Shown: piece after piece, positions 1 through 50,864 of the stretch
Layout of the letters: every line of letters starts with the position of its first letter
How positions within the stretch are numbered: the stretch's first letter is position 1
From: Thermoguttaceae bacterium
GTDB lineage: Bacteria > Planctomycetota > Planctomycetia > Pirellulales > Thermoguttaceae
Assembly: GCA_039680305.1 (NCBI GenBank)
Contig: JBDKTH010000436.1
Location: 1 to 50,864, forward strand
Reading direction: 5' to 3'
DNA: 50,864 nucleotides
Made by a program: the position numbers and the translations under genes
The notes under the pieces: model-generated
Databases searched by the model: none
Told to the model about the DNA's origin: nothing
What the model saw: only the letters and a program-made list of their open reading frames with translations

Positions 1-227
1 AGTGCTTACTCAATTCGATCCCGTAGTCCTTCAGGAGCCGTTGGCGGGCCAGGTCATAGGAAGGCACGAGGGACGCCAGACGCGAGACCTTCTCGGCCAC
101 CCAACCCCGCATGCAACTGGCGCTCGGCACCCTCCAAGTCTTCCAGCTTGGCGGGCAAGCGATCCATCACCTCGTCGAGTTGACGATGCAGTTGCTCTCG
201 TTCTCCGGCGTTCAGTATACTGGCCAT
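1..227 (-). pseudogene. Partial coiled-coil protein with an apparent frame switch, running off the left edge
   Basis: Minus-strand ATG at 227 reads MASILNAGEREQLHRQLDEVMDRLPAKLEDLEGAERQLHAG and stops at 54. A neighbouring frame from about 110 continues as WVAEKVSRLASLVPSYDLARQRLLKDYGIELSKH to base 1. No family recognised. Confidence 0.25.
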
Positions 228-457
228 CGGATACCTTTCAGGACGCTGGGGACCTTCGGTTGGCGCTGAAACCCTAACGTCCTGTTTCACTTGTCTTTCC
301 TAATCGCGCAGCATCATTTCAGCCGCACCCGCTGCGTTAGTCGCAGCGAGCGAATCCCCCTGGGCAAGAGCGTCACGGCGTGAAGACCGCGGGGCGCCTG
401 CGTCAGAAGCTCGAACGCATCCGCCAACGCACGAATCGGGAATCATCCTTCAGCCTC

Positions 458-487
458 TTGACAGTCTTCCACTGTCCGCACTAACAT
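458..487 (+). promoter_or_regulatory. Sigma70-like promoter candidate facing the recombinase genes
   Basis: TTGACA (458-463), 18-nt spacer, TAACAT (482-487). Planctomycete promoter rules are poorly known. Confidence 0.2.
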
Positions 488-637
488 ACTTTGGTGTTCT
501 TCATCGTTAACAGCAGCGTCGAAGGGGATTCTGTCGCAAGGCCCGGAAGAAATGGCCTCGTGACACGTCCACTCGACGCAAAGCGGTCTGATGGTCAGAT
601 CCCATCAGCGCTCACCTAGCCACCGGTCGCCAACTCA

Positions 638-939
638 TTAGTTGGGGCCCCAATCGGGCCCACGCCCACCGAATGCGACTGCGGATGGCTCTTCTGCCCC
701 AATCGGGTCGAGGGTCCACCGCACATCGGCTTTCTCAGCGAAAGCCCACAGGTCCTCATCGCATTCCTCATGCCAGCCGGTGAAAGCCCAAAAGCTCCCT
801 CGAACGATTTGTGCTTCTTTGCAAAGGCGACCGCATCGCCGGCCGTCGCCAGGTCTGATTTGGACCGCCGGCCGCCTGCCGGACTGGCCTCTTTCTCTCT
901 GGGCTCAGTCCACTTTCCACCCGAAGCGTCTGCGGGGTG
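638..939 (-). pseudogene. Frame-broken coding remnant, unknown family
   Basis: Two adjacent minus-strand frames read like protein: ...SKSDLATAGDAVAFAKKHKSFEGAF, then FWAFTGWHEECDEDLWAFAEKADVRWTLDPIGAEEPSAVAFGGRGPDWGPN-stop (TAA at 640-638). Neither frame has a usable start. Confidence 0.3.
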
Positions 940-1139
940 TTAATCGCCATCGAGGACCGCTCCGGGCGTTTCCGTGCCCGAACCAGAACCGACGTCTGTC
1001 GGAGCATCACGGGTTACTCTCGCCTCGTCTTCTCAAGACCGCGACGGAAACCCACGCGAACAACGGCCTCAGCAAGAGGATCGTCGACCACGACAAACTC
1101 CGGAAGTCAGCAACATCCAGAATTATGCGGGAGCCCCTC

Positions 1140-1331
1140 ATGAATCAATGCCTTCTGAAGCCGAAAGAAGCCGCCCAAAGCCTGGCCATCAGCGAGCGCA
1201 CGCTCTGGCAACTGACAAACCAGGGCGATCTGCCTTGTGTCCGTATTGGCCGCTCCGTCCGGTACGACCCAACCGATTTGGCTTGCTGGATCCAGCAGCG
1301 GAAGTCCGGGGGCTCCCCGTCTCAAAGCTAG
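1140..1331 (+). CDS. Excisionase/AlpA-type helix-turn-helix DNA-binding protein (alternative start 1125)
   Basis: 63 aa: LLKPKEAAQSLAISERTLWQLTNQGDLPCVRIGRSVRYDPTDLACWI matches the MerR-like excisionase HTH pattern. Lies directly upstream of the integrase. Confidence 0.75.
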   Translation: MNQCLLKPKEAAQSLAISERTLWQLTNQGDLPCVRIGRSVRYDPTDLACWIQQRKSGGSPSQS

Positions 1332-1378
1332 CGTGCAAGAATTCAGGGATTGAAAGTCGAGACTGAAAGGAGATTAGC

Positions 1379-2713
1379 GTGGCGAGCATCAGTCGAGAAC
1401 CAAACGGGCGGCGGACGATCCAGTTCATGGATACGGATGGGAAGCGGCGGAGCATCCGACTGGGAAAGGTGTCGCAGCGGGCGGCCGAGGGCATCAAGGT
1501 CAAGGTCGAAGGCCTTGTGGCGTCCAAGATTACCGGGCACGCCCTGGATGACGAAACGGCGCGATGGCTGACCACCCTCGGCGATGACCTCGCGGACAAG
1601 CTAGCGGCCGTCGGGCTCATGCCAAGACGCGAGCGAGCAACCCTCGAGGCGTTTCTTGAGGGCTACATCGCCAAACGCACGGGCGTGGATGTCACGCCAG
1701 CTACGGCCGAGGTCTGGGGACACGTCAAGCGAAACTTGGTCGCGTTCTTCGGCGCTGAACGGCCGCTCAAGAACATCACTGCGGAGGAAGCTGAGGATTG
1801 GAAGCGTTATTTGATCGGCCTGGGGCTGGCCCCGACAACGATCTACAAGCGGCTCCAGTTCGCCCGGATGTTCTTTCGCGCCGCCATCCGGGCCAAGCTG
1901 ATCCACGAGAACCCCTTTGCGGAGGTAAAAGGGCGGGAGGCCGACTCGAATCGGAAGTTCTTTGTCACGCGCGAGGCGGCCGAGCGAGTCTTGGCCGCCT
2001 GCCCCGACGCCCAGTGGCGACTCCTCTTTGCCCTCAGCCGTTACGGTGGCCTCCGTTGCCCCTCCGAACATCTTGCCCTCCGCTGGGGTGACATCGATTG
2101 GGAGCACAATCGCATCACCGTCACGAGCCCGAAGACGGCCCGCCACCCGGGCCATGAGTCTCGCATCATCCCCCTCTTCCCGGAACTCAGACCCTATTTG
2201 GAGGAGGTCTTTGAGCAGGCAGAACCGGGGACGGAATATGTCATCACCCGTTACCGGCAGCGGAACTGCAACCTGCGAACCCAACTGGAGCGGATCATTC
2301 TCAAGGCCCGGATGCTGCCCTGGCCGCGACTGTTTCACAACCTGCGGGCTTCGCGGGAGACGGAGCTCGCGAAAGAGCACCCCCTCCATGTGGTGACGAA
2401 GTGGATCGGCAATAGCACGAAGATCGCGGCGAAACACTATCTTCAGGTCGTCGAGGAAGATTTCCAGGAGGCGATGAAGAAGGCGGTGCAAAATCCGGTG
2501 CAGCAACCCGCCGTACCACTTCGCGAGCCCCCGCAAGAGAGTGGAAACGACAATGGCTCCGGTTCGGGGGCCGCTCAAGCGGATTGCCCTAATTCGGAGC
2601 CATGCGGAAACTTACGGCCCATCGCGAGAATTCGCGACAAGTCCTTTTTCTGTAACGACTTAAATCAAGCGGAGAGGACAGGATTCGTCTTGGCCCTCTC
2701 CGCAACTCCTTGA
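1379..2713 (+). CDS. Tyrosine site-specific recombinase (phage integrase family), GTG start
   Basis: GGLRCPSE (box I Arg), then HNLRASRETE (H-x-x-R), then AAKHYLQV (catalytic Tyr). Has an N-terminal arm-type domain. Confidence 0.9.
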   Translation: MASISREPNGRRTIQFMDTDGKRRSIRLGKVSQRAAEGIKVKVEGLVASKITGHALDDETARWLTTLGDDLADKLAAVGLMPRRERATLEAFLEGYIAKRTGVDVTPATAEVWGHVKRNLVAFFGAERPLKNITAEEAEDWKRYLIGLGLAPTTIYKRLQFARMFFRAAIRAKLIHENPFAEVKGREADSNRKFFVTREAAERVLAACPDAQWRLLFALSRYGGLRCPSEHLALRWGDIDWEHNRITVTSPKTARHPGHESRIIPLFPELRPYLEEVFEQAEPGTEYVITRYRQRNCNLRTQLERIILKARMLPWPRLFHNLRASRETELAKEHPLHVVTKWIGNSTKIAAKHYLQVVEEDFQEAMKKAVQNPVQQPAVPLREPPQESGNDNGSGSGAAQADCPNSEPCGNLRPIARIRDKSFFCNDLNQAERTGFVLALSATP

Positions 2714-2928
2714 GCGTGAACACATTGCGAACGCAAGCCCGGAAGTAGTCGTGTCTTGCGTCTTGTCACGTGTGATCGTCTATGGTCACGGATTCTCACC
2801 TGTTGTCATCTGTTTTGTCCCACTGGGACAAACGTCAGCGGTGACTCTCGAAAGCGGAGACCAATCGTCTCCGCTGGCGCAGCCGCTTGCCGATCCGTTG
2901 CGGACGCCTCTCACAGGGAGGTGTTGCG

Positions 2929-4914
2929 ATGATTTCTTGCTCGAACTCACAGCTTGTGCCCAGAAACGGCCACACGCTCATCGCCGCGATCGTTGCCCGA
3001 ATCAGCGGGTGTCCCAGCCAGAAGGAGCTCAGCCTCGCCGATCAAGTGGATCATGCCAAGGAGGAAATAGCCCAGTCGTATCAAGGGCCGATCGAGTACC
3101 GCGTGATCGCCACCAAAGGAAAAGGCGAACGCGTGGACCGGCCGGAGCTTGGGCAGGTGGAGCAGATGATCCGCAGCGGGGAACTGGACCTGCTCGTCAT
3201 GGAGGACGTGGGCCGGTTGGTCCGCGGCGCCGAGGCGGTGAAGCTGTGGGGAATTGCCGTGGATCACGGCGTTCGCTGCCTCGCCCCCAACGACTGCCTA
3301 GACAGCGCCGACGAGACGTGGGAAGAGGAGTTGATCACCGCCTGCCGAGACCATGTGGGGCACAACACTCACACCTCCAAGCGGCTCACAAAGAAGCTGA
3401 TGAATCGCTTCAAGAAGCTCGGCGGGGCGGTGGCCCTGCCGATCGCCGGATATATCAAACCGAAAGACGCCAAGACCTATCACGATTGGAGCAAGGACGA
3501 TTCCGCGACCGAGGAGGTCGCCCAAGGGCTGAGTATATTGAAGGCGACGCTAAACTGCTCTGTCGTGGCCGACTACTTCAACCAGAACGGGTACTCGACG
3601 GGGCCCTATTGCCGACGGAAACTGTGGAATGGCCCCATGGTTCGGCGGTACTACAAGAACCGGCTTCTCTCCGGCCATCCAGGCCGCGGATTCCGGCACA
3701 CCATCAAGCACCACGAGACGGGGCGCCGCGTATCCGTCAAGAACCCGAACGGCGATCCCACGTTCGTAGCATACCCTCACTTGGCCCACATCGACGCCGA
3801 GGAGCAGGACGAGGTCAACCGCATGCTCGATGCGAAGAACTCCCGTGTTCGGCGGAAGGCGGTGAACGGAGTCGATCCGCTCTGGCAGAAATCCCGGAAG
3901 CGGACCCGCTTCCCCGGGCAGCACGCCTGCTGCTGGTACTGCGGCGGGCACTACGTCTGGGGCGGCAACGGGATGACGGAGAACTTGATGTGCTCGGCCA
4001 GCCGGGATTGGCGTTGCTGGAACTCGGTCGGTTTCCACGGGCCGCTGGCAGTGGAACGCCTCGTGAACGTTATCACCAGCGAACTGTACGCGCTGCCCGG
4101 GTTTGAGGACCAGTTCCGCGAGTTGGTCCAGATTGCCCGACAGGACCGTTGCGGCGGTCAGGCCCAGCGGTGGCAGAAGCTCCGTAGCGATGAGGCGGTC
4201 CTCGCCCGGGAGCAGGCGAACTTCGCCGCCGCGATTGCTCAGTATGGCCCGCGTTCAGTGTTTCAGGAGAAGTTGCGGGAACTGGACGCACGCGAGAAGG
4301 AGTTGGCCCGGGAGCGGTCTGCGTTGGAGCGACTCGAAAAGCGGGAGCTCTGCTTGCCTCAATCCACAGTCGAGCTTCGGCAGATGCTCGAGGACCAGTT
4401 CCAAGGGCTGGCGGTTGATTCTCCCGAGTTCGGGGACCTTATGCGGCTGTTGGTGCCGGAGTTCCACGTGTACCTGGTGCGGCTCCTCGATGGCGGTCAC
4501 CCGCTGCCACGGGCCAAGGTCAAGTTGACCCTGGGGGGCATTGTCCCGGACAGCCAGCACGTGCCCGGCCTGGACGGTCTGTTGACCCGGGAGTTGACGC
4601 TGGACTTGTTCGAGCGGCCGCCACAACGGGAACGCATCCGCGAGGAGGCAGTTCGTCGAGCTGCCCAGGGGCTAACGCAGCGGCAGATCGTCGCCCAACT
4701 GGCAAAATGGCCCACCGCCGAAGAGGCCGAGCGGCCCAAGCTGCCGGTGGTCCAGCAGGCCTTGGCTCTTGACCGACTGATGAAAGGGCAAGGGCTTGAT
4801 AGCCCGTACGTGCTGTTACTGGAGCCGCCGGCGGATTATCCCAAGCTCCGCCGCCATAAGAACGCCAAGTACCGCTTTAAGCCACGCAACGGTTACGAGC
4901 GTCCGGTGATCTAA
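2929..4914 (+). CDS. Large serine recombinase
   Basis: GGGAGG RBS 8 nt upstream. Resolvase domain AAIVARISGCPSQKELSLADQ (catalytic Ser), recombinase domain, Cys-rich zinc ribbon CCWYCGGHYVWGG...MCSASRDWRCWN, then a coiled-coil. Confidence 0.9.
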   Translation: MISCSNSQLVPRNGHTLIAAIVARISGCPSQKELSLADQVDHAKEEIAQSYQGPIEYRVIATKGKGERVDRPELGQVEQMIRSGELDLLVMEDVGRLVRGAEAVKLWGIAVDHGVRCLAPNDCLDSADETWEEELITACRDHVGHNTHTSKRLTKKLMNRFKKLGGAVALPIAGYIKPKDAKTYHDWSKDDSATEEVAQGLSILKATLNCSVVADYFNQNGYSTGPYCRRKLWNGPMVRRYYKNRLLSGHPGRGFRHTIKHHETGRRVSVKNPNGDPTFVAYPHLAHIDAEEQDEVNRMLDAKNSRVRRKAVNGVDPLWQKSRKRTRFPGQHACCWYCGGHYVWGGNGMTENLMCSASRDWRCWNSVGFHGPLAVERLVNVITSELYALPGFEDQFRELVQIARQDRCGGQAQRWQKLRSDEAVLAREQANFAAAIAQYGPRSVFQEKLRELDAREKELARERSALERLEKRELCLPQSTVELRQMLEDQFQGLAVDSPEFGDLMRLLVPEFHVYLVRLLDGGHPLPRAKVKLTLGGIVPDSQHVPGLDGLLTRELTLDLFERPPQRERIREEAVRRAAQGLTQRQIVAQLAKWPTAEEAERPKLPVVQQALALDRLMKGQGLDSPYVLLLEPPADYPKLRRHKNAKYRFKPRNGYERPVI

Positions 4915-4949
4915 GCGGGAAATTCTGACAAGGACCGATTCGACTGTGT

Positions 4950-4979
4950 GCCCCCGGCAATTCGCCGGGGGCTTTTTTT
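4950..4979 (+). terminator. Rho-independent terminator after the serine recombinase
   Basis: GCCCCCGGC / GCCGGGGGC 9-bp stem, 5-nt loop, followed by T7. Confidence 0.75.
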
Positions 4980-5005
4980 GCGCGCAGGAAGAAGGAGATC
5001 AATGT

Positions 5006-5191
5006 ATGCTCGGAATTCCCAAGGATCGAAAGTCACGGGGCACGACAAAGGTCGGCCCGATCAAGCCCGGTTCCCCCCTCTATCGCGCTTTGGAGATGAT
5101 TGCGAGGGAGGTTGCCAAGGGGCTGGATGCCGGCGGGGCATCGGAGGGGAACCGACGGCACAACACACGAGTCCCTAAGCCTGGGCCATAG
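5006..5191 (+). CDS. Small hypothetical protein (61 aa)
   Basis: AAGGAG upstream. MLGIPKDRKSRGTTKVGPIKPGSPLYRALEMIAREVAKGL... No family recognised. Confidence 0.3.
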   Translation: MLGIPKDRKSRGTTKVGPIKPGSPLYRALEMIAREVAKGLDAGGASEGNRRHNTRVPKPGP

Positions 5192-5505
5192 CCTGCCCAG
5201 TTCACTGGAACGTTCGTTTCTCAGCAGGCCCCAGGCCCCCGTCCTCACTCGGCGGTCCTGAGGGCTTTTCATGTTGCGAGCGAGCCACGCCGTCTGTTGC
5301 GGTTGGGGAGTGGTGTGAGTGCGAGTTTTGTCTCGCCACGTGGTGCGGGACTGGCCTATGTTTCGTCCTGAAACCGGAGCAGTCTCTTTCCAGAGGTCGT
5401 TCTCATTGAAGACGCCCGAGAACTCTCCCCGACGCAACAGGTCTCCGCTCGCTTGGCTCGCCTTGAACCCATGCTTCGACCTTTCCTCGTTTTCTTGGAG
5501 GCTTT

Positions 5506-6078
5506 ATGAAACCAGTCGCTTTCCCCCGAATTCTTTTCGCGGCCCTCGTGGTGGTCGTGCTCGTCGGTTGCGACGAGAATGACCGCATCGTGCAAGTGGC
5601 CACGGAGGCCGCCGACCGCCAGGCGGAACAGAACCGCCAGATCGCCGATCAGAACCAGACACTCGCCGGGGCTACTCAAACGCTGATTGCGGCGGATGCC
5701 CAGGCCCGCCAGGAACTCATCGCGTTCCAAAAAGACCTCCAGGCCCAGCAGGCCGAGATTGGCCACCAGCGGGACCAGCTGGAGGCCGAACGCCGGCAGT
5801 TGGCCGACGCGCGGACCTGGGACTCGCAGGTGGCCCTGGCAGCGCGGAGCTTCGGTGTGCTGGCCGCGTGCCTGGTCCCGATCGTGCTGTGCTGGCAGAT
5901 GCTCCGCACAGTCCGACAGGGGAACGACGATCCGGTGCTTACCGAGGTGCTGATTACGGAGCTCACCGCGTCGCAATCGCCTTTGCTTTCCGGTGGCAGC
6001 AAGCCGCCTGCGATTCTCGACGAGCCACGACGCGTGCCTGAACTAACCCGGGACGGTACTTGGGACGGGGAAGGATGA
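5506..6078 (+). CDS. Lipoprotein with Q/A-rich coiled-coil and a C-terminal TM helix
   Basis: GGAGG RBS. Signal peptide with lipobox LVGC. Heptad-like QAEQNRQIADQNQTL...QAQQAEIGHQRDQLEAERRQL. Hydrophobic segment FGVLAACLVPIVLCW. Confidence 0.65.
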   Translation: MKPVAFPRILFAALVVVVLVGCDENDRIVQVATEAADRQAEQNRQIADQNQTLAGATQTLIAADAQARQELIAFQKDLQAQQAEIGHQRDQLEAERRQLADARTWDSQVALAARSFGVLAACLVPIVLCWQMLRTVRQGNDDPVLTEVLITELTASQSPLLSGGSKPPAILDEPRRVPELTRDGTWDGEG

Positions 6079-6202
6079 CCCTCCCCCTGGCACGGAGCTC
6101 GCCAATCATCCCTTTGCTGCGTTGGCAAAGGCCACGTCTCTTCGTCCGCCTCCCTCGCGGTCCTGTCTTCCACTTCCCTTCTTCCCAACCATGAGGAGAC
6201 TT

Positions 6203-6376
6203 ATGTCGAACCTGCTGCTCTTGGGCACGGTGCTCTCCCTGCTGGTGGCCGTTGCCGCCCTGGTCCGCGAGGTTCGTTTGCGGAGGGCCCTGGAACGCCT
6301 GCTTGCCCGCCTGATCTCCCACCTTCGCAAGCCCCCGCGTCACCGCGGTAATGCTTCGGACGATCAAGGGGGATGA
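6203..6376 (+). CDS. Small single-pass membrane protein (alternative start 6191)
   Basis: AGGAGA RBS. MSNLLLLGTVLSLLVAVAALV followed by an Arg-rich tail. Confidence 0.45.
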   Translation: MSNLLLLGTVLSLLVAVAALVREVRLRRALERLLARLISHLRKPPRHRGNASDDQGG

Positions 6377-6494
6377 CCTCGCAGGGCCTGCCCCCATCTC
6401 TTCCAACCCTTCGTAGTCCCGAGGCTATCCAAGCCCACAACAGGCAGGGGCTCGAATGCCGAAATGTCCTCACCACAATCCCCAAGGAGAAACG

Positions 6495-6866
6495 ATGTCG
6501 CACATTGTCACCGTCCAAACAGAAATCCGTGATGTGGCGGCCGTTCGGGCCGCCTGCCAACGGCTCGGACTGGCCCCACCAGTCCAGGGAGCCACCCGGC
6601 TCTTTAGCGGCGAAGCAAGCGGGCTTGCGGTCCAACTTCCCGGCTGGCAGTACGCGGTGGTCGCCAACCTCGCGACCGGCCAACTGACATTCGACAATTT
6701 TGGCGGCCGCTGGGGCGATTCCCGTCACCTCGACCAGTTCCAGCAAGCCTATGCCGTCGAGAAGGCCAAGATCGAGGCCCGTAGGCGGGGCCACACGGTC
6801 GCCGAGCAGCCACTTGCGAATGGCTCGATCAAGCTCACGATCCAGATCAGCGGAGGTGCCGCATGA
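6495..6866 (+). CDS. DUF1257 (Ycf35-like) protein
   Basis: AAGGAGA RBS. MSHIVTVQTEIRDVAAVRAACQRLGL...GWQYAVVANLATGQLTFDNFGGRWGD matches the DUF1257 pattern (MSHF..IKT.I.D...L..A...LG). Confidence 0.85.
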   Translation: MSHIVTVQTEIRDVAAVRAACQRLGLAPPVQGATRLFSGEASGLAVQLPGWQYAVVANLATGQLTFDNFGGRWGDSRHLDQFQQAYAVEKAKIEARRRGHTVAEQPLANGSIKLTIQISGGAA

Positions 6867-7057
6867 GCCGAATCATCGAAGTGATCATTGGTCCGAAAGG
6901 CGAAACGACGGTCCAGACCAAGGGTTTTGTCGGGGCAAGCTGCCGGGAGGCGAGCCGGTTTCTCGAACAAGCCCTAGGCCAACAGGCCGGCGAACAGTTG
7001 ACCGCCGAGTTCCATCAGTCGCAGGCGGTTAAACAGAGCCATCAGGAGCGACATTAA
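6863..7057 (+). CDS. DUF2997-like small protein
   Basis: ATGA overlap with the DUF1257 gene. MSRIIEVIIGPKGETTVQTKGFVGASCREASRFLEQALG matches the DUF2997 pattern. Confidence 0.8.
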   Translation: MSRIIEVIIGPKGETTVQTKGFVGASCREASRFLEQALGQQAGEQLTAEFHQSQAVKQSHQERH

Positions 7058-7136
7058 GCCTCATGTGGCTTGGTCAGCCTCGTGGAATCAGCCGACTTCT
7101 TCCGAGAGCTCACCTCCAAATGAAAGGAACCTGACT

Positions 7137-7568
7137 ATGATCGAGAAGAAACGATCCGGCGGTTTGGGTCGCCGAAAATGGATCTACGGGATCCTTGTCG
7201 CCTGTGTCCTTGCCCTGGCCTGCTTAAAGCCGGTGGCGATCGCCGCGATCTATGGCTACCAGCGGTACTTCTCTCCCTTTAAGGGCTATCACTGTGCCCA
7301 TGCAGCCCTCTACGGCGGCCTCTCGTGCTCCGAGTATGGCAAGCAGGCGATCCAGGCCAACGGCGTCCTGGGAGGCCTGATCTTGCTTGCGCAGCGGTTC
7401 GAGGCCTGCCACAACGCCGCCGTTGTGATCCGCCAAAGCCACTTTCTGGCGACAGAACCTCGCGTCGAAGAATGCTTGGAGAGTGATTGGCAACGTGGCA
7501 AGCGGGAAGGCCAGGAGGCCCGTGAGTACTGCACTGGCTGCCTCCAGGGATGCTGCTCTGACCAGTAG
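7137..7568 (+). CDS. Divergent YidD-like (haemolytic-domain) membrane protein with a Cys-rich tail
   Basis: N-terminal TM helix, then YQRYFSPFKGYHCAHAALYGGLSCSEYGKQAIQANGVLGG...RFEACH, resembling YidD Y-x-x-x-ISP...C...C-S-x-Y. C-terminus is CTGCLQGCCSDQ. Confidence 0.6.
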   Translation: MIEKKRSGGLGRRKWIYGILVACVLALACLKPVAIAAIYGYQRYFSPFKGYHCAHAALYGGLSCSEYGKQAIQANGVLGGLILLAQRFEACHNAAVVIRQSHFLATEPRVEECLESDWQRGKREGQEAREYCTGCLQGCCSDQ

Positions 7569-7676
7569 CCACCTCGTCTTGTCGCGCGTCGAGTCCTAGA
7601 AATGCTTGGCAACCGCCGGCTTCGCGTCCAACACCCTTTCCCCCAACCCATCACGTTTTTTGTGAGGAGTCCATCC

Positions 7677-9164
7677 ATGACACTGTCCGATCGTCTGCGC
7701 GAATACGTCGCCGCCTGTTTTTGCGGCCTTTGGATCGAGTCGCATGAGCACGCCGAGGCCCTGGCCGAGATCGCCGTGCTTTGCCGCGAGGAGCACTGGC
7801 GGCTGATCACGTGGGACATCGAGCGGGGCCTTCAGGTCCCTGGCGGCGACGTTCCGGCCGATGCCGGCAGCGGTGATCCTGTGGCGGCCATCCGTGCCGT
7901 CAATGCCCTGGCCAGCCCCGAAGGCTCGGCGCTTTTGGTCCTCCAGAACTTCCACCGCTTCTTGCAGTCGGCGGAGATCGTCCAGGCCTTGGCTCAACAG
8001 ATCGTCGCCGGAAAGCAGAACCGCACGTTCGTTCTCGTGCTCTCCCCCTCGGTGCAGATCCCCGTGGAACTGGAGCGGCTTTTCGTCGTCGTCACGCACG
8101 AATTGCCGGACCGCGGGCAGCTGGAAGAAATCGCCCGGGGCGTGGCCGTGGAGCCCGGGGAATTGCCACAGGGAGAGGAACTGCATCGACTCTTGGACGC
8201 CGCGGCGGGGCTCACGCGGCTGGAGGCGGAGAACGCCTTTGCCCTGAGCCTGGTGCGCCACCAGGTCCTCCGCCCCGAGGTCGTCTGGAAGCTCAAGGGC
8301 GAATCGCTCCAAAAAAGCGGCCTCTTGAGCCTCCAGCGTGGGCCGGAGACGTTTGCGGGGCTTGGTGGCCTGGAGGCCCTCAAGCAGTTCTGCCTTCGCG
8401 CCTTAGGACCGAAGGAGCCGAGCCGTCCTCGGCCCCGCGGGATCGTGCTTTTGGGACCTCCGGGGACGGGCAAGTCGGCGATCGCCAAGGCGCTGGGCAA
8501 CGAGACCGCGCGGCCCACCCTGATCCTCGATCCTGGAAGCCTGATGGGCTCCTTGGTTGGTCAAACCGAGGAGCGGACAAGGCAGGCCCTGCGGATCATC
8601 GACGCCTTCGGCCCGTGCATTGTGGTCATCGACGAGGTCGACCACGCCCTGGCCGGCCATCAGGCCAGTGGCGATTCCGGCGTGATGCGTCGATTCTTCG
8701 GCCAGATGCAGACCTGGCTTAATGACCACACCTCCGAGGCGTTCGTCGTCTGCACCTCGAACGACCTTCGCTCGCTTCCTAGCGCCTTTACGCGGGCCGA
8801 GCGATTCGACGGCGTGTGGTTTGTCGACTTCCCCGGCGCTAGCCAGAAGCGGACGATCTGGCGGCTCTATCTGGAGAAGTACGGGTTGGATCCCACCCAG
8901 CCCCGTCCGGTGGATGCGGACTGGAGCGGGGCGGAGATCAAGGCCTGCTGCCGCTTGGCGGCAATGCTTGACGTGCCCTTGCTGGAAGCGGCGCAGAACA
9001 TCGTTCCTGTGGCCAAGACGGCCAGCGAGTCGATCGCCGAGCTTCGGGAGTGGGCCTCCGGCCGCTGCCTCTCGGCCGACAAGCCCGGGATCTATGCCCG
9101 GACCGCGCATGCCGCGCCCGTAAAACTAGGCCGCAAGGTTCGCCGCGATCCGAGTACCAACTGA
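7677..9164 (+). CDS. Ycf46-type AAA+ ATPase
   Basis: GAGGAG RBS. Walker A GPPGTGKS, Walker B IVVIDEVD. Ycf46-like strings along the whole length: LVLQNFHRFL, IPVELERLF, GGLEALKQ, GDSGVMRRFFGQMQTWL, FVVCTSN, RAERFDGVWFVDFP, ELREWASGR. Confidence 0.9.
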   Translation: MTLSDRLREYVAACFCGLWIESHEHAEALAEIAVLCREEHWRLITWDIERGLQVPGGDVPADAGSGDPVAAIRAVNALASPEGSALLVLQNFHRFLQSAEIVQALAQQIVAGKQNRTFVLVLSPSVQIPVELERLFVVVTHELPDRGQLEEIARGVAVEPGELPQGEELHRLLDAAAGLTRLEAENAFALSLVRHQVLRPEVVWKLKGESLQKSGLLSLQRGPETFAGLGGLEALKQFCLRALGPKEPSRPRPRGIVLLGPPGTGKSAIAKALGNETARPTLILDPGSLMGSLVGQTEERTRQALRIIDAFGPCIVVIDEVDHALAGHQASGDSGVMRRFFGQMQTWLNDHTSEAFVVCTSNDLRSLPSAFTRAERFDGVWFVDFPGASQKRTIWRLYLEKYGLDPTQPRPVDADWSGAEIKACCRLAAMLDVPLLEAAQNIVPVAKTASESIAELREWASGRCLSADKPGIYARTAHAAPVKLGRKVRRDPSTN

Positions 9165-9184
9165 TCCAGGGCTCGTGTCCCTCG

Positions 9185-9233
9185 CCAGCGAGCGGAGGCT
9201 CCAGCCGTTTCCGCTCGCTGGCGTTTTTGTTTC
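9185..9233 (+). terminator. Rho-independent terminator after the AAA+ gene
   Basis: CCAGCGAGCGGA / TCCGCTCGCTGG 12-bp stem, followed by CGTTTTTGTTT. Confidence 0.75.
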
Positions 9234-9278
9234 GTGAATTGTGAATCCTAAACTCTCTTCCTTCATGGAGAAAGACGT

Positions 9279-10220
9279 ATGAGTACCTTGCTCGATGATC
9301 GTCGCCCGACAAGCGCCTCCTCGGCCCAGCGGCTGCGAGCGACGATGGCCGCGATGCGGCTTGCGTTCACTTGGTTTGGAACGCGGAAGTCGTTGACCCA
9401 GGAACAGAAGACTCAGGCGGCCGACACGTTCGGGGCCGAGGGAGCGTTCTTAAGCGCCGGCAAAAAGCTGGTCGACACGAAGCACCCGGCCTTTCGGGCG
9501 GTGACCACGGTCCGCAATCGGGCCCACGCCTATTTCAAGGGCGTCTCCTTGCCCTATCCCGAGCCGGGCATCCGGCTCGTGAAGCAAGACGAGATCGAAA
9601 CGATCAACGCCCAGATGATCGAGATCCGCGACGCGCTCGAAGAGGCTGTCGCGGGGCTCGACCGGCGTTATGGCGAGCTAAAGCGTGCCGCGTGTCAGCG
9701 TCTTGGCAGCCTCTATAGCGAAGAGGACTACCCGGCGACGCTTCGGGACCTCTTCGCCATAAGCTGGGATTTTCCCAGCCTGGAGGCCCCCGCGTATCTG
9801 GCCCAACTTAATCCTCAGCTCTACGAGGAGGAGTGCCGCCGGGTCCACGAGCGGTTCGACGAGGCCGTTCGGCTGGCCGAAGAGACGTTCACCAGCGAAC
9901 TGACCCGATTGGTCAGCCATCTAACCGAGCGGCTCTCGGGGCAGGAGGACGGCAAGCCCAAGATCTTTCGTGACTCGGCCGTCGAGAACCTCACCGAGTT
10001 CTTCGCCCGGTTCCGTCACCTGAACGTCCGTTCGAGCGAACAGCTCGACCGGTTGGTGGCCGACGCCCAGCGGATCATTCGCGGGATTGCACCGCAGGAG
10101 TTGCGAGACAACGCCAGCCTGCGTCAGCACGTCGCCACGGAGATGTCGCGGGTCGAAAGCGTGCTTGATGGCCTCTTGGTCGATCGGCCCCGGCGGAACA
10201 TCCTTCGTCGCCCCAGGTAA
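9279..10220 (+). CDS. Conserved hypothetical, tentatively DUF3150-like
   Basis: 313 aa, largely helical. LAFTWFGTRKSLTQEQ...LSAGKKLVDTKHPAFRAV...IRDALEEAV...FAISWDFPSL resembles what I recall of DUF3150 from ICE/plasmid backbones. Confidence 0.6.
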   Translation: MSTLLDDRRPTSASSAQRLRATMAAMRLAFTWFGTRKSLTQEQKTQAADTFGAEGAFLSAGKKLVDTKHPAFRAVTTVRNRAHAYFKGVSLPYPEPGIRLVKQDEIETINAQMIEIRDALEEAVAGLDRRYGELKRAACQRLGSLYSEEDYPATLRDLFAISWDFPSLEAPAYLAQLNPQLYEEECRRVHERFDEAVRLAEETFTSELTRLVSHLTERLSGQEDGKPKIFRDSAVENLTEFFARFRHLNVRSSEQLDRLVADAQRIIRGIAPQELRDNASLRQHVATEMSRVESVLDGLLVDRPRRNILRRPR

Positions 10221-10235
10221 TCGAGGAGGTGTTTT

Positions 10236-10481
10236 ATGCAGCTAGTTGTCGAGCCACGCGGGGTGGTCCGGTGCCTCTACGAGGAAATGATCGAACTGCA
10301 GGCCCTGGGCAGCCCCGTTATTTCTCGTGCCTCCCAGGTCGAGCCGGACGAGCAGGGACGTTGGTGGGCCGACTTGGCCCCCGTGGGCGGTCCGGTGCTG
10401 GGGCCCTTTGATCGGCGTAGCGAGGCCCTCCTCGCCGAACGCCAGTGGCTTGAAGGGCACTGGATTGCCAAGCCGACGTGA
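10236..10481 (+). CDS. Small conserved hypothetical (81 aa)
   Basis: GAGGAGG RBS. VRCLYEEMIELQALGSPVISRASQVEPDEQGRWWADL resembles small proteins seen in integrative elements and plasmids. Confidence 0.6.
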   Translation: MQLVVEPRGVVRCLYEEMIELQALGSPVISRASQVEPDEQGRWWADLAPVGGPVLGPFDRRSEALLAERQWLEGHWIAKPT

Positions 10482-10561
10482 CGGAATAGGGCGCTTCGGG
10501 CTGCGAAGCCGAGCACTTCCGTCCCCGGCCCTTCTCTCTTTGTTCGTAGCGAATCGTCGTT

Positions 10562-10603
10562 CCACCACCGGAGTCCCAAGGATCCGGTGGTGGTTTTGTT
10601 TTC
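10562..10603 (+). terminator. Rho-independent terminator
   Basis: CCACCACCGGA / TCCGGTGGTGG 11-bp stem, followed by TTTTGTTTTC. Confidence 0.75.
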
Positions 10604-10643
10604 TGGAAACCCGTTTCTCGTTTTGCATATCAGGAGTCCTTCC

Positions 10644-10841
10644 ATGCCCCAATCCGATCTGAACCGTGCCGTCGCCCGGGCCACCGGTGAATCCCTCGCG
10701 ATGATCGCCCGCATGGGCTTCGTTCCCCTGACGCCCTCGCCCGTCGAACGGGAGCCCCTCGTGGTCGACTGGGATGAGTTGGATTCTGGGCGCACAAGCT
10801 ATCTGCCCCAGCGCTTGCGCCGACGCCGAGCGTCCGCCTGA
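10644..10841 (+). CDS. Small hypothetical protein (65 aa)
   Basis: AGGAG RBS. MPQSDLNRAVARATGESLAMIARMGFVPL... with an Arg-rich C-terminus. Confidence 0.4.
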   Translation: MPQSDLNRAVARATGESLAMIARMGFVPLTPSPVEREPLVVDWDELDSGRTSYLPQRLRRRRASA

Positions 10842-10969
10842 TCCTTGCGGGGCCGGTGCCTCGCGTGGCAGCCGTTCCAGACGGATGTCCCTACCTTGGT
10901 CCTCGCTTGCAGGGCAAAACCAAGACGCGTCCGTTCGCCCGAGCCCCGCGGACTTGTGGAACCGGACGA

Positions 10970-11006
10970 ACACCAACCAGGCGGCCCTCGGTCGCCTGGT
11001 TGGTGT
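10970..11006. repeat. Perfect 14-bp inverted repeat (extendable to about 17 bp) forming a strong hairpin without a T-tract
   Basis: ACACCAACCAGGCG (10970-10983) and CGCCTGGTTGGTGT (10993-11006). Confidence 0.85.
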
Positions 11007-11076
11007 CTCGATGCGGCATCTCTCACCCAGTCCGGTTTCCCGGGAACTGGGTGGTTGCGTCTCTTCTTTCAACCCC

Positions 11077-11817
11077 ATGGAGATTTCCCTCATGATCCAT
11101 CGCGATCCCGTTCCACGTCGCCGGTTTGGGCCGTTTCTACGCGGCCTCCAGACCTTGAGGAACGCTTGGCGAAGCGAAGCCAACCCGATCGTCATCCCAC
11201 CCGAGCCACAACTTCTTGTTGTCGTGGAAGGAACGCACGACATCGAATTCTTGCGACGCATTAGCGTCATCGTCCATGCCGCCGAGCCGAGTCTGCCCGA
11301 CCTTGCCGACCTCGAGCGGCGAGGGAAGGTGCTGTTCGTCCCCTTCGGCGGCGGCGACTCCCTGTCCTGGACGCTCCGCTTGGCCGGGCTCAACCGCCGG
11401 GAGTTCCATCTCTACGACCGAGACGTGCCACCGGCAACGGAAGCCCGCCTACGGGCGGCGGCGTTGGTCAATGGCCGGCCTGGATGCCACGCCGTGGTGA
11501 CCAACAAGCGGAGCCTGGAAAACTACCTCGACTCGCGCGCCGTGTTCGAGGCCAGCGGCCTGGAGGTGGCCTTTTCCGATGACGACCACGTCGCGGACCT
11601 GGTCGCCCGTGCTGCCTATGCGCACCAGGTGCCGCCAATGCCTTGGGATGAACTGCCAGCGCGCAGTCGCAAACGGCGCCGCGACAAAGTCAAAAAGTGG
11701 CTCAACACGAAGGCCGTGGATCGGATGACGCCGGAGCGACTGCACCCGCGCGACCCGGACGGCGAGATTCGCTCCTGGCTTGAGAGGATCGCCACGCTAG
11801 CCAGCGGCGACATGTAG
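11077..11817 (+). CDS. Stand-alone TOPRIM protein of the OLD/DUF4435 type (alternative start 11092)
   Basis: LLVVVEGTHDIEFL (Toprim Glu), FVPFGGGD, HLYDRD (DxD), TNKRSLENYL (OLD/DUF4435-like ..IENYL). No ATPase domain in the ORF. Confidence 0.7.
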   Translation: MEISLMIHRDPVPRRRFGPFLRGLQTLRNAWRSEANPIVIPPEPQLLVVVEGTHDIEFLRRISVIVHAAEPSLPDLADLERRGKVLFVPFGGGDSLSWTLRLAGLNRREFHLYDRDVPPATEARLRAAALVNGRPGCHAVVTNKRSLENYLDSRAVFEASGLEVAFSDDDHVADLVARAAYAHQVPPMPWDELPARSRKRRRDKVKKWLNTKAVDRMTPERLHPRDPDGEIRSWLERIATLASGDM

Positions 11818-12176
11818 CGGGTGGGGACTCGCCGGTTCGACCGGTAGCCAAGCTCATCGGACTGTTCTTCCACAAGCCCATTCACTTCTGCCCTTCCAGG
11901 AGCGATTCCGTGAATCCCATTTCCCGTCATTGGGCGTCTGCCTTGCGAGCCGTGCTTCGCCAAGCAAAGTTCGTGCCCTGTGGTCTCATTCATCGCGGGC
12001 CGCGCGGCGCTCCGCGCCAACGCAAATCTTGCCCACGTTACCGTCGCCGGCGACGCCGTCGGCGAAGACATGGGCAAGAAGGGAAAGTCCGTTCCTCGCG
12101 TGCCGAACGGACCGTCCCCGCCGACGAAAGCCTCGCTACGTCCCACATCCCGTTCCTAGGCGAAAGGAACCCAATC

Positions 12177-12554
12177 GTGACCGAAACAAGACCCAGAAAG
12201 CCTCGCAGTCAGGCCGAGGTGCTCCAACACCTGCCGTGCCTCGTGGCGCACCTGATCGCCCAGAGCCTGGGCTACTTCACCCCGGAGGCGGCCGCCAACG
12301 CGATCGCCTCCTATTCACGAGGCGAAGCGTTCTTCTGCGAATGGTACTTCGACTGGGCCCATAAGCGATGCTCTGGTACGAGGTGCGTCGATCTGCGCGA
12401 CACGGTGCGCGAGGTGGGCAGGTTGGCCCTCCAAAGCGCGGTGCAACAGCGCAGGCATCACCGAGGCCCGATGAACAAGTTCCAACAGGCCCTCGCGCTG
12501 GTGCGGCACGTTCGCCAAGGCAGCCATGGGCCGCTCTACGCCTCGTGGTTCTGA
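12177..12554 (+). CDS. Hypothetical protein, GTG start uncertain
   Basis: The upstream part of ORF 11910..12554 is an Arg-run and looks non-coding. From 12177 the text is protein-like (LPCLVAHLIAQSLGYFTPEAAANAIASYSRGEAFFCEWYFDW). Confidence 0.35.
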   Translation: MTETRPRKPRSQAEVLQHLPCLVAHLIAQSLGYFTPEAAANAIASYSRGEAFFCEWYFDWAHKRCSGTRCVDLRDTVREVGRLALQSAVQQRRHHRGPMNKFQQALALVRHVRQGSHGPLYASWF

Positions 12555-12707
12555 TCCCTGGCTCCTTGCCCTCAAACAGTGCCACGGTGACGGCGAATCC
12601 TTGGCTGGCTCGTCACCGACGTCGGCACAGTCCCTCCGCCCCCCTCCTGGCAACGATGGTTTTCCACACGGGGTTGACGCTTCCATGAACGTTTTGAGGA
12701 CATCACC

Positions 12708-13145
12708 ATGCAATTCTCGATCATCTATTCGGTCGATTGTCCCGCGGACCAGGATATCGACCGATTTGCTCCCCCTGAGGTTGAGAAGCTCTGGGAGCAG
12801 ACCGAAGGCGACGCGCAGTACGAATATGGCTACCTCGAAGGTCGCTGGCTCAAAGGACACCACCGCCAGTGGTGTGCCCTTTTAAGCCGCAAGCAGTTCG
12901 ACGCATTTATCGCCCGTCTGGGGCTCGTCGCGGAACACACCGAGACGATGGGCAGCCTCGGGGCTCCTGGCTTCGGCCTTGGCTGGGCTCCCGCCCTTGC
13001 ATTCTCGGGCGAGGATCCCGATGCGATTCAGTGTGCCTACGTCACGCCGATTCCTGAGATCCGCAAAGAGGCGTGGGACGATGATGATTGGCGACGCGTG
13101 AAAGCCGCCGTCTTGACCGTCTATGGTAAAGAGGCTTTGTCTTAA
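12708..13145 (+). CDS. Hypothetical protein (145 aa)
   Basis: ATG start with balanced, acidic composition (MQFSIIYSVDCPADQDIDRFAPPEVEKLWEQTEGDAQYEYGYLEGRW...). No family recognised. Confidence 0.55.
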   Translation: MQFSIIYSVDCPADQDIDRFAPPEVEKLWEQTEGDAQYEYGYLEGRWLKGHHRQWCALLSRKQFDAFIARLGLVAEHTETMGSLGAPGFGLGWAPALAFSGEDPDAIQCAYVTPIPEIRKEAWDDDDWRRVKAAVLTVYGKEALS

Positions 13146-13393
13146 GCCCCGCTTGGACGCGCAGAGCTGTTTGCGTCACAGGGCACCGAATCGACCACCG
13201 GAAAGGAGGAAGACCGCGTGTACACCCAGTTCCTTGCTTTGGCGTACCGGAAAGCCAACGTCGGTCAGCGGAGTTTGTCCCGTGGCAACCAGCCACCACC
13301 TGTCCGAAAGGATGCTCCAAGGAGCGATCGGCATCCCTGGCTTCGAACCTTGGTTTCCACACAAGATCCCCAACGAGGGGAGAGTACATCACA

Positions 13394-13699
13394 ATGCTAC
13401 CGAACCACCGCACCCTGAAATTTCCGCTCGGCCAGATCCTGGCCACTCCCGGTGCCCTCAGGGCCTTGCAGGAGAGCGGACAGTCGCCCCAATTCTTCCT
13501 CGCTCGTCACGTCCGTGGGGACTGGGGCGAACTCGGCGACGAGGACAAGACACGCAACGATCAGGCCCTGGTGGACGGGAGTCGGCTCCTGTCGGCCTAC
13601 CGCACCCTAAAAGGCGTCAAGCTCTGGATCATCACCGAAGCGGCCGACGACGACGGTCACCGGTCGGCCACAACGTGTCTTTTGCCCGAGGAGTATTGA
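13394..13699 (+). CDS. Small conserved plasmid/ICE-associated protein (101 aa)
   Basis: LARHVRGDWGELGDEDKTRNDQALVDGSRLLSAY...LWIITEAADDDGHRSATTCLLPEEY matches a widespread family (RH..GDWGD...D...N..A...G.R..S.Y...IWIITE...TT.LLPEEY) of unknown function. Confidence 0.7.
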   Translation: MLPNHRTLKFPLGQILATPGALRALQESGQSPQFFLARHVRGDWGELGDEDKTRNDQALVDGSRLLSAYRTLKGVKLWIITEAADDDGHRSATTCLLPEEY

Positions 13700-14214
13700 A
13701 TCCGCACGGAAACGGGCTCCGCTTCCAGGAAGCGTAGGGATCGGCGAGCGACGCTCTCTGGGTAATTCAAGACGGTCCGCGGTGTCTTGGTTGAGCGTAC
13801 AACCAAGACTGCCTCACAGCCTCGCGTTTGGTGCCCTAGAAAGGGACCCAGGCATCCGCATCGCTGCTCCATCCAAAGATGCGTTCGATCTGGCGGCAGC
13901 CGTGTGAATCGGCGGCGCCATCGCTGTAGGCGACATCCGCTTGAAAGGTCGCCAGCCGCATTCGCCTCTTTCCTAGCCGGGGGTTCCACCGCGTCACGCT
14001 CATCGCCAACGATAAGCGTCGACACGGTGGGCCCCTCGCACGGACCATCCTTCCAAGGCATCTTGACCCTTTTCTTAGCTATCCGGGAAAGTGCGACACC
14101 GCTTCCTAGCGCGACAGGAAAGGCTACTCAGCCCGCGCCGACATGGGATAGAACGGATCACTCCCGGGGTTGTTCACGTTCGGAATCTCCTTCAGTGCTT
14201 GAACCGCCGGCCGG

Positions 14215-16914
14215 TCATTTTTCCCTGGGAATCTTGAGCGAGCAGCCCGCGTCCGCCACAGGCTTGACCAGAAACCCTTTGAAAACAACGACTCCATTAC
14301 CGGGATTCCGGAGGCCATCGATGATTGACATCGCAATCTGCTGCGGATTCGTAGTTCCCCAATAGTTGCCTTGGCAGTAATAGTCCTGTGGTGTTTTCAC
14401 CTCGATCACTGGCCCGCGATGGTTCACAAGGTTCGAACTCTTTACGACGACATGACCCTCGTAGAGGCTGGACTTGATGCCAATTGTATTGTTAGCAAGG
14501 AGACAGGACGTGAGCGTCACGCTGCCATAATACGCCAAGTTGATCCCGATGCCGCCGTTGTTGGCAATCGTGCAGTGGTCCAGTTCCACGTGGCTTAAAT
14601 GAAACGTGATCCCATCTGTGACGCTACTGGCGATCAGGCAGTTGTGAAACCGAATCAAGGGCTTGTTGTTTCGCTTCGTCTCGACACCCACCTTGTTCTG
14701 CAGAAACAGGCATTCCTTGATTTCAACCTCGACACCCTCGTCGATATGCAATCCGCGATTGGCCCCCCGCACGTCGAATCGTTCCAAGACCTGCTTGCTC
14801 TCGCGTTCCAAGGAGAGCTTGTCCCATCCACCCTGCGGTAATGCGGGGCGAAACCGCACGAATCCTTCTCCTTCCCCGTAGGAACTCAAGGGGCCGCGGG
14901 CCAGGATCGCCGCCCCGGGGGCGGCGAGGATCGTGGTGCCGCGTTCGATGGAGAGGGCCCCGTGGGACGTAATTGTGACACGTCCCATGAGTTTGTAGGG
15001 ACCGCCCTGGCGGGGAAGGCGAAGCTCCTGGTCGATCGTCTCAGGGATCACCTTGCCCGGCATCTTCGCAGGCGTGCGTTCCCGGCCCGTTGGGTCGGTA
15101 TCGGCGAGATGCCCTGGGGCCTTCTCGCGCTGGCCGGGGCCGCCGTCATCGTTGGGCATGCCGGGTTCTTCGCTTCCAGCGACGAACTCCGCCAGACGCT
15201 TCTCGACCCGTGTCTTCGTCAGGCCCGTTAGCCCGGGCAAGGCTTGGTCGTACCAGTAGCCGGCGCGCCGAAGGAGTCCCTTTCGGCTTTCTCCCCTCGC
15301 CCCTTGGCTCTGCTCCCACCAGGCATCGGCCAGCTTGACTTGGCCCTCCGAATCCTTCGGCGGCACTGACAATTCCTCCTCGGCGAGGGCCTTGAGGACC
15401 GGATCGCTCCCCTTGGCCAAATGGAAGAGGCCCTGTGGCCAGTTCCATTTGACCAAGCAGTACCAGCGGCCCAAGGCGAGATGGGCTGCCGCATCGGCAG
15501 TGCTCGTCTTCAAGGTGACCTGAGCCTCCTGGGCCTCCTCCCACTGCTCCAGAAGCTCTTGGACCTGCGCGCGACGGTCGTGAATCCGCTTGCGGTGGGA
15601 TCGGCCTTGGGGCTTTTGGCACAAGCGTTGGGCCGTGTTGAGAAGCTCCAGGGCCAACGCATACCGGTCCTCGGTCAGGGCAGAATCGACGACCCCGTCC
15701 ACGTTCTCCAAAAATGACGGAACCCGCGCCGGCTCGCTGCCGCTGGCAGCGAACCGGGTCAGAACCTTCTCTTTGACCGAGAGAACATCGACAGCAAAAT
15801 CGGCCCCGATCAGGTCGACCGCCTGGAGCATGAGTGCCGCATCGCCCCCTTCGCTGGCGAGTTCCATCGCCCGGCGCAAGAGGACGAACCGTTCGTCCAG
15901 GTGATCTTGGGAGATCTTGGCCCGCTTGACCAGTTCCCGAGTGAGGCGGCACTTCTCTTCACTCGAGTTCGCCTCGCTGAGCCGGTAGACTTCCTCCAAC
16001 TCCGCGAGGATCTTCGCTTGGATGTCCTCAGCGGGGAGCGGCGTCTTGTGGGGCGATCTTGCTGCTGGTGGTGGGTCTGGTTTTGGCTTCTTCATTCCCG
16101 CGACGCTTTGAGGCTCGCTTGCTGCCGGACTTGGCGGGGCGGTGGGAGCCGGCAGGGGTTTGGACGCTGCGTTTTTGACGGTGTGCTGGACCTGCGGGGA
16201 ACGGAGGGCTTGAGACTTGCTGGCCTCCGTCGTCGGTATCACCGGAGCCGTAGTCGGCGAGATGGCCTTCGGTTCTCGACGGGATTTAGGAGAGCGAGCC
16301 GGGGACGGTTCGGGATCGGACTGCAGGAGGACTGGGGAGACCAATCGAGTGGATTGCGGAGGGAAAGTTGGCTCATTCGAGCCAGCCTGGGCGACGGTCC
16401 TCGGCGAGGTTGGTCCGTGTGTGGAGTTCTGTAGCCAGACGAGACCGCCAGCCACAAGCAGAACGCCAGCGATGAGTATGTGAATCACAATCGCGGTGGG
16501 CTTGGAGTTGGCTCGCTTGCCCTCCAAAGACGTCCAAACGTCGCCAGGGCGGACGTCCAAGGGCGAGAAGTCGGCCAGATCCGGGCCCACATCGTTCCCG
16601 CTGCTTTGTCGTCGGGCAGGATCCTTGCCGACATCCCGATCGCGGCGGAGGATCGTATCGTAGGCGGCTTTCTTCTCCCCATTCAAGAGACAGATCCTGG
16701 CTGCTGCGACCTGATTCAGTAGCGTCTGCGACCATTCTGCATGGGGACCCGTTTGGAATGTCCGCAAATGGGCCATCTGCCGGTCGGCTGCCATCTCGAT
16801 GACAACGGGATCGTTTTCGAAAGGCTGGAGCCCCAACAGCCGGTAATGGTTGGGCGGCTGTTCATTGGGCGGGATGCCCAACCAACGGTGATAGGGATCA
16901 AAGGGTTGGTTCAT
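14215..16914 (-). CDS. J-domain-like membrane protein with Pro-rich linker and C-terminal parallel beta-helix repeats
   Basis: GAGGAGGAG RBS. N-terminus MNQPFDPYHRWLGIPP...HYRLLGL, TM helix AIVIHILIAGVLLVAGGLVWL, Pro/Ala/Ser-rich spacer. C-terminus has NNGGIGINLAYYGSVTLTSCLLANNTIGIKSS repeats. Confidence 0.85.
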   Translation of the reverse strand: MNQPFDPYHRWLGIPPNEQPPNHYRLLGLQPFENDPVVIEMAADRQMAHLRTFQTGPHAEWSQTLLNQVAAARICLLNGEKKAAYDTILRRDRDVGKDPARRQSSGNDVGPDLADFSPLDVRPGDVWTSLEGKRANSKPTAIVIHILIAGVLLVAGGLVWLQNSTHGPTSPRTVAQAGSNEPTFPPQSTRLVSPVLLQSDPEPSPARSPKSRREPKAISPTTAPVIPTTEASKSQALRSPQVQHTVKNAASKPLPAPTAPPSPAASEPQSVAGMKKPKPDPPPAARSPHKTPLPAEDIQAKILAELEEVYRLSEANSSEEKCRLTRELVKRAKISQDHLDERFVLLRRAMELASEGGDAALMLQAVDLIGADFAVDVLSVKEKVLTRFAASGSEPARVPSFLENVDGVVDSALTEDRYALALELLNTAQRLCQKPQGRSHRKRIHDRRAQVQELLEQWEEAQEAQVTLKTSTADAAAHLALGRWYCLVKWNWPQGLFHLAKGSDPVLKALAEEELSVPPKDSEGQVKLADAWWEQSQGARGESRKGLLRRAGYWYDQALPGLTGLTKTRVEKRLAEFVAGSEEPGMPNDDGGPGQREKAPGHLADTDPTGRERTPAKMPGKVIPETIDQELRLPRQGGPYKLMGRVTITSHGALSIERGTTILAAPGAAILARGPLSSYGEGEGFVRFRPALPQGGWDKLSLERESKQVLERFDVRGANRGLHIDEGVEVEIKECLFLQNKVGVETKRNNKPLIRFHNCLIASSVTDGITFHLSHVELDHCTIANNGGIGINLAYYGSVTLTSCLLANNTIGIKSSLYEGHVVVKSSNLVNHRGPVIEVKTPQDYYCQGNYWGTTNPQQIAMSIIDGLRNPGNGVVVFKGFLVKPVADAGCSLKIPREK

Positions 16915-17066
16915 CGTGCTCCTCCTCGGTCGTTAGGATCGTTTGGCGGCCGTCCTCGCCTCCCAGCGAAATCAGTTCGTTGTCGATAGAGCCGTCGATG
17001 CGTCTTAATGCACTTCTGAATTGGCATCTCGCAACGATGCCTCGCGATTCGAGACCTCCGGGAAGC

Positions 17067-17528
17067 CTATTCGTCACTTCGCTGAAACGCTCCGCCCTCG
17101 ATCGATCGATAGTGCTCCGTAAGGCCCTTCTCCGTCTTCTGGTCCTGTTTTGGCATTTGCTCATACCACCCGTACTCCAAGAGCCCGCTCCGAAAGCGGC
17201 ACTGAGCGATTTCGCCAGAGGGGCCGTCTTCGGCGAACTGCAACCAAGTACGGCCATCGGACTGGCGCTCAGTCACCGAGAAGGAACGCACCAAGGTGCG
17301 ATCGCCGGTAAGCAGGGTGACCGTGTTGCCCTTGAAGACGAGGATTTTGGGCTCGCGATCGACAAACGTCGAGAGATACTCCTGATACTGCTCGTCCGTG
17401 ATCTTGTCGAACCACTCACGCGGTGTCGGGACCTCGACCCACGTCCCCTGCAACTTGCTCAGATCGGAGGTCCCGCCACAGCCACCGAGGAGAGCCAAGA
17501 GCAAGCACAACACGCTAAACCGTCGCAT
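17067..17528 (-). CDS. Lipoprotein, lipocalin-like (planctomycete 'LQGTW' type)
   Basis: MRRFSVLCLLLALLGGC lipobox, then DLSKLQGTWVEV.... Confidence 0.7.
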   Translation of the reverse strand: MRRFSVLCLLLALLGGCGGTSDLSKLQGTWVEVPTPREWFDKITDEQYQEYLSTFVDREPKILVFKGNTVTLLTGDRTLVRSFSVTERQSDGRTWLQFAEDGPSGEIAQCRFRSGLLEYGWYEQMPKQDQKTEKGLTEHYRSIEGGAFQRSDE

Positions 17529-17547
17529 GGAAGGCTCCATGGGTAGG

Positions 17548-18204
17548 CTAGAACTGCATCGTTTCGATAACATAGTAAGCCCTGACCCGGGCAAACTCGC
17601 CGGCAGAAAGCTCGCGCTTTCCCGAGCTATCCGACAAGCTTGGCCAGGGATCGCGGACCATCACCCGCTGGATTTGCGGGCCCCGTTCGGTCATCTCGTA
17701 GATGACGGCGGTTACGACGACGGCGTGGCCCACCTCACCCTCGGGGTTCTCGTAGCCAACAATCACCGGCGTGCCGGTCTCCAATTGCCGCTTGAGAATC
17801 GCAAACGGGGGAGGGCCAAGGCCGACGGTCCCGGCGACCTGGAGCCGTTGCCCCTGGCCGTTCAGCGTCCAGCCGTTGAGGCTGGCCAGGATCTCCTCGG
17901 GAGAGCCGGGACGGTCGACGATCCGGCCAAAGGCGTTCTGGACGATTTCCTCTTGGCTGACCGCGATCCCCTTGGCCGACAGCGCCATCTGGATGCTGGC
18001 GGCCCAGCACCAGTTAGACTCTTGCTGCTGAGCCGCGTGGTAGTTCATCTTGGCCGTCTTAAGTCCCACGACTCCCACCCGTGTCGCAGGCCCCGACTCC
18101 CCGGCAGGTCTCTGGCAGCCCTCACACAGGCAGGCGAGAAGGACCAATGGAAGAAGGAGCATCTTCCAGGATCGGTACGCCCAAATCGCTTGCGTCATGT
18201 CCAT
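17548..18204 (-). CDS. Secreted papain-fold cysteine peptidase (C39-like)
   Basis: Signal/lipobox LLACLCEGC. Candidate catalytic Cys in QQESNWCWAASIQMAL and His in GEVGHAVVVTAV. Confidence 0.65.
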   Translation of the reverse strand: MDMTQAIWAYRSWKMLLLPLVLLACLCEGCQRPAGESGPATRVGVVGLKTAKMNYHAAQQQESNWCWAASIQMALSAKGIAVSQEEIVQNAFGRIVDRPGSPEEILASLNGWTLNGQGQRLQVAGTVGLGPPPFAILKRQLETGTPVIVGYENPEGEVGHAVVVTAVIYEMTERGPQIQRVMVRDPWPSLSDSSGKRELSAGEFARVRAYYVIETMQF

Positions 18205-18244
18205 CGCCCCAAGCCCTCCTCCGACGCGTCGTCGCCGATCTGGT

Positions 18245-18805
18245 TTAGCCGTACTGCGACATGAGCCGCTCGATCTCCTCGTTCTTCCCGGTCGCAGTCA
18301 CCAAACGCTCTTCGAGGTTCTCGCGTTCGTAGGAATCCAGCGAAGGATCCTGCAGCCTGGCCTGGCAGGCTTCAATCTCCCCATGGTTGCGCTGCCACTG
18401 ATTTAGGAGGCGGGCATAGACGACCGACGGGAGCTTCGGCCGCAGTCCGAGAAGCCGCTGGCCAAGCTTCTGGGACTGGGCCAGCGACTCGGCCGAGCGC
18501 AGGGCCGTAGCCGGCGCGACGGAACGGAGGGACCGTAGGGGGGCCTGGGGCTTCCGGGCGGCGATCTGGCGTTTCGCCGGAGAGGCGGGTTTCGGCAGCA
18601 CTTTGGCCACCGGGCCGGCGGCGTGCTCCTCCAGTTTCTTCACCACGGTCGGAACCGGCTTCGGCTTCAACGGCCGGACGGTTGGCGAGGCAGGGCACTT
18701 CTGGAGCCATTTGCCGATCACTCGGCCGGCCTGGCCCACCTTGCTACAACCTGACGGGACGATAAGAAGGGTCAGTAACAGCACAAGACTAGTCTCGCGG
18801 TTCAT
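18245..18805 (-). CDS. Lipoprotein with Pro/Lys-rich linker and helical C-terminus
   Basis: MNRETSLVLLLTLLIVPSGC lipobox. Confidence 0.6.
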   Translation of the reverse strand: MNRETSLVLLLTLLIVPSGCSKVGQAGRVIGKWLQKCPASPTVRPLKPKPVPTVVKKLEEHAAGPVAKVLPKPASPAKRQIAARKPQAPLRSLRSVAPATALRSAESLAQSQKLGQRLLGLRPKLPSVVYARLLNQWQRNHGEIEACQARLQDPSLDSYERENLEERLVTATGKNEEIERLMSQYG

Positions 18806-18847
18806 TGTTTCTCCTCTTTCTGTCCAAGAGCCGCAGTTGGCGGAGGC

Positions 18848-19744
18848 CTATTGGTGATCGGCCGGTTGGGGCTCCTGGAGCTTCTGCTGGTTTTGCACGA
18901 GCGTGATCGGTCCGCTGATCGTGGTGCGGACCGTCGTCCCCACCTCAACGACGTCCTCCTCCAGTTTCATCACCCCCTCGCCGTTGGTTTGGTCGCAAAA
19001 GGACACGAGCGATCGATGCGTGGTCAGGTGGGCTGAGACGGAGATCCGTGTTTCACTCCCCGCCTCATCCAGCATCGTTCCTGTGGCCATAAGGTGAGAG
19101 CGGATCACTGCACAGGGCTCTCCGTCACGCTTCGAAACGCTTTCCAACTGGCAAGTCATGCTGCCGCTGGGATGGTGGATTCCCGCCCCCAGAGCCCTCT
19201 GCAGGGCCGCGCCTTGGACCGTCCACGACTCGCCGATCGTTACCGGATCGGTCGGCAGAGAGGTCTCGTCGAGGGGGTCGGCATATTCGGCAAGCTCCTT
19301 CGCCTGGGCGGGCGTTGGCTCCTTGCCGAAGAGTCTCTTCTGCCACTGGCCGTCCACCCGCTCGAACACGACCGTCTCGGCCTGAAGAATCCCTGGTTCC
19401 GTGCTTTCCTGGAGTTTTCCGTCGGGCCCCTCAACGGTCATTGCGGTCTGGTCGATCACGTGGCAGACCGTCAGCTTGGTCGCTTGTCCACGCCGGTCCA
19501 CGGCGAGGATGTGGGTCTCGCGGACCTGGTGCGTCTCCGAAGCCACCTTGCCCTCGGTGGCGTTGTCCTGCACCGAGAGAAGAATCCGGCCCTTGGGCAT
19601 CGAAAAGCGGAGTTCCTCGCGAAGGACGTCTCCGGCCTTGTACGTGGCCTGAAGCTCGTAGGTCTGCTTCCCGCAACCGGCCAGCGGAAGGAAGAGGTTT
19701 AACCCCCAAAGGATCGCAATCAGACGTCCCGATCGCTGCCACAT
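18848..19744 (-). CDS. Lipoprotein, beta-rich, unknown function
   Basis: Internal ATG at 19744 gives MWQRSGRLIAILWGLNLFLPLAGC (lipobox). Confidence 0.65.
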   Translation of the reverse strand: MWQRSGRLIAILWGLNLFLPLAGCGKQTYELQATYKAGDVLREELRFSMPKGRILLSVQDNATEGKVASETHQVRETHILAVDRRGQATKLTVCHVIDQTAMTVEGPDGKLQESTEPGILQAETVVFERVDGQWQKRLFGKEPTPAQAKELAEYADPLDETSLPTDPVTIGESWTVQGAALQRALGAGIHHPSGSMTCQLESVSKRDGEPCAVIRSHLMATGTMLDEAGSETRISVSAHLTTHRSLVSFCDQTNGEGVMKLEEDVVEVGTTVRTTISGPITLVQNQQKLQEPQPADHQ

Positions 19745-19977
19745 TTCCGATACCCCCTTTCCTTGGTGCCAGCCAGAAAAGAGACGCCAAGACTGCACGC
19801 CCCGGAGTCCGCTTTCCGCCGTACCGCCTCAAAGTTGCCTGCGTGTTCCTGTTTGCCGGCCAAGTCATTCAACTCAGCGCTCACGGACGCCCATTCCAAG
19901 GCCAGTCAGCGTTGCTGAGCTTTGGATTTACTGGACGAGCCGGCCAGCTTCCGGCCCCCTCTTGCATGTTATGGCAT

Positions 19978-20022
19978 TGTAGACGATCCTCTGTCGATAC
20001 ATCATCTGTAGAATAATCGTCT
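19978..20022 (+). promoter_or_regulatory. Operator-like repeats upstream of the XRE gene
   Basis: TGTAGA occurs twice (19978-19983, 20007-20012). 7-bp inverted repeat AGACGAT (19981-19987) / ATCGTCT (20016-20022). TAGAAT -10-like hexamer at 20009-20014. Local AT-rich dip. Confidence 0.3.
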
Positions 20023-20043
20023 TCGCTAGGGCACGCTAGCCCC

Positions 20044-20286
20044 ATGGCGAAGAAAATCGAACTAGCCTTTGGGGAAGCCGTCCGCCGCAGGCGTCAGCAA
20101 CTGGGCCTGTCCCAGGAAGCCTATGCCGACAAAGCCGGCATTCATCGCACGTATGTCAGCGCGATTGAGCTTGGCAAAGTGCAAGTGAGCATTGGAATTG
20201 CGCACAAACTCGCCGTCGCTTTGGAGGTGCCGCTAAGCAGACTCTGGAGCGATGTGGAACGCGTGATGGCGAAGGGGGATCCGTAG
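20044..20286 (+). CDS. XRE-family HTH regulator resembling R-M controller (C) proteins
   Basis: 80 aa. RRRRQQLGLSQEAYADKAGIHRTYVSAIELGKVQVSIGIAHKLAVALEVPLSRLW parallels the C-protein pattern ...HRTYI..IERG..N.S...L.KLA.AL. Confidence 0.85.
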   Translation: MAKKIELAFGEAVRRRRQQLGLSQEAYADKAGIHRTYVSAIELGKVQVSIGIAHKLAVALEVPLSRLWSDVERVMAKGDP

Positions 20287-20876
20287 GCAAACACCGCTCA
20301 CCCCGGGCCTCCGTCAGACTTTGTCCGTGGACGGGATACCTCGCCACTTCTTTGAGACATCGGGGGGGACCGAGAGATTGAGGGGAGGAAGCAATGCGAC
20401 CCCCTCCATTTGAGGGTAATCGCGGGCATTGGGGCCAATCATGAGGCAGCAGCTTGGCGTGAATGCTGTTCGGGACTGGGCTCGGCGACGTGCATGCCCC
20501 GCTCCACGAAAGACGCGAGGAGCAGTTCGTGGAGAAGTGTGAAGGGCGGACAGAAAGCGTAGCGCCGGGCGGTCGAGAAACGTAACGCCCGATACCTACT
20601 CTACCCTCCGCCAGAGGGTCCGTCTAGCCATGTCTCTCCTGCCCTTCCTGCCCGGCGCCATCGTGGCCTTCCTCCCGCTTCCCACCGCGAGGCCTCGGAT
20701 TGGGGAGCATCGAATGGCTCCCTTCGTACTCGCCGCAGCTCCATCCTCACTAGCACTGCTGACGGTCTTCAGGCCGTTCAGCAGCCGGGTGCGAGCCTGA
20801 TTCAAGCGTTGGTGTTCGCTGGCCAGGAGGTCCACCACAGATTGCTTTTTCGGATCGTTCTGCCAGAGGCAAGACT

Positions 20877-21470
20877 TCAGCCACGATCACTTGGATGGCG
20901 TTGGCGTTCTAGCGCCATGCCGTAATGGTACGGCGGCAAGTTCACTATTCCCGGAGCTAAAAGCCAAAAGCCCGCCTTGATGGCCCAGTCGCAGCACTGT
21001 TCCGGGCGGGGACGAATCTCCATCGACGGGCCGCGCGGCGTGGAGGGATCGTAGTTCCAGTGAATGATGCCCAAACGCCCGCCTGGAGCCAAGACACGGT
21101 ACGACTCACGCAGCAGCCGTTCTGGCTGTTCGGCATGGAGGATGTTGAACAGCATTACGTAGTCCACGCTGGCCGGTGGAAGCCCCGCCCCATCCGAGAC
21201 GAAATCCCGCAGGCAGATCCGCACGTTCCGCAAACCCTCCGCCTCGGTCTTGGACCGCGTGACGGCCACCATGTCAGGTTCGATGTCGAGGGCATGGACC
21301 GTCCCTCGCACGACCCTCGCAGCGGGAATCGTGAAGGTGCCGTAGCCACAACCGAACTCCACAACGTCCCGGCACGATGGAGTCAGTTTGAGTGATCGCA
21401 GGATCGCCTCGGCATCGAAGAATTGGCTCCACATCTCTTCTTCGGGCATGCCGCTTTCACGGGTCTTCAT
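20877..21470 (-). CDS. Class I SAM-dependent methyltransferase
   Basis: Motif I VVEFGCGYGTFT, then VHALDIEPDMV, then DYVMLFNILH. Confidence 0.85.
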   Translation of the reverse strand: MKTRESGMPEEEMWSQFFDAEAILRSLKLTPSCRDVVEFGCGYGTFTIPAARVVRGTVHALDIEPDMVAVTRSKTEAEGLRNVRICLRDFVSDGAGLPPASVDYVMLFNILHAEQPERLLRESYRVLAPGGRLGIIHWNYDPSTPRGPSMEIRPRPEQCCDWAIKAGFWLLAPGIVNLPPYHYGMALERQRHPSDRG

Positions 21471-21474
21471 GATG

Positions 21475-22284
21475 TCATTCCTCCATGCTACCTGCTGCCC
21501 GCATGGCGTGCGAGAATGCCTCGAAGCAGCAGCTCAGGATTCGCTGATGGATGTCAGCCGGCCCCTTATCGAAGTCATTCGCCGTCGTGGCGAATGTGTT
21601 CGTCACATGGAGCAAAGACGCAATCTTCGCCCCGCTCACCTGCGATAACGCCATGAGGGCAGCCGCCTCCATTTCCACGGTCAAAACGCCTTCAGCCCGG
21701 TGATGCTCGATCTGCGATCGCGTCTCGCGGTATGGCGCATCGGTTGTCCAGGTCGGCCCCCGGTGGACGGGCAGGCCGCACTGCGCGGCGTGTCGGGCGA
21801 GGATCGCCCCCAGACTCCCGCTCGCCTCCACCCAACTGGCCGGAGGAAGATAGTGGTACGACGTGCCTTCGTCGCGCAAGGCTCGGTCAGGCACCACCAG
21901 ACACGGCAGCCGGAGCCAATCGGCCACTGCGCCCGAGGAACTGTAGCCGATGAGATACCTGCATCCGCACGCAATCAGTTGTTCCGCGACGAGGACGGCG
22001 AATGGGGCACCAACCGTCCCGGCGATCAGCCCCATACAGAATCCGTTTTGCTCCAGTCGCAGAAGTGTCGTATGGAAGCACGGCCAGACAGGAGACGGCG
22101 TGGCACCAAACCACTCGACCGCGACGGGGGCCAACTCGCCGTCGAAATCCAGCACGCAACACGAAGGCAGGCTCCCCCGCTCCTTGCCCATCATCTCCGA
22201 GGCCCTTGCCAGAAGGTTTTCCGGCCGGAAGACGGCGGCTTCGCCCAAGCGGTGCTTCAACAGGGGGACGTTTTCTGAACTCAT
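21475..22284 (-). CDS. PNP/UDP-family nucleoside phosphorylase-like protein (start uncertain)
   Basis: GTVGAPFAVLVAEQL, TWTTDAPYRET and VEMEAAALMAL are hallmarks of the phosphorylase superfamily. Confidence 0.7.
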   Translation of the reverse strand: MSSENVPLLKHRLGEAAVFRPENLLARASEMMGKERGSLPSCCVLDFDGELAPVAVEWFGATPSPVWPCFHTTLLRLEQNGFCMGLIAGTVGAPFAVLVAEQLIACGCRYLIGYSSSGAVADWLRLPCLVVPDRALRDEGTSYHYLPPASWVEASGSLGAILARHAAQCGLPVHRGPTWTTDAPYRETRSQIEHHRAEGVLTVEMEAAALMALSQVSGAKIASLLHVTNTFATTANDFDKGPADIHQRILSCCFEAFSHAMRAAGSMEE

Positions 22285-22330
22285 TGGTGCATTGGATGAT
22301 GAACAGACAAAATTGCAGCGGACTTGTGTC

Positions 22331-22663
22331 TCAGTGCGTGTAGTCGAGGATGGGAATATCCGGTCCGACCCGCCTTCGCACCGCCTCGACCAGTACTTGC
22401 GCATGAGGGCATGCAAACCCGATTGGCGTTCCCTTGACGATACACGAGGCGAGGGCGATTGCCTGTGCGCCTCGCTCCACCATCATCTTCGCACGCGCCG
22501 CCGCCCGCTTTCCGGGGCAGCCCCCACAGGACACGAACCCGACGATTTCGACCGCACCAGTGGTTTCAAATGCGGCCATCCCCTCTCGTGCGACCTTGAA
22601 ATCCGTTGTGCCGGGACACATGTCTTCGGTCTGCTGGCACCGAATGATGGCTACTCTTAGCAT
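22331..22663 (-). CDS. CGGC-domain protein
   Basis: 110 aa. IIRCQQTEDMCPG...GFVSCGGCPGKRA...ASCIVKG...CPH. Confidence 0.8.
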   Translation of the reverse strand: MLRVAIIRCQQTEDMCPGTTDFKVAREGMAAFETTGAVEIVGFVSCGGCPGKRAAARAKMMVERGAQAIALASCIVKGTPIGFACPHAQVLVEAVRRRVGPDIPILDYTH

Positions 22664-22710
22664 GCAATTCTCCTTCCTTCGCTTTACCCAAATTCAATCA
22701 AGGTGACACC

Positions 22711-24315
22711 TCAGCGGTTATGATCGGCAACCATTCGCCTCTCTTCATCGCCGAAGAGCTGTTGTTCTATCAATCGCGCCCCGAGTCCGCGCACGGCCTT
22801 GATGAGCAAGTCAAAATCGGCACGGCGGCTGCGGTGGTTGGTGACGGCAACACGGATCGCAAAGTGGCCTCGAATTCTCGTGCCAGAAGTCACGGCAGTG
22901 CCGCTCTCCTGGAGTTGGCACAGTATCTCGTGGTTCAGTGCGTCGAGAACCTCCTCGTCGTATCCTGCCGGCCGGAACCGGAAACAAACGATGTTGAGCG
23001 AGACGGGAGCAAGACACTCCATGTCGGCCGATTGTTCAATGACGCTCGCCAAATAGCGGGCCTGCTGGATGTTTTGCTCGATGAGCCGTCCGTAAGTGGC
23101 AACGCCGTGAACTTTGAATGACATCCAGACCTTCAGCGCCTTGAAGCTGCGCGAAAGATCGAGTCCGAGATCGGCGAAGACCATCGGCTCGGCGAGAATG
23201 CCCCGATTGGCCGCCGTCAGGTAAGCCGGTGCAACGGCGAAGGTCTGGCGATGGCATTCCGGCTTGCGAACCAACGCGCATCCGACCTCAAAGGGCAGGT
23301 ACAGCCACTTGTGGAGATCGACGCCAAGCGAATCGGCCAACTCCAGGCCGCGGACGAGCTCGCGCGAGGTCTGGCTGATGGCCGCCCATGCACCGAACGC
23401 GCCGTCCACGTGAAACCACAAGTCCTTTTCGCGGCAGATCTCTGCCAGGGCCCGGAGATCGTCGAAGGCCCCCGTATTTACCGTGCCGGCGTTCCCGATG
23501 ATGCAGATGGGCCGGAATCCCAGCGAACGGTCCTCGTCGATCGCGGCGCGAAGCGCAGCGAGGTCGATCCTGAAGTCTTCACCTACCGGGACTCGGCGCA
23601 AGGCCCGGTTGCCCAGGCCCAGAAGTTCCACCGCCCTCTGCGCCCAGCTATGCGTCTCCGTTGAGCCGTAGACGACAAGCCGGCAATAGGCAGGCTCTTG
23701 GAGTCCATCGCGCCGGACATCGAATCCAGCCTTCACGTTGCGTGCAACGGCTAAGCCGATCAGGTTTCCCACGGACGCCCCGCTTACGAGCAAACCGCTG
23801 CTTTGCTCGGGGAGGCCCAGAAGCTCCGCGAGCCACTCGATCACTTGGCGCTCGACAACCGGGGCGGCTTGGTCGTAGCCGGCACCATGCGCGTTCATGC
23901 CGGAGGCGAGCATGTCGGCCAACATGCCGATCGTCGTGCCGGTGCCCATCACCCAGCCCCAGAAGCGAGGGTGCGTATTCCCGGTGGGGTAGGGAAGGAT
24001 CGCCTGCTTGAACTCTTCGTAGACATCCCGGGCATCCGTCGGCTCAAACGGCACGGGCGCGCGGAGACGCTGTTTGGTCGCTTCGGGCATCGGCTGCCAG
24101 ACGGCGCGATCGCGCACGGTCGCAATGCTGTCGAACATGTCGTCGAGCATCTGGTGGCCAAGCGTGCGAAGGGTGTTCCAGTCTTCCGGGTCCAGCGTCT
24201 CCTCGCCCGGCGGGGCGCCGTCGCACCGCAGATCATTCCACTCCTCCCGGCTTCGGGATGCCGTGCCGCCAATGTGATCCATGCTCAAGCTCCCTCGATC
24301 CATACCCGAGGTCAC
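22711..24315 (-). CDS. Group II pyridoxal-phosphate-dependent decarboxylase
   Basis: HPRFWGWVMG, SGASVGNLIGLAVAR, HVDGAFGAWA, and PLP lysine in DLHKWLYLPFEVGCALVR. Confidence 0.9.
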   Translation of the reverse strand: MTSGMDRGSLSMDHIGGTASRSREEWNDLRCDGAPPGEETLDPEDWNTLRTLGHQMLDDMFDSIATVRDRAVWQPMPEATKQRLRAPVPFEPTDARDVYEEFKQAILPYPTGNTHPRFWGWVMGTGTTIGMLADMLASGMNAHGAGYDQAAPVVERQVIEWLAELLGLPEQSSGLLVSGASVGNLIGLAVARNVKAGFDVRRDGLQEPAYCRLVVYGSTETHSWAQRAVELLGLGNRALRRVPVGEDFRIDLAALRAAIDEDRSLGFRPICIIGNAGTVNTGAFDDLRALAEICREKDLWFHVDGAFGAWAAISQTSRELVRGLELADSLGVDLHKWLYLPFEVGCALVRKPECHRQTFAVAPAYLTAANRGILAEPMVFADLGLDLSRSFKALKVWMSFKVHGVATYGRLIEQNIQQARYLASVIEQSADMECLAPVSLNIVCFRFRPAGYDEEVLDALNHEILCQLQESGTAVTSGTRIRGHFAIRVAVTNHRSRRADFDLLIKAVRGLGARLIEQQLFGDEERRMVADHNR

Positions 24316-24453
24316 GCCAGGCCCTCTTGCACAGGATATGCGAATATTCTAATATGATGATACTCGGGATGCTTCCGGCAGACAAGCGGAATAAGCCCTG
24401 CTTGCCGATCGTATTCTCGCCCTGACAAGACTTGGGTTTGACCGAGGTGTGCT

Positions 24454-24617
24454 ATGAAACTCGGAATTGTGCTCTCCCCCATGGAACCAGAGACGATATT
24501 CAACGCCTTGCGTTTGGGAAACTGCGCCACTCGCAAGGATCGGAACTCTGCCCGCTATCGACAATGAAGGACTTGTACGAAATCGTGCGCGACTGCGACC
24601 GGGTTGTTACGTTCTGA
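24454..24617 (+). pseudogene. DsrE/DsrF-like protein remnant (internal deletion plus frameshift)
   Basis: MKLGIVLSPMEPETIFNALRLGNCATRK... stops at 24567. A second frame ends ...STMKDLYEIVRDCDRVVTF-stop (24617). These look like the N- and C-termini of a DsrE-family protein (full-length members, as I recall, are roughly 115 aa) with the middle missing. Confidence 0.5.
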
Positions 24618-24893
24618 CGATCACCGCGGCTTCACTGCGTAAATTCCCACCGGGGCTGCGTACTCGTTGACGCCCTACCGGCGAAACATATCGGCCAGAC
24701 GCTTCTACGGGCTTGCCTTGAGAGGTTGTGAAGAGCGACAATCAGTCGTCGCCGCAATGGAAGGCGCATCGCCCGCTGGGGGCAGCAACTCGACTGGTTT
24801 TCAAGTTTGGCGTAGCCATTCAAGTCAGCCGCCGGCCCCACGACAAGGACGGCGAGCGTCGCCCGCACGAAGCTCCACGGACAAAAAGCGTTC

Positions 24894-26105
24894 TCACCGA
24901 ACGATCGTGGTCAGCGACTCCACCACACGTTCTACTTCAGCCAAGGTCGTCGTCCGACCTAGGCTGAAGCGAATGGCGCCAAGCCCCACCCGTTCATCGA
25001 CCCCCATTGCCCTGAGGACCGGACTCATTTCGGCCTGTCCTGCGTGACAGGCAGAGCCCGTGGATGCCGCCACGCCCTCCAGTCGCGAGAGCACCTCCTC
25101 GCCGTGGCAACCCGGAAAACTGACGTTCAGCGTGTTCGGAAGCCGCTCGGCCGGATGGCCGTTGAGTACCACCCGGTCCCCAAAACGCTCGCGCAGGAGT
25201 CGCCAGAACTGCTCGGTGAGGTCGCCGACCCGATCATCATGCACCCAGTGCTGAGCAACATGACACGCCGCCCCAAGGCCAACGATCAACAACGCGCTTT
25301 CCGTGCCAGGCCGCCGGCCGGCCTCCTGTGGGCCTCCGTGCAGCAAGGGCTCCAAGGCCACCCCCTCGCGCACGTAGATCGCTCCCACGCCTTTCGGCGA
25401 GTACAGCTTGTGGCCCGCAATGCTCAGCAGGTCCACTCCTAGCGTTTCGACATCGACGGGAATCTTGCCGATCGTCTGCGCGGCGTCCGTGTGAGACAGC
25501 ACGTCCCGCTCCCGGGCAATCTCCGCTATCTCGGCAATCGGCTCCAGCGTCCCCACCTCATTGTTCGCGTGCATCACCGAGATCAGGACCGTCTCAGAGC
25601 GGATCACGCGGCGAACGTCGTCGGGGTCAATCCGTCCATAGCGATCCACGGGCAAATAGGTAACCTCCGCTCCGAGCCGCTCCAAGAATCGGCACGGCTC
25701 CAAGATGGCCGGGTGCTCGATCTGCGTCGTGATGAAATGGGGACGGTCGATTCGGGCTTTGGCGGAGTAGAACGCGCCCAAAAGCGCGGAGTTGTTCGAC
25801 TCGGTGCCACCCGACGTGAAAACCACCTCGGTGGGATCACATCCGACGAGCATGGCCAGTTTCAACCGGGCCGCCTCCACGGCGTCATGCGCTGCGGCAC
25901 CCGCCCAATGCGTGCTGGATGGATTGCCGAACTTATCCGTGAGATACGGCGTCATGGCGGCCACCACCTCCGGAGCCAGCGGAGTGGAGGCGTTGAAGTC
26001 GAGGTAGATGCGGCCTGTGCTTTGCCCTGCTCGACGAGAATCACCTGCATCGATTCCCGGCAGAAGGCGCCCCCGTCCTACGACAGTGTTCCTGTCACTC
26101 GCCAT
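24894..26105 (-). CDS. Cysteine desulfurase (NifS/IscS class V aminotransferase)
   Basis: FTSGGTESNN, HANNEVG, HTDAAQ, PLP lysine in SIAGHKLYSPKGVGAIYVR, active-site loop STGSACHAG. Confidence 0.9.
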   Translation of the reverse strand: MASDRNTVVGRGRLLPGIDAGDSRRAGQSTGRIYLDFNASTPLAPEVVAAMTPYLTDKFGNPSSTHWAGAAAHDAVEAARLKLAMLVGCDPTEVVFTSGGTESNNSALLGAFYSAKARIDRPHFITTQIEHPAILEPCRFLERLGAEVTYLPVDRYGRIDPDDVRRVIRSETVLISVMHANNEVGTLEPIAEIAEIARERDVLSHTDAAQTIGKIPVDVETLGVDLLSIAGHKLYSPKGVGAIYVREGVALEPLLHGGPQEAGRRPGTESALLIVGLGAACHVAQHWVHDDRVGDLTEQFWRLLRERFGDRVVLNGHPAERLPNTLNVSFPGCHGEEVLSRLEGVAASTGSACHAGQAEMSPVLRAMGVDERVGLGAIRFSLGRTTTLAEVERVVESLTTIVR

Positions 26106-26129
26106 TCCAGTGGTAAACTTGTCGTGAAC

Positions 26130-26489
26130 CTACTCTACTGGGTGAGCCAAGGTTCGACCGGCACGTTCCTTCTCCATCTTGATTTGTTGCGTCGTCCGCT
26201 TGATGGCCGGTTCGTCTCTGGCCATCAACCGTAGGATGTCCCGCACCAGCTTCGGCCGTGCAAGGTAGTAGCAGCGAAGCCCTCCATCCTGGGCGAAATC
26301 GACCATTTTGGCGTTGCGAAGGACCGCCAAGTGCTGCGAGATGTTCGCCTGCTTCGCCGGCAGCAACTCCTCCATGTCCGTCACGCACTTCGTCCCTTCC
26401 GCAAGCTCTTGGAGAATCATCAGGCGGATGGGGTGGGCAAACGCCTTCAGCGTTTCCGCAATCAGTGCCGGGTCGAACGTGTCTGCCAT
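26130..26489 (-). CDS. ArsR/SmtB-family transcriptional regulator
   Basis: FAHPIRLMILQELAEGTKCVTDMEELLPAKQANISQHLAVLRNAKMV. GAGGGA RBS before the MADTF start. Confidence 0.85.
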   Translation of the reverse strand: MADTFDPALIAETLKAFAHPIRLMILQELAEGTKCVTDMEELLPAKQANISQHLAVLRNAKMVDFAQDGGLRCYYLARPKLVRDILRLMARDEPAIKRTTQQIKMEKERAGRTLAHPVE

Positions 26490-26684
26490 GGCGGGTCCCT
26501 CATGTCGCATTCGAATGTTAGAATATCCTAATCCGATCTGCCTGCTGGGGCAAGCCCAGCCACCCCGCCGTCGCCGAAGAATGGCCGCCAAATAGACATC
26601 CCGCAGTTGGTGTCTAAAGGGCGGAGAGATCCTTTATAATGCTGACTGACAAGTAGATCTTCAGCTTCAAAGGGAGGGGGAGGC

Positions 26685-26969
26685 ATGGAACCGATTGCGC
26701 ACCTACGGAGGGCTAAGGAGGCGGTCCAAGCGGAAGGGGCTGCGAGGGGCAGACTCCTGACGGCGGGCCAAGAGTTCTGGGAAGCCTTGTTCGACCTTGG
26801 AACGTGGCCCCCGGAACTCCAAGAAGTGGCAGACCAGATTACCGGTGCGCTCTTATCCCACGGAACCATTCAGACCACTGTCGACAGCATGGACGAGGCA
26901 ACGGTTCAAAAGACGCTCCGGCGGCTCACGGACTTCTGTGACAAGGCGGAGTCAATCCTGCGTGGCTGA
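26685..26969 (+). CDS. Hypothetical protein (94 aa)
   Basis: GGGAGGGGGAGG upstream. Helical, balanced composition. No family recognised. Confidence 0.45.
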   Translation: MEPIAHLRRAKEAVQAEGAARGRLLTAGQEFWEALFDLGTWPPELQEVADQITGALLSHGTIQTTVDSMDEATVQKTLRRLTDFCDKAESILRG

Positions 26970-27512
26970 GAGAAGAAAAAGGCCCTCGCCAATGCCTGCC
27001 AGGCGGCCAGGGCCGAGTGCGAGGACGGCCCTTCAGGGCAGGTGATAAAAGCAGCCTGGGGCCAACCGACCAGAGGCTGTCTAGTTGGCCCACCGGCTTC
27101 ATTCGGAGGTGGTGATCGTGGGCATCATCATGCCAGTGGTAGACGGCAGCGAGAGAACTGTGTGGTTGGTCTACCGATGCATGAAGACTCGGAGATGGCT
27201 CCGGCCCTGCCACTGACGGCTCTCAGCCGGCGTCCTTGCCGCATAGCTTTAGAGTATCAGGCCGTTCGTGGCGACATCCCCGCTTGGCAGCGGCTCCCGG
27301 TTCAAGCCACTCGCTGAGGCTGAGCAGTTCGAGAAGCGGGCATAGGGGAAATCCCTAACCGGTAAGAGGGACGGCAGTTGTGGGATGTTCTCTTTCTTGG
27401 GTATTCTGCAGGAAGACCACTTCGTGATAAGAACGTGCTCTTTTGCCGACTAGATTCGTGTCAGGGATCCCCTCGCACGTTCACGCCATGCCTCGAAGGG
27501 ACGTACCCTCTT

Positions 27513-30500
27513 ATGAAGACAATGTCTGCAGGGAAAGCGACGCAGACGCCCTCCGTCTCACCATCATCGCGGCCGATCCATAGCACACGGTCCGGAGTCG
27601 TCGTGCGTTATGGCGTGGCCCTGGTCGGCGTTGGGCTGGCAGTCGTGGCCCGGATGGCCGTCGATCCGTATCTCCGCGACCACCTCCCCTATAGCACGTT
27701 CTTCGTGGCGGTTACGCTGGTGGCCTGGTTCGGCGGCCTGGGGCCAGCCCTGCTCAGCACCGTCCTGGGCTTTCTGGCCGCCCATTGGTTCTTCACGCCG
27801 CCTCGCCACACCCCAGAAATCGCGATGGTCCATGATGCGGTGGGGATCGGCAGCTACTTCCTGGTCACCTTGGCCATCAGCCTCGTCTGTCACGCGATGC
27901 ACCAAGCCCGCCAGCAGGTCCTTGCCCGGCAGGGACAGCTGGAACGGGAGGTTGTTGAGCGATGGCGGGCCGAGGAGGCCCTGCGGGAAAGCGAGCAGCG
28001 TGTTCGGCTGAAACTGGAGAATATCCTATCGCCGGAAGCGGACTTGGGCCGCCTCGAACTTGCCGACCTGATCGATGTCCCGGCGGTCCAGTTGCTTGTG
28101 GAGCATTTTCACCGGCTCGTCGAGATCCCCATGGGAATCCTCGACCTTGAGGGCAGAGTGCTGGTCGGCGTGGGATGGCAACAGATCTGTACGCAGTATC
28201 ACCGGGTGCATCCGGAGACCTGTCGGCACTGTCTGGAAAGCGACACGCAACTGTCCGCCGGCGTGCTCCCCGGCGAGTCTCGGCTCTACCAGTGCAAGAA
28301 CCACCTGTGGGACGTGGCCACGCCGATCCTCGTCGACGGCCAGCATGTCGGCAATTTCTTCGCCGGGCAGTTCTTCTTCGACGACGAGCCGCTCGAGGAG
28401 GACCTGTTCCGCGCCCAGGCCCGGCAGTACGGGTTCCCGGAGGCCGAGTATCTCGCGGCGCTCAAGGCCGTTCCCCGGCTCAGCCGGGAGTCCGTCCAGA
28501 CCGCCATGGCCTTTTTCCTCCGGCTGGCCCACATGCTTTCCCAGCTGGGGCACAGCAACCTCAAGCTGGCCCGCTCGATGGCCCAGCGCGAGGTGGTGCT
28601 GGCGTCGCTGCGGAAAAGCCAGGAGACGCTGCACGAGCAGCGCGAGTGGCTGCAGGTGACCCTCACGAGCATCGGGGACGCGGTGCTAGCCACCGACACC
28701 GCCGGCCGGATCACCTTCCTCAACCCGGTCGCCGCAAGGCTGACCGGCTGGGAGGAAAAGCAGGCCCTGGGGCAACCGATTGAGCAGGTGTTTCGGACCA
28801 TCAACGAGAAAAGTCGCCTGCCGGCTGAAAACATCGTCGCCCGCGTGCTCCGCGAAGGAGCGGTCGTCGCCCTGGCCAATCACACGGCCCTGGTGACCCG
28901 CGATGGGCGTGAGATCCCCATCGAGGACAGCGCGGCGCCGATCCGCGATCGCGACGGCCGCATCGGCGGGGTGGTGCTGGTGTTCTACGACGTGACCGCG
29001 AAACGCCGCGCGCAGGAGGCCCTGCGGGCAAGCCAGACGGACTTGAACCGGGCCCAGGCCGTGGCCCACACGGGAAGCTGGCGATTGGACGTCCACCGCA
29101 ACGAACTGGTCTGGTCCGACGAGAACTGGCGGATCTTTGGGATGCCCCCGGGAAGCCCCTTGACCTACGAGGCGTTTCTGGCCGCCGTGCATCCGGAGGA
29201 CCGTGCGTTTGTCGACCAGAAGTGGAAGGCGGCCCTCCGCGGGGAGCCTTACGAGATCGAGCACCGCATCGTTGTGGGGGACACGGTGAAGTGGGTCCGC
29301 GAGCGGGCCGAGTTGGAATTCGACCCGCAGGGCGTGTTGCTCGGCGGCTTCGGGACGACCCAGGACATCACGGAGCGAAAGCGGGCGGAGGAGGACCTCC
29401 AGGCCGCCCGGGTGGCGTCCGAAGCGGCCAATCAGGCCAAGAGCCAGTTCTTGGCCAGCATGAGCCACGAGCTGCGCACCCCGATGAACGCCATCCACGG
29501 GATGACCGACCTGGCCTTGGGCGAGCCACTGCCGGAGCGGGTCCGCGATTACCTCCAGACCGCGCGGGAGTCGGGCGACCTGCTGTTGCACCTGCTGGGC
29601 GAAGTGCTCGACCTGTCCCGGATCGAGGCCGGTCGCTTCGAGCTGGAGGCCGCCCCCTTCTCGCCCGGCCAGGCCGTCGAGCAAGTGGTGCGGAGCCTGC
29701 AGTTGCGAGCCGACGAGCAGGGCCTGCGGCTGGCCTGCGAGCTGGCCGAGGACCTTCCCAACCTCTTGGTCGGCGACCCCTTGCGGCTGCGGCAGGTGCT
29801 GATGAACCTCGTGGGCAACGCGATCAAGTTCACGCCCCAAGGCCAAGTCGTCGTCTGCGTCGGCGTCCAGGAGCGGGCCGCGGAGTCGGTTTCCTTGAAG
29901 TTTTCCGTCGCCGACACGGGCATCGGCATCGCCCCGGAGCACCAGCAGCGGATCTTCGCCCCCTTCACCCAGGCCGACGCTTCCACGACCCGGCGCTATG
30001 GCGGCTCGGGTCTGGGACTGGCGATCTCAACGAAGCTCGTCGAGCGGATGGGCGGAAACATTTGGCTGGAAAGCCAGCCGGACCAGGGGAGCACCTTCTA
30101 CTTCACCGTCACCTTGCCCGTGGCCCAGCCGTCGCCCGCCGGATACGAGAGCCAGCTGGCCGGCGGCAACCAGGCTTCCATCGAGCTGTCGACGGCGTCC
30201 TCGCGGGTCCTCCGCGTCCTGTTGGCCGAGGACACGCCGGCCAACCAGAAGCTCGTGCGCTACGTGCTGGGCAAGCGCGGGCACACGGTCGTGGTGGCTC
30301 AGAACGGCCGGGAGGCCCTGGAGCGGCTGGCGGCCGAGGACTTCGACGTCGTGCTGATGGACGTGCAGATGCCCGAGATGGACGGTTTCCAGGCGACGGC
30401 GGGGATTCGGGCGATGGGATCCCCCAGGGCGCAGGTGCCGATCATCGCCATGACGGCGCACGCCATGAAAGGGGACCGAGATCGCTGCCTGGCGGCGGGG

Positions 30501-30992
30501 ATGGACGCCTACCTGAGCAAGCCGGTCAACGGTCACGAGCTGATCATCCTAGTCGAGCGGCTGGCGGGACCGACGACCGGCGAGAACACCTCATTTCCCG
30601 TCGCCAGTGCCCAAGTCCACGGCACACAACCGCCGTCGGAGATCGCGCTGCCTCTCTTCAACTTCGACGAGGCGGTGCGCAGATGTTACGGCAAGCGAGA
30701 GCTGTTCCAAGAGATGGTGGAGAGCCTGTTCGACGAGGCCGAGCCACTGCTTAACCAGATGCACGCGGCGCTGGCCCGTGGAGACGGGGCGGATCTCGCC
30801 GCAGCCGCGCACCGACTCAAGGGCACGGTCGTCTACCTCGCAGCCGGCCCGGCCGCAGACGCCACGCGGCAGGTCGAACAGATCGGCAAGTCGAGCGAGC
30901 TGACGGAAGCCGCCCATGCGATTGGTGAGTTGACGCGAGAGCTGGTCGCCCTGAAGGCAGCACTCGCTCCCCACCGCCGTAGCGGAAGCTGA
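27513..30992 (+). CDS. Hybrid sensor histidine kinase: DUF4118-like TM region, PocR, 2x PAS, HisKA/HATPase, receiver, Hpt
   Basis: PocR-like ICTQYHRVHPETCRHCLESD...LYQCKNHLWDVATPILVDGQHVGNFFAGQFF. H-box FLASMSHELRTPMNAI. G-box RRYGGSGLGLAIS. Receiver VLLAEDTPANQ...DVVLMDVQMPEMDG...KP. Hpt AAHRLKGT. Confidence 0.9.
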   Translation: MKTMSAGKATQTPSVSPSSRPIHSTRSGVVVRYGVALVGVGLAVVARMAVDPYLRDHLPYSTFFVAVTLVAWFGGLGPALLSTVLGFLAAHWFFTPPRHTPEIAMVHDAVGIGSYFLVTLAISLVCHAMHQARQQVLARQGQLEREVVERWRAEEALRESEQRVRLKLENILSPEADLGRLELADLIDVPAVQLLVEHFHRLVEIPMGILDLEGRVLVGVGWQQICTQYHRVHPETCRHCLESDTQLSAGVLPGESRLYQCKNHLWDVATPILVDGQHVGNFFAGQFFFDDEPLEEDLFRAQARQYGFPEAEYLAALKAVPRLSRESVQTAMAFFLRLAHMLSQLGHSNLKLARSMAQREVVLASLRKSQETLHEQREWLQVTLTSIGDAVLATDTAGRITFLNPVAARLTGWEEKQALGQPIEQVFRTINEKSRLPAENIVARVLREGAVVALANHTALVTRDGREIPIEDSAAPIRDRDGRIGGVVLVFYDVTAKRRAQEALRASQTDLNRAQAVAHTGSWRLDVHRNELVWSDENWRIFGMPPGSPLTYEAFLAAVHPEDRAFVDQKWKAALRGEPYEIEHRIVVGDTVKWVRERAELEFDPQGVLLGGFGTTQDITERKRAEEDLQAARVASEAANQAKSQFLASMSHELRTPMNAIHGMTDLALGEPLPERVRDYLQTARESGDLLLHLLGEVLDLSRIEAGRFELEAAPFSPGQAVEQVVRSLQLRADEQGLRLACELAEDLPNLLVGDPLRLRQVLMNLVGNAIKFTPQGQVVVCVGVQERAAESVSLKFSVADTGIGIAPEHQQRIFAPFTQADASTTRRYGGSGLGLAISTKLVERMGGNIWLESQPDQGSTFYFTVTLPVAQPSPAGYESQLAGGNQASIELSTASSRVLRVLLAEDTPANQKLVRYVLGKRGHTVVVAQNGREALERLAAEDFDVVLMDVQMPEMDGFQATAGIRAMGSPRAQVPIIAMTAHAMKGDRDRCLAAGMDAYLSKPVNGHELIILVERLAGPTTGENTSFPVASAQVHGTQPPSEIALPLFNFDEAVRRCYGKRELFQEMVESLFDEAEPLLNQMHAALARGDGADLAAAAHRLKGTVVYLAAGPAADATRQVEQIGKSSELTEAAHAIGELTRELVALKAALAPHRRSGS

Positions 30993-31272
30993 TAGGACGA
31001 CGGCGATGAGGGATGCACCTGCTAGCGAGGATCACGGAGTTCGATTGTTGAGTCGGGACGCAAGTTCAAAGATCTCGATTATCCACCGAGAGATGGAAGA
31101 CGAGCGGTAGTTGTAAGCCTCACCATATTCGACGACCACCAATATGGGCGGTTGCGATGACTGAATTCGTCGGTCTTGATCTGATCGCGGGCAGCAGCGA
31201 TAATCACAGGATTTCCCGATGAACCATCCATCGCCAAGATGAAGTAGACGGGAGTGAAGAGGACGAACATCG

Positions 31273-31794
31273 ATGGCCCAGCAGTCAACTCGCTCCGCGA
31301 ACTATGAGCGTCCAGGGCATGGACCATTGCATCGCCTGCTGGCTTGGAGCGGGACTTTTTCGATTGCGTTGGCTGTCATGCTGGGCGTTCTCGGCGGCAT
31401 CGGGGCCTTCACCTTCGGCTACGGCCAAGGCAGCAGCTATCTGAGCAATAATCCGCAGGCCTGCGTCAACTGCCATGTGATGCAGGAACATTACAATTCG
31501 TGGCAGAATTCCAGCCACCATCATGTGGCGGTCTGCAACGACTGCCATCTGCCGCACGATTTCGTGGGGAAGTGGGCGACCAAGGCGGACAATGGCTTCT
31601 TTCACTCCCTGGCCTTTACCCTCGAGAATTTCCACGAGCCGATCCAGATCAAGCCGCGCAACCGGCGCGTGACTCAAAACGCCTGCCTGCACTGTCATCA
31701 GGCGACCGTCCACCAGATGCTTCCCGCCACAGGCGAGGGGGAGATGCTTTCGTGCGTCCACTGCCACAGCGACGTGGGCCATGCCCACCGATGA
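31273..31794 (+). CDS. nrfH: NrfH, tetrahaem NapC/NirT-type quinol dehydrogenase (start codon uncertain)
   Basis: N-terminal TM helix. Four CXXCH: CVNCH, CNDCH, CLHCH, CVHCH. Confidence 0.85.
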   Translation: MAQQSTRSANYERPGHGPLHRLLAWSGTFSIALAVMLGVLGGIGAFTFGYGQGSSYLSNNPQACVNCHVMQEHYNSWQNSSHHHVAVCNDCHLPHDFVGKWATKADNGFFHSLAFTLENFHEPIQIKPRNRRVTQNACLHCHQATVHQMLPATGEGEMLSCVHCHSDVGHAHR

Positions 31795-31891
31795 TCCCGA
31801 CGGACCAAGGGCTCGTCGGGACCGCAACCGGTGAATCCCGCAGCCCAGTCAACGGCCTCCGCGACACGAACCAGGAGACAAGAAGGAAACC

Positions 31892-33646
31892 ATGAGCCCC
31901 GAACACGCCGATCAGCAAGGGCCTGCTGTTCAGGAAACCACCACGTCGAGCGACACAACCGTAGCGGGCCGCAGTTGGGTGCGCCGCCGCCTGCTCCTGC
32001 TCTCGGGCCTGTTGGCGGTGGTGGCGGTGGTGACCTTTGGCGTCACGGCGCTGCTGGTGACCATCTTCGAGCATCGCCAGGAAGCCCGCACCCCGTTCGT
32101 TCGACGGGTCGAGGTGGATGAGGTGACCACGGATCCGGCGCCGTGGGGGATCAACTGGCCCTCCCAGTTTGACACGTACCGGCGGACGGTCGACGTCACC
32201 CACACGCAGTATGGCGGCTCCAGCGCGATGCCGGCCAGCAAGCTCGAAGAGCAGCCGTGGCTGCGCCGCCTCTATGCCGGCTACGCCTTCAGCCTCGACT
32301 ACCGCCACGCCCGGGGGCATGCCTACATGCTGTTCGATCAGGAGGTGACGGAGCGCGTGACCAAACGCCCGCAGAGCGGGGCCTGCTTGCACTGCCACGC
32401 GTCGGTGATCCCCACCTATCGCCGGCTGGGCCTGGAGGCGCAGGGCAAACCGGCCGACGCCCAGGCGCTGGCGGCCGGGTTCAACTGGCCGGCGGTGATG
32501 GAAGGCTTCCGACGGGCCTCGACCATGGACTACGCCACGGCCCACGCGGAACTGCTCAAGACGCCGGACGGCACGCCCGGCGAGAACCGGAAGCTTTTCC
32601 CCGGCGGCGCCCCGGTCAAGGCACCGACAGCGGCCAAGCCTGAGGAGGCCTCCAAACCATCCGTTGACCCGCACGGGCACGACCGGCTGGGCGAGGCCCA
32701 TCCGGTCAGTTGCGTCGACTGTCACGATCCCGAGACGTTGCAGGTCCGCGTGACCCGGCCCGGTTTCGTCTTGGGCATCGCGGCGCTGGCCAAGAGCGAC
32801 GCCCCCCTTCCGCACCTGCCGAGCATTGAACGATGGCGCCAGGGCGACCGCAAGGAGCCGTACGATCCGAATCAATTGGCCAGCCGCCAGGAGATGCGCA
32901 GCTTCGTCTGCGGGCAGTGTCACGTGGAATACTACTGTGCCAACAAGGAAACGCTCTTTTTCCCTTGGAACAAAGGTTTGAAGGTCGAGCAGATTGAAGC
33001 GACCTACGACGAGCACCGCTTCCCCGATGGCAGCCCGTTCTACGACTACGTCCACGGCGAGACCGGCGCGTACGTCTACAAGGCCCAGCATCCGGAGTTC
33101 GAGCTCTGGAGCCAGGGCGTGCACGCGCGCAGCGGCGTGACTTGCGCCGACTGCCACATGCCCTACGAGCGTCAGGGGGCGATGAAAGTCAGCAGCCATT
33201 GGGTCCGCAGCCCCATGCTGAACATCAACAACTCCTGCCAGACCTGCCACAACGTGCCTGAGGCCGAACTGCGCGAAAAGGTCGAGACGATCCAGAACCG
33301 TACCGTCGCGATGATCGATCGGGCGGCCGCCGCGATGACCGATATGCTCGACGCGATCCGCGAGGCCCAGGCGGCCGGCGCGACGCCCGAGCAGCTGGAG
33401 CCGATCTTTGCACTGCAGAAGAAGGCGATGTGGCGGCTGGATTTCATCAGCAGCGAGAACTCCCGGGGCTTCCACGCCGATCAGGAGGCGGTGCGGATCC
33501 TCGGCGAGTCGATCGACTACAGCCGACAGGCCCAATTCCAGGCCGTGCGGCTGCGTGCCCCGGCGGCGCCGCCCGCTAAGCAGCCGGTCGAGCCGGTCCA
33601 TGGGGTAACGCCTACCGAAAAAGCTCCGCCGCGCCCAGGACCATGA
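31892..33646 (+). CDS. nrfA: NrfA-type pentahaem cytochrome c nitrite reductase
   Basis: Five CXXCH (CLHCH, CVDCH, CGQCH, CADCH, CQTCH). NrfA-like [21 protein letters not shown] and [10 protein letters not shown]-terminal TM/signal anchor. Confidence 0.85.
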
Positions 33647-33677
33647 CACGCTGGCCAGTGGACCTGCAGCATCAACG

Positions 33678-34778
33678 CTAGCATGTTTCGGCGCTCGATC
33701 CGCCCGGTTCGTGCGCGATCGTACGAATTGCCGTCGTCCATCGTGAGGCGGCTTCCGGCGTGTCCGCGTCCTTCCACGCATCAACAAGCTCGACGGGAAC
33801 TTTCACGATACGACTCTTCGGGTGTCGTGAGATCTCTCGCAGACCGCTGTGGCTCCACGCGGCAATCGACTCGATCGCCTTGCGACATCGGAAGTCATAC
33901 CATGCCAGGAGAGGTTCTACGGCCCCCCCCTCCAACACCCGTGGTAGTAACGCCCATACGCCAGGTCTTCGCTGCGACAGGACCCACGATACTGCCTGCC
34001 GCGACAGCAGCGGCAAATCGCAGGCCGTCAGCAACCACGTCGCCCGAGGCGCCCAGCGCATAGCCGCCAAGAGGCCGGCCGTGGGCCCCTTAGTACCAGG
34101 CGAGTCTGGAAGATGCGGCAGATAGCGAAGGTCCTCCGGGACATCTCCGCGGCCAGCAAGCACCACTTGCGAACAGCAAGCCTCCAGAGCAGAAACGGTT
34201 CGGTGCAACCAGGTTCTGCCGGCTCCGTCAGCATCTGGAAGCAGATGCTTCGGACATCCCATCCGCGTGCTGCGGCCTCCGATCAAGACGCAGCCGAACA
34301 CCGGGGCAGTCCGCGATCGTTCGCTGACAAACTGCAGAAGGACGTTCTCAAGCACGGAATCACGATCGGCCGCCCAGGGCAAGATCGGGTCAAAGGGCCC
34401 CAGATCATCTGGTGGCGAGTGTTCATCGCGCCCGAGAAGCCACGTCTTCCGGCACGGGAGCCGCTTGAAGCCTTCGAGCAGGATAAGGTCGTAACGAGCG
34501 GCAAGACGGTCGAGCTCCCACTCCAGCGACGCGTCTTCCTGATGGAGACTTCGCGAAAGTGACTCGCCGGGCCCGCGCACGATAACATCTGCGCCTGCGA
34601 GAAAGAGTCGATCGCTATCCTTGTCCGGACAGTCGCGGTCGATTCCATGGACGTCATGTTTGACCACGGCGACCCGAAGCCCACGCCGGACAAGCCGAGG
34701 CAGGATCCTCGCCAGCAGCGTCGTCTTCCCCGAGCCGCTATAGCCGCAGACACCGAAGACAGGTAGTGAGTCAAACAT
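33678..34778 (-). CDS. mobA: MobB-MobA fusion (Mo-cofactor guanylyltransferase with its adapter)
   Basis: N-terminus VFGVCGYSGSGKTTLL...VAVVKHD (MobB). C-terminus VFGCVLIGGRSTRMGCPKHLL (MobA). Confidence 0.85.
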   Translation of the reverse strand: MFDSLPVFGVCGYSGSGKTTLLARILPRLVRRGLRVAVVKHDVHGIDRDCPDKDSDRLFLAGADVIVRGPGESLSRSLHQEDASLEWELDRLAARYDLILLEGFKRLPCRKTWLLGRDEHSPPDDLGPFDPILPWAADRDSVLENVLLQFVSERSRTAPVFGCVLIGGRSTRMGCPKHLLPDADGAGRTWLHRTVSALEACCSQVVLAGRGDVPEDLRYLPHLPDSPGTKGPTAGLLAAMRWAPRATWLLTACDLPLLSRQAVSWVLSQRRPGVWALLPRVLEGGAVEPLLAWYDFRCRKAIESIAAWSHSGLREISRHPKSRIVKVPVELVDAWKDADTPEAASRWTTAIRTIAHEPGGSSAETC

Positions 34779-35739
34779 GAGCTGACTTCAATGAAATGGG
34801 TCGCCCGCAATCCGATACTTCGCCGCGCAGCGTCGCCAGGCCGTGTGGGAGAGCAGGTAGCACCACGCTCAGGTTCTCGCTTGCGGCCCGCACGGAACCG
34901 GGGAGATTCAGGATCAACGTCCGGCCACGGATGCCCGACGCTCCGCGGGAAAGCATGGCATGAGGGGAACACTGGAGCGACGCGGCTCGCATTGCCTCAT
35001 CCAGTCCGGGCGTGAACCGTTCCACGACGCTTCGGGTCGCCTCGGGCGTGACGTCGCGAGGACCAAAGCCGGTCCCCCCAACCGTCACGACCAGGTCGAT
35101 GGAGTGCCCATCGCAGTAGTGCCGAAGCCGCTCACCAATCGTATCTTTCTCATCCGGCAGGATGTCATTCGCGAAGACATGGGCGCCAAGTCCACCCTGA
35201 AGAAGCGAAGCAATTGCCGGACCGGCGGTGTCCACACTCTCGGCACGGCTGCAACGGTCGCTGATCGTCAGGACAACAGCCTGGAGTGTCGCACGTGCGA
35301 CGCTGTGGGTCACCACGGCCTCGACGCCGGCCAACACTTGGCCGCTCGCCTCCACGCGGGCGAAGAGCCCCCGGCGCGGCATAATGCAGTCACCCGTGAG
35401 GTGATGAATGCGACATGGGGCATGACAGGTCTTGCCGATCTGAGTGATCGAGAGCACAACGCTCGTTCCCAGGCGAATCTGCGAGCCGAGGCCAAGTTCG
35501 CCTAGCTTCAGCCCGGAAACAACGAGGTTCTCGGCGAATGCACCCGGTTGCAGATCGGGCAAGCCGTTGCGCCGAACCTCGTCAATATCCGCGCCGTCCA
35601 GTAAGCTAACTTGGCGATGCCATGCCCCGGCATGGGCGTCCCCTTCGATGCCGTGGTTGGCGGCAAACGTTGCCTGCGCGACGGGGGTCTTGCGTTCCCC
35701 CTTGCGCTGACTGATACAAACCGCTTCGACTCTGCCCAT
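34771..35739 (-). CDS. MOSC domain fused to a MogA/MoaB-type domain
   Basis: N-terminus VEAVCISQRKGERK...HGIEGDAHAG (MOSC). C-terminus VVLTISDRCS...DLVVTVGGTGFGPRDVTPEAT (MogA/MoaB). Confidence 0.8.
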   Translation of the reverse strand: MGRVEAVCISQRKGERKTPVAQATFAANHGIEGDAHAGAWHRQVSLLDGADIDEVRRNGLPDLQPGAFAENLVVSGLKLGELGLGSQIRLGTSVVLSITQIGKTCHAPCRIHHLTGDCIMPRRGLFARVEASGQVLAGVEAVVTHSVARATLQAVVLTISDRCSRAESVDTAGPAIASLLQGGLGAHVFANDILPDEKDTIGERLRHYCDGHSIDLVVTVGGTGFGPRDVTPEATRSVVERFTPGLDEAMRAASLQCSPHAMLSRGASGIRGRTLILNLPGSVRAASENLSVVLPALPHGLATLRGEVSDCGRPISLKSAHV

Positions 35740-35743
35740 CGCT

Positions 35744-36271
35744 TCACTCCTTTCGCCGCCAGTGCCCTGATTTGCCCCCTTGTTTCTCCAACAACCGAAT
35801 CGGTCCGATAGTAATGCCCTTTTCCAGCGATTTCACCATGTCATAGACGCACAGGGCTGCCACGCTGGCTGCCGTCATCGCTTCCATCTCAACGCCGGTG
35901 CGTCCCTGGCACTTGACCGTCGCCACGAGCCGCACCCGGCCGGCCTTCAACGTAGCAACGACGTCAACGACATCCAAAGGAAATGGATGGCAAAGGGGAA
36001 TCAACTCGGGCGTGCGTTTCGCGGCCATGATTCCGGCGAGTCTTGCCGTTTCCAGCACATTCCCTTTCGCACCGCCCCCCTGCTGCCGAATCATCCGTGC
36101 CACGGCCGGCCCGACCTCGACCCAGGCCTCGGCCACGGCGGCTCGCCGCGTGGACGGTTTGCCCCCCACATCCACCATGCGTGCGGAGCCGTCGGCAATG
36201 TGGGTCATCCGTTTGGGCGGAGCCTTTGCTTTGCGGGAAGTGAGATCGGTCCGCATGGGGTTCTCCATCAT
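35744..36271 (-). CDS. moaC: Cyclic pyranopterin monophosphate synthase MoaC
   Basis: LTHIADGSARMVDVGGK..., LIPLCHP, GRTGVEMEAMTAASVAAL. Confidence 0.9.
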   Translation of the reverse strand: MMENPMRTDLTSRKAKAPPKRMTHIADGSARMVDVGGKPSTRRAAVAEAWVEVGPAVARMIRQQGGGAKGNVLETARLAGIMAAKRTPELIPLCHPFPLDVVDVVATLKAGRVRLVATVKCQGRTGVEMEAMTAASVAALCVYDMVKSLEKGITIGPIRLLEKQGGKSGHWRRKE

Positions 36272-37513
36272 TCAAATGCGATGTGCCAGGAGACTGAAGG
36301 AGAGCGTGTGCCCGATCGGCAGTTCCTTCTGGCCCGGCGGCACTTCGACATACGCGTTGGCTTCATGGGAGTGGAAAATGTCGGCCGAGCTCGCCGCCGA
36401 AAGCGGGAGGATAGTCCAGCCATCGGGCGAGGGCGCCTCCGACTGGACCACGGCCGGCACGAACCGTGTTCGGCCACGGTCGGGCTGAAGCGGTGCGAGG
36501 AGGTGTCCCTGCCCGGTGGCCGTCTCGGTGCCGCGGCCGCCCATTCCGGCAATGGCGGCTCTCACATAGCGGCAGAAACAGAAGTGACATGCCAGCGGAT
36601 TGCCCGGCAGCCCGAAAAGCAGGCTCCGGCCTCGCCGGGCCAGCAGCAGCGGCTTGCCGGGTTTCTGCACGACCTTGTGGAAGAGGATCTCCGCACCCCC
36701 GTCGAGGAGCACCTCGGGGACGAGGTCGAAGGTACCCACCGAGGCTCCGCCGCTGAGCACGACAAGATCGCATTGCCCTGCCTCATCGAGGGCGGCACGG
36801 ATGGCGCCGCGGTCGTCGCCCACCAGCCTGCACATCGGCAGTGCCAAGCCGGAATCGAGTGCCAAGGCCGCTAGCATGAGGCCGTTCGAGTCGCGAATCT
36901 GGCCGTCGCGGGGGCGTTGCGAGCCGACGACGAGTTCCTCGCCGGTGACGATCAGGGCCATCCGCGGCGAGGGAATCACCGCAATCTCGCGCCGGCCGAT
37001 GCTTGCCAAGGCGGCGATTGCCAACGGCGTCACTACGGCGCCGTCCAGGATGACTTCCTCGCCCGCTGGACAGTCGCTGCCCACTTCGGCGATATGTAAA
37101 CCCGGCGGGATCGTCGCGGGCAAGACCACCCGGTCTGCGTCGTAGCGGATGTGCTCTTTCTGCACGACGGCTTCCGTGCCCGGCGGGCAGGCGGCGCCGG
37201 TCATGATCTCCACGCACCCCTGCGGGGTCACGCGATGAGCCATCGTTTCGCTCCCCGCTGGTTGTCGGCCGACGACGGCGATGGCTTGACCGGCGGAAGC
37301 CAGGCTCACTGCGTAGCCGTCCATCATGGCACGCCGGAAGGGCGGATAGTCACGATCGGCGTGAACCGACTCGGCCAAGGGCCGGCCCATCGCGTCGAGT
37401 AACGGTACTTGCCGGGCGGGCAATGGCGTAGCAGCATCAAGGACTATACGATAGGCTTCGGCGGGGGAAACCATGGTTGATACGCGACTCGTTGGACTGT
37501 GGGCGAGAGACAT
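36272..37513 (-). CDS. moeA: Molybdopterin molybdenumtransferase MoeA
   Basis: AGGAGA RBS. GQIRDSNGLML, LVVLSGGASVGTFDLV, VVQKPGKPLL, GLPGNPLAC. Confidence 0.9.
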   Translation of the reverse strand: MSLAHSPTSRVSTMVSPAEAYRIVLDAATPLPARQVPLLDAMGRPLAESVHADRDYPPFRRAMMDGYAVSLASAGQAIAVVGRQPAGSETMAHRVTPQGCVEIMTGAACPPGTEAVVQKEHIRYDADRVVLPATIPPGLHIAEVGSDCPAGEEVILDGAVVTPLAIAALASIGRREIAVIPSPRMALIVTGEELVVGSQRPRDGQIRDSNGLMLAALALDSGLALPMCRLVGDDRGAIRAALDEAGQCDLVVLSGGASVGTFDLVPEVLLDGGAEILFHKVVQKPGKPLLLARRGRSLLFGLPGNPLACHFCFCRYVRAAIAGMGGRGTETATGQGHLLAPLQPDRGRTRFVPAVVQSEAPSPDGWTILPLSAASSADIFHSHEANAYVEVPPGQKELPIGHTLSFSLLAHRI

Positions 37514-37528
37514 TGACCGATCTCCTGG

Positions 37529-38539
37529 TTAACCGCCGATCCATACCATTTGCCGCTTAGGCCAGGTTTCGCCCGGCGAGCACTTCGCTACGAGACAGGT
37601 ACGTATTCGCCCGGCGATCTCGTCCTCGTCACCGCGATGAAGTGGCGTCAGCAGGTCTTCGATGTGCGGGCTTCGCAGGCACGACACAAGGCGGCCGCGA
37701 CAATCGAGCCGCAGGCGGTTGCACTTTGCACAAAAAGGATGCGACACCGGTGTGATAAGACCGATCGTCACGGGGCGTCCCTCAACCGTGAAGCAATATC
37801 GCCGAGCCGTTCCGTCTCCATCCAGTTCGCCCAGGCAGGCAAACTCCTGTTCCAAGGCCGTCAGTGCCTCGTTGGCTGGCAGAAAGTCCGTTGCAAAAAG
37901 CGTCGCTCCCGGGCCGCACGGCATCAGTTCAATGAAGCGGATCTCGCAGCCAGAATCGACCGCCAATCGCACAAGCGAGCCCAGACGGCCACCGTTCACA
38001 CGGCGGATAAGCACGCTGTTGAGTTTGAGCTTCACAAAGCCTTCGGCCTGAGCCGCTCTGATTCCGGCCAGCACGCTGTCAAGCTGACCGCCGCGAGAAA
38101 GCGTGGTAAAGGCCGCCGGGTCCAGGGTGTCGAGGCTGATGTTCAGAGCGTCGAGGCCCGCCGCACGCAGCGGTCCGGCCAGCCGCAACAGCAATGAACC
38201 GTTCGTCGTCAACGCCAGCACTGCGTCAGGCAAGATCGCACGAAGGTTTCGCACAAGATCGACCAGGCCAGAACGCAGGAGCGGCTCGCCCCCCGTCAAC
38301 CGGAGTTTGTGCAAAGGGCGCACTCGATCGATGTACCGCACGAGTTCAAGAAGCTCCTCGTTGGATGCAGATGGTGGCGAGGATTCATCGCGGGCCGCTT
38401 TGGCAGGGCGGCAATATTGACAACGGAAGTTGCAGCGGTCGGTGACCGACAGTCGCAAATACAGTGGTTGCTGGACCGTCCGGAGACAATGGAACACGCT
38501 CGTTTCCTTTCCTGGCACGGGCTGCGGCGAACCTACCAA
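37529..38539 (-). CDS. moaA: GTP 3',8-cyclase MoaA (radical SAM); TTG start uncertain
   Basis: LRLSVTDRCNFRCQYCRP (CX3CX2C), and C-terminal CAKCNRLRL cluster. Confidence 0.9.
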   Translation of the reverse strand: MVGSPQPVPGKETSVFHCLRTVQQPLYLRLSVTDRCNFRCQYCRPAKAARDESSPPSASNEELLELVRYIDRVRPLHKLRLTGGEPLLRSGLVDLVRNLRAILPDAVLALTTNGSLLLRLAGPLRAAGLDALNISLDTLDPAAFTTLSRGGQLDSVLAGIRAAQAEGFVKLKLNSVLIRRVNGGRLGSLVRLAVDSGCEIRFIELMPCGPGATLFATDFLPANEALTALEQEFACLGELDGDGTARRYCFTVEGRPVTIGLITPVSHPFCAKCNRLRLDCRGRLVSCLRSPHIEDLLTPLHRGDEDEIAGRIRTCLVAKCSPGETWPKRQMVWIGG

Positions 38540-38566
38540 GACCGTGCGATCCCTGGTTCGGGTCTC

Positions 38567-39220
38567 CTATACGGGATTGTCTTTCGATTCGAGTCCTCGC
38601 ACCGCCTGGTCATCGGACACGTGACCAACTGTGCCCGATGGCGCGGTGGGACCCGCGCGCTGGCGCAGCAGTTCGGCTACAGTCGCGAGATAACCGATTC
38701 CCGACTGTTGCAGGGCCGTGGCCAGTGGCTCGGCAATCACGGCCAGATGCTCGGCCAGAAATCGCTGCGTTGCCTCGGCCGTGACCTCCCGTTCCTCGGA
38801 CTGACCGCCGAGCGAAGCATACGCCTGTTTCAATTGCATAAAGGCGACAAAGCCGGTTTCGACCGCGACATGGTCTGGCGATTCTGAACAGCGAGTCTGG
38901 TAGCCGAAGGCCTCGTAGTAGGCTTGCAGTTCGGACAGCAGGCCGCCGGGCACCATCGTCACGTGGTAGCTCACTTCCCGAGGGCTCGCCGGCCCACCAG
39001 GCCCGAGCGTGGAGTGGTAAAGACCAGCATCAGCCTCTTCGTGGGCCTGTCGAGCGGCAGCGGACAGGCTCTCGTCGGCTACCTCTGCTGCCAGCAAGAC
39101 CAACTCCTCACGCCACTCGGGTTCCGGTGGCTCAAACAACAGCCCCAACAGCCGCCACTCGACCGATTGTCGCAGGAGCTCGTAGGAGAGGCCGTCGGAA
39201 CTCGTCGATGGATTGCTCAT
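38567..39220 (-). CDS. TorD/NarJ-family redox-enzyme maturation chaperone (delta)
   Basis: ATGA overlap with the gamma gene. PDHVAVETGFVAFM and the surrounding helical pattern are typical of the TorD/DmsD/NarJ family. Confidence 0.7.
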   Translation of the reverse strand: MSNPSTSSDGLSYELLRQSVEWRLLGLLFEPPEPEWREELVLLAAEVADESLSAAARQAHEEADAGLYHSTLGPGGPASPREVSYHVTMVPGGLLSELQAYYEAFGYQTRCSESPDHVAVETGFVAFMQLKQAYASLGGQSEEREVTAEATQRFLAEHLAVIAEPLATALQQSGIGYLATVAELLRQRAGPTAPSGTVGHVSDDQAVRGLESKDNPV

Positions 39221-40086
39221 GGTTGCACCTCGAAAACCAAAGGGATCCAGGCGGTCCGCATCTTGCGGGCACCGACCTCCTGGCGTCCGCCTTCCCACAC
39301 GGCGAAGGCGACTTGGGAGCCGTTCTGCGGTGAGAGGCCCTTGGGTAAGTCGCGGGTAATGACCACGCTCCAACCGCTCGTGGTGCGGCGGCCGGCGCCC
39401 GTCGAGTTGCCGTCTGGTTTTGGGGCGAGAGTTCCCGGGCCCTCGGCGATCAGGTCTTGGACCGGCGTGTCCCGGGGGCCGGCCATCGTGTTGCCGACCG
39501 CCCGGGCCGGCGCATAACGGCCGGCCATTTCCCGTTGCGGAGCGGACCCCGACGGCAGGGAAGTTGCTTCAAAGGGGTAGTGGTCGACCGCGGCATTCGG
39601 GTAGATGTCACGAATCGAATCGCCGCGCCCATCGACGACCGCCTGCCAGGCGGCGTTCCATAGCACGATTTCCACCCCGCGTCCCAACTCGCCCATCTGC
39701 GGCGCGGGAACTGTCGCCGCGACGACCTGGGGAAGTTGCACGGCACAGGCATCCGTGAAGCGGGCCGCACCGCCCAGATCGTCCTTCGTGGGATCGGCCC
39801 ACGCCAGCCGGAATGCCAGGCGACGCCCGTCGGAAAGCGCACGAACGCGGACCTCGGCCGTCGAAAGCTTCAGCAATCGCGGCTCCACCAGATCCTGGGC
39901 GATGAGCTTGGCCACATGTTCGGGCGTTCCGTCCCAGACCGGGGCATCGGGCGTTCGGGGTAGCGCGGTGCACGCCGCCACCACCACGTCGGACAGAGGT
40001 GCCGGCGGCGGGGCCTGACGACATCCGGCCGAGAGGCAGACCGCCAAGGCACCCACGCTCGAGAGCCAGCCAATCGGGATTCGCAT
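39217..40086 (-). CDS. Gamma subunit: EB_dh-like (EbdC/NxrC/SerC-type) haem b domain with a lipoprotein signal
   Basis: MRIPIGWLSSVGALAVCLSAGC (lipobox), then WDGTPEHV...RVRALSDGRRLAFRLAWAD...AVQLP...FAVWEG, typical of type II DMSO-reductase gamma subunits. Upstream part of ORF 39217..41253 is out-of-frame overlap with beta. Confidence 0.7.
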   Translation of the reverse strand: MRIPIGWLSSVGALAVCLSAGCRQAPPPAPLSDVVVAACTALPRTPDAPVWDGTPEHVAKLIAQDLVEPRLLKLSTAEVRVRALSDGRRLAFRLAWADPTKDDLGGAARFTDACAVQLPQVVAATVPAPQMGELGRGVEIVLWNAAWQAVVDGRGDSIRDIYPNAAVDHYPFEATSLPSGSAPQREMAGRYAPARAVGNTMAGPRDTPVQDLIAEGPGTLAPKPDGNSTGAGRRTTSGWSVVITRDLPKGLSPQNGSQVAFAVWEGGRQEVGARKMRTAWIPLVFEVQP

Positions 40087-40169
40087 GAACGGGTCTCCTG
40101 AGAACCCTTCACACAACCCGGATCTCTCCGGCGTTGTCTCGGGGCAGTATCGGGTAATGTTCGGGGGTC

Positions 40170-41261
40170 TTATGGACAATTGCTTCGCATGACTTGATGT
40201 TTGGAGTCGAACGCCTTGCGGATGTAGACCGGCTCTTTGAGCGGCACGCGGACGATCTCGCGCCCGTTGTCCTCCAGCGCGCTGATCCAATCGTCCTGAC
40301 GGCGCCAACGCGGCACGAGGCGGTCCGTGCAGCCGAACAGGCTCAGCAGGCCGGCCAGGTCGAGATCGTCCGGTGCGCTGCGGTAGGTCTGAATCGCCGT
40401 CGCCACACGGGGGCCAAACATCTGCGTAAGGAACGCGTCGGGGGCCTGGATCGGCGGAATGTAGTAGACGTTCGGCTCCAGGCCGAATTGAGGAAACAGC
40501 GGCAGTGCGACCTTGCGCACGTGCACGAGATAATCGAGGGGATTGTCGGGCTGAGCCTTCTCGGGCGGCGAGAGCCAGCCGGCCAGGCGGATCTTGCCGA
40601 TGCAATTGACAAAGCACTGCGGCTGCAGCCCCTGCTCGATCTTGGGGAAGCAGGCAATGCACTTCTCCGAGGTGCCGGTAAGCGGATTGAAGAAGACCTT
40701 CTTGTACGGGCATGCCCTCACGCACTCCCGGTAGCCGCGGCAGCGGCTCTGGTCTACCAGGACGATGCCATCCTCGGGGCGTTTGTAGATCGAGCCGCGC
40801 GGGCAGGAGGCCAGGCAGGCGGGATAGGTGCAATGGTTGCAGATCCGTGCCAGGTAGAAGAACCAGTTCAAGTGCGGGACCTGCATCGCCGCGCCGCGGT
40901 CGACCCGGCCGGCGCAATCGTCCTCGCCGACGTTCGGGTAGGCGTAGTCCAGATCGTCGGGACGCCATCCGAGCACCCGCTGGCCGGCCTGGGCGGCCTC
41001 GAAGATCGTGCGTCCGGCATACTGATTGCCCTGCCACTCCTGGGCCCCTAGCTTGGTGAGAAGGTTCAGGTCCCAGGCCAACGGGTAGCAGCCGTAGGGC
41101 TTCGACTCGACATTGTTCCAGAGCATGTACTCCTGGCCTTTTCCCGACGTCCATGTCGTCTTGCAGGCGAGGGTGCAAGTCTGGCAAGCGATGCACTTGT
41201 TGAGATCGAAGACCGCCGCAAACTGCCGTTTCGGCCGGTTCTCCGGATACCAATACGACAT
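40170..41261 (-). CDS. Beta subunit: NarH/NxrB-type four-cluster Fe-S protein
   Basis: [49 protein letters not shown]...CFVNC. Confidence 0.9.
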
Positions 41262-41299
41262 TGACCGACCGATCTGCCAGTTGTAAGCCAATGCCACGG

Positions 41300-44200
41300 C
41301 TAGCCTTCCTTTCTTTTGACAGGATGCGGAACGGCGCCGACGAGGAATTCGCCGGCGAGGTAGTGCGCCATCGCTTCCGATTCGTACATGGGGCGGATGC
41401 CCAACGCCGCGGGGCGCCAGAGGCCCTCGGCCTCCAGCCCGCCCGGCTCGGCGCGGGTGATCTTCACAATCGCCTCGCGCGGAGCGCCGGTCGGACAATG
41501 GACGTCGGGCATGAACCCTTCGCCGATTCCCTGGCCGAACATCGTCTTGCGGACCAGCGAATCGGTCATCAACGTGGGCTTCAGCCAGCCGCGGGTGGCC
41601 GATTGGTGCGATCCGGAACGGAACATTGCCTGGTACGGGGTCCGTGGATTCTTCGCCAAGCCGTCCTTGCGGACCCTCTGCCCCTCCTGCGAGCCAGGGG
41701 TGGTGCCGTACATATTGAACCACATCCGCGTCACGCCTCGCGGGGTGCCCGGGTAGTACCGCGCCCGACAGAGCAGCCGCGCGAATTGATAGTCCTTGGC
41801 GTTCTTCTGCCAGCCGCGGAAGGGGCGATCCTCGGGATCGGAATCGATCCACACGTAGTCGCCGTCTTCGACCCCCAGATCCTTGGCGTCGAGGGGATGG
41901 ATGTCGACGTAGCCTTCGGTCACGAAGGGACTTCGCTTGTCGCGCCGGTAGACGTCGCCAAACGGACCGAAGAGCATCGCCACCATGTCGGTGTCGATGG
42001 GCATCGTGTGGGCCCCATGGCGGTACTTCGGCGTGTGGAACACGAAGCGATAACCGTCTTTCGCCAAGGGATGGACCGATTGGCTCGTCTCGACCCAAGT
42101 CTTGACCACGTTGCGCCCGCAACGGGTTTCGCAGGAAAGATCGTCGCGGCTGACGCCGTACTTCTCCGGCCCCGCCGGACGAATCGCCTCGTGTTGCGGA
42201 GCCACGATCACGTTCGGCTCATAGAAAGTCGAGTCGACCGGCTCCCGGTGCACGGGCAGGTTCTCTCCCGCTTCGATGAATTCGTCTTCTTCGCGGTAGA
42301 GTTCCAGACGGCCGCTCTTCGTGTACCAGGGACGCGAATCGGTCACTTGCTCGTAACCGACGGCCTTCGGGCTCGTGCGGCTCTGGAGAATCGCCGGGAT
42401 CCCCTCCTTCGCCTTGGCCTCTAGGTCGCGGAACTCGTAGCCCTTCGCGTTGCAGGAATGGTCGAGAATCCGCTGCAGGTACACGTCGGTGCGTCCCTCG
42501 CGGACGAACTTCCAGTAATCGTTGAACCGCGTGTCGCCAGTGAGCGCGGCCATCTTGGAGGCCACCAGGGCCAGGACCTCGATGTCGCCAATCGTGTGGA
42601 AGATTCGCTTCAGCGGCGTTCGCGGAAAGATCGAGAGGAAGGGGTTCGTGACGGAAGCCGTCATATCGGGGTGTTTCAGCTCCGCCCACGAATCAACCCC
42701 GAACACCACGTCGGCCCACTCGCACGACGTGGACCACCACCACTCGTTCACGCAGATCATCTCGATTCGCGGCAGCATGTTCACCACCATGTTGTAGTGC
42801 CACTTCACATTTCCCAGGATGGAGTTGGCATTGGCGAACCAAAGCGACTTTGTGGGAGTCGGAATGTGGGTCAAGCCGGTGAGCAGGCGATTGCCCACTC
42901 GTAGCGGGTGGTCCTCGTGGTTGTAGTAATGGGCCGATTCCGACTTCCAATACTGTCGCGGGCGCGCCGGTTTGGCCGGATCCAGCTCGATGTCAAAGGG
43001 ATTTTCGTTGATGTACTGAGGGGCCCCATTGAACAGGGCAACGCGATGGTTGCCGGAGAAGGAGCCGACGTTGCCGCCGATCTTACCGACGTTGCCGGTC
43101 AGCGCCGCCACGAGAAAGATGTCGCGGTCCTTGCTGGCGTTGTTGAAGAACTGGTTCGGCCCCATCCCAAGCGCGAAGAGCGTGGTTCCCGGCTTTGCGG
43201 CGAAATGTCGGGCGAGCGACTCCACCGCCACGGCCGGCGCCCAGGTGAGCTCCTCGGTGGTCTTGGGATCGAAATGCTCGGCATACTCACGAACCAAGTC
43301 GAACACGGGACGGCAGCGGACCGTTTTGCCGTCGGCCAGTTTGACTTCAACGCTCCCCTCCAGCAGTGCTTTGCCGACCTTCGATTGCGTGCCGACCTGG
43401 TCGCGGGTCAAGGCCTGGGGCTTGGCCGAATCTTCGTTCCACCACACGTAGTCCCCCCATTTGTCGCGTATCGCGATGGGAATCAACATCTCCTTCTGCA
43501 CGCCTGCCGGCGGTTCTTGTTCGCCCTCGGCCAGAACGCGGGTGCTATTGGAAAGCTCGGCCGGTTGCCCCCCGAAGACCTCTTGGGCTCGGAGGTACTT
43601 GAGCGTGTCCATGCGGACCAACAGCGGCAGGTCCGTCCACTGGCGAACGTAGTCGATGTCATAGAGACGCTCGCGAAGAATCACGTGCGCAAGCCCCAAC
43701 GCCAACGCCGGTGTCGTGCCGGGGCGGACGACGATCGCGTCGTCGGCCTTGGTGCAGGTGGCCGAGTACTCGCAGGCGATCACCACGATCCGCGTCCCCT
43801 TGAGCCTCGCCTCGGTAAGCCAGTGGGCGTCGGGCATCTTGGTGGTGATCCAGTTCATCCCCCACACGACCAGCGTCTTGCAGTGTTCGACGGCCGAGAG
43901 GTCGAACTCGACGGCCTGCTGGCCGGTGACCATGGGGTGGCCGGGGGGGAGATCGGTATGCCAACTGAAGTTGTCGAAGCCCTTGGCCCCCAGGGCCTCG
44001 TCGGGCGGCACTTTGCGGATTGCCGCGTCCAGCAAGGCCAGCGAGTTGGCGAAACGATACATCCCGAAGACCCGCGTCATACCCAACAGCGGCATCCCGC
44101 CGCGAAACTTTAGCACCTGCGTACCGGCGCCCTGCGTGGCCTCGATCGTGAGCGGGTCGTAGTGTTGGGCCGCCAGCCGCTTCTGCCCCGCTTCGCCGGT

Positions 44201-44770
44201 GTAGGTCTCGGCGATGTTCCTCAGGGCCGCGGCGACGATTGTGGCCGCTTCGTCGTGCGACAGGCGGAGCCACTGATCGCGGGCCCGCTGGAAAAACTCC
44301 TCCGGCGGTCGTCCATCTTCCCCTCGCGGGAAGCCCGCTTCCACCCATCGCTTAAAGCCGGCCCGGACCATGCACTGGTTGACGCGGCGGTCCCCGTAGA
44401 AGCGTCGGGTTAGGACTAGGCCCTTCTGGCAGACCCGCGGGTCCCAGCGGTGGGTCGTGTGGTTGCCCTCCAGGTCGCTCGCCTCCCCGTAACGCATCGT
44501 GGGGCCGATGCGTGTCACCACACCGGAGCGTACATAGGCATTGAGGATGCAGTTGTGTGTATCGTTTGGAGCGCAGAGGAACGTGAACGTCGAGTCGTGT
44601 TTCCACAGATCCCGGTACGCCCGTTCCCAGTCGCGATCGGGGTAGGCAGCCAAGGGGTTGGTCACCGCGTCGAGGCCCCAAGCGCGGGTGGCCGACGCCA
44701 CAAAGGCCCCGAAACCGGCCGCGCTGGCTGTCGCAAGAAAGTCACGGCGGGATTGATGGTTCTGGCTCAT
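41300..44770 (-). CDS. Alpha subunit: Tat-exported molybdopterin oxidoreductase of the periplasmic Nar/NXR (type II DMSOR) type, 1156 aa
   Basis: GGAGA RBS. SRRDFL twin-arginine signal. N-terminal cluster motif C-APN-D-THN-C at 44549-44575. Very large size. Co-operonic beta, gamma and delta. Confidence 0.9.
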
Positions 44771-46434
44771 TTCCGCGTCTCCCAAGTGCGCAGGTAGGCC
44801 ACAATCGACTCGATGTCGGCGGGCGTAAGGATTGGGTAGATCGTTGAAGGATTGAGGAATCCGTGCATGGCAGTGCCGCGCCTCCCTCGGACGATCGTTT
44901 CTACGAGATAATCGTCCGTCGCCGTGGCAAGCAGGATTGGATTGTTAAGTGCCGGGGCATCGAGACCCTCGCCGCCAGCGCCATGGCAGCCCGCGCAATG
45001 GCGAGTGAAGAGCTCTTTGCCCCGGCTTGGCTCAGCATTGATCCAACGCGGGGCGAGATGGACGGGCGTCGGCGCGCCCACCTCGGCCGTCTGTCGGAGG
45101 TGGGCGATGATCGCCGCGATTTCATCCTTCCGCAACCCGCCAGCCGTTTCACTCCAGGCGGGCATCCGGCGACCGGGACGCCCCAACCAGATCGTCGCGG
45201 CGAGAAACCCATCGCTGGCGGTGGCCAGGAAATCCGCATTGCCGATCGCCGGGAAGGGCGGTGTTCCGGCGAAACGCCGCCCCTCGCCTGAGGCTCCGTG
45301 GCAGGCGGCACAGAACGTGGCGTAGAGCGTGGCCCCGTCCGTCCCAAATTCACGCTGCCCGAATCGCTCCGTCTGGATGCGGTCCTTGGGCCAATAGGCT
45401 TCCGGGACATCGCTCCTCCGCAACGAGAGCACGTAGTAGGTCAATAGGTCCACTTCGTCCTGGCTCAGTCCGAACTTTGGCATCTTTGAGCCGGGGACGA
45501 CGCGTGCCGGATCGCGAGTATGCTCGGAGAGCCAGTTGGCCAGCGTGTGCTCGCCCGAGACGTGGGCGAAGTCGAGTTGGCCGGGGTCTCGCAGTCCAAT
45601 CCGCGTCAAGTCTGGCCCGTCGTCGCCGCCAACGCCGCCGATCTTGTGGCAGCCGCGGCAGCCGAGGGAATGGAACAGGGCTTTCGCTTCGATCAGCCGC
45701 GGAGCGCCAACCCGCGATGTCAAATACGACTCAATCGTCTCGCGATCCATGGGGGCGAACGTGGAGAGTCTGCCCTTCCAAGCCTCATGGTCGGGCCGGC
45801 GCACACGTTGGAGATGTTTTTCGTGCCAGTCCTGGTCGAATCCGGTCACTCCGACCTTCGACAGATCAGGGCCCTCCATCCCGCCGGCCCCGCCGGGGCG
45901 AAGCGTGCCGCCGCGTCCGTCGATGCGATGGCACGCCAGGCAGTCGTGCCGCTCGACTAGGTTACGTCCGCGAACCAATTGGTCTTGGCTCGGCACCTGG
46001 AGATGGGTGTGGCAGCTTCCGCAGCCGGCATACGCATACCGCGTAGGGATCATCGGCTCCGGCCAGAAGTGAACCTCCCCATGGGCGTCGGCCTTGTCCG
46101 TCGCCCGTCCCTGTCCGCCGTGACAGACCGTGCAACCGAACTCCGCCGGGTCGTGGCCGACCGGCGGGTGGGCACAAGCCGCAGGATGCCCGCTGACGCC
46201 CTGCTTCCCTGGGGCCATGCCGACGTGGCAGGTCACGCAACGATCCGTGACGCCGAGCTTCGGCACGACGACCTGACGCAGACGCACCTCCAGCGGGCCA
46301 GCATCGGTCTGGACCGAGGTCTGGATTTGCCGCCACTCCCTCAGGAAGTTCTCCTGCACAGCCGCCGCGATCAGCAAGCCCAGCGTGCCGAGACTCGACC
46401 AGAGAAGCAGATGTTTGTTCTTGTTCATTGCCAT
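44767..46434 (-). CDS. Membrane-anchored cytochrome c with seven CXXCH motifs
   Basis: N-terminal [55 protein letters not shown]. The last four sit in class-I-like domains. Confidence 0.85.
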
Positions 46435-47984
46435 CAGTGCCTGGGCCAGTCGGCGGGAGACCAGTAGAAATCCCAGTTCGGACCGCGGAAGTAAGTGCCG
46501 ACCACCGTCAGCACGAGGAATCCGCAGAGGAAGCAGGTGAACAGCGCCAACGCGCCGGCCCGGGCCGACCCGTATCGCTTCACGATCCACAGGGAGTAAG
46601 CGGCATACATGGCGGCCAGAATCGTGCCGGGGTTGATCGCCGTAATCACCAACTGCGGGATTCCTGGAAACCACTCGCGCAGCCAGCCGAAGCGGATGGC
46701 AAAGGCCTCGATCGCCAACACGGCCACCAGGCCGAACCCGAGCGACCCCAGGACCAGTCGCACGCCGCCGGGCCCGCCAAACCACAGGCCCGTTCCGGTC
46801 TCTTCCCGGTCGAGGAACGGAATTAGCCCGAGCCCGACGAGGACAATCATGGGGATCCCGACTCCGCCCATGAACGCCGAATAGGCCACCAACTCCTGCA
46901 ACCCCAGGAAGTACCAGGGGGCTTTGGCGGGGTTCTCGGGAACACTCGGATTGGCCAACTCCTTCAATGGCGCGTCGGAGACCATCGCCAGGGCAAGACA
47001 GAGGAAGAGCGTCACCATCAACACGCCGAGTTCGGCATAGAACAGGTGGGGCATCGAGGGGACCGTGTTTTCCGGCCCGCGTCCGACGGCGGGAGAGACG
47101 CCCCTGACGACCGCCGCTAGATGATAGGTCTTGGCCGGCGCCTCGGTAAACACCGGATAAACGTCTGATGCGGGTTCCAGACGCTGATCGGCATCCACGG
47201 GCCGGGTCATGCCTCCATCCTTCCGGATTCGCCAGAAGTGGACCGCCAGCAGTCCTACGACTGCCAAGGGGAGAATCGCCACATGCAGCACATAGAAGCG
47301 GATCAGGGCCTCTTCCCCGACGATATCGGAGCCCAAGAGCAACTGCCGCTGCAGTCCACCCGGATCAAAAACCTGTGTGATGCCATGCACGTCGGTCAGT
47401 TCTCGGGGCGACTGGGCGATATTGGCGCCGATCGTGATCGCCCAGTAGGCGAGTTGATCCCAAGGCAGCAGATAACCGGTGAAGGAGAGGCCCAGCGTGA
47501 CCACCAAGAGGCTCATGCCGATGAGCCAGTTGAACTCGCGGGGTTTTCGGTAAGCGGCCGTGTAGAAGGCCCGCGCCATGTGAAGCAACACGGCAACGAC
47601 CATGATGTTGGCCGCCCACCGGTGGATGTTGCGGATGAAACGGCCGGTCGGCACGACAAAGTGAATATCCTTGATCGAGTCGTAGGCCACCTCGGGGTAC
47701 GGCTTGTAGTAGAACATCAACAGCACCCCGGTCACGAGCGCAATGAGGAAGGCAGCGGTAGCCGCGATTCCCAGCCCCATAGTCGTGGACCACCGCAAGC
47801 TCCAGCGATGCGTCCGCACCGAGTGAAGATGGAGGAAGACATTGCCGAACACGAAGTTCGACCGCGTGCGATCGGTGGTGGGAGGTCCATTGCGCAGCGC
47901 CGAGTCTCGAATGCGCCACGGGGCTCGGACGAGGTCTCCCAAGAACTTCCGCAGCGGCCTGTCTTCCGTAGCATTCGTGTTCAT
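46434..47984 (-). CDS. Cytochrome b (fused b6 / subunit IV-like), 516 aa
   Basis: [52 protein letters not shown]. Confidence 0.9.
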
Positions 47985-48466
47985 ACGCGCACCTTGGTTC
48001 CTGTGGAGACCGTCGCGCCCTCATCGATCAGACATTCCGAGCCGCTGATCGTGACGGGGTGCCAGGGAAGCGCCTTGGGGGCTGGTCCGCGGAGCACGCT
48101 TCCGTCGGCCGCGAAGTGAGAGCCGTGGCACGGGCACTCGAAGCCTTCCGGCACGGGCTTGACAATACAGCCCAGGTGCGTGCAGACCGTGGAAATCGCG
48201 TACACGCCCTCCGCATCGCGGAAGAGGGCCACGCTGCGACCCGGCGGCACGAAGGGCTGGCCGGGCGCCAGCGACTCGGGAAACGTCACGCGGAACTTCT
48301 TCGACGGGGAGGTCAGCACGGCCGCCTTGGGCAACCGCAGCATTCCCAGGCCGGCGAAGGCGAGGGCCGCCAGCAAGGAGCCCAGGGCCGAGAGCCCCAG
48401 GACATCACGACGCGGCACGGGCTCCGGATCAAGGCGAGAGCGAGACTCGGCGAGCGGGACGGTCAT
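47981..48466 (-). CDS. Rieske [2Fe-2S] subunit (alternative start 48478)
   Basis: PRRDVLG Tat-like anchor. CTHLGC...CPCHGS. ATGA overlaps at both ends. Confidence 0.85.
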
Positions 48467-50385
48467 AGGGTCCTCCATTGGGTCGAACAAGCCACTCGCT
48501 CCATGCTGATCGCATCCGCCGGGCATCGCATGGCGCACAGCGCGCAGCGGATGCAACGGTCCTCGTCCTTGAGGATGGCCGAATGCTCCGCTCGAACGGC
48601 GTCTGCTCCGAGGAAGGTGTCGACGAGAGCGTCGAGGTCCGCGCCCGGTTCGATCTCGGCCAGGGAGGCCAGTTTCAGGCATTGCGTGGGACAAACATCG
48701 ATGCATCCGCCGCACAGCACGCATCGGCTCCCGTCGAACACGGGCGTGACCCCGCAATCCAGGCAACGCGACGCTTCCCGCTGTGCCTCGGCAGGGCTGT
48801 AACCGCATTCGACGACCATATCCGGTCGGCGCAAACGCTCTACCGGCTCAGTCGTTGGAACCGGTGCACGGCGGATGGCCTCGTAACCCGGCTCCCGCTG
48901 ATACCGTTCCAGCGTCAGATGGACGGTGATTGCCTCGGCCGCAAGCTGCCGCCCCGTAACGTGACGGTACACCGATCGCGCGGCCGCTTTGCCCGATGCC
49001 ACGGCGTCGATCAGTAATCTCGTGCCATGGGCCAGATCGCCGATGGCGAACACGCCATCGGCGGTGGTGGCCAGCGTGTCCGGATCGACTTTCGGCCAAC
49101 CGGGGCGGTGCTGCTCGATGTCCGTGCCGCCGTCTTCCAGGAACGCGAGGTCCGTCGCCTGCCCGACCGCCAACAGGACCGTGTTGCAGGGGACCGTCCG
49201 GCGTTGGACGTCGTCGTACTGAGGCGAGAAGCGGCGGTTTGCGTCATAAACCCGAAGACAACGACGGAAGGTCACGCCGCACACCGCTCCGTTGGCGTCC
49301 CGCTCGATCGCCACCGGCCCCCAGCCGCCCATCCGCTCGATACCCTCTTCATCCCCCTCGATGATCTCCACGGTGTCGGCCGGCATGTCTTCGAGGGTCT
49401 CCAGCGACACCAGCGTGACCTTGCCGGTGCCGGGCCGCCGGGCGGCGGTACGGGCCGTGTCGAGGGCGATCTGACGAACGACCGTCCGTGCGACGTCATA
49501 GGCCACGTTACCACCACCGAGGACCACGACCTCGCGTCCCATCTCCAGCGTCTCCCCCAACGCGACCGCACGCAGGAGGTCGACACCGCCGAAGACACCC
49601 GGGCCGCTTTCGCCGGGAAGCCCGAGACTCCGCGAGCGTTTGGCGCCAACGGCGAGAATCACGGCCTTATAGTCCCGTCGGAGACTGGCAAGCGAGACGT
49701 CTTTGCCCACAGTTACGCCGCAATGGATCTTGACGCCCAGGGCCTCGATGACCGCCACTTCCCGGCGGATCAAGTCGCGCGGCAAGCGGTAGGCCGGCAC
49801 GCCCAAGGCGAGCATGCCCGCCGGAATCGGCTCCGCTTCAAATACGACCGGACAAAACCCCATCAGGGCAAGGTCGTGTGCGGCGGCCAGCCCCGCAGGT
49901 CCGGCGCCGACAATGGCGATCGACTCTCCCCCGGCCGGCACGAACTGGCCGGCGACGCCTGCGCGGAGCAGCGAGGCCATCTCCTCGGCGTCCGCCGACG
50001 CTGGGGGCGTCGCCCCGCGAAGGGCCTGGAGGGCCTCCTCCGCCGTGCAATCGTCGAAACCGGACTGTTCATAGGCGAAGCGTTTTAACGCGCGGATCGC
50101 CACGGGCCGGTCCTGGGCCACGAATCGTCCGTCGGCATCGACGCGGGGCACCTTTCCGCGTCGGCAGGCCGCCTCACACGGCGCGCCGCAGATGCGCCCA
50201 CAAATCGACGCCAGCGGATTGGGGCCTCGGGCGATCAGGTACGCTTCTTCCAAGCGCCCAGCGGCAATGGCTCGCACGTATCCTCGGGCATCGGTATGCA
50301 CCGGGCAGGCAACCTGGCAGGCGATCAGGTTGCGATGATAGCCCGCACCGGGAATGTCCACATGGATTGGAGCCAGAGGGTTCAT
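48463..50385 (-). CDS. GltD-like FAD/NAD(P)-dependent oxidoreductase with a C-terminal 2x[4Fe-4S] ferredoxin domain
   Basis: [10 protein letters not shown]...[47 protein letters not shown]-terminus CLDCG...[12 protein letters not shown]...[12 protein letters not shown]. Confidence 0.85.
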
Positions 50386-50397
50386 CGACGGTCTCCC

Positions 50398-50864
50398 TTA
50401 GCCTGTCGCGGTTCCAGCCTTTCTAGAGTGCTTCTTGCCGGGCCTCTTCGAAGGCTTTGGAGATTCAACAACTGCGATCGACTGAAGCCGAGGACACGGG
50501 GCCAGCCAGCACTGCACCTGATTGGCAATGGAAGGGGCGGGGCTCGGCCGGCTCAAGAAATCCGCCAGTGTCCAGCGGGAAAGGACACTCACGATGGCGT
50601 GGTGAAGTTCGACCCCCGCTTGGTGAAATGCGCAGGTCTTTGACGAATCCGTGGCATCGCTGCAGAAGTCGCCGAGGATGGTGCCTTGACAGGCCTCGAC
50701 GACCGAGAGCAGAGAGATGTCACTGGGGGGACGATTAAGCGAGACTCCCCCGGCGACACCGCGGTGAGCCTTGAGTATCCCCACCCGGACAAGATGTCGG
50801 ACGACTTTGGCGAGATAGGTAGGCGATTCGCCGAGATGCTCGGCCATCAATCGCGGCGACCAGG
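50398..50864 (-). CDS. Rrf2-family transcriptional regulator, N-terminus cut by the window edge
   Basis: ...SPRLMAEHLGESPTYLAKVVRHLVRVGILKAHRGVAGGVSL (winged helix), then C-x8-C-x9-C-x2-H. The reading frame stays open to base 50864. Confidence 0.8.
   Translation of the reverse strand, partial: WSPRLMAEHLGESPTYLAKVVRHLVRVGILKAHRGVAGGVSLNRPPSDISLLSVVEACQGTILGDFCSDATDSSKTCAFHQAGVELHHAIVSVLSRWTLADFLSRPSPAPSIANQVQCWLAPCPRLQSIAVVESPKPSKRPGKKHSRKAGTATG

Follow-up and report, generated by a model that had tools for sequence, protein, structure and literature searches.

An AAA+ ATPase locus of a Thermoguttaceae bacterium as a possible copy of a widespread mobile-element cassette

Does a run of six genes enclosed by two terminators form a dedicated operon, or does it belong to something more widely shared? 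The question arises in a window of 50,864 nucleotides from a Thermoguttaceae bacterium (contig JBDKTH010000436.1), where a preliminary description placed a six-gene unit at 5506-9233 on a recombinase island and proposed that it encodes a membrane-associated machine around an AAA+ ATPase. With moderate confidence, the region can be read not as a bespoke six-gene operon but as one copy of a widespread mobile-element cassette whose products may remodel proteins inside the cell.

Reading frames, signals and mobile setting

All six open reading frames lie on the plus strand and agree with independent gene calls on the public contig. Five of the six starts are preceded, at a distance of 5-10 nt, by motifs of the GGAGG, AAGGAG or GAGGAG type, and the motif at the YidD start is weak; the SD-like sites are where they were first placed. 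The ATGA coupling is real, with the DUF2997 start (6863) overlapping the DUF1257 stop (6866). Both proposed intrinsic terminators, on the plus strand, are recovered as the two best-scoring sites in 14 kb: one follows the upstream recombinase gene (4950-4979; a 9 bp all-GC stem at 4950-4972 and a T7 run), and the other follows the AAA gene (9183-9233; a 17 bp stem at 9183-9223 and a T-rich tail). At the analysis's own threshold, a comparable hairpin with a T-rich tail follows the AAA stop at 25 of 62 related loci, with differing stem sequences, and the gap from the AAA gene to the next gene elsewhere ranges from 39 bp to 5.5 kb. The AAA terminator splits the cassette into two transcription units.

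Three genes directly upstream support the mobile-element setting. An HTH_17 (excisionase/AlpA-like) DNA-binding protein of 63 aa (1140-1331, plus strand; PF12728 and a public-contig gene call) marks the left part of the integrated island. It is followed by a tyrosine recombinase/integrase (1427-2713, plus strand; PF00589, E 4.5e-11; PF13102, E 9e-9; gene call), whose frame is open from 1379, and by a large serine recombinase (2929-4914, plus strand; open from 2887), which matches PF00239 at E 6.8e-5 with 23.4 bits against a Pfam cut-off of 23.3, and PF07508 at E 0.0066, below the cut-off. The closest relative, L001, is arranged alike, with a serine recombinase copy 88% identical in the equivalent position, and kindred recombinases lie upstream of the cassette in seven loci. 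The earlier view of the genes as cargo is not supported, since the cassette is the conserved backbone of the element itself and of many phages, and some copies form 8.2-kb repeats that contain no recombinase; this unit recurs within one genome at 95% nucleotide identity.

The conserved five-gene core and its spread

The conserved entity consists of five genes, encoding the DUF1257 protein, the DUF2997 protein, the AAA+ ATPase, a DUF3150-like protein and an 81-aa protein. It extends past 9233 and drops the envelope genes, so the six genes do not hold together as the unit first described. The genome sample comprised 71 reference-genome loci, with almost every one assigned to Planctomycetota by annotation; DUF1257 and DUF2997 both lie upstream of the AAA gene in 35 of 42 genome loci, and downstream of it the DUF3150-like gene is present in 29 of 35 and the 81-aa gene in 28 of 35. 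Gene-neighbourhood analysis places this co-occurrence far above chance and finds enrichment in phages and plasmids, and the cassette occurs in hundreds of phages, plasmids and integrated elements. At least 11 genomes hold two to four copies each; the AAA copies are sometimes decayed (truncated or split), and many cassette copies sit on short contigs.

Full-length ATPase homologues are found in 35 phage records. Isolated phages are among the carriers. In RHph_I4 the order is AAA, a 212-aa gene, DUF1257, DUF2997, replication initiator, DnaB and Pol I, and in SM1 it is AAA, DUF1257, DUF2997, an 81-aa-like gene and DnaB; Tunturi_3 holds AAA, DUF2997, an 81-aa-like gene and a DUF3150-like gene. Among the best 80 IMG/VR loci, whose contigs may include mis-called integrated elements, DUF1257 and DUF2997 are each present in 75, the DUF3150-like gene in 61 and the 81-aa gene in 44. 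Several of these cassette contigs measure 198-205 kb, and in one of them the cassette and a gene for the terminase large subunit are 4.4 kb apart. One locus, L092, resembles a Planctomycete island. The ATPase is also encoded on plasmids of Nitrospirota, Aquificota, Actinomycetota, Cyanobacteriota, Bacillota and Spirochaetota, and its partners adjoin it in all except a Treponema plasmid.

The core proteins and their companions

The ATPase (495 aa; 7677-9164, plus strand; PF00004, E 1.4e-24) matches phrog_8638 at E 6.7e-78 over residues 5-483 and combines a family-specific N-domain of about 245 aa with one classical-clade AAA module. Walker A (GPPGTGKS), pore loop 1 (L-V-G), Walker B (IDEVD), sensor 1 (N362) and both arginine fingers (R373, R376) are intact. 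In an 18-sequence cross-phylum alignment, Walker A, the pore-loop glycine, sensor 1 and the arginine fingers are invariant and Walker B nearly so, a conservation that would speak for catalytic competence. The best PDB matches (AFG2/SPATA5, NVL, Cdc48/p97 and VAT) cover the AAA module only, and relatives of the protein form 3,357 clusters (50% identity, E <= 1e-30). AAA proteins on cyanobacterial plasmids are 28-32% identical to it at 92-98% coverage, and their genes adjoin DUF1257 and DUF2997. Judged by sequence, the ATPase appears Ycf46-like and the DUF1257 protein Ycf35-like, and the cassette is probably related to the ycf46 and ycf35 genes of cyanobacteria and plastids, in which relatives have been kept (PMC4284462, PMC5940233). 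Members of the ATPase cluster carry the generic JGI label 'SpoVK/Ycf46/Vps4'.

HMM searches uphold the original family calls for the DUF2997, YidD-like and AAA proteins, and the DUF1257 call, sub-threshold in Pfam, is confirmed through homologues. The DUF1257/Ycf35-like protein (123 aa; 6495-6866, plus strand) matches the Pfam model at E 0.0027, with 18.4 bits against a cut-off of 22.2. Its assignment is secure because some homologues 70-74% identical to it carry a precomputed PF06868 match and because the phage and plasmid homologues recovered by our own profile search are annotated as DUF1257; it has more than 6,500 homologues in all. Its AlphaFold model (pLDDT 90) has the topology b-a-b-b-b-b-a-b-b, for which no structural match was found in the PDB or BFVD. 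The DUF2997 protein (64 aa; 6863-7057, plus strand; PF11211, E 6.9e-17, above the Pfam cut-off) has three invariant residues, G13, G24 and C27, in an alignment of 15 genome, plasmid and phage homologues. C27 is the single invariant cysteine, and no PDB relative of the protein was found. The ATGA overlap, together with a natural DUF1257-DUF2997 fusion in L091, supports the coupling of the two as partners.

The remaining two core genes lie outside the coordinates first given. The most conserved gene of the cassette encodes a divergent DUF3150-family protein of 313 aa (9279-10220, plus strand), which has more than 6,300 homologues, with 66-88% identity among the 120 best matches listed. A Manganitrophus plasmid homologue is linked to it at profile E-values of 3e-19 and 9e-36 and to PF11348 at E 1.9e-9, Tunturi_3 gp96 is another homologue (E 1.7e-50), and DUF3150 proteins of Burkholderiales plasmids are 22-27% identical over about 85% of the length. 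Its structure model (pLDDT 73.5) has long helices, and no PDB match to the model was found. On Cupriavidus plasmids, the order is ATP-binding protein, DUF3150 and VWA-like protein, with an AAA+ type other than that of the cassette, and this different pairing suggests that DUF3150 proteins are clients or adaptors of AAA+ motors.

The fifth core protein, of 81 aa with an RRASHVEP motif (10236-10481, plus strand), has homologues on the Manganitrophus plasmid (E 3e-28) and in phages Tunturi_3 and SM1; it may be 64 aa long, with a start at 10287. A profile search of the PDB found no significant match to it (best E 0.016), and such searches gave no match for any partner of the ATPase. The earlier remark that no mechanism is known for these components is supported. 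None of the partners has a relative that has been solved or characterised. A frequent companion of 65 aa (cluster C15; 10644-10841, plus strand; gene call) follows the 81-aa gene in 32 loci. A facultative companion of 246 aa (11077-11817, plus strand) has homologues in 11 loci, where its place varies but is most often between the DUF2997 and AAA genes; its invariant EG..D and D-R-E motifs look Toprim-like by eye only, and no support was found in Pfam or the PDB.

Proposed working and alternative readings

In the preferred reading, the cassette encodes a protein-remodelling machine. The ATPase would form a hexameric motor that threads substrates or remodels complexes, the DUF1257-DUF2997 pair may bind its N-domain as an adaptor or regulator, and the DUF3150-like and 81-aa proteins could act together as a client or effector sub-complex. 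The adaptor and client roles are guesses, because structure models and PDB profile searches gave no match. The machine would work in the cytoplasm and not in the particle; an intracellular role is indicated because gp96 of mycobacteriophage Corndog was seen exclusively in infected cells and not detected in the virion (PMC4351075). Its action would probably fall when a phage, plasmid or island is establishing itself or replicating, and its target may be a conserved host or element protein complex. In some genomes, as at L090, metabolic genes with no relation to the cassette stand among its genes, so a domesticated cellular function fits as well as a mobile one.

Alternatively, though this is not favoured, mobile elements may carry the cassette for defence against phages or plasmids or for their exclusion, with the ATPase as sensor or motor and the small proteins, sometimes with the Toprim-like protein, as effectors. 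The cassette lies on variable islands, and some of its surroundings look like defence islands, with type I CRISPR-Cas (L003) or an MmeI-type methylase and a NERD-kinase (L089) as neighbours, contexts that count against the remodelling proposal. An operon of Ubl, E2-like, JAB and ThiF genes that resembles antiviral Bil/PRTRC-type systems is frequent on related islands. On a Geminocystis plasmid, a gene pair for an ATP-binding protein and RloB adjoins the partners. The AAA module weakly matches IetA, TRIP13 and the NCBIfam anti-phage ATPase model IteA, but the PADLOC and NCBIfam matches span the generic AAA module only and fall far under the family cut-offs, and no partner matches any of 5,027 PADLOC models. 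Moreover, the cassette is stable in large phages, where it heads the replication modules, and reaches four near-identical copies per genome. Both a stable place in large phages and a near-identical multi-copy state are unusual for defence systems. The retention of relatives in cyanobacteria and plastids (PMC4284462, PMC5940233) also argues against defence.

It is unlikely that the cassette encodes a thiol- or iron-sulfur-linked activase or maturase, in which ATP would drive the loading, repair or release of a redox or Fe-S cofactor protein and the invariant DUF2997 cysteine would join the chemistry. Besides that cysteine, Fe-S or thiol neighbours recur in unrelated lineages: Fer4_12/radical-SAM proteins of about 200 aa on Paenibacillus, Rhodococcus and Treponema plasmids, DsbA or thioredoxin-fold proteins, and ferredoxin Fed7 in the cyanobacterial duf2997-ycf35-fed7 cluster (PMC4284462). 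The window's YidD paralogue, with its Cys-rich tail, points the same way. So does the Cupriavidus DUF3150 gene between ATP-binding and VWA-like proteins, an architecture akin to that of the MoxR/VWA pairs found among activases that insert cofactors (CbbQO, NorQD, CobST). However, such neighbours are missing from most Planctomycete and viral copies, one conserved cysteine is thin evidence, and AAA proteins of the classical clade generally act as unfoldases, not as chelatase-type motors.

The lipoprotein, small membrane protein and YidD-like genes are lineage-specific add-ons, which this island copy would have acquired. The lipoprotein (190 aa; 5506-6078, plus strand) has a signal peptide with lipobox LVGC, a Q/A/E-rich, coiled-coil-like middle and a hydrophobic helix at its C-terminal end. 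No family match was found for it; in 20 of 75 loci a homologue immediately precedes DUF1257, 14 of the 20 having a lipobox and most the C-terminal hydrophobic segment, and among 80 viral (IMG/VR) loci only one has the lipoprotein. The single-pass membrane protein (57 aa; 6203-6376, plus strand; gene call) has weak homologues in a few related loci and no family match was found, and a small-ORF cluster takes the equivalent position in nine loci. The YidD-like protein (143 aa; 7137-7568, plus strand; PF01809, E 1.6e-10; TIGR00278, 71 bits against a cut-off of 40) comprises an N-terminal TM helix, the YidD domain and the Cys-rich tail, and its gene occurs in only four related loci, at three different cassette positions. 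A membrane-associated machine for membrane-protein quality control or envelope remodelling, as first envisaged, with a soluble AAA+ unfoldase joined by three proteins targeted to the envelope, is therefore very improbable: the three genes share the ATPase's two bounding terminators in the window, and the lipoprotein and YidD paralogues do recur, yet roughly three in four Planctomycete copies, and almost all of those in phages and plasmids, lack the envelope genes, YidD shifts its place, the ATPase has neither a TM segment nor a protease domain, and the other five genes remain together without them.

Gene content and mobility of the cassette

A widespread five-gene cassette is present in the window as a Planctomycete copy with envelope add-ons; it joins a classical AAA+ motor to dedicated partners. 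The preliminary description had proposed a six-gene operon on a recombinase island here, and its six forward-strand reading frames are confirmed by gene calls made independently on the public contig. They encode a lipoprotein (5506-6078, 190 aa), a small transmembrane (TM) protein (6203-6376, 57 aa), a DUF1257 protein (6495-6866, 123 aa), a DUF2997 protein (6863-7057, 64 aa), a YidD-like protein (7137-7568, 143 aa) and an AAA+ ATPase (7677-9164, 495 aa). The signals described for the operon are likewise present: the DUF1257 stop overlaps the DUF2997 start in an ATGA, purine-rich SD-like motifs lie 5' of the starts, with a weak one at the YidD start, and the top two terminator-like sites of the first 14 kb are the hairpins at 4950-4972 and 9183-9223, both with a T run behind them. 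Genes for an HTH_17 protein, a tyrosine integrase and a large serine recombinase precede the operon. As a unit, the six genes hold in part: DUF1257, DUF2997 and the ATPase are conserved, whereas the other three are facultative, and two core genes lie beyond the proposed operon, encoding a 313-aa DUF3150-like protein (9279-10220) and an 81-aa protein (10236-10481). A gene for a 65-aa protein (10644-10841) usually follows the latter.

Scanning one genome per species for close relatives of the ATPase yielded 71 loci at 56-81% identity, almost all from Planctomycetota. The window proteins were mapped onto the related loci, and all open reading frames were then clustered. DUF1257 and DUF2997 lie upstream in 35 of the 42 loci having at least 2.5 kb of upstream sequence; among the 35 loci with at least 8 kb downstream, the 313-aa gene is present in 29 and the 81-aa gene in 28. 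Between the ATPase stop and the start of the 313-aa gene lie anywhere from 39 bp to 5.5 kb (9165-9278 in the window), and a GC-rich hairpin with a T tail recurs 3' of the ATPase in 25 of 62 loci at the chosen threshold. The cassette therefore comprises two transcription units, and the junction between the ATPase and DUF3150-like genes is an insertion hotspot. The boundary first drawn at 9233 stopped short because it was guided by the terminator. In the related locus L090, intact cassette genes are interspersed with unrelated genes of sulfatase and polysaccharide-lyase type that lie on the opposite strand.

That the cassette belongs to mobile elements is very well supported. At least 11 genomes hold two to four copies, and one genome repeats an 8.2-kb unit at 91-95% nucleotide identity. 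In several copies the ATPase gene is truncated or split, and many copies sit on short contigs. For Planctomycete genomics, this adds a multi-copy element family in which the AAA-to-DUF3150 junction serves as the insertion hotspot. The preliminary description had suggested a neighbourhood check, and the recurrence it revealed, across genome loci, phages, plasmids and viral contigs, is broader than was thought.

Related islands carry one of two gene sets downstream of the core, and the window has neither. The first (L028:15857-17275; L089:14417-17321, both related loci) encodes a beta sliding clamp-related protein of ~470 aa (PDB 7rzm, E 8e-9), a 175-aa protein and a Cas4-like PD-(D/E)xK exonuclease (PF12705, E 1.8e-32; phrog_69). 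Because these are replication or recombination genes, this module points to a replicative element. The second set, found directly after the cassette in many islands (L001:15423-18138; L016:13110-16034; L092:11122-13933), is a four-gene ubiquitin-like (Ubl) conjugation operon. Its products are a Ubl of ~100 aa with the beta-grasp fold, an E2-like protein (~370 aa) whose tail is Cys-rich and zinc-ribbon-like, a peptidase of the JAB family (HTHPG...S..D) and ThiF/E1; the operon resembles Bil/PRTRC-type systems and adjoins the Cdc48-like AAA+ gene.

A further 246-aa protein (11077-11817) has homologues in 11 loci at varied cassette positions, including between DUF2997 and the ATPase or 5' of DUF1257. 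Its invariant E51-G52..D55 and D114-R115-E116 motifs appear Toprim-like by eye. Assignment as a Toprim/OLD-type nuclease was nevertheless downgraded, as the window protein gave no Pfam hit and no PDB hit; one of the 11 homologues matches DUF3226, at E 0.035.

The ATPase and its partner proteins

Judged by its sequence, the ATPase is a member of the classical AAA clade (PF00004), with Walker A and B motifs, sensor 1 and a second region of homology (SRH) bearing two arginine fingers. The Pfam match has an E value of 1.4e-24, and the best PDB matches are AFG2/SPATA5, NVL, Cdc48/p97 and VAT, with similarity confined to residues ~250-433. An alignment of 18 divergent homologues shows that G263/K266, N362, R373 and R376 are invariant and D319/E320 nearly so. 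Walker A, pore loop 1, sensor 1 and both arginine fingers are retained without exception, and Walker B almost so, from Planctomycetes to mycobacteriophages. Pore loop 1 reads L-V-G, with an invariant Gly295; the corresponding loop of p97 D1 is L-A-G. Classical AAA+ unfoldases and segregases (Cdc48/p97, VAT, AFG2/SPATA5, FtsH, PAN), which match best among solved structures (E 5e-36 to 1e-30), share the Walker motifs, pore loop, sensor 1 and two-arginine SRH, but the window protein has a single AAA module, with neither a protease domain nor a TM anchor. Its N-domain of ~245 aa is kept across the whole family, which spans 3,357 clusters at 50% identity (E <= 1e-30), and has no detectable relative. 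The protein also matches the phage family phrog_8638 over its full length (E 6.7e-78, residues 5-483), for which PHROGs gives no function.

Profile searches upheld the DUF2997, YidD and AAA family calls. DUF2997 covers model positions 1-47 of 47 in PF11211 (61.5 bits against a gathering threshold of 24.1, E 6.9e-17). The DUF1257 call is less direct: the window protein scores below threshold against PF06868 (18.4 bits against 22.2, E 0.0027), and in its C-terminal half only. Its close homologues, however, carry PF06868, and its own profile finds phage and plasmid proteins annotated as DUF1257, so that membership is probable through these intermediates. The two proteins are translationally coupled and occur as a natural fusion in one locus (L091). 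The single Cys of DUF2997 is invariant in a 15-sequence alignment of genome, plasmid and phage homologues. Each partner protein has more than 6,000 detectable homologues.

The 313-aa protein is, by a transitive link, a divergent and remote DUF3150 member. It has no direct hit to DUF3150 (PF11348) in Pfam even at E <= 1, but its homologue on the Manganitrophus plasmid (profile E 3e-19 and 9e-36) matches PF11348 at E 1.9e-9, and in tblastn the window protein matches Burkholderiales plasmid proteins annotated as DUF3150 (E 1e-8 to 1e-11). On those plasmids the DUF3150 gene is flanked by genes for an ATP-binding protein and a VWA-like protein, beside PRTRC (ParB-related, ThiF-related cassette) genes. 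Both loci place the DUF3150 gene 3' of an ATPase gene, and related Planctomycete islands likewise have Ubl, E2-like, JAB and ThiF genes, which the window itself lacks. Unlike the cassette, the Burkholderiales locus has no DUF1257 or DUF2997 annotated or detected, and its ATPase, annotated only as an ATP-binding protein, is one that we take to be MoxR/CobS-like. DUF3150 pairs with two different kinds of ATPase, which suggests that the motor can be exchanged while DUF3150 stays as the constant functional partner.

Structural comparison was made with AlphaFold models of DUF1257 (pLDDT 90) and the DUF3150-like protein (pLDDT 73.5). Foldseek searches of the PDB and BFVD gave neither model a hit below E 0.2. 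Searched as profiles against PDB sequences, DUF1257, DUF2997, the DUF3150-like protein and the 81-aa protein returned nothing significant.

Copies in phages, viral contigs and plasmids

ATPase homologues covering at least 80% of the query occur in 35 phage records. The ATPase (gp084) of Rhizobium phage RHph_I4, together with a 212-aa gene, DUF1257 and DUF2997, opens the replication module (initiator, DnaB, Pol I). Pseudomonas phage SM1 has the ATPase (gp026), DUF1257, DUF2997 and an 81-aa-like gene ahead of DnaB, and Tunturiibacter phage Tunturi_3 combines the ATPase with DUF2997, an 81-aa-like gene and a DUF3150-like gene (profile E 1.7e-50). In SM1, RHph_I4, RcTiptonus and Tunturi_3 the ATPase is followed by the same small partners as are found in the cassette; several phages differ from the window in gene order, with the AAA gene ahead of the partners. 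The ATPase of mycobacteriophage Corndog (gp96) was detected in infected cells and not in virions (PMC4351075). DUF1257 and DUF2997 were not detectable in Corndog or in the Streptococcus satellite Javan368. When cluster profiles were compared by hhalign with the neighbours of phage ATPases, only the 81-aa protein was recovered, against SM1 gp031 (69% probability), so homology is not claimed for SM1 gp028 or Corndog gp95 and gp94.

A six-sequence alignment used as the IMG/VR query found 106 contigs, whereas a single-protein query found none. The best 80 loci show two gene orders and contain DUF1257 in 75, DUF2997 in 75, the DUF3150-like gene in 61 and the 81-aa gene in 44. Several IMG/VR contigs are 198-205 kb long, and one has a terminase large subunit gene 4.4 kb from the cassette. 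On a 205-kb contig of jumbo-phage type (L110; 5120-5608, 7550-7945), the cassette lies near genes for the terminase large subunit and a dATP/dGTP diphosphohydrolase N-domain protein (PF18909), and a GNAT acetyltransferase gene is inserted between DUF2997 and the ATPase.

Full-length ATPase homologues are also present on plasmids of Nitrospirota, Aquificota, Actinomycetota, Cyanobacteriota, Bacillota and Spirochaetota. They adjoin partner genes in all but the Treponema plasmid, and the Manganitrophus plasmid has all five cassette genes. Fer4_12/radical-SAM proteins of ~200 aa are encoded beside the ATPase on Paenibacillus, Rhodococcus and Treponema plasmids (L085:10275-10856; L083:7381-7989; L084:7333-7941), and in two of these three the cassette partners adjoin that gene as well. 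On the Treponema plasmid the ATPase lies within a contractile-injection-system gene cluster. Other neighbours are DsbA or thioredoxin-fold genes in Paenibacillus and Thermovibrio, and Hsp70/GrpE in Pseudanabaena.

Proposed function, putative cellular relatives and setting of the island

The mechanism proposed here stands at about an even chance of being right. The ATPase would act as a cytoplasmic, hexameric remodelling motor whose N-domain docks the DUF1257-DUF2997 pair as an adaptor or regulator, and it may work together with the pair formed by the DUF3150-like and 81-aa proteins. Mobile elements would use this motor for establishment or replication. Such a role is suggested by its genomic place next to replication genes, by its not being found in virions and by its occurrence on plasmids and islands. 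The question matters in that jumbo and other large phages, as well as plasmids of many phyla, carry the cassette as a fixed component, yet its partners have no structure, mechanism or paper in the literature searched. Knock-outs are possible in cultivable systems: SM1, RHph_I4, Tunturi_3, Corndog, and the Paenibacillus or Bacillus megaplasmids.

A defence or exclusion system is the chief alternative, favoured by the neighbourhoods of some copies, the Ubl operon and weak hits to IetA. The AAA module matches PADLOC models of IetA (E 2e-15) and also TRIP13, in the AAA domain only. Its match to the NCBIfam anti-phage ATPase model IteA (E 1.3e-11) reaches 44 bits against a cut-off of 510 and spans residues 255-428, and the ATPase scores far under every NCBIfam family cut-off. 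IetAS has an IetS-like protease partner, which the window cassette lacks. Among the partners nothing matched significantly in PADLOC-DB v2, where the lipoprotein alone had a borderline hit (PbeC, E 0.004), and PADLOC, NCBIfam and PHROGs returned nothing for DUF1257, DUF2997, the DUF3150-like or the 81-aa protein. As a known anti-phage system the cassette was rejected: PADLOC-DB v2 and IteA did not yield a full-length ATPase match combined with at least one partner match.

The cassette could instead be a thiol- or Fe-S-linked activase, a reading that draws on the invariant DUF2997 Cys and on Fer4_12/radical-SAM, DsbA/thioredoxin and Fed7 neighbours.

Of the envelope genes, the lipoprotein gene occurs in 20 of 75 loci, the small TM gene in nine, and the YidD paralogue in four, at three different positions within the cassette; all three are facultative. 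The lipoprotein call itself was sound: the lipobox (LVGC in the window) is kept in 14 of the 20 homologues, and most have the C-terminal hydrophobic helix. The YidD-like protein scores well above the cut-offs of PF01809 (41 bits against 27, E 1.6e-10) and TIGR00278 (71 bits against 40). Housekeeping YidD is a protein of ~70-85 aa encoded in an rnpA-yidD-yidC context. The window protein departs from this in size and setting, with 143 aa, an extra N-terminal TM helix, a Cys-rich tail and a place on a mobile island. Since these envelope genes are add-ons that the cassette can dispense with, the membrane-associated machine first suggested for them loses support.

The ATPase and its partners also have likely counterparts in cells. 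Cyanobacteria and plastids have the same three protein families in Ycf46, Ycf35 and the duf2997-ycf35-fed7 cluster, in which DUF2997 and DUF1257 are likewise adjacent (PMC4284462). Ycf46 resembles the ATPase in size and architecture (~500 aa, an N-domain and one AAA module). AAA proteins of cyanobacterial plasmids align with the window ATPase at 92-98% coverage and 28-32% identity, beside DUF1257 and DUF2997. The association with DUF1257 and DUF2997 expected of Ycf46 is found in the window, in genome and viral loci and on plasmids, cyanobacterial ones included. Members of the ATPase cluster bear the generic JGI label 'SpoVK/Ycf46/Vps4', and cluster look-ups for Ycf46 relatives returned no informative names. 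'Ycf46-like' is a well-motivated label rather than a demonstrated membership.

Red-algal plastids tend to lose ycf35 and ycf46 together (PMC5940233), and Ycf46 is described as a KaiC-interacting ATPase from a stress-induced three-gene operon, linked to CO2 use (bioRxiv 10.1101/2025.07.21.665879). These chromosomal or plastid genes are tied to CO2 use, KaiC and stress checkpoints (bioRxiv 10.1101/2025.07.21.665879), whereas the window copy belongs to a multi-copy family, sits on a recombinase island and is joined to DUF3150-like and 81-aa genes. The literature searched touches these DUFs in passing only (PMC4284462, PMC5940233, bioRxiv 10.1101/2025.07.21.665879). In agreement with the preliminary description for DUF2997 and DUF1257, it reports no function or mechanism for these two or for DUF3150, and it holds no description of the phage and plasmid cassette. 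Tentatively, and somewhat on the doubtful side, the five-gene set may be a machine of ancient origin and very wide distribution, so far undescribed, that phages, plasmids and integrative elements share, with no solved relative for any of its four partner folds, and ycf46 and ycf35, with DUF2997, may be its domesticated cellular descendants. This reading ties a mobile-element module to ycf46 and ycf35, which have been unexplained since the first plastid genome sequences; if it is true, a function solved in a tractable phage would explain both.

Ordinary chromosomal genes (Moco synthesis, cytochromes, a hybrid kinase) fill the window from ~20 kb on, and the right end of the island is bracketed between ~13.7 kb and these housekeeping genes. 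A search of the island ends found no att-like direct repeats, tRNA or tmRNA, and no Rfam family. Between island and housekeeping genes, two reverse-strand genes that may or may not be part of the island encode an 899-aa right-handed beta-helix (NosD-like) protein (14215-16914) and a C39/C70-type papain-like peptidase (17548-18204). Relative to the public JGI contig Ga0498941_000972 (L172), the window shows 39 substitutions; the first 5.4 kb accounts for 30, which fall mostly in the serine recombinase. The two also differ by a deletion of 43 bp between TCGCTTGGC(A/T)CGCC direct repeats, just 5' of the lipoprotein gene (5449-5462). These differences resemble variation between strains in the part of the island where the recombinases lie.

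Follow-up and report, generated by a model that had tools for sequence, protein, structure and literature searches.

The nitrite oxidoreductase (NXR) of Kuenenia is bidirectional in vitro, reducing nitrate at 1.5 µmol per min per mg and oxidizing nitrite at 61 nmol per min per mg, a difference of about 25-fold. The Rieske proteins of anammox bacteria, which form complexes with cytochrome b and an NAD(P) oxidoreductase, have potentials above +300 mV. The concept already exists for haloarchaea, and the arrangement dealt with here was briefly noted for Thermogutta in 2017. Nitrate supports anaerobic growth of Thermogutta terrifontis, whose reported nitrate reductase is this cluster (NarGHI-TorD adjoining complex III). 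Its genome paper also reconstructs a route from nitrate through nitrite to ammonium, and the same complex III may serve aerobic respiration too. Thermopirellula anaerolimosa is an obligate anaerobe. Further, Castelle et al. described a Zixibacteria NXR-like alpha subunit, a possible member of the clade described below, without three of five conserved residues, and suggested that it may be a new enzyme type or act on another substrate.

The window, i.e. the whole 50,864-nucleotide stretch that was analyzed, contains an array of 14 co-directional genes on the minus strand, in the order that a preliminary description had read from the letters. This order was borne out by gene calls, and the genes were named with Pfam and NCBIfam (Table). 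The Rrf2 gene is truncated at the window edge, with ~154 codons visible against 178 aa in the orthologue of the nearest relative. Some starts were ambiguous: MoaA may begin at a TTG or, 14 codons further on, at a GTG, MoaC at M1 or M6, and the gene caller set the beta start of the relatives 12 codons further upstream.

Table. Features of the array and of the neighboring nrfHA genes (positions in the window).
Feature	Position	Strand	Profile or match
Rrf2-family transcription regulator, array gene 1	50398..50864, runs past window edge (N-terminus outside)	-	PF02082
GltD/NfnB-like NAD(P)-binding FAD iron-sulfur flavoprotein	48463..50385	-	Fer4_20 + Pyr_redox_2 + Fer4
Rieske [2Fe-2S] protein, twin-arginine signal/anchor	47981..48466	-	PF00355
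Cyt b, fused cytochrome b6-like + subunit IV-like membrane protein	46434..47984	-	PF00033/PF13631
Membrane-anchored heptahaem cytochrome c	44767..46434	-	7 CxxCH; PF00034 x3
Alpha, Mo-bisMGD catalytic subunit, NxrA/NarG type, type II DMSO reductase family, TAT-exported	41300..44770	-	7B04_B
Beta, iron-sulfur subunit, NxrB/NarH type	40170..41261	-	PF13247, 7B04_A
Gamma, haem b subunit, EbdC/NxrC type	39217..40086	-	PF09459 EB_dh
TorD/NarJ-family assembly chaperone	38567..39220	-	PF02613, TIGR03482
MoaA	37529-38539	-	Pfam/NCBIfam
MoeA	36272-37513	-	Pfam/NCBIfam
MoaC	35744-36271	-	Pfam/NCBIfam
MOSC-MogA	34771-35739	-	Pfam/NCBIfam
MobB-MobA	33678-34778	-	Pfam/NCBIfam
Moco block as a whole (MoaA to MobB-MobA)	33678..38539	-	Pfam/NCBIfam
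nrfH	31273-31794	+	NrfH TIGR03153
nrfA (ammonia-forming cytochrome c nitrite reductase)	31892-33646	+	NrfA PF02335

The tight packing described earlier was also found, the gaps in gene order being 12, -4, -4, -1, -4, 38, 83, -4, 27, 15, 0, 4 and -8 nt. All six junction strings that had been quoted were exact on the minus strand: the ATGA stop/start overlaps at 48463-66, 47981-84, 44767-70 and 39217-20, the TGATG at 46432-36, and the overlap of MOSC-MogA with MobB-MobA at 34771-78, which reads ATGTTTGA. Four-nucleotide overlaps are frequent in operons, so that their mere presence carries little weight. Here they point to more than chance, the same -4 junctions being kept across phyla at GltD/Rieske (54/64 loci), Rieske/cyt b (40/66), cyt c/alpha (51/79) and gamma/TorD (37/66). 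A split of the array by internal promoters or terminators had been considered beforehand, and neither kind of site was found in the intergenic gaps by a scan with E. coli-type consensus sequences, which has little power in this phylum. We infer that the array forms a single transcript.

A synteny survey had been suggested, and the neighborhoods of 80 related loci from Planctomycetota, Acidobacteriota, Binatia and Zixibacteria were compared, gene absence being scored within 10 kb. The array is built of two layers. An eight-gene core (the GltD/NfnB-like flavoprotein, Rieske protein, cytochrome b6 plus subunit IV, seven-haem cytochrome c, alpha, beta, gamma and the TorD-like chaperone) is kept across these groups and recurs with the same composition in hundreds of species. 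Where the contig reached far enough, core genes were found in 63/63 to 73/73 loci, gamma in 65 of 66 and the TorD-like gene in 56 of 57; hence, the proposed joining of a Rieske/cyt b quinol-oxidizing module to a TAT-exported Nar/NXR-type enzyme is strongly conserved. Cofactor ligands were invariant in every core subunit. The acidobacterial loci have YwiC, ScdA/RIC and Crp/Fnr genes nearby, and the same array adjoins NorB in Thermopirellula anaerolimosa.

The Moco genes and the convergent nrfHA pair make up the lineage-specific layer. The claim that the cofactor pathway is hard-wired into the array did not hold: most of the 80 loci had no Moco genes within 10 kb, and the set in the array is incomplete, with no MoaD, MoaE or MoeB. 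The nearest relatives (L083/L084) share an identical block; the Moco genes lie upstream in L001/L002, and are differently composed and arranged in Thermopirellula. The nrfHA genes were present as described, matching the NrfH (164 bits, over the cut-off) and NrfA (E 1.2e-111) profiles and converging on the array with 31 nt between them and the stop of MobB-MobA. With NrfHA, the window encodes a route from nitrate through nitrite to ammonium, as had been suggested. The adjacency of nrfHA to the array was not conserved, NrfA/NrfH being found within 10 kb in 0 of the 80 related loci, and nrfHA is a neighbor outside the conserved module.

Alpha, beta and gamma are all nearest to Kuenenia NXR. The best match of alpha was NxrA (E 2.2e-249, residues 7-1143), that of beta had an E of 1.3e-105, and that of gamma (7B04_C) an E of 6e-14. 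In alpha, the RR motif, the FS0 ligands C66/D70/C74/C114, Asn69 and the Mo ligand Asp273 were invariant, as was the clade signature T310/M536/K915 (81/81). The surroundings of the active site form a mosaic: Thr310 is as in NarG, matching NarG/PcrA-type reductases, whereas NXR-type relatives carry Asn there; Asp70 and Lys915 are as in NXR; and Met536 is found in neither. Of 120 NXR-like relatives, 85 had an Asn/Glu pair in the two columns where the alpha clade has Thr/Met; most of the others did not cover these columns. The Mo enzyme belongs to a distinct sub-clade altered near its active site, which the preliminary description had missed. This mosaic, unlike both NarG and NXR, is a counterpoint to the nitrate route proposed below. 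In beta, 15 cluster Cys and C116 were invariant (73/73). Gamma M131 aligned with the Kuenenia ligand Met155, the invariant K275 sat one column off Lys305, and Cys22 of the LSAGC motif was invariant (51/51); apart from its signal, gamma has no TM helix, and it is probably a lipoprotein.

The quinol module has its homologues in the anammox Rieske/cytochrome b complexes that include an NAD(P) oxidoreductase. The Rieske boxes CTHLGC and CPCHGS (box II being CPCHGSxF) and R19-R20 were invariant (63/63), and the top PDB matches were 9rk4 and 9rk3, which by their molecule names we take to be Kuenenia Rieske proteins. By a quoted rule the protein is of the type SF, with a predicted potential of ~+200-230 mV; this lower-potential type is a further counterpoint. 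Cytochrome b has ~9 TM segments, its residues 73-257 align to cytochrome b6, and against the split anammox genes its identity is 44% in the b6 part and 34% in the subunit IV part. The haem ligands H121/H135/H234/H249 and additional H52/H54/H59/H313/H516 were invariant; the His proposed to bind an extra haem b in the anammox complexes is conserved, and the haem-ci Cys is replaced by Thr. The Qo motif was APWY in 54/54, also a counterpoint, as Kao and Hunte proposed this motif as a mark of reverse-running complexes. As the earlier reading had it, the cytochrome c contains exactly seven CxxCH motifs, each invariant in 68/68. An N-terminal TM segment is followed by four close-set haems and three class-I cytochrome c domains; the region of haems 1-2 is similar to the multihaem subunit of anammox Rieske/cyt b, and the C-terminal domains resemble CcoP and actinobacterial QcrC.

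The membership of the flavoprotein in the module had been overlooked. It has a homologue in the anammox complexes, namely their NAD(P) oxidoreductase (30-45% identical to the matching gene at an anammox Rieske/cyt b locus), and the top PDB matches of the flavoprotein were the GltD-like modules of 9bov, NfnA 9n5u, 8oh5 and NfnB 4ylf. Its C-terminus is a 2x[4Fe-4S] ferredoxin domain, and six N-terminal and 11 C-terminal Cys were invariant (55/55). Neither a signal peptide nor a TM segment was found, which places it in the cytoplasm. Its gene was present in 63/63 loci, and the protein is a universally conserved, subunit-like member.

We consider it probable that the core is a self-contained respiratory module leading from membrane (mena)quinol to periplasmic nitrate, and a dedicated quinol-to-nitrate route is the most likely reading of its sequences. 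Quinol would be oxidized at the Qo site of the b6f-like Rieske/cytochrome b complex, and the Rieske cluster would hand the high-potential electron to the membrane-anchored seven-haem cytochrome c, from which it would pass to the haem b of lipid-anchored gamma, the four Fe-S clusters of beta, FS0 of alpha and Mo-bisMGD, where nitrate would be reduced to nitrite. NrfHA next door could take nitrite to ammonium in this organism. The topology fits such a path: TAT signals on alpha and the Rieske protein, a TM anchor on cytochrome c, a lipobox Cys on gamma and a flavoprotein without a signal. The low-potential electron would enter the b haems, linked on the cytoplasmic face, probably via an extra haem on the conserved N-terminal His52, to the flavoprotein and then NAD(P)(H). 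This link may be reversible, and NAD(P)H feeding the Qi side is slightly favored over quinol-driven NAD(P)+ reduction, the hosts being heterotrophs. For FNR on b6f, NAD(P)H electron entry at the Qi side has been proposed. The TorD-like chaperone, with the partial Moco set in this lineage only, would be co-expressed to mature the Mo subunit. The earlier suggestions of a supercomplex and of stoichiometric assembly were overstated, and both are putative. The cultured relatives point to nitrate reduction as the direction.

A doubtful though serious alternative is electron bifurcation as proposed for anammox R/b-2/3, whereby the nitrate-bound electron would drive the other one uphill via b haems and Fe-S clusters to NAD(P)+ (or ferredoxin). 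The subunit set is the anammox set (NAD(P) oxidoreductase, b6-like cyt b, five-helix subunit IV, multihaem c, extra His), and the nearest solved relatives of the flavoprotein include NfnA/NfnB-type enzymes. The fall from menaquinone (-70 mV) to nitrate (+420 mV) would release ~490 mV against ~250 mV needed for NAD(P)+, and the fixed high-potential partner missing from the anammox Kustd1480-85 model is present here. However, the predicted potential of the SF-type Rieske protein lies below that of the anammox proteins, which weakens the drive; cyt b lacks the haem-ci Cys, the hosts are heterotrophs or fermenters with plentiful NAD(P)H, and even in anammox bacteria the mechanism is still a proposal. 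It is rather unlikely that the Rieske/cyt b complex is a general complex III that lies beside the Mo enzyme by mere co-location and serves several acceptors through diffusible carriers. The association is seen here at the level of genes, and the Thermogutta genome paper also assigns a cytochrome b/c1 complex to the aerobic chain; yet the co-occurrence across phyla and the kept cyt c/alpha overlap argue for a dedicated coupling, as do the lack of a soluble electron carrier gene in the core, the membrane tethering of both cytochrome c and gamma, and the absence of the module at both Asn/Glu-type NXR-like loci examined (n=2).

Among the acidobacteria that carry the module are many aerobes, which would suit a Mo enzyme acting as a nitrite oxidoreductase, with nitrite electrons entering cytochrome c and the Rieske/cyt b complex reversed to reduce quinone or NAD(P)+. 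Alpha does group with the NXRs of anammox bacteria, Nitrospina and Nitrospira, the APWY motif is the proposed sign of reverse running, and in two MAG papers Planctomycetota carrying such genes are put forward as putative nitrite oxidizers. This direction was nonetheless judged quite improbable: the array also occurs in an obligate anaerobe, Thermogutta reduces nitrate, nrfHA lies in the window, the Asn/Glu of NXR-like relatives is swapped for Thr/Met, the two Asn/Glu-type loci examined lack the Rieske/cyt b module, and electrons from nitrite (+420 mV) would have to go steeply uphill to reach menaquinone. Very little probability was given to a quinol reductase for a substrate that is neither nitrate nor nitrite, e.g. 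another oxyanion. The invariant Thr310/Met536 near Mo, a pair unseen in NarG or NXR-type relatives, and the new enzyme type considered by Castelle et al. would speak for it, but Asn69 and Asp273 are kept, the similarity to Kuenenia NxrA is full-length, the neighbors are nitrogen-oxide genes (NorB, ScdA/RIC, YwiC, Nrf), and Thermogutta respires nitrate with this as its reported genome nitrate reductase.

The visible part of the Rrf2 protein matched its profile with an E of 7.5e-19, beginning at profile position 29. The full-length orthologue of the nearest relative (L083) matched the Rrf2 superfamily model only and was assignable to neither NsrR nor IscR. In ~30 of the 80 loci an Rrf2 gene stands immediately upstream in the same orientation, and the regulator probably controls the array.

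The 14 co-directional minus-strand genes that had been reported in the preliminary description were recovered in the same order, and every gene name was backed by both Pfam and NCBIfam. All the stop/start junction strings quoted there were exact on the minus strand. The intergenic gaps within the array ranged from -8 to 83 nt, the start codons of MoaA, MoaC and beta being ambiguous. Neither promoter-like sites (3 versus 2.6 expected) nor terminator-like sites (7 versus 12.2 expected) occurred in excess, and such scans are uninformative for a planctomycete. The minus-strand matches of both kinds all fell within genes and were not counted as support for a single transcript. A search of the window and of one of its two nearest relatives (L083) at the Rfam gathering thresholds gave no match, hence no molybdenum cofactor (Moco) riboswitch, and ARAGORN detected no tRNA in the window.

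Features of the window, with the occurrence of the core genes among the related loci (present/possible; only loci whose contig extends far enough are included)
Feature	Coordinates	Strand	Size	Remarks	Present/possible
HTH_17 protein	642-1331
Phage-type integrase	1379-2713
Resolvase-domain protein	2887-4914
AAA ATPase	7602-9164			weak TniB match
HEPN AbiU2-like protein	9279-10220			weak match
Beta-helix protein	14215-16914	minus	899 aa	right-handed beta-helix/NosD-like C-terminal region
Hybrid sensor kinase	27378-30992	plus	1204 aa	DUF4118-PocR-PAS-HisKA-HATPase-REC-Hpt
NrfA	31892-33646	plus		PF02335
Array of 14 genes	33678-50864	minus
Rrf2		minus		first array gene, cut by the window edge; orthologue in the nearest relative, 178 aa
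GltD-like flavoprotein		minus	640 aa	Fer4_20, Pyr_redox_2 and C-terminal 2x[4Fe-4S] domain	63/63
Rieske		minus		third array gene; Pfam/NCBIfam	64/64
Cytochrome b	46434-47984	minus	516 aa		67/67
Cytochrome c		minus	555 aa	seven CxxCH motifs and N-terminal anchor	73/73
Alpha		minus	1156 aa	molybdopterin subunit
Beta		minus	363 aa	Fer4_11	71/71
Gamma		minus	289 aa	haem b subunit; EB_dh, PF09459	65/66
TorD/NarJ chaperone		minus		Nitrate_red_del	56/57
MoaA, MoeA, MoaC, MOSC-MogA, MobB-MobA		minus		last five array genes

More than 2,500 homologues of alpha were found at E <= 1e-50. The best 120 were 78-94% identical to it, and the named ones among them belonged to Planctomycetota, Acidobacteriota and Zixibacteria. 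When one genome per species was scanned, at least 559 contained an alpha relative, and the closest 80 loci were fetched with 10-kb flanks. Synteny was surveyed in these 80 loci, and eight genes, from the GltD-like flavoprotein to the TorD-like chaperone, recurred across phyla. A 4-nt overlap joined GltD to Rieske in 54/64 loci and Rieske to cytochrome b in 40/66; the corresponding counts were 51/79 for the cytochrome c/alpha junction and 37/66 for gamma/TorD. Since the core genes were present throughout and their overlaps were conserved, it was concluded that the real unit is an eight-gene core.

Outside this core, clustering of the flanking ORFs of the 80 loci revealed no further universal neighbour; only Rrf2 recurred widely, being found ahead of the core in roughly 30 of the 80, and the remaining neighbours were lineage-specific. 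The acidobacterial cores (L040, L049-L052, L055, L058, L065, L078 and others) were often flanked by genes for a YwiC-like membrane protein, a ScdA/RIC di-iron protein and a Crp/Fnr regulator, as well as an Alginate_exp-family outer-membrane barrel and DUF7009. In seven acidobacterial loci MoaA lay immediately upstream of the GltD-like gene.

Recent cross-phylum horizontal transfer of the module was considered and rejected, as the alpha tree sorted largely by phylum. Given this tree, with a few probably mis-binned MAGs, the spread between phyla looks old rather than ongoing. Five MAGs labelled Clostridia, Acidimicrobiia, Bifidobacteriaceae or Margulisiibacteriota (L009, L011, L031, L048 and L064) carried modules that nested in acidobacterial or Binatia clusters of the tree; these are likely binning or labelling errors.

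The claim that the Moco pathway is hard-wired into the system did not hold, because Moco genes were absent within 10 kb in most of the 80 loci. The same block as in the window was found only in the two nearest relatives, L083 and L084, whose alpha is 94% identical; L001 and L002, which come next in similarity, had their Moco genes upstream of the core. The block in the array comprises MoaA, MoaC, MoeA, MogA (fused to MOSC) and MobB-MobA. No MoaD, MoaE or MoeB was detected in the array or among the scanned window ORFs, so the bis-MGD pathway is incomplete there. In the cultured Thermopirellula anaerolimosa (L085, GCA_054657335.1, 152-21034), the same core precedes a more extensive block, MoaA-CMD-MoaD-MoaE-MoeA-MoaC/MogA-MobA. 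Divergently upstream of that core, genes for a NorB-type nitric oxide reductase and an Rrf2-hemerythrin protein were observed.

The neighbouring nrfHA genes were indeed convergent with the array, 31 nt past its last gene, but this linkage was conserved in 0/80 loci: with the PocR kinase and the two Nrf proteins as queries, tblastn gave no match in any of the 80 related loci. The absence of NrfA and NrfH from all 80 rules out a conserved nrf linkage. NrfH passed TIGR03153. NrfA matched its Pfam family at E 1e-111, yet scored below the NCBIfam equivalog cut-offs; it has five CxxCH motifs, a hydrophobic anchor at the N-terminus and no CxxCK active-site haem motif. NrfA variants of the CxxCH type exist, and the window protein appears to be a divergent member of this type. 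A 712-aa ORF antisense to nrfA (31649-33787, minus strand) was discarded as a high-GC artefact, its translation being low-complexity and rich in Arg, Gly and Ala. Immediately ahead of nrfH, and likewise on the plus strand, is the gene for the hybrid sensor kinase, a candidate regulator of nrfHA.

The closest solved structure to the Mo enzyme was the nitrite oxidoreductase (NXR) of Kuenenia, 7B04, with E-values of 2e-249 for alpha, 1e-105 for beta and 6e-14 for gamma. Conservation was then read across 81 members of the clade. The twin-arginine signal of alpha, SRRDFL, occupies residues 7-12, and R8 and R9 were each kept in 80/81. The Mo ligand D273 and the Mo-facing N69, which align to Kuenenia Asp275 and Asn70, were invariant in 81/81, as was, throughout the clade, the FS0 motif C66-x3-D70-x3-C74...C114 of the 3Cys/1Asp type. 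Beta has 15 invariant cluster cysteines plus C116, and Met131, Lys275 and the lipobox Cys22 of gamma were invariant in the clade. Hence, the twin-arginine signal, Mo ligand, Mo-facing Asn, FS0, four beta clusters and haem b gamma subunit characteristic of NXR/Nar enzymes of the type II DMSO reductase family were all found. As in Kuenenia NXR-ABC, there is an Asp Mo ligand, the Asn, a 3Cys/1Asp FS0, a Lys equivalent to Lys917 and a Met/Lys haem b; the tubule subunit NXR-T is not encoded in the window, unlike in Kuenenia. Classical NarGHI has no twin-arginine signal, a His-type FS0, His1092 and the dihaem subunit NarI, and none of these features applies to the window enzyme, in which the signal is present, FS0 has Cys/Asp for His/Cys, Lys915 replaces the His and an EB_dh gamma replaces NarI.

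The residues near Mo that differ between Kuenenia NXR and E. coli NarG, as paired in a 2025 review, were then read in the window protein.

Residues near Mo in Kuenenia NXR, E. coli NarG and the window alpha
Position (Kuenenia/E. coli)	Kuenenia	NarG	Window
71/53	Asp	Cys	Asp70
312/259	Asn	Thr	Thr310
527/542	Glu	Ala	Met536
917/1092	Lys	His	Lys915

All four window residues were invariant in 81/81 clade members. The Asn312/Glu527 pair of the anammox, Nitrospina and Nitrospira NXRs is missing from the window and from all 81 clade members, where Thr310 and Met536 stand instead. The Kuenenia NxrA fragment search gave partial proteins only, usable for columns 273, 310 and 536 and not for 915. The combination D-N-E, with the Asn/Glu pair, was found in 85 of 120 Kuenenia-like relatives, which included Nitrospinota, Brocadiaceae and Nitrospirota; D-T-M occurred in none, and most of the other 35 left one of the columns uncovered. 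Among representatives of 50%-identity clusters, Thr-Met-Lys recurred only in the closest one (54% identical). The NXR-like representatives were marked by Asn-Glu, and those labelled NarG/Pcr-like from their lengths and FS0 type had Thr, a mostly small residue (Ala, Thr or Gln; Trp in one) and mostly His. Two loci of the Asn/Glu type were inspected, and no Rieske/cytochrome b or GltD-like genes were present within 10 kb. On this sequence evidence the clade is a distinct Rieske/cytochrome b-linked sub-family inside the NXR branch. The 'NXR' of Zixibacteria RBG-1, described as lacking three of five conserved residues (Castelle et al. 2013), may belong to the same sub-family, because a Zixibacteriota locus (L024) falls within the clade.

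Cytochrome b aligned to cytochrome b6 followed by a five-helix subunit IV-like half, with about nine transmembrane segments in total. The Rieske boxes CTHLGC and CPCHGS, the four His for the two b haems and the Qo motif APWY were invariant in 54-63 sequences, the last in 54/54. By this motif the cytochrome was placed in the uncharacterised b6f-like 'APWY clade' of Kao and Hunte (2014), in which a split cytochrome b with a CxGG haem-ci motif is common, though not universal. The window protein is a single fused chain, not split, and T68-x-G-L-G replaces WCMGG, the haem-ci Cys position being occupied by Thr in 52 and Ser in 2 of 54 sequences. In addition to the canonical haem ligands, His52, His54, His59, His313 and His516 were invariant; the first three form an LHLH motif common to anammox cytochrome b. 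His52 aligned to the His at position 43 of Scalinduaceae cytochrome b; this number is also that of the His for which ligation of an extra b haem at the dimer interface, toward the flavoprotein, has been proposed (Hauser et al. 2025). It was also observed that H108 and the pair C484-x-x-C487 in the last transmembrane helix are invariant, and the two canonical b haems leave them unexplained. The GltD-like gene adjoins the Rieske gene via an ATGA overlap, was present in 63/63 loci and is homologous to the corresponding gene of an anammox locus, L081. The nearest solved relatives of the flavoprotein included NfnA/NfnB-type enzymes and GltD-like modules of larger oxidoreductases.

Kuenenia Kuste4569-4574 and Kustd1480-1485 share with the window a Rieske protein, a b6-like cytochrome b, a five-helix subunit IV, a multihaem cytochrome c and a GltD-like NAD(P) oxidoreductase. 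In the PDB, the window Rieske matched 9rk4 and 9rk3 best, and both were taken as Kuenenia Rieske proteins from their molecule names. Identity to two anammox loci (L081 and L082) was 44-47% for the cytochrome b6 part, 34% for subunit IV and 30-45% for the flavoprotein, and APWY and LHLH are common to both. However, the flavoprotein gene opens the core here and is second in L081, cytochrome b and subunit IV are fused rather than split, Thr takes the place of the haem-ci Cys, the Rieske box is of the SF rather than the SY type, and the cytochrome c has seven haems as opposed to six or eight. In place of the HAO-like octahaem protein that serves as partner in anammox bacteria, the window has an NXR-type Mo enzyme. 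No Rieske/cytochrome b operon is known to adjoin the Kuenenia nxr cluster. In L082, from a Scalinduaceae MAG (1-14335), an operon of Rieske, cytochrome b, subunit IV, multihaem c and HAO-like genes follows the gene for a 207-aa Fer4 protein, located where L081 has the GltD-like gene. It adjoins cytochrome bd-like, cytochrome c and EB_dh-cytochrome c fusion genes, as described in nxr clusters.

Thermogutta terrifontis R1 carries NarGHI and TorD genes adjoining a 'complex III' (THTE_1506-1512; Elcheninov et al. 2017, PMC5673643), grows anaerobically with nitrate and has NrfHA elsewhere in its genome; a role of complex III in nitrate respiration was suggested by its authors. By the paper's description, it resembles the window in lineage (order level, Pirellulales; Thermoguttaceae-like) and in having the Mo enzyme, chaperone and adjoining Rieske/cytochrome b genes. 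The enzyme was called a cytoplasmic NarGHI there, whereas the window alpha has a twin-arginine signal and its gamma partner is of the EbdC type, with haem b in the periplasm; the paper is silent on the GltD-like gene, the cross-phylum conservation and the active-site signature. A Thermogutta sp. MAG (L039) contained the complete eight-gene core, with alpha 77% identical.

In haloarchaea, the Rieske and cytochrome b genes of the cluster narB-narC-narG-narH likewise immediately precede those for an outward-facing NarGH, whose haem b subunit is soluble (Martinez-Espinosa 2007; Baymann 2012, PMC3509893). The flow proposed there is from quinol through Rieske/cytochrome b, haem b and NarH to NarG, and growth on nitrate was antimycin-sensitive (PMC3509893). 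Unlike the window, this cluster has neither a cytochrome c nor an NAD(P) flavoprotein, and its cytochrome b is of the Actinobacteria/Thermus-type clade instead of the b6-like APWY clade. For 'Candidatus Methanoperedens', menaquinol was proposed to feed a pseudo-periplasmic Nar-like enzyme through a non-canonical Rieske/cytochrome b and multihaem c, part of the nitrite passing to Nrf (Arshad et al. 2015, PMC4683180). This proposed chain is the same as that of the window, but there the nar genes are clustered apart from those for Rieske/cytochrome b, and a GltD-like subunit was not described.

The reading best supported by these comparisons was that the core encodes a putative dedicated quinol-to-nitrate chain for periplasmic nitrate reduction. 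Electrons would pass from the Qo site to the Rieske cluster, the anchored heptahaem cytochrome c, the haem b of gamma, the Fe-S clusters of beta, FS0 of alpha and finally Mo. In the window organism, the nitrite formed in the periplasm would be reduced to ammonium by NrfHA. The nitrate-reducing direction was preferred because T. terrifontis respires nitrate with this cluster as its reported nitrate reductase (PMC5673643), the array is present in the obligate anaerobe Thermopirellula anaerolimosa, the adjoining genes are connected with NO stress and nitrogen oxides, and Thr310 is reductase-like. In vitro, even Kuenenia NXR is about 25 times faster in reducing nitrate than in oxidizing nitrite.

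The flavoprotein may be an electron acceptor, with bifurcation of quinol electrons to NAD(P)+ of the kind suggested for anammox bacteria, in which attachment of the flavoprotein to the membrane complex and NAD(P)+ reduction driven by quinol are likewise hypotheses. The energetics would allow this, about 490 mV being available against about 250 mV required. Alternatively, electrons from NAD(P)H may enter at the Qi side by way of the flavoprotein, and for heterotrophs we slightly favoured such input over bifurcation. With each partner tethered to the membrane and no gene for a soluble carrier in the core, the preliminary suggestion of a supercomplex between the quinol module and the Mo enzyme is plausible. 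It is unlikely, in our estimate, that the core forms one membrane supercomplex which bifurcates quinone electrons between a nitrate and an NAD(P)H branch. There, the first menaquinol electron would reach periplasmic nitrate via Rieske, heptahaem c and the NXR-like enzyme, and the second would travel through the b haems and the extra interfacial haem to the cytoplasmic NfnB-like flavoprotein and NAD(P)H. If bifurcation were true, hundreds of soil and sediment species would obtain low-potential reductant straight from nitrate respiration, and a mechanism debated for about a decade for the anammox Rieske/cytochrome b complexes would be testable in culturable heterotrophs such as Thermogutta and Thermopirellula.

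The putative quinol-to-nitrate chain has known elements. The adjacency of complex III and Nar has been known in T. terrifontis since 2017 (PMC5673643), a Rieske/cytochrome b complex feeding an outward-facing Nar is known as a hypothesis for haloarchaea (PMC3509893) and Methanoperedens (PMC4683180), and anammox bacteria possess Rieske/cytochrome b complexes that include an NAD(P) oxidoreductase. Planctomycetota MAGs with NXR-like genes are on record and were mostly read as possible nitrite oxidisers. In full-text literature searches, no description was found of the flavoprotein-containing eight-gene core as a fixed unit, of its cross-phylum conservation or of the clade-specific Thr/Met signature. 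If the proposed function is true, many Acidobacteriota, Planctomycetota, Binatia and Zixibacteria would reduce nitrate via an enzyme filed as 'nxrA' in marker-gene surveys, and MAG-based claims of new nitrite oxidisers would need re-reading. Thr310/Met536 together with the Rieske/cytochrome b-flavoprotein linkage provides a simple criterion dividing the clade from true NXRs. Further, an anammox-type Rieske/cytochrome b bearing an NAD(P) oxidoreductase is here fixedly paired with a defined high-potential enzyme in cultured non-anammox bacteria, and these hosts offer an experimental handle on the function of flavoprotein-bearing Rieske/cytochrome b complexes.

Elsewhere in the window, a cluster of mobile-element and defence-type genes at 642-11393 is probably an integrated element. 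Several ORFs without a Pfam match adjoin the gene for the beta-helix protein.

Follow-up and report, generated by a model that had tools for sequence, protein, structure and literature searches.

The alpha subunit gene studied here lies in a window of 50,864 nucleotides (the whole stretch of Thermoguttaceae contig JBDKTH010000436.1 that was analysed). By sequence, its product is the catalytic part of a Mo-bisMGD/FeS/haem b enzyme that has three subunits, faces the periplasm and is of the nitrite oxidoreductase (NXR) type. It most likely serves as a quinol-dependent respiratory nitrate reductase that feeds NrfHA. As judged from its sequence, the alpha lineage is a separate sister of anammox NXR that is built alike. 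It is known but uncharacterised, and it has already been reported in planctomycetes. The gene is part of an eight-gene series in the order NAD(P) oxidoreductase, Rieske protein, b6-like cytochrome b, heptahaem cytochrome c, NxrA, NxrB, NxrC and NarJ, in which most neighbours overlap (Table 1). Overlaps of the ATGA or TGATG type are found at the GltD/Rieske, Rieske/cytochrome b, cytochrome b/cytochrome c and cytochrome c/nxrA junctions, with ATGA at both ends of the Rieske gene. This operon structure suggests that the Rieske/cytochrome b module and the NXR-type enzyme may be physically associated.

Table 1. Features of the window (positions counted from its first nucleotide)
Feature	Position	Strand	Evidence or remark
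nrfH (tetrahaem NapC/NirT)	31273-31794	+	upstream of nrfA
nrfA (pentahaem cytochrome c552 family)	31892-33646	+	7.6 kb from alpha 3' end
Molybdenum cofactor genes MoaA, MoeA, MoaC, MOSC/MoCF, MobB-MobA	33678..38539	-	downstream, same strand
NarJ/TorD-type assembly chaperone, 217 aa	38567..39220	-	PF02613; ATGA overlap with nxrC
Haem b gamma subunit (NxrC/EbdC-like), 289 aa	39217..40086	-	PF09459 EB_dh; best PDB match KsNxrC 7B04_C
FeS beta subunit (NxrB-like), 375 aa, GTG start	40170..41297	-	KsNxrB 7B04_A 370 bits; PF13247; JGI 375 aa
Catalytic Mo-bisMGD alpha subunit (NxrA/pNarG-like), 1156 aa	41300..44770	-	phmmer to 7B04_B, PF00384, JGI call
Codon of D273, predicted Mo ligand, motif F/Y-4x-D-11x-Q	43952..43954	-	aligns to KsNxrA D275
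FS0 [4Fe-4S] motif C66-A-P-N69-D70-T-H-N-C74, fourth ligand C114	44549..44575	-	KsNxrA C67/N70/D71/C75/C115
Twin-arginine export motif SRRDFL, aa 7-12	44735..44752	-	RR motif in all sampled clade members
Membrane-anchored heptahaem cytochrome c, 555 aa	44767..46434	-	7 CxxCH, 1 TM; stop overlaps nxrA start
Cytochrome b, 516 aa, ~7 hydropathy peaks	46434..47984	-	PF00033/PF13631; N-terminal half b6-like
Rieske [2Fe-2S] protein, 161 aa	47981..48466	-	PF00355; RR motif, one TM, CTH + CPCHGSHF
Soluble NAD(P)-binding flavo-FeS protein (GltD/NfnB-like), 640 aa	48463..50385	-	Pfam Fer4_20 + two C-terminal 4Fe-4S motifs
Rrf2-family regulator just upstream of operon	50398..50850	-	PF02082; 5' end may extend past window edge

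Translation of the alpha reading frame from its ATG start gave the 1156 residues claimed in the earlier note, and the JGI gene call on the contig has the same length. The sequence GGGAG lies about 9 nt ahead of this ATG, which forms an ATGA overlap with the stop codon of the cytochrome c gene before it, and a TTG is present at 44785, five codons upstream. The length is, as the earlier note stated, nearer to NxrA of Kuenenia stuttgartiensis (KsNxrA, 1148 aa) than to PcrA (899) or EbdA (976). NarG has 1247 residues, and the TIGR03479 model 913.

Both the twin-arginine signal and the C-x3-D-x3-C motif had been read correctly, with exact positions, and the latter occurs only once in the protein. 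HMMER aligned CAPNDTHNC of the query to CSPNDTHAC of Kuenenia NxrA. In the Kuenenia enzyme, the FS0 ligands are C67, D71, C75 and C115, the substrate Asn is N70 and the Mo ligand is D275 (Chicano et al., 2021). The query counterparts are C66, D70, C74 and C114, N69, and D273, respectively. The earlier note's statement that Kuenenia NxrA has an Asp at this FS0 position was borne out, and the Mo-ligand Asp, whose alignment the note had suggested, also has its counterpart in the query. The FS0 motif, the Tat signal and the Mo-Asp did not vary among the 25 clade members sampled, which represent at least three phyla, and the motifs are therefore not due to chance. Some members of the Nitrospinota/NC10 type carry a Cys in place of the FS0 Asp. 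Around the Mo-Asp, the query reads WHTDLPPGH and Kuenenia WHGDQAPGH. In the Mo-site motif, the query has two private changes (Y268F and T286A). We rejected them as a sign of decay, because the alpha subunit has seven private changes and other clade members have between 1 and 9. The motif Y-4x-D-11x-QN/QM as a marker of the Nitrotoga type was uninformative, since the clade has QT and the query QA at its end.

As far as sequence can settle it, the fold of the alpha subunit is fixed by its end-to-end phmmer match to Kuenenia NxrA (7B04_B, 833 bits, E 2e-249), the best match of known structure. Query residues 7-1143 were placed on Ks residues 4-1144 in a single HMMER domain, collinear throughout and including the NXR-specific insertions. 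The other PDB matches scored far lower, with PcrA second at 165 bits, followed by EbdA (144) and NarG (118). For each of the NxrA-, NxrB- and NxrC-like proteins, the best solved relative was Kuenenia NXR (7B04). The alpha subunit failed both the narG equivalog model TIGR01580 (128 bits, cutoff 1084) and TIGR03479, the model for the SerA/PcrA/EbdA/DdhA type (282 bits, cutoff 984.75), which control proteins P0261 and P0266 passed; as NCBIfam holds no NXR model, these are negative membership results only. Classical NarGHI, which has a cytoplasmic alpha subunit and an H-x3-C-x3-C FS0 motif, was rejected on the Tat motif, the Cys as first and Asp as second FS0 ligand, and the TIGR01580 failure.

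In order to place the protein, we built a neighbor-joining tree of 72 sequences (Kimura-type distances, 100 bootstraps; without named Nitrospira or Nitrotoga sequences). The query clade and the branch with Kuenenia and Nitrospinota (K-branch, bootstrap 100) together formed a periplasmic NXR superclade (bootstrap 100), in which proteins from Gaiellaceae and SAR202 joined the query in a sister branch separate from the K-branch (bootstrap 96). In an exhaustive search of 50% representatives, the full-length ones came from Gaiellaceae, SAR202, Tectomicrobia, Halorussus and Thermincola, with none from Nitrospira, Nitrotoga or Hydrogenobacter among them, and the remaining matches were mostly fragments. 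Searches seeded with Kuenenia NxrA and with the planctomycete protein P0124 provided reference sequences from anammox bacteria, Nitrospinota, NC10 and Omnitrophica, together with a second clade of planctomycetes, but no named Nitrospira or Nitrotoga sequence. The query branch may or may not correspond to the Nitrotoga/Hydrogenobacter sister clade of Kitzinger (2018). The earlier note had assigned the protein to the Nitrospira/anammox NXR clade rather than to NarG. It is indeed not a NarG, and its nearest solved relative is Kuenenia NxrA, but it lies outside the anammox/Nitrospinota-type clade, to whose NxrA proteins it is about 40% identical. The separation from SerA/PcrA/EbdA-type enzymes held. 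Neither of the contrary outcomes that the note had named, a grouping with such enzymes or with archaeal pNar, or an Asp that does not align to FS0, was observed.

The accompanying subunits agree with this assignment. Alignment of the beta subunit to 7B04_A starts upstream of an internal ATG at 41261. The gamma subunit has an N-terminal signal peptide (..LSAGC) and no further TM segment; it is of the EB_dh type and does not match the NarI-type membrane anchor of classical NarGHI. It scored 55 bits against 7B04_C, its top PDB match, and, judging by the surrounding motifs, it has a Met and a Lys at the positions of the Ks haem ligands Met155 and Lys305. A haem b gamma subunit of the EbdC type and a NarJ/TorD-like chaperone are common to type II DMSO reductases and NXR.

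Upstream of nxrA, class I cytochrome c domains come directly before the gene. The best PDB matches of the cytochrome b were to cytochrome b6 (129 bits, versus about 90 for bc1 cytochrome b). The best match of the Rieske protein was the anammox Rieske structure 9rk4, above the b6f Rieske proteins, and that of the flavoprotein, which has no TM segment, was NfnABC (9bov/9bp5).

The clade is widespread, with at least 559 matches at 76-87% identity among 185,579 species-representative genomes, belonging to Planctomycetota, Acidobacteriota, Binatia and Zixibacteria. The closest loci (82-87%) were in MAGs of Planctomycetaceae, Thermoguttaceae and Pirellulaceae, with a Thermoguttaceae locus in second place, which makes the non-anammox planctomycete host supposed in the earlier note plausible, but not proven. 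The order of the cassette was the same in 80 of 80 related loci from several phyla, as far as their contigs reach, and the flavoprotein gene was kept in every locus whose contig extends that far. The conserved block contains no oxidase gene. The full cassette is also present in a Thermogutta sp. MAG (locus L039, 78% identity). The cassette also occurs in the obligate anaerobe Thermopirellula anaerolimosa, where it lies beside a qNOR gene and Rrf2 regulators and is followed by a comparable block of molybdenum cofactor genes. Many carriers are Acidobacteriota of oxic soils and activated sludge, habitats in which nitrite oxidation is possible, and this speaks against nitrate reduction. About 29 of the 80 related loci, as well as locus L082, have an Rrf2 gene upstream. 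The nrfA gene had been reported close to the alpha gene and is there, with nrfH ahead of it. In none of the 80 related loci was nrfA present within 10 kb, and we therefore rejected its proximity as a conserved indication of the direction of catalysis. A tRNA scan found no tRNA integration site near the integrase.

Compared with the Kuenenia enzyme (NXR-ABC, 7B04; Chicano et al., 2021), the query shares a Tat-exported alpha subunit of about 1150 residues that is collinear from end to end, the 3Cys/1Asp FS0 site, the Mo-Asp, the substrate Asn, and a soluble gamma subunit for haem b that has Met and Lys at the ligand positions. It differs in its sister-branch position, in the identity of about 40%, in the Mo-Asp context given above, and in the gene order A-B-C-J behind a Rieske/cytochrome b complex. 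The NXR-T tubule subunit, a feature of Kuenenia, was not identified at the query locus. Loci of the K-branch from non-anammox Planctomycetes (P0124/P0450 type) and uncultured bacteria likewise encode a Tat-exported NxrA of about 1150 residues with the FS0 Asp, Rrf2 upstream and NarJ downstream. However, their NxrA is about 65% identical to the Kuenenia type and about 40% to the query, and their order C(cyt c fusion)-A-x-B-J lacks Rieske/cytochrome b and flavoprotein genes. In the two K-branch NXR loci examined, there was no Rieske/cytochrome b module, and NxrC was fused to cytochrome c domains.

The closest described counterpart in a cultured organism, by gene order, is the locus of Thermogutta terrifontis, a Thermoguttaceae planctomycete that grows anaerobically with nitrate (Elcheninov et al., 2017). 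Its genes THTE_1506-1512 encode TorD, "NarI", NarH and a deep-branching NarG, followed by three complex III genes, in the same order as in the query, with NrfAH elsewhere in the genome (Elcheninov et al., 2017). In a published tree, its NarG is reported to fall in the anammox/Nitrospira/Nitrospina clade. The enzyme was annotated as a cytoplasmic Nar with NarI, whereas the query has a Tat-exported alpha subunit and, as gamma subunit, a soluble haem b protein of the EB_dh type. The T. terrifontis enzyme probably belongs to the same clade as the query, as indicated by its reported gene order and tree position and by locus L039.

A further parallel is found in haloarchaea, in which genes for outward-facing Nar are clustered with Rieske/cytochrome b genes and growth on nitrate is antimycin-sensitive. 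The proposed route leads from quinol via Rieske/cytochrome b and a periplasmic cytochrome to NarH and NarG, and a similar Rieske/cytochrome b route has been proposed for Methanoperedens. Like the query, haloarchaeal pNar (narB/narC) has an outward-facing alpha subunit exported by Tat, and the Rieske and cytochrome b genes come directly before it in the same cluster. Unlike the query, the alpha subunit of this type (Halorussus, 34% identical; group 31-34%) lies outside the NXR superclade and has a 4-Cys FS0, and the published gene order is without a multihaem cytochrome c or an NAD(P) oxidoreductase.

We propose that menaquinol would be oxidised at the Qo site of the Rieske/cytochrome b complex. 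The first electron would pass from the Rieske protein to the heptahaem cytochrome c, the NxrC haem b, the four NxrB FeS clusters, FS0 (3Cys/1Asp) and Mo, and finally to periplasmic nitrate. NrfHA, encoded nearby, would then convert the nitrite formed to ammonium. The second electron, moving via the b haems, may be recycled in a Q-cycle or exchanged in either direction with the cytoplasmic Nfn/GltD-like flavoprotein. We favour nitrate reduction because the cassette is firmly tied to a Rieske/cytochrome b complex that oxidises quinol, because the T. terrifontis counterpart (by gene order) belongs to a nitrate respirer and the T. anaerolimosa carrier is an obligate anaerobe, because haloarchaea and Methanoperedens provide a precedent for Nar with Rieske/cytochrome b, and because nrfHA, molybdenum cofactor genes and an Rrf2 regulator are present locally. 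We also count in its favour that, in vitro, nitrate reduction by KsNXR is about 25 times faster than its nitrite oxidation. Against this proposal, the enzymes of Nitrospira, Nitrospina and anammox bacteria are nitrite-oxidising NXRs, such enzymes are bidirectional, and anammox and Nitrospinota-type sequences are found in the sister branch.

If the protein were instead a true nitrite oxidoreductase, nitrite would be oxidised in the periplasm, and electrons would leave via NxrC and the heptahaem cytochrome c for a terminal oxidase. The NXR superclade with its 3Cys/1Asp FS0, the class I cytochrome c domains next to nxrA and the wide occurrence of carriers in oxic habitats fit this; at least one paper has hypothesised nitrite oxidation for such planctomycete MAGs, and Nitrotoga shows that nitrite oxidisers can emerge in NAR-dominated clades. 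Yet we consider it improbable, given the linkage to quinol-oxidising Rieske/cytochrome b genes in a conserved block without an oxidase gene, the obligate anaerobe among the carriers, the nitrate respiration of the best-described cultured carrier, and the different build of the two K-branch loci. In addition, a reversed Rieske/cytochrome b-flavoprotein module would spend NAD(P)H on making quinol from nitrite electrons, to no obvious benefit. Should nitrite oxidation nevertheless take place, carriers among planctomycetes and acidobacteria would have gone unnoticed as nitrite oxidisers, perhaps facultative ones, or as nitrite detoxifiers. Reduction of another oxyanion (chlorate, perchlorate or selenate) is suggested by the substrates of type II DMSO reductase relatives and by PcrA as second-best PDB match. 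This is highly unlikely in view of the gap between the PcrA and NXR scores, the TIGR03479 failure, the conservation of substrate Asn N69, which is common to NAR and NXR, the lack of a chlorite dismutase among the ORFs scanned, and a context of nrfHA, qNOR and NO-stress genes.

A more elaborate form of the nitrate reduction proposal is that the eight-gene cassette encodes a single respiratory supercomplex, which would bifurcate quinol electrons to periplasmic nitrate and cytoplasmic NAD(P)+ in the manner of the anammox complexes Kustd1480-1485 and Kuste4569-4574. Nitrate reduction (+420 mV) would pull one quinol electron, and the other would reach FAD by way of the b haems and of four FeS clusters and yield NAD(P)H. 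The parts list is the same: by description, the anammox complexes combine a Rieske protein and a b6-type cytochrome b with a multihaem cytochrome c, which replaces c1/f, and their soluble NAD(P) oxidoreductase is Nfn/GltD-like and has about four FeS sites. The flavoprotein's best match, 9bov/9bp5, is the structure used to model Kuste4570, and its gene, in translational coupling with that of the Rieske protein, is retained in all loci whose contigs reach it. The Rieske protein, besides its anammox best match, has the Ser/Phe pair reported for Kustd1480, for which +335 mV was measured. This likeness is one of descriptions, as the sequence comparison covers two anammox Rieske crystal structures only. 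The anammox complexes differ in that b6 and a 5-TM SUIV are split, while the query cytochrome b is a single fused protein, in having six or eight haems against the seven of the query cytochrome, and in not being genetically joined to NXR in Kuenenia. Moreover, such bifurcation is still unproven in anammox bacteria themselves, it is not obvious why heterotrophs would need NAD(P)H from quinol, and the flavoprotein could equally be an input module, in a variant in which it feeds in NAD(P)H directly. We regard the supercomplex as a tentative idea, less probable than nitrate reduction as such although more so than nitrite oxidation.

Pipelines label proteins of this clade "molybdopterin-dependent oxidoreductase" or "nitrate reductase / nitrite oxidoreductase", and with such ambiguous labels metagenomic studies count the clade either as NXR, and thus as hidden nitrifiers, or as Nar, and thus as denitrifiers or DNRA organisms. 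Since the clade is so common in species-representative genomes, a wrong direction distorts nitrogen cycle inventories of soils, sediments and treatment plants. The strict Rieske/cytochrome b linkage is a usable genomic marker against the anammox/Nitrospinota-type loci examined. It also provides a tractable system for the long-standing bifurcation proposal on Rieske/cytochrome b complexes that bear an NAD(P) oxidoreductase. If the supercomplex exists, a mechanism hypothesised for anammox bacteria only would be widespread in Acidobacteriota and Planctomycetota of soil and wastewater, and could be tested in cultured heterotrophs, Thermogutta and Thermopirellula among them.

The observations of the earlier note on the NxrA-like alpha subunit were borne out: the 1156-aa reading frame, SRRDFL at residues 7-12, and a C-x3-D-x3-C motif at C66/D70/C74 (44549-44575), the only one in the protein. 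GGGAG precedes the ATG, which overlaps the stop of the upstream gene (ATGA), and gene calling on the source metagenome yielded an identical protein (JGI 3300048599, 107.6-kb contig). In a search of all PDB sequences, the top match was the alpha subunit of Kuenenia stuttgartiensis NXR (KsNxrA, 7B04; 833 bits, E 2e-249), aligned as one domain from query residues 7-1143 to chain residues 4-1144. PcrA (165 bits), EbdA (144 bits), and E. coli NarG (118 bits) scored lower. With NCBI curated models, the protein stayed below the cutoffs for classical NarG (TIGR01580 narG, 128; cutoff 1084) and for a type II DMSO reductase alpha subunit (TIGR03479, 282; cutoff 985), which ruled out both.

In KsNxrA, the [4Fe-4S] cluster FS0 is held by C67, D71, C75, and C115, N70 is placed for substrate binding, and D275 is the Mo ligand (Chicano et al., 2021). 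The PDB alignment pairs CSPNDTHAC of KsNxrA with CAPNDTHNC of the query, and the counterparts are C66, D70, C74, and C114 for FS0, N69, and D273. Two private changes, Y268F and T286A, lie in the Mo-site motif Y-4x-D-11x-QT of the query (43952-43969, 43913-43915), which shows no variation in the 24 other clade members sampled, one of them a 94%-identical protein. Altogether the query has 7 private changes at invariant columns, the normal range being 1-9.

The phylogenetic position was taken from a neighbor-joining tree only (72 full-length proteins, 1123 columns, 100 bootstraps) of close query homologues, Kuenenia-seeded homologues, 50%-cluster representatives, and two TIGR03479-positive outgroups, with no named Nitrospira, Nitrotoga, Hydrogenobacter or T. 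terrifontis sequences among them. Nitrotoga sits in a NAR-rich sister clade (Kitzinger et al., 2018). The query clade (bootstrap 100) joined Gaiellaceae and SAR202/Dehalococcoidia proteins (bootstrap 96), and the resulting branch was sister to the Kuenenia branch (100) of anammox, Nitrospinota, NC10, and Omnitrophica proteins, both together forming one superclade with bootstrap 100. Identity to the query was 54% for Gaiellaceae, 45% for SAR202/Dehalococcoidia, about 40% for the Kuenenia branch, 31-34% for a Halorussus/Thermincola/Obscuribacterales group outside the superclade, and 26% for the outgroups. The FS0 Asp is common to both NXR branches, with Cys instead in Nitrospinota/NC10-type variants, and groups outside the superclade have C/H-x3-C-x3-C. 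The context of the Mo-ligand Asp is WHTDLPPGH in the query branch versus WHGDQAPGH in the Kuenenia branch. The assignment to the Nitrospira/anammox NXR family therefore holds at the level of the superclade, but not for the anammox/Nitrospinota-type clade proper, to which the query branch is a sister.

The query clade is a very large one, and its sequences are highly conserved. It comprises more than 120 protein clusters at 78-94% identity, and at least 559 matches were confirmed when one genome per species was scanned. The best 80 of these (76-87% identity) come mainly from Planctomycetota (Thermoguttaceae, Pirellulales, Phycisphaerae) and from a large number of Acidobacteriota; some are from Binatia, Zixibacteria, Myxococcales, and Acidimicrobiia. 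Among 25 sampled members, 553 of 1156 alignment columns are invariant.

When the window proteins were compared with these 80 loci by tblastn, one order was found wherever the contig reached: (Rrf2), GltD-like flavo-FeS protein, Rieske protein, cytochrome b, multihaem cytochrome c, NxrA, NxrB, NxrC, and NarJ. Gene calls of Thermopirellula anaerolimosa and of an acidobacterial MAG had the same order. In the window, ATGA overlaps join GltD/Rieske, Rieske/cytochrome b, cytochrome c/nxrA, and nxrC/narJ, and the cytochrome b/cytochrome c junction is TGATG. Ahead of this cassette, the T. anaerolimosa locus (L082:152-4351) encodes a qNOR-type nitric oxide reductase and two Rrf2 proteins, one fused to hemerythrin and the other a plain regulator, and the acidobacterial locus (L083) has hemerythrin, ScdA/RIC, and YwiC genes.

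Two loci of the Kuenenia branch, P0450 (a second planctomycete NXR-like clade) and P0420 (an uncultured bacterium), were ordered otherwise: Rrf2, NxrC fused to cytochrome c domains, NxrA, a small ORF, NxrB, and NarJ. No Rieske/cytochrome b module was present in either. The second NXR-like lineage (L084:7327-15039, L085:7303-14849) is about 65% identical to Kuenenia-type NxrA and was found in Pirellulales, Gemmataceae, and Phycisphaeraceae. In its operon, which differs from that of the query clade, two cytochrome c domains are fused to NxrC, whose gene precedes that of NxrA, and a small ORF separates A from B. Non-anammox planctomycetes thus have two distinct NXR-type systems.

The beta and gamma subunits also matched the Kuenenia enzyme best. 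NxrB most likely starts at GTG 41297, 3 nt past the nxrA stop, and not at the internal ATG 41261 (minus strand), because the residues ahead of the latter align with KsNxrB from its residue 5 on. Haem ligands and TM segments were deduced from alignments and hydropathy, not structures; in the alignment with KsNxrC, Met and Lys are kept at the haem-ligand positions of NxrC. The NxrC signal peptide (residues 1-22) ends in a lipobox-like LSAGC, so that the subunit might be lipid-anchored to the membrane instead of freely soluble. The gene for the NarJ-type chaperone overlaps the end of nxrC.

Elsewhere in the window, the NrfA homologue carries an N-terminal TM anchor and is extended at length at both termini. 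It contains five CxxCH motifs and no CxxCK, so that its active-site haem motif is CLHCH; this makes it a pentahaem nitrite reductase variant of the CxxCH type. The hybrid sensor kinase directly upstream of nrfHA (DUF4118, PocR, PAS, HisKA/HATPase, receiver, and Hpt domains) may regulate the nitrite reductase genes. A mobile-element/defence-like gene run spans 1379-10220 (plus strand), and no tRNA genes were found anywhere in the window.

Positions of individual genes in the window
Feature	Position	Strand	Remarks
Tyrosine integrase	1379-2713	+	
675-aa protein	2887-4914	+	weak resolvase N-terminal domain match at Pfam cutoff (23.4 vs 23.3 bits)
AAA ATPase	7602-9164	+	weak TniB similarity
Weak HEPN AbiU2 match	9279-10220	+	under Pfam cutoff
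899-aa protein	14215-16914	-	C-terminal right-handed beta-helix/NosD-like region; remainder mostly without family match
Hybrid sensor kinase	27378-30992	+	1204 aa
NrfA homologue	31892-33646	+	584 aa
NxrC (gamma)	39217-40086	-	EB_dh family, signal peptide; top match KsNxrC
NxrB	40170-41297	-	375 aa, GTG start; top match KsNxrB, 370 bits
NxrA-like alpha subunit	41300-44770	-	1156 aa, ATG start

In the Rieske/cytochrome b module, the cytochrome c, with its single TM segment, contains 7 CxxCH motifs. The N-terminal half of the 516-aa cytochrome b fits cytochrome b6 (129 bits) over bc1 cytochrome b (about 90). The top PDB match of the Rieske protein was the anammox Rieske 9rk4, narrowly above b6f Rieske proteins. 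The potential of the nitrate/nitrite couple is +420 mV. The Rieske protein contains a Ser/Phe pair (CPCHGSHF), which is associated with 200-230 mV (Baymann et al.), and Kustd1480 with the same pair was measured at +335 mV (Hauser et al., 2025); either value lies below that of the couple. The flavoprotein, with a Fer4_20 domain, two ferredoxin-type motifs, and no TM segment, matched NfnABC (9bov/9bp5) best in the PDB, on which the NAD(P) reductase of anammox Rieske/cytochrome b complexes was modelled (Hauser et al., 2025).

The sequence itself cannot decide the direction of catalysis, but indirect evidence favours nitrate reduction. KsNXR is bidirectional, with nitrate reduction the faster direction in vitro. 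Genetically, the enzyme is fused to a quinol oxidase rather than to an oxygen reductase, and a reversed Rieske/cytochrome b-flavoprotein module would presumably consume NAD(P)H in making quinol from nitrite electrons; both points argue for nitrate reduction, as do nrfH-nrfA and a Moco biosynthesis block in the window. Genes for qNOR, Rrf2, hemerythrin, and ScdA/RIC are usual companions of nitrate and nitrite respiration. Since the cassette adjoins qNOR, Rrf2, and Rrf2-hemerythrin genes in T. anaerolimosa, which is reported to be obligately anaerobic, and is flanked by hemerythrin and ScdA/RIC in the acidobacterial locus, its setting suggests the same direction. Haloarchaea offer a precedent: as in the cassette, Rieske/cytochrome b genes stand together with an outward-facing alpha subunit, immediately preceding NarGH, and nitrate growth is antimycin-sensitive.

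Further support comes from Thermogutta terrifontis, where chaperone, gamma, beta, and 'deep-lineage NarG' genes are followed by complex III genes, the locus is tied to anaerobic growth with nitrate, and NrfAH takes nitrite to ammonium (Elcheninov et al., 2017). This NarG falls in the anammox/Nitrospira/Nitrospina clade (Palacios et al., 2023), and the whole cassette is present in a Thermogutta sp. MAG, at 78% identity. Nitrite oxidation would accord with the sister branch, whose anammox/Nitrospinota-type enzymes are nitrite-oxidising in the literature, and with the oxic habitats of many clade carriers. The T. terrifontis locus is matched to the cassette by its published description. Against the evidence for nitrate reduction, we nevertheless consider nitrite oxidation unlikely.

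For nitrate reduction, menaquinol would be oxidised at the Qo site, and one electron would pass via Rieske protein, heptahaem cytochrome c, NxrC haem b, the NxrB FeS chain, and FS0 to Mo and periplasmic nitrate. NrfHA would convert the resulting nitrite to ammonium. The second electron may take an ordinary Q-cycle, or reach FAD by way of the b haems and of FeS clusters, yielding NAD(P)H, a scheme proposed for anammox complexes by Kartal and colleagues. Alternatively, the flavoprotein might serve for NAD(P)H input.

NXR-like genes of non-anammox Planctomycetes and their open direction are already in the literature (Elcheninov et al., 2017; Palacios et al., 2023), and the query, with a 94%-identical counterpart among metagenomic sequences, is a further member of this known, uncharacterised group. 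In the searchable literature, we found no description of the strict cross-phylum linkage of the query NXR branch to an anammox-type Rieske/cytochrome b complex with NAD(P) oxidoreductase, nor of its absence from the two Kuenenia-branch loci. Of all leads, this linkage is the most interesting one, and cultured Thermoguttaceae offer a way to test it.

Follow-up and report, generated by a model that had tools for sequence, protein, structure and literature searches.

The closest described relatives of the locus analyzed here are two Rieske/cytochrome b (R/b) gene clusters of the anammox bacterium Kuenenia, R/b-2 (Kuste4569-4574) and R/b-3 (Kustd1480-1485), each of which brings together genes for a Rieske protein, a b6-type cytochrome b, an extended subunit IV (5 TM helices), a GltD-like Fe-S flavoprotein and a multihaem cytochrome c anchored in the membrane. 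The subunits of the Kuenenia R/b complexes all co-migrate, AlphaFold3 models lead from haem bN through an extra haem b and Fe-S clusters to FAD, His43 of Kuste4571 has been proposed as a ligand of this extra inter-monomer haem b, and the Kustd1480 Rieske potential is +335 mV (PMC12954380). Cytochromes b of subfamily G were previously found to co-occur with NAD(P)-binding Fe-S oxidoreductases, the fused members standing in “large conserved operons of unknown function”, and clade G' comprises long, fused cytochromes b that retain the CxGG glycines only in part (Dibrova et al. 2017). In haloarchaea, the nar operon has the order Rieske, cytochrome b, x, NarG, NarH, x, NarJ, and a Q-cycle has been proposed for it. 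Lastly, the closest characterized molybdoenzyme to the one described below is Kuenenia NXR, which oxidizes nitrite in vivo.

The window, a stretch of 50,864 nucleotides from a Thermoguttaceae bacterium, carries an eight-gene cassette that combines features of these systems, with all genes on the minus strand and the module from the flavoprotein to the cytochrome c at the position assigned by the initial annotation. It begins with a GltD/NfnB-like Fe-S flavoprotein (48463..50385; 640 aa, cytoplasmic, no predicted TM helix), followed by a Rieske [2Fe-2S] protein (47981..48466; 161 aa, PF00355, one predicted TM anchor), a fused cytochrome b6 and subunit IV (46434..47984; 516 aa), a membrane-anchored periplasmic seven-haem cytochrome c (44767..46434; 555 aa), an NxrA-type molybdopterin catalytic subunit (41300..44770; 1156 aa, Tat signal), an NxrB-type Fe-S subunit (40170..41297; 375 aa, GTG start), an NxrC-type haem b subunit with the EB_dh fold (39217..40086; 289 aa, lipoprotein signal) and a NarJ/TorD-like assembly chaperone (38567..39220; 217 aa). 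The translational coupling described in the initial annotation was confirmed at each junction, as the flavoprotein stop and Rieske start overlap as ATGA, the Rieske stop and cytochrome b start likewise, and the cytochrome b stop and cytochrome c start share one nucleotide (TGATG). An ATGA overlap also links the cytochrome c and NxrA genes, so that five genes, from flavoprotein to NxrA, are coupled via overlapping start and stop codons and the proposed joining to a Nar/NXR-type operon was borne out. Further downstream, the ATG of the chaperone gene overlaps the NxrC stop.

Several neighbors accompany the cassette in this genome. Molybdenum-cofactor genes (MoaA, MoeA, MoaC, MOSC/MoCF and MobB-MobA; 33678..38539, minus strand) belong to the operon here, lie outside the conserved cassette and differ in presence among other loci. 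The operon is headed by an Rrf2-family regulator (50398..50864, minus strand), which ends 12 nt upstream of the flavoprotein gene, was identified by a Pfam Rrf2 match and has its N-terminus cut by the end of the window. Its full-length homologue at locus L002 (178 aa) matched the Rrf2 superfamily model and gave no match to the NsrR and IscR models; an Rrf2 gene stands directly upstream of the cassette in 28 of 74 genome loci and 14 of 41 metagenome loci. Also adjoining the operon in the window are nrfH and nrfA, an adjacency found at 0 of the other loci and limited to the lineage of this genome. In a 96%-identical genome, qNOR and hybrid-cluster protein genes were found upstream.

The combination had been judged unusual, which was not upheld because the cassette proved to be rigid and widespread across phyla. 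Matches numbered about 330 in species-representative genomes and 515 in metagenomes, and carriers included Planctomycetota, Acidobacteriota, Methylomirabilota and Binatia among others. Wherever a contig was long enough to show it, gene order was the same, in 80/80 species genomes as in 80/80 metagenome contigs, and because of this recurrence the arrangement is far beyond chance. All genes from the flavoprotein through NxrC were visible in 49 of the 80 species genomes when the search started from the flavoprotein; when it started from NxrA, the cytochrome c (63/63), cytochrome b (59/59), Rieske protein (57/57) and flavoprotein (46/46) were recovered. Neither search produced an exception to the linkage, and close flavoprotein homologues were never encoded apart from the Rieske/cytochrome b genes among the 80 genome loci. 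As the genes flanking the cassette are not conserved across loci, it behaves as an autonomous unit. The NxrA clade is also tight, with pairwise identities of at least 70% across phyla. Despite this commonness across several phyla, no description of the cassette's function was found in the literature; the large operons of Dibrova et al. (2017) can be likened to it by description, the NXR link and function not being stated there.

The suspected kinship with anammox R/b clusters was substantiated by identities to Scalindua rubra R/b-2 of 38% for the flavoprotein (over 624 aa), 34% for the Rieske protein, 42.5% for cytochrome b and 44% for subunit IV, and judged by sequence the Rieske/b proteins are true homologues of this cluster. 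Among solved structures, the Rieske protein is closest to its counterpart in Kuenenia R/b (9rk4). The cluster boxes of the cassette protein read CTHLGC and CPCHGS-x-F, and box II thus contains the Ser of the high-potential type but a Phe, which is the same pattern as in Kustd1480. Cytochrome b consists of a Cytochrome_B/Cytochrom_B_N_2 domain and a subunit IV-like C-terminal half (ExtQ); a crude hydropathy scan gave seven hydrophobic segments, and by analogy with the b6f topology we infer about nine TM helices. Among 73 cytochrome b sequences, the four canonical haem-ligand histidines (H121, H135, H234 and H249), the PWY Qo motif, and the additional histidines H52 and H54 (HLH motif), H108 and H313 were all invariant, and H59 (72/73) and the C-terminal H516 (71/73) nearly so. 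The HLH histidines are conserved in anammox R/b proteins: the motif aligns with Scalindua THLH, whose first His is residue 43, and His43 of Kuste4571 lies within it; by analogy, H52/H54 are proposed as candidate ligands of an extra haem b. In contrast, the helix A cysteine of the haem cN motif CxGG, present in Scalindua as WCLGG, was absent from 73/73 sequences (replaced by M, W, A, L or F), and haem cN is therefore predicted to be missing.

The cytochrome c contains exactly the seven CXXCH motifs that had been described (residues 66, 101, 138, 165, 259, 375 and 480), all invariant in 61/61 sequences, and is anchored by a single N-terminal hydrophobic helix (residues 8-26). A multihaem N-terminal part is followed by four class-I cytochrome c domains, whereas the anammox counterparts have six or eight haems and share only the first haems, the first two being homologous to those of the Scalindua hexahaem cytochrome. 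Other differences from the Kuenenia clusters are the gene order (flavoprotein first), the fusion of cytochrome b with subunit IV, the hosts, which are non-anammox bacteria of several phyla, and the partner, an NXR-type molybdoenzyme here and an HAO-like octahaem protein there. Haloarchaeal pNar (NarB/NarC) was compared by gene order; there too, a NarG-type enzyme with Tat export and without NarI is immediately preceded by Rieske and cytochrome b genes, and both the relative order (Rieske, cytochrome b, small electron carrier, NarG, NarH, gamma subunit, NarJ) and the placement of the active site on the positive side agree with the cassette. However, the haloarchaeal operon lacks both the flavoprotein and the multihaem cytochrome c of this bacterial cassette.

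For the flavoprotein, the GltD-type architecture recognized in the initial annotation was recovered in Pfam/NCBIfam matches (Fer4_20, 22-107; Pyr_redox_2, 155-465; 2x[4Fe-4S] ferredoxin, 548-627) and GxGxxG motifs at residues 160 and 290, giving an N-terminal Fe-S domain, an FAD Rossmann fold and an NAD(P)H Rossmann fold. Across 83 sequences, 17 of its 25 cysteines never vary and two more, C376 and C400, are kept in 99%, so that 19 reach a conservation of at least 99%; its AF2 model had low confidence, with a mean pLDDT of 57. With NfnB, GltD and StnC the flavoprotein has in common the Rossmann core for FAD and NAD(P)H (E=1e-57 to 5e-70) and the N-terminal 2x[4Fe-4S] domain. Unlike these, the cassette protein has a 13-residue insertion after the second GxGxxA and an extra C-terminal 2x[4Fe-4S] domain, which bears additional cysteines, and its predicted partner is a membrane cytochrome b instead of NfnA or GltB. 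A further difference concerns the NADPH motif YRR after beta-2 of the NADPH domain, which is kept in the solved relatives 9bov, 9n5u, 8oh5, 4ylf and 5vj7; at this position, 83/83 cassette sequences carry S327-L328-E329, and this replacement suggests NAD(H) rather than NADPH as the nucleotide.

All three NXR-type subunits found their best solved relative in Kuenenia NXR (PDB 7B04), with NxrA matching 7B04_B over its full length (E=2e-249), NxrB matching 7B04_A (E=8e-106) and NxrC matching 7B04_C (E=6e-14). Features in common with the periplasmic NXRs of Kuenenia, Nitrospira and Nitrospina include the Tat signal, the C-x3-D-x3-C FS0 motif and the EB_dh haem b subunit; a beta Fe-S subunit and a NarJ-type chaperone are likewise present, and NarI is absent from the cassette. 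Invariant in 57/57 NxrA sequences were the RR motif of the Tat signal, CAPNDTHNC as FS0 motif and a 10-residue segment, and likewise an 11-residue stretch and SWHTD, which align with CSPNDTHAC and WHGD of Kuenenia; the Asp of SWHTD is the presumed molybdenum ligand. Nevertheless, the cassette enzymes form a clade separate from those NXRs, are always preceded by the R/b module, and have an NxrC that is a lipoprotein, its lipobox cysteine (residue 23) being invariant in 43/43 sequences. On sequence criteria, the clade is set apart by the loss of the haem cN motif, the lipoprotein NxrC and the invariant SLE in place of YRR.

The likeliest reading of the cassette is one electron-transfer chain for periplasmic nitrate reduction with bifurcation to NAD+, to which we give an even chance and for which we infer the association of the subunits, the direction of electron flow, the reduction of NAD+ and the nucleotide preference. 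Within the Rieske/cytochrome b complex, menaquinol would give up its electrons at Qo. The Rieske cluster would hand the high-potential one to the anchored 7-haem cytochrome, and from there it would travel on through the haem b of lipoprotein NxrC and the NxrB Fe-S chain to the NxrA molybdenum site and nitrate. The low-potential electron would cross the membrane via haems bP and bN, without haem cN, and then probably use an extra haem on the conserved N-terminal histidines to enter the GltD-like subunit on the cytoplasmic side, first its Fe-S chain and then FAD; in the favored reading this subunit would reduce NAD+. This would be bifurcation as proposed for anammox R/b-2/3, with nitrate reduction as the exergonic partner: transfer from menaquinol (about -70 mV) to NAD(P)+ (-320 mV) costs about 250 mV. 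Transfer from menaquinol to nitrate (about +420 mV) yields about 490 mV. In favor of this reading stand the overlapping codons and exceptionless linkage, the predicted topology, the homology to the anammox complexes with the invariant HLH motif, the pattern of Rieske box II, the nrfHA, qNOR and hybrid-cluster protein neighborhood and the haloarchaeal precedent. Counter to it, the closest characterized molybdoenzyme works as a nitrite oxidizer, the nrfHA adjacency is limited to one lineage, the Rrf2 regulator did not match NsrR, the flavoprotein model had low confidence, and heterotrophic hosts have no obvious need for quinol-driven NADH synthesis.

The same wiring might instead run with NADH as electron input. 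Here, the flavoprotein would be a dedicated NADH dehydrogenase on cytochrome b, delivering electrons to the N-side haems/quinone site and thereby to quinol, which would be oxidized at Qo to supply the Rieske protein, 7-haem cytochrome, NXR and nitrate; the whole would act as an NADH:nitrate oxidoreductase that includes a Q-cycle and avoids any uphill step. We consider this somewhat doubtful. Wiring and linkage are equally compatible with it, Dibrova et al. (2017) see subfamily G cytochromes b as membrane anchors for cytoplasmic dehydrogenases, the SLE substitution points to the catabolic carrier NAD(H), and the hosts are mostly heterotrophs. Moreover, without haem cN the N side is bc1-like and its quinone site may be of another kind, which would permit an ordinary Q-cycle fed with NADH through the flavoprotein. 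However, supplying the quinone pool is a task that any NADH dehydrogenase can perform, which leaves the exceptionless physical linkage to a bc-type complex and a high-potential reductase unexplained; a high-potential type of Rieske box would not be needed; and the solved structures related to the flavoprotein core are NfnB, NfnA and StnC, the NADPH-binding modules of bifurcating enzymes.

Electron flow out of nitrite would be expected if the enzyme were a true nitrite oxidoreductase, in which the 7-haem cytochrome would hand electrons to an oxidase while proton-motive force drives the R/b complex in reverse to make quinol or NAD(P)H, as in nitrite oxidizers. The closeness of all three subunits to Kuenenia NXR and the common FS0 motif agree with this, and NXR-type genes of NC10 relatives have earlier been read as those of possible nitrite oxidizers. 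We nonetheless regard it as unlikely: with nitrite as donor, a reversed Qo site would require electrons from the b haems, so the flavoprotein would need NAD(P)H as its input, making for an endergonic confurcation overall, hosts among the Acidobacteriota, Planctomycetota and Binatia are not known nitrite oxidizers, and the window holds nrfHA rather than carbon fixation or oxidase genes. NXR is also considered reversible. Thermodynamic and context arguments favor nitrate reduction, and the physiological direction of the cassette enzyme is probably opposite to that of known NXR. Very unlikely, in turn, is a different substrate with unchanged wiring (chlorate, perchlorate, selenate or another compound). 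The type II DMSO-reductase enzymes do include Pcr, Clr, Ser and Ebd, all NCBIfam matches fell below curated cut-offs, and an NXR-like enzyme with altered substrate residues is on record; yet NxrA scored 833 bits to Kuenenia NxrA compared with 165 to PcrA and 144 to EbdA, the motifs near the molybdenum ligand and FS0 agree with Kuenenia NxrA, and the nrfHA neighborhood fits a nitrogen oxyanion. That the R/b complex, flavoprotein and NXR are separate enzymes merely co-regulated in one operon is highly improbable, for invariant order and overlapping codons recur in about 126 independent loci across phyla and the homologous Kuenenia subunits co-migrate.

A related flavoprotein-R/b module at a further locus (L087) is joined to a cbb3 oxidase, and its 5-haem cytochrome aligns with the cassette cytochrome c over 346 aa. 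Judging from gene content, flavoprotein-R/b modules are thus seen to meet three different high-potential sinks: HAO-like, NXR-like and oxidase. In the bifurcating nitrate-reduction reading, the genes from the flavoprotein to cytochrome c would make up the first half of a respiratory cassette that is complete in itself and has spread laterally, and, in this genome, the adjoining nrfHA would extend the pathway from nitrate via nitrite to ammonium.

The flavoprotein-Rieske-cytochrome b module heads a minus-strand operon in which a complete NXR-type molybdoenzyme is encoded. A GltD-like flavoprotein of 640 aa (48463-50385; Fer4_20, Pyr_redox_2 and a C-terminal dicluster ferredoxin) is followed by a Rieske protein (47981-48466; PF00355), a 516-aa cytochrome b that joins a b6-type N-terminal half to a subunit IV-like half (46434-47984) and a 555-aa cytochrome c with one N-terminal hydrophobic helix (44767-46434). 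The run continues with the NXR-type molybdopterin enzyme NxrA (41300-44770; 1156 aa), NxrB (40170-41297), NxrC (39217-40086) and a NarJ-like chaperone (38567-39220), after which lie genes for MoaA, MoeA, MoaC, a MOSC/MoCF protein and MobB-MobA (33678-38539). The flavoprotein stop TGA overlaps the ATG of the Rieske gene and the Rieske stop the ATG of cytochrome b, the cytochrome b stop and cytochrome c ATG share one base, and the NxrA ATG overlaps the end of the cytochrome c gene. These coordinates and overlaps confirmed the positions and coupling of the first four genes as given in the initial annotation, whose domain assignments were likewise recovered with Pfam and NCBIfam; the cytochrome c contains seven CXXCH motifs. 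Transmembrane helices were called from a simple hydropathy window, which scored seven segments in cytochrome b, where about nine helices are presumed.

NxrA aligned over its full length with Kuenenia NxrA (7B04_B, E=2e-249) and only partially with E. coli NarG (~1e-32). It carries a twin-arginine signal, an FS0 motif of the form C-x3-D-x3-C (CAPNDTHNC, compared with CSPNDTHAC in Kuenenia) and a WHxD segment that lines up with the region of the molybdenum ligand. The best PDB matches of NxrB and of the EB_dh-fold NxrC were 7B04_A (E=8e-106) and 7B04_C, respectively. Residue 23 of NxrC is a lipobox cysteine, invariant in 43/43 cassette copies, and lipid anchoring of the NXR to the membrane's outer face is therefore predicted. 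Curated NCBIfam models do not cover the cassette proteins, every match falling below its cut-off. In one 3.27-Mb genome (L003/L009, 15618-19071) NxrA was called as two ORFs of 312 and 852 aa, which probably reflects a frameshift or long-read error.

In the flavoprotein, 19 of 25 cysteines reach at least 99% conservation across 83 sequences (17 invariant, C376 and C400 at 99%), which would be enough for two N-terminal clusters and two ferredoxin clusters, possibly with one more. An AlphaFold 2 model had a mean pLDDT of 57, with the Rossmann core alone confident and the Fe-S domains poor. The core aligned with the NfnB, NfnA and StnC modules that bind NADPH, all of which carry Y-R-R following strand two of the nucleotide domain; the cassette flavoproteins have S-L-E (83/83), and the position reads C-L-E in Scalindua and in L087, a related locus discussed below. 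An acidic residue after the second strand of a Rossmann fold favors NAD(H). The cassette flavoprotein would accordingly be expected to prefer NAD(H), and the published “NAD(P)” may mean NAD.

Kinship with the anammox R/b-2 and R/b-3 clusters of Kuenenia, which had been suggested from earlier descriptions of their NAD(P) oxidoreductase-like subunit, was borne out by direct comparison. The best solved relative of the window Rieske protein was 9rk4, which we take as Kuste4569 on account of its Ser/Tyr box. Because a search with the 9rk4 Rieske fragment returned at most 81% identity, the R/b-2 locus of Scalindua rubra (L006) served as the anammox reference; a second anammox locus (L005) contains many frameshifts and split genes. 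Identities between the window and S. rubra were 38% over 624 aa for the flavoprotein, 34% for Rieske, 42.5% for cytochrome b and 44% for subunit IV, making the cassette module a true relative of R/b-2/3, whereas the cytochrome c match was limited to 60 aa surrounding haems 1 and 2. The two systems nevertheless differ in architecture. S. rubra has the order Rieske, flavoprotein, cytochrome b, subunit IV, hexahaem cytochrome and HAO-like octahaem protein, while in the window the order is different, cytochrome b and subunit IV are fused, the cytochrome has seven haems with class-I domains, and the partner is NXR instead of HAO. The CxGG cysteine is also gone in 73/73 cassette cytochromes b, indicating that haem cN is missing from the cassette. 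Common to both is the N-terminal HLH motif of cytochrome b, which includes the equivalent of Kuste4571 His43, an AlphaFold3-proposed ligand of an extra haem b en route to the flavoprotein (PMC12954380). Beyond the four haem ligands and HLH, H108 and H313 of cytochrome b are invariant, H59 (72/73) and the C-terminal H516 (71/73) nearly so, and a CxxC in the last helix (residues 484/487) is conserved.

Relatives of the flavoprotein number in the thousands; the best 120 are all ~640 aa and 72-96% identical, and some are assigned to Methylomirabilis, Pirellulales and Phycisphaerae. Scanning a single representative genome for each species yielded ~330 relatives, a count of matched stretches rather than curated genomes. 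The best 80 of these, all from MAGs, whose labels can be wrong, fall in Planctomycetota (Pirellulales, Thermoguttaceae, Phycisphaerae), Acidobacteriota (Bryobacterales, Blastocatellia, Pyrinomonadaceae, Chloracidobacterium, Vicinamibacterales), Binatia, Myxococcales, Limnocylindria and others. At species level the closest are Thermoguttaceae, and a 96% identical copy lies on a 10.2-Mb contig (L001); the window host is probably a planctomycete. Across these 80 genomes, tblastn found the order flavoprotein-Rieske-cytochrome b-cytochrome c-NxrA-NxrB-NxrC-NarJ kept in every long-enough locus, with each gene from flavoprotein through NxrC seen in 49 loci. The converse search of metagenome contigs from NxrA returned 515 relatives (again matched stretches), and among the best 80 (76-88% identical) those with enough upstream DNA encoded, by tblastn, the cytochrome c in 63/63, cytochrome b in 59/59, Rieske in 57/57 and flavoprotein in 46/46 cases.

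NxrA identity across phyla is at least 70% (median 78%), and the copies group roughly by order, the Methylomirabilis copy falling with planctomycete ones. Recent acquisition was considered and rejected: cassette GC3 (0.69-0.83) is like that of other window genes, and no tRNA gene was found in the window. From the fixed order, the NxrA identities and grouping and the matching GC3, we read the cassette as an old, strongly constrained module that would have moved between phyla and settled in the window genome. Six cassette contigs (L021, L024, L030, L034, L068, L082) are labeled Clostridia, Heliomicrobium, Margulisiibacteriota or Bordetella; the full-length NxrA sequences among them (L024, L030, L068) group with Acidobacteriota or Binatia copies. 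Mis-binning or mislabeling is likely.

A related module is wired to a different terminal enzyme. Locus L087 (GCA_964620445.1, 7812-18353) encodes flavoprotein, FixS, Rieske, cytochrome b, subunit IV and a 5-haem cytochrome, followed by a dihaem cytochrome c, CcoN, CcoO and FixG. Its flavoprotein and cytochrome b are 39% and 51% identical to those of the window, the two cytochromes c have their first four haems in common, and its cytochrome b retains the HxH motif and is devoid of the haem cN motif. As this module adjoins cbb3 oxidase genes, the flavoprotein-R/b unit pairs with different high-potential sinks.

Genes beyond the cassette differ from locus to locus, and ORFs upstream of it in other loci look heterogeneous. 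Separated from the window flavoprotein gene by 12 nt on its upstream side is an Rrf2 regulator gene, interrupted by the window end; Rrf2 immediately precedes the cassette in ~35-38% of loci. A role as NO sensor was rejected, the protein matching the superfamily model only, with NsrR, IscR and RirA models below their cut-offs. Convergent with the operon on the plus strand are nrfH (31273-31794; above the NCBIfam NrfH cut-off) and nrfA (31892-33646; Pfam cytochrome c552, E=1e-111), with which the window genome could run nitrate to nitrite to ammonium. Adjoining nrfH is a 1204-aa hybrid histidine kinase (27378-30992, plus; DUF4118, PocR, PAS, HisKA/HATPase, receiver, Hpt). In the L001 genome, a region upstream of the cassette (708-6776) encodes a hybrid-cluster protein, a hemerythrin, a radical SAM protein and a qNOR-type NorB; the window stops short of the equivalent region. 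None of the other loci examined has nrfHA next to the cassette, and reading a function from neighbors was rejected, as other loci do not consistently keep nrfHA, qNOR, HCP or molybdenum-cofactor genes beside it. Further away, an HTH_17 excisionase-like gene (642-1331), a tyrosine integrase (1379-2713), a weak resolvase-like ORF (2887-4914) and an AAA ATPase (7602-9164), all on the plus strand, are followed to ~20 kb by many ORFs with no Pfam match, possibly an integrated mobile element. An 899-aa right-handed beta-helix/NosD-like protein (14215-16914, minus) has no other recognized domain.

The NXR, 7-haem cytochrome and Rieske head are predicted to be periplasmic and the flavoprotein cytoplasmic. 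In the scheme we favor, quinol would be oxidized at Qo. One electron would pass to nitrate (potential ~+420 mV), a span of ~490 mV from ~-70 mV, and the other would cross the b haems to the flavoprotein and reduce NAD+, at a cost of ~250 mV plus the membrane potential. This appears to be the sole chemistry employing every part in a favorable direction; the main rival takes NADH as the donor, with the flavoprotein as a built-in dehydrogenase. Nitrate respiration is weakly favored by the nrfHA neighbors, the nitrosative-stress genes of L001 and analogy with haloarchaea, where Rieske and cytochrome b genes lie upstream of a periplasm-facing Nar. Nitrite oxidation by the cassette is rated low, because with nitrite as donor Qo would need electrons from the b chain and the flavoprotein would use up NADH in an endergonic reaction. 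The favored scheme is the Kartal-type bifurcation discussed for Kuenenia, whose subunits co-migrate and whose Rieske proteins have potentials of +303 and +335 mV (PMC12954380); the window Rieske box (Ser, Phe) is like that of the +335 mV protein. Tentatively, and with more doubt than confidence, we propose that a widespread, laterally mobile bc-type complex bifurcates quinol electrons outside anammox, such that NXR-type periplasmic nitrate reduction would pay for cytoplasmic NAD+ reduction, yielding NADH and proton-motive force together.

The function of bc-type complexes with an NAD(P) oxidoreductase has been an open question since their sighting in anammox genomes, and one of the two Kuenenia complexes still lacks a proposed exergonic partner reaction. 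The parts are already known: anammox R/b-2/3, periplasmic NXR, archaeal pNar with Rieske and cytochrome b and, from Dibrova et al. 2017, subfamily G cytochromes b that co-occur with NAD(P)-binding Fe-S proteins and a clade G', whose fused cytochromes b are encoded in large operons of unknown function and to which the cassette may belong. Our literature search found no description of the cassette, its NXR link or its distribution. Here, the exergonic partner would be encoded in the operon itself, the R/b module being joined to a high-potential nitrogen-oxyanion enzyme in hundreds of genomes, and this linkage, together with the cbb3 linkage of L087, lends comparative support to the bifurcation idea, which becomes testable in non-anammox hosts. 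Where NXR-type genes of the cassette clade occur in Acidobacteriota, Planctomycetota, Methylomirabilota and Binatia, they should not be taken as a sign of nitrite oxidation. If bifurcation holds, much of the “nxrA/narG” signal that soil, sediment and treatment-plant studies assign to Acidobacteriota and Planctomycetota would represent this cassette, not nitrite oxidizers or classical Nar.
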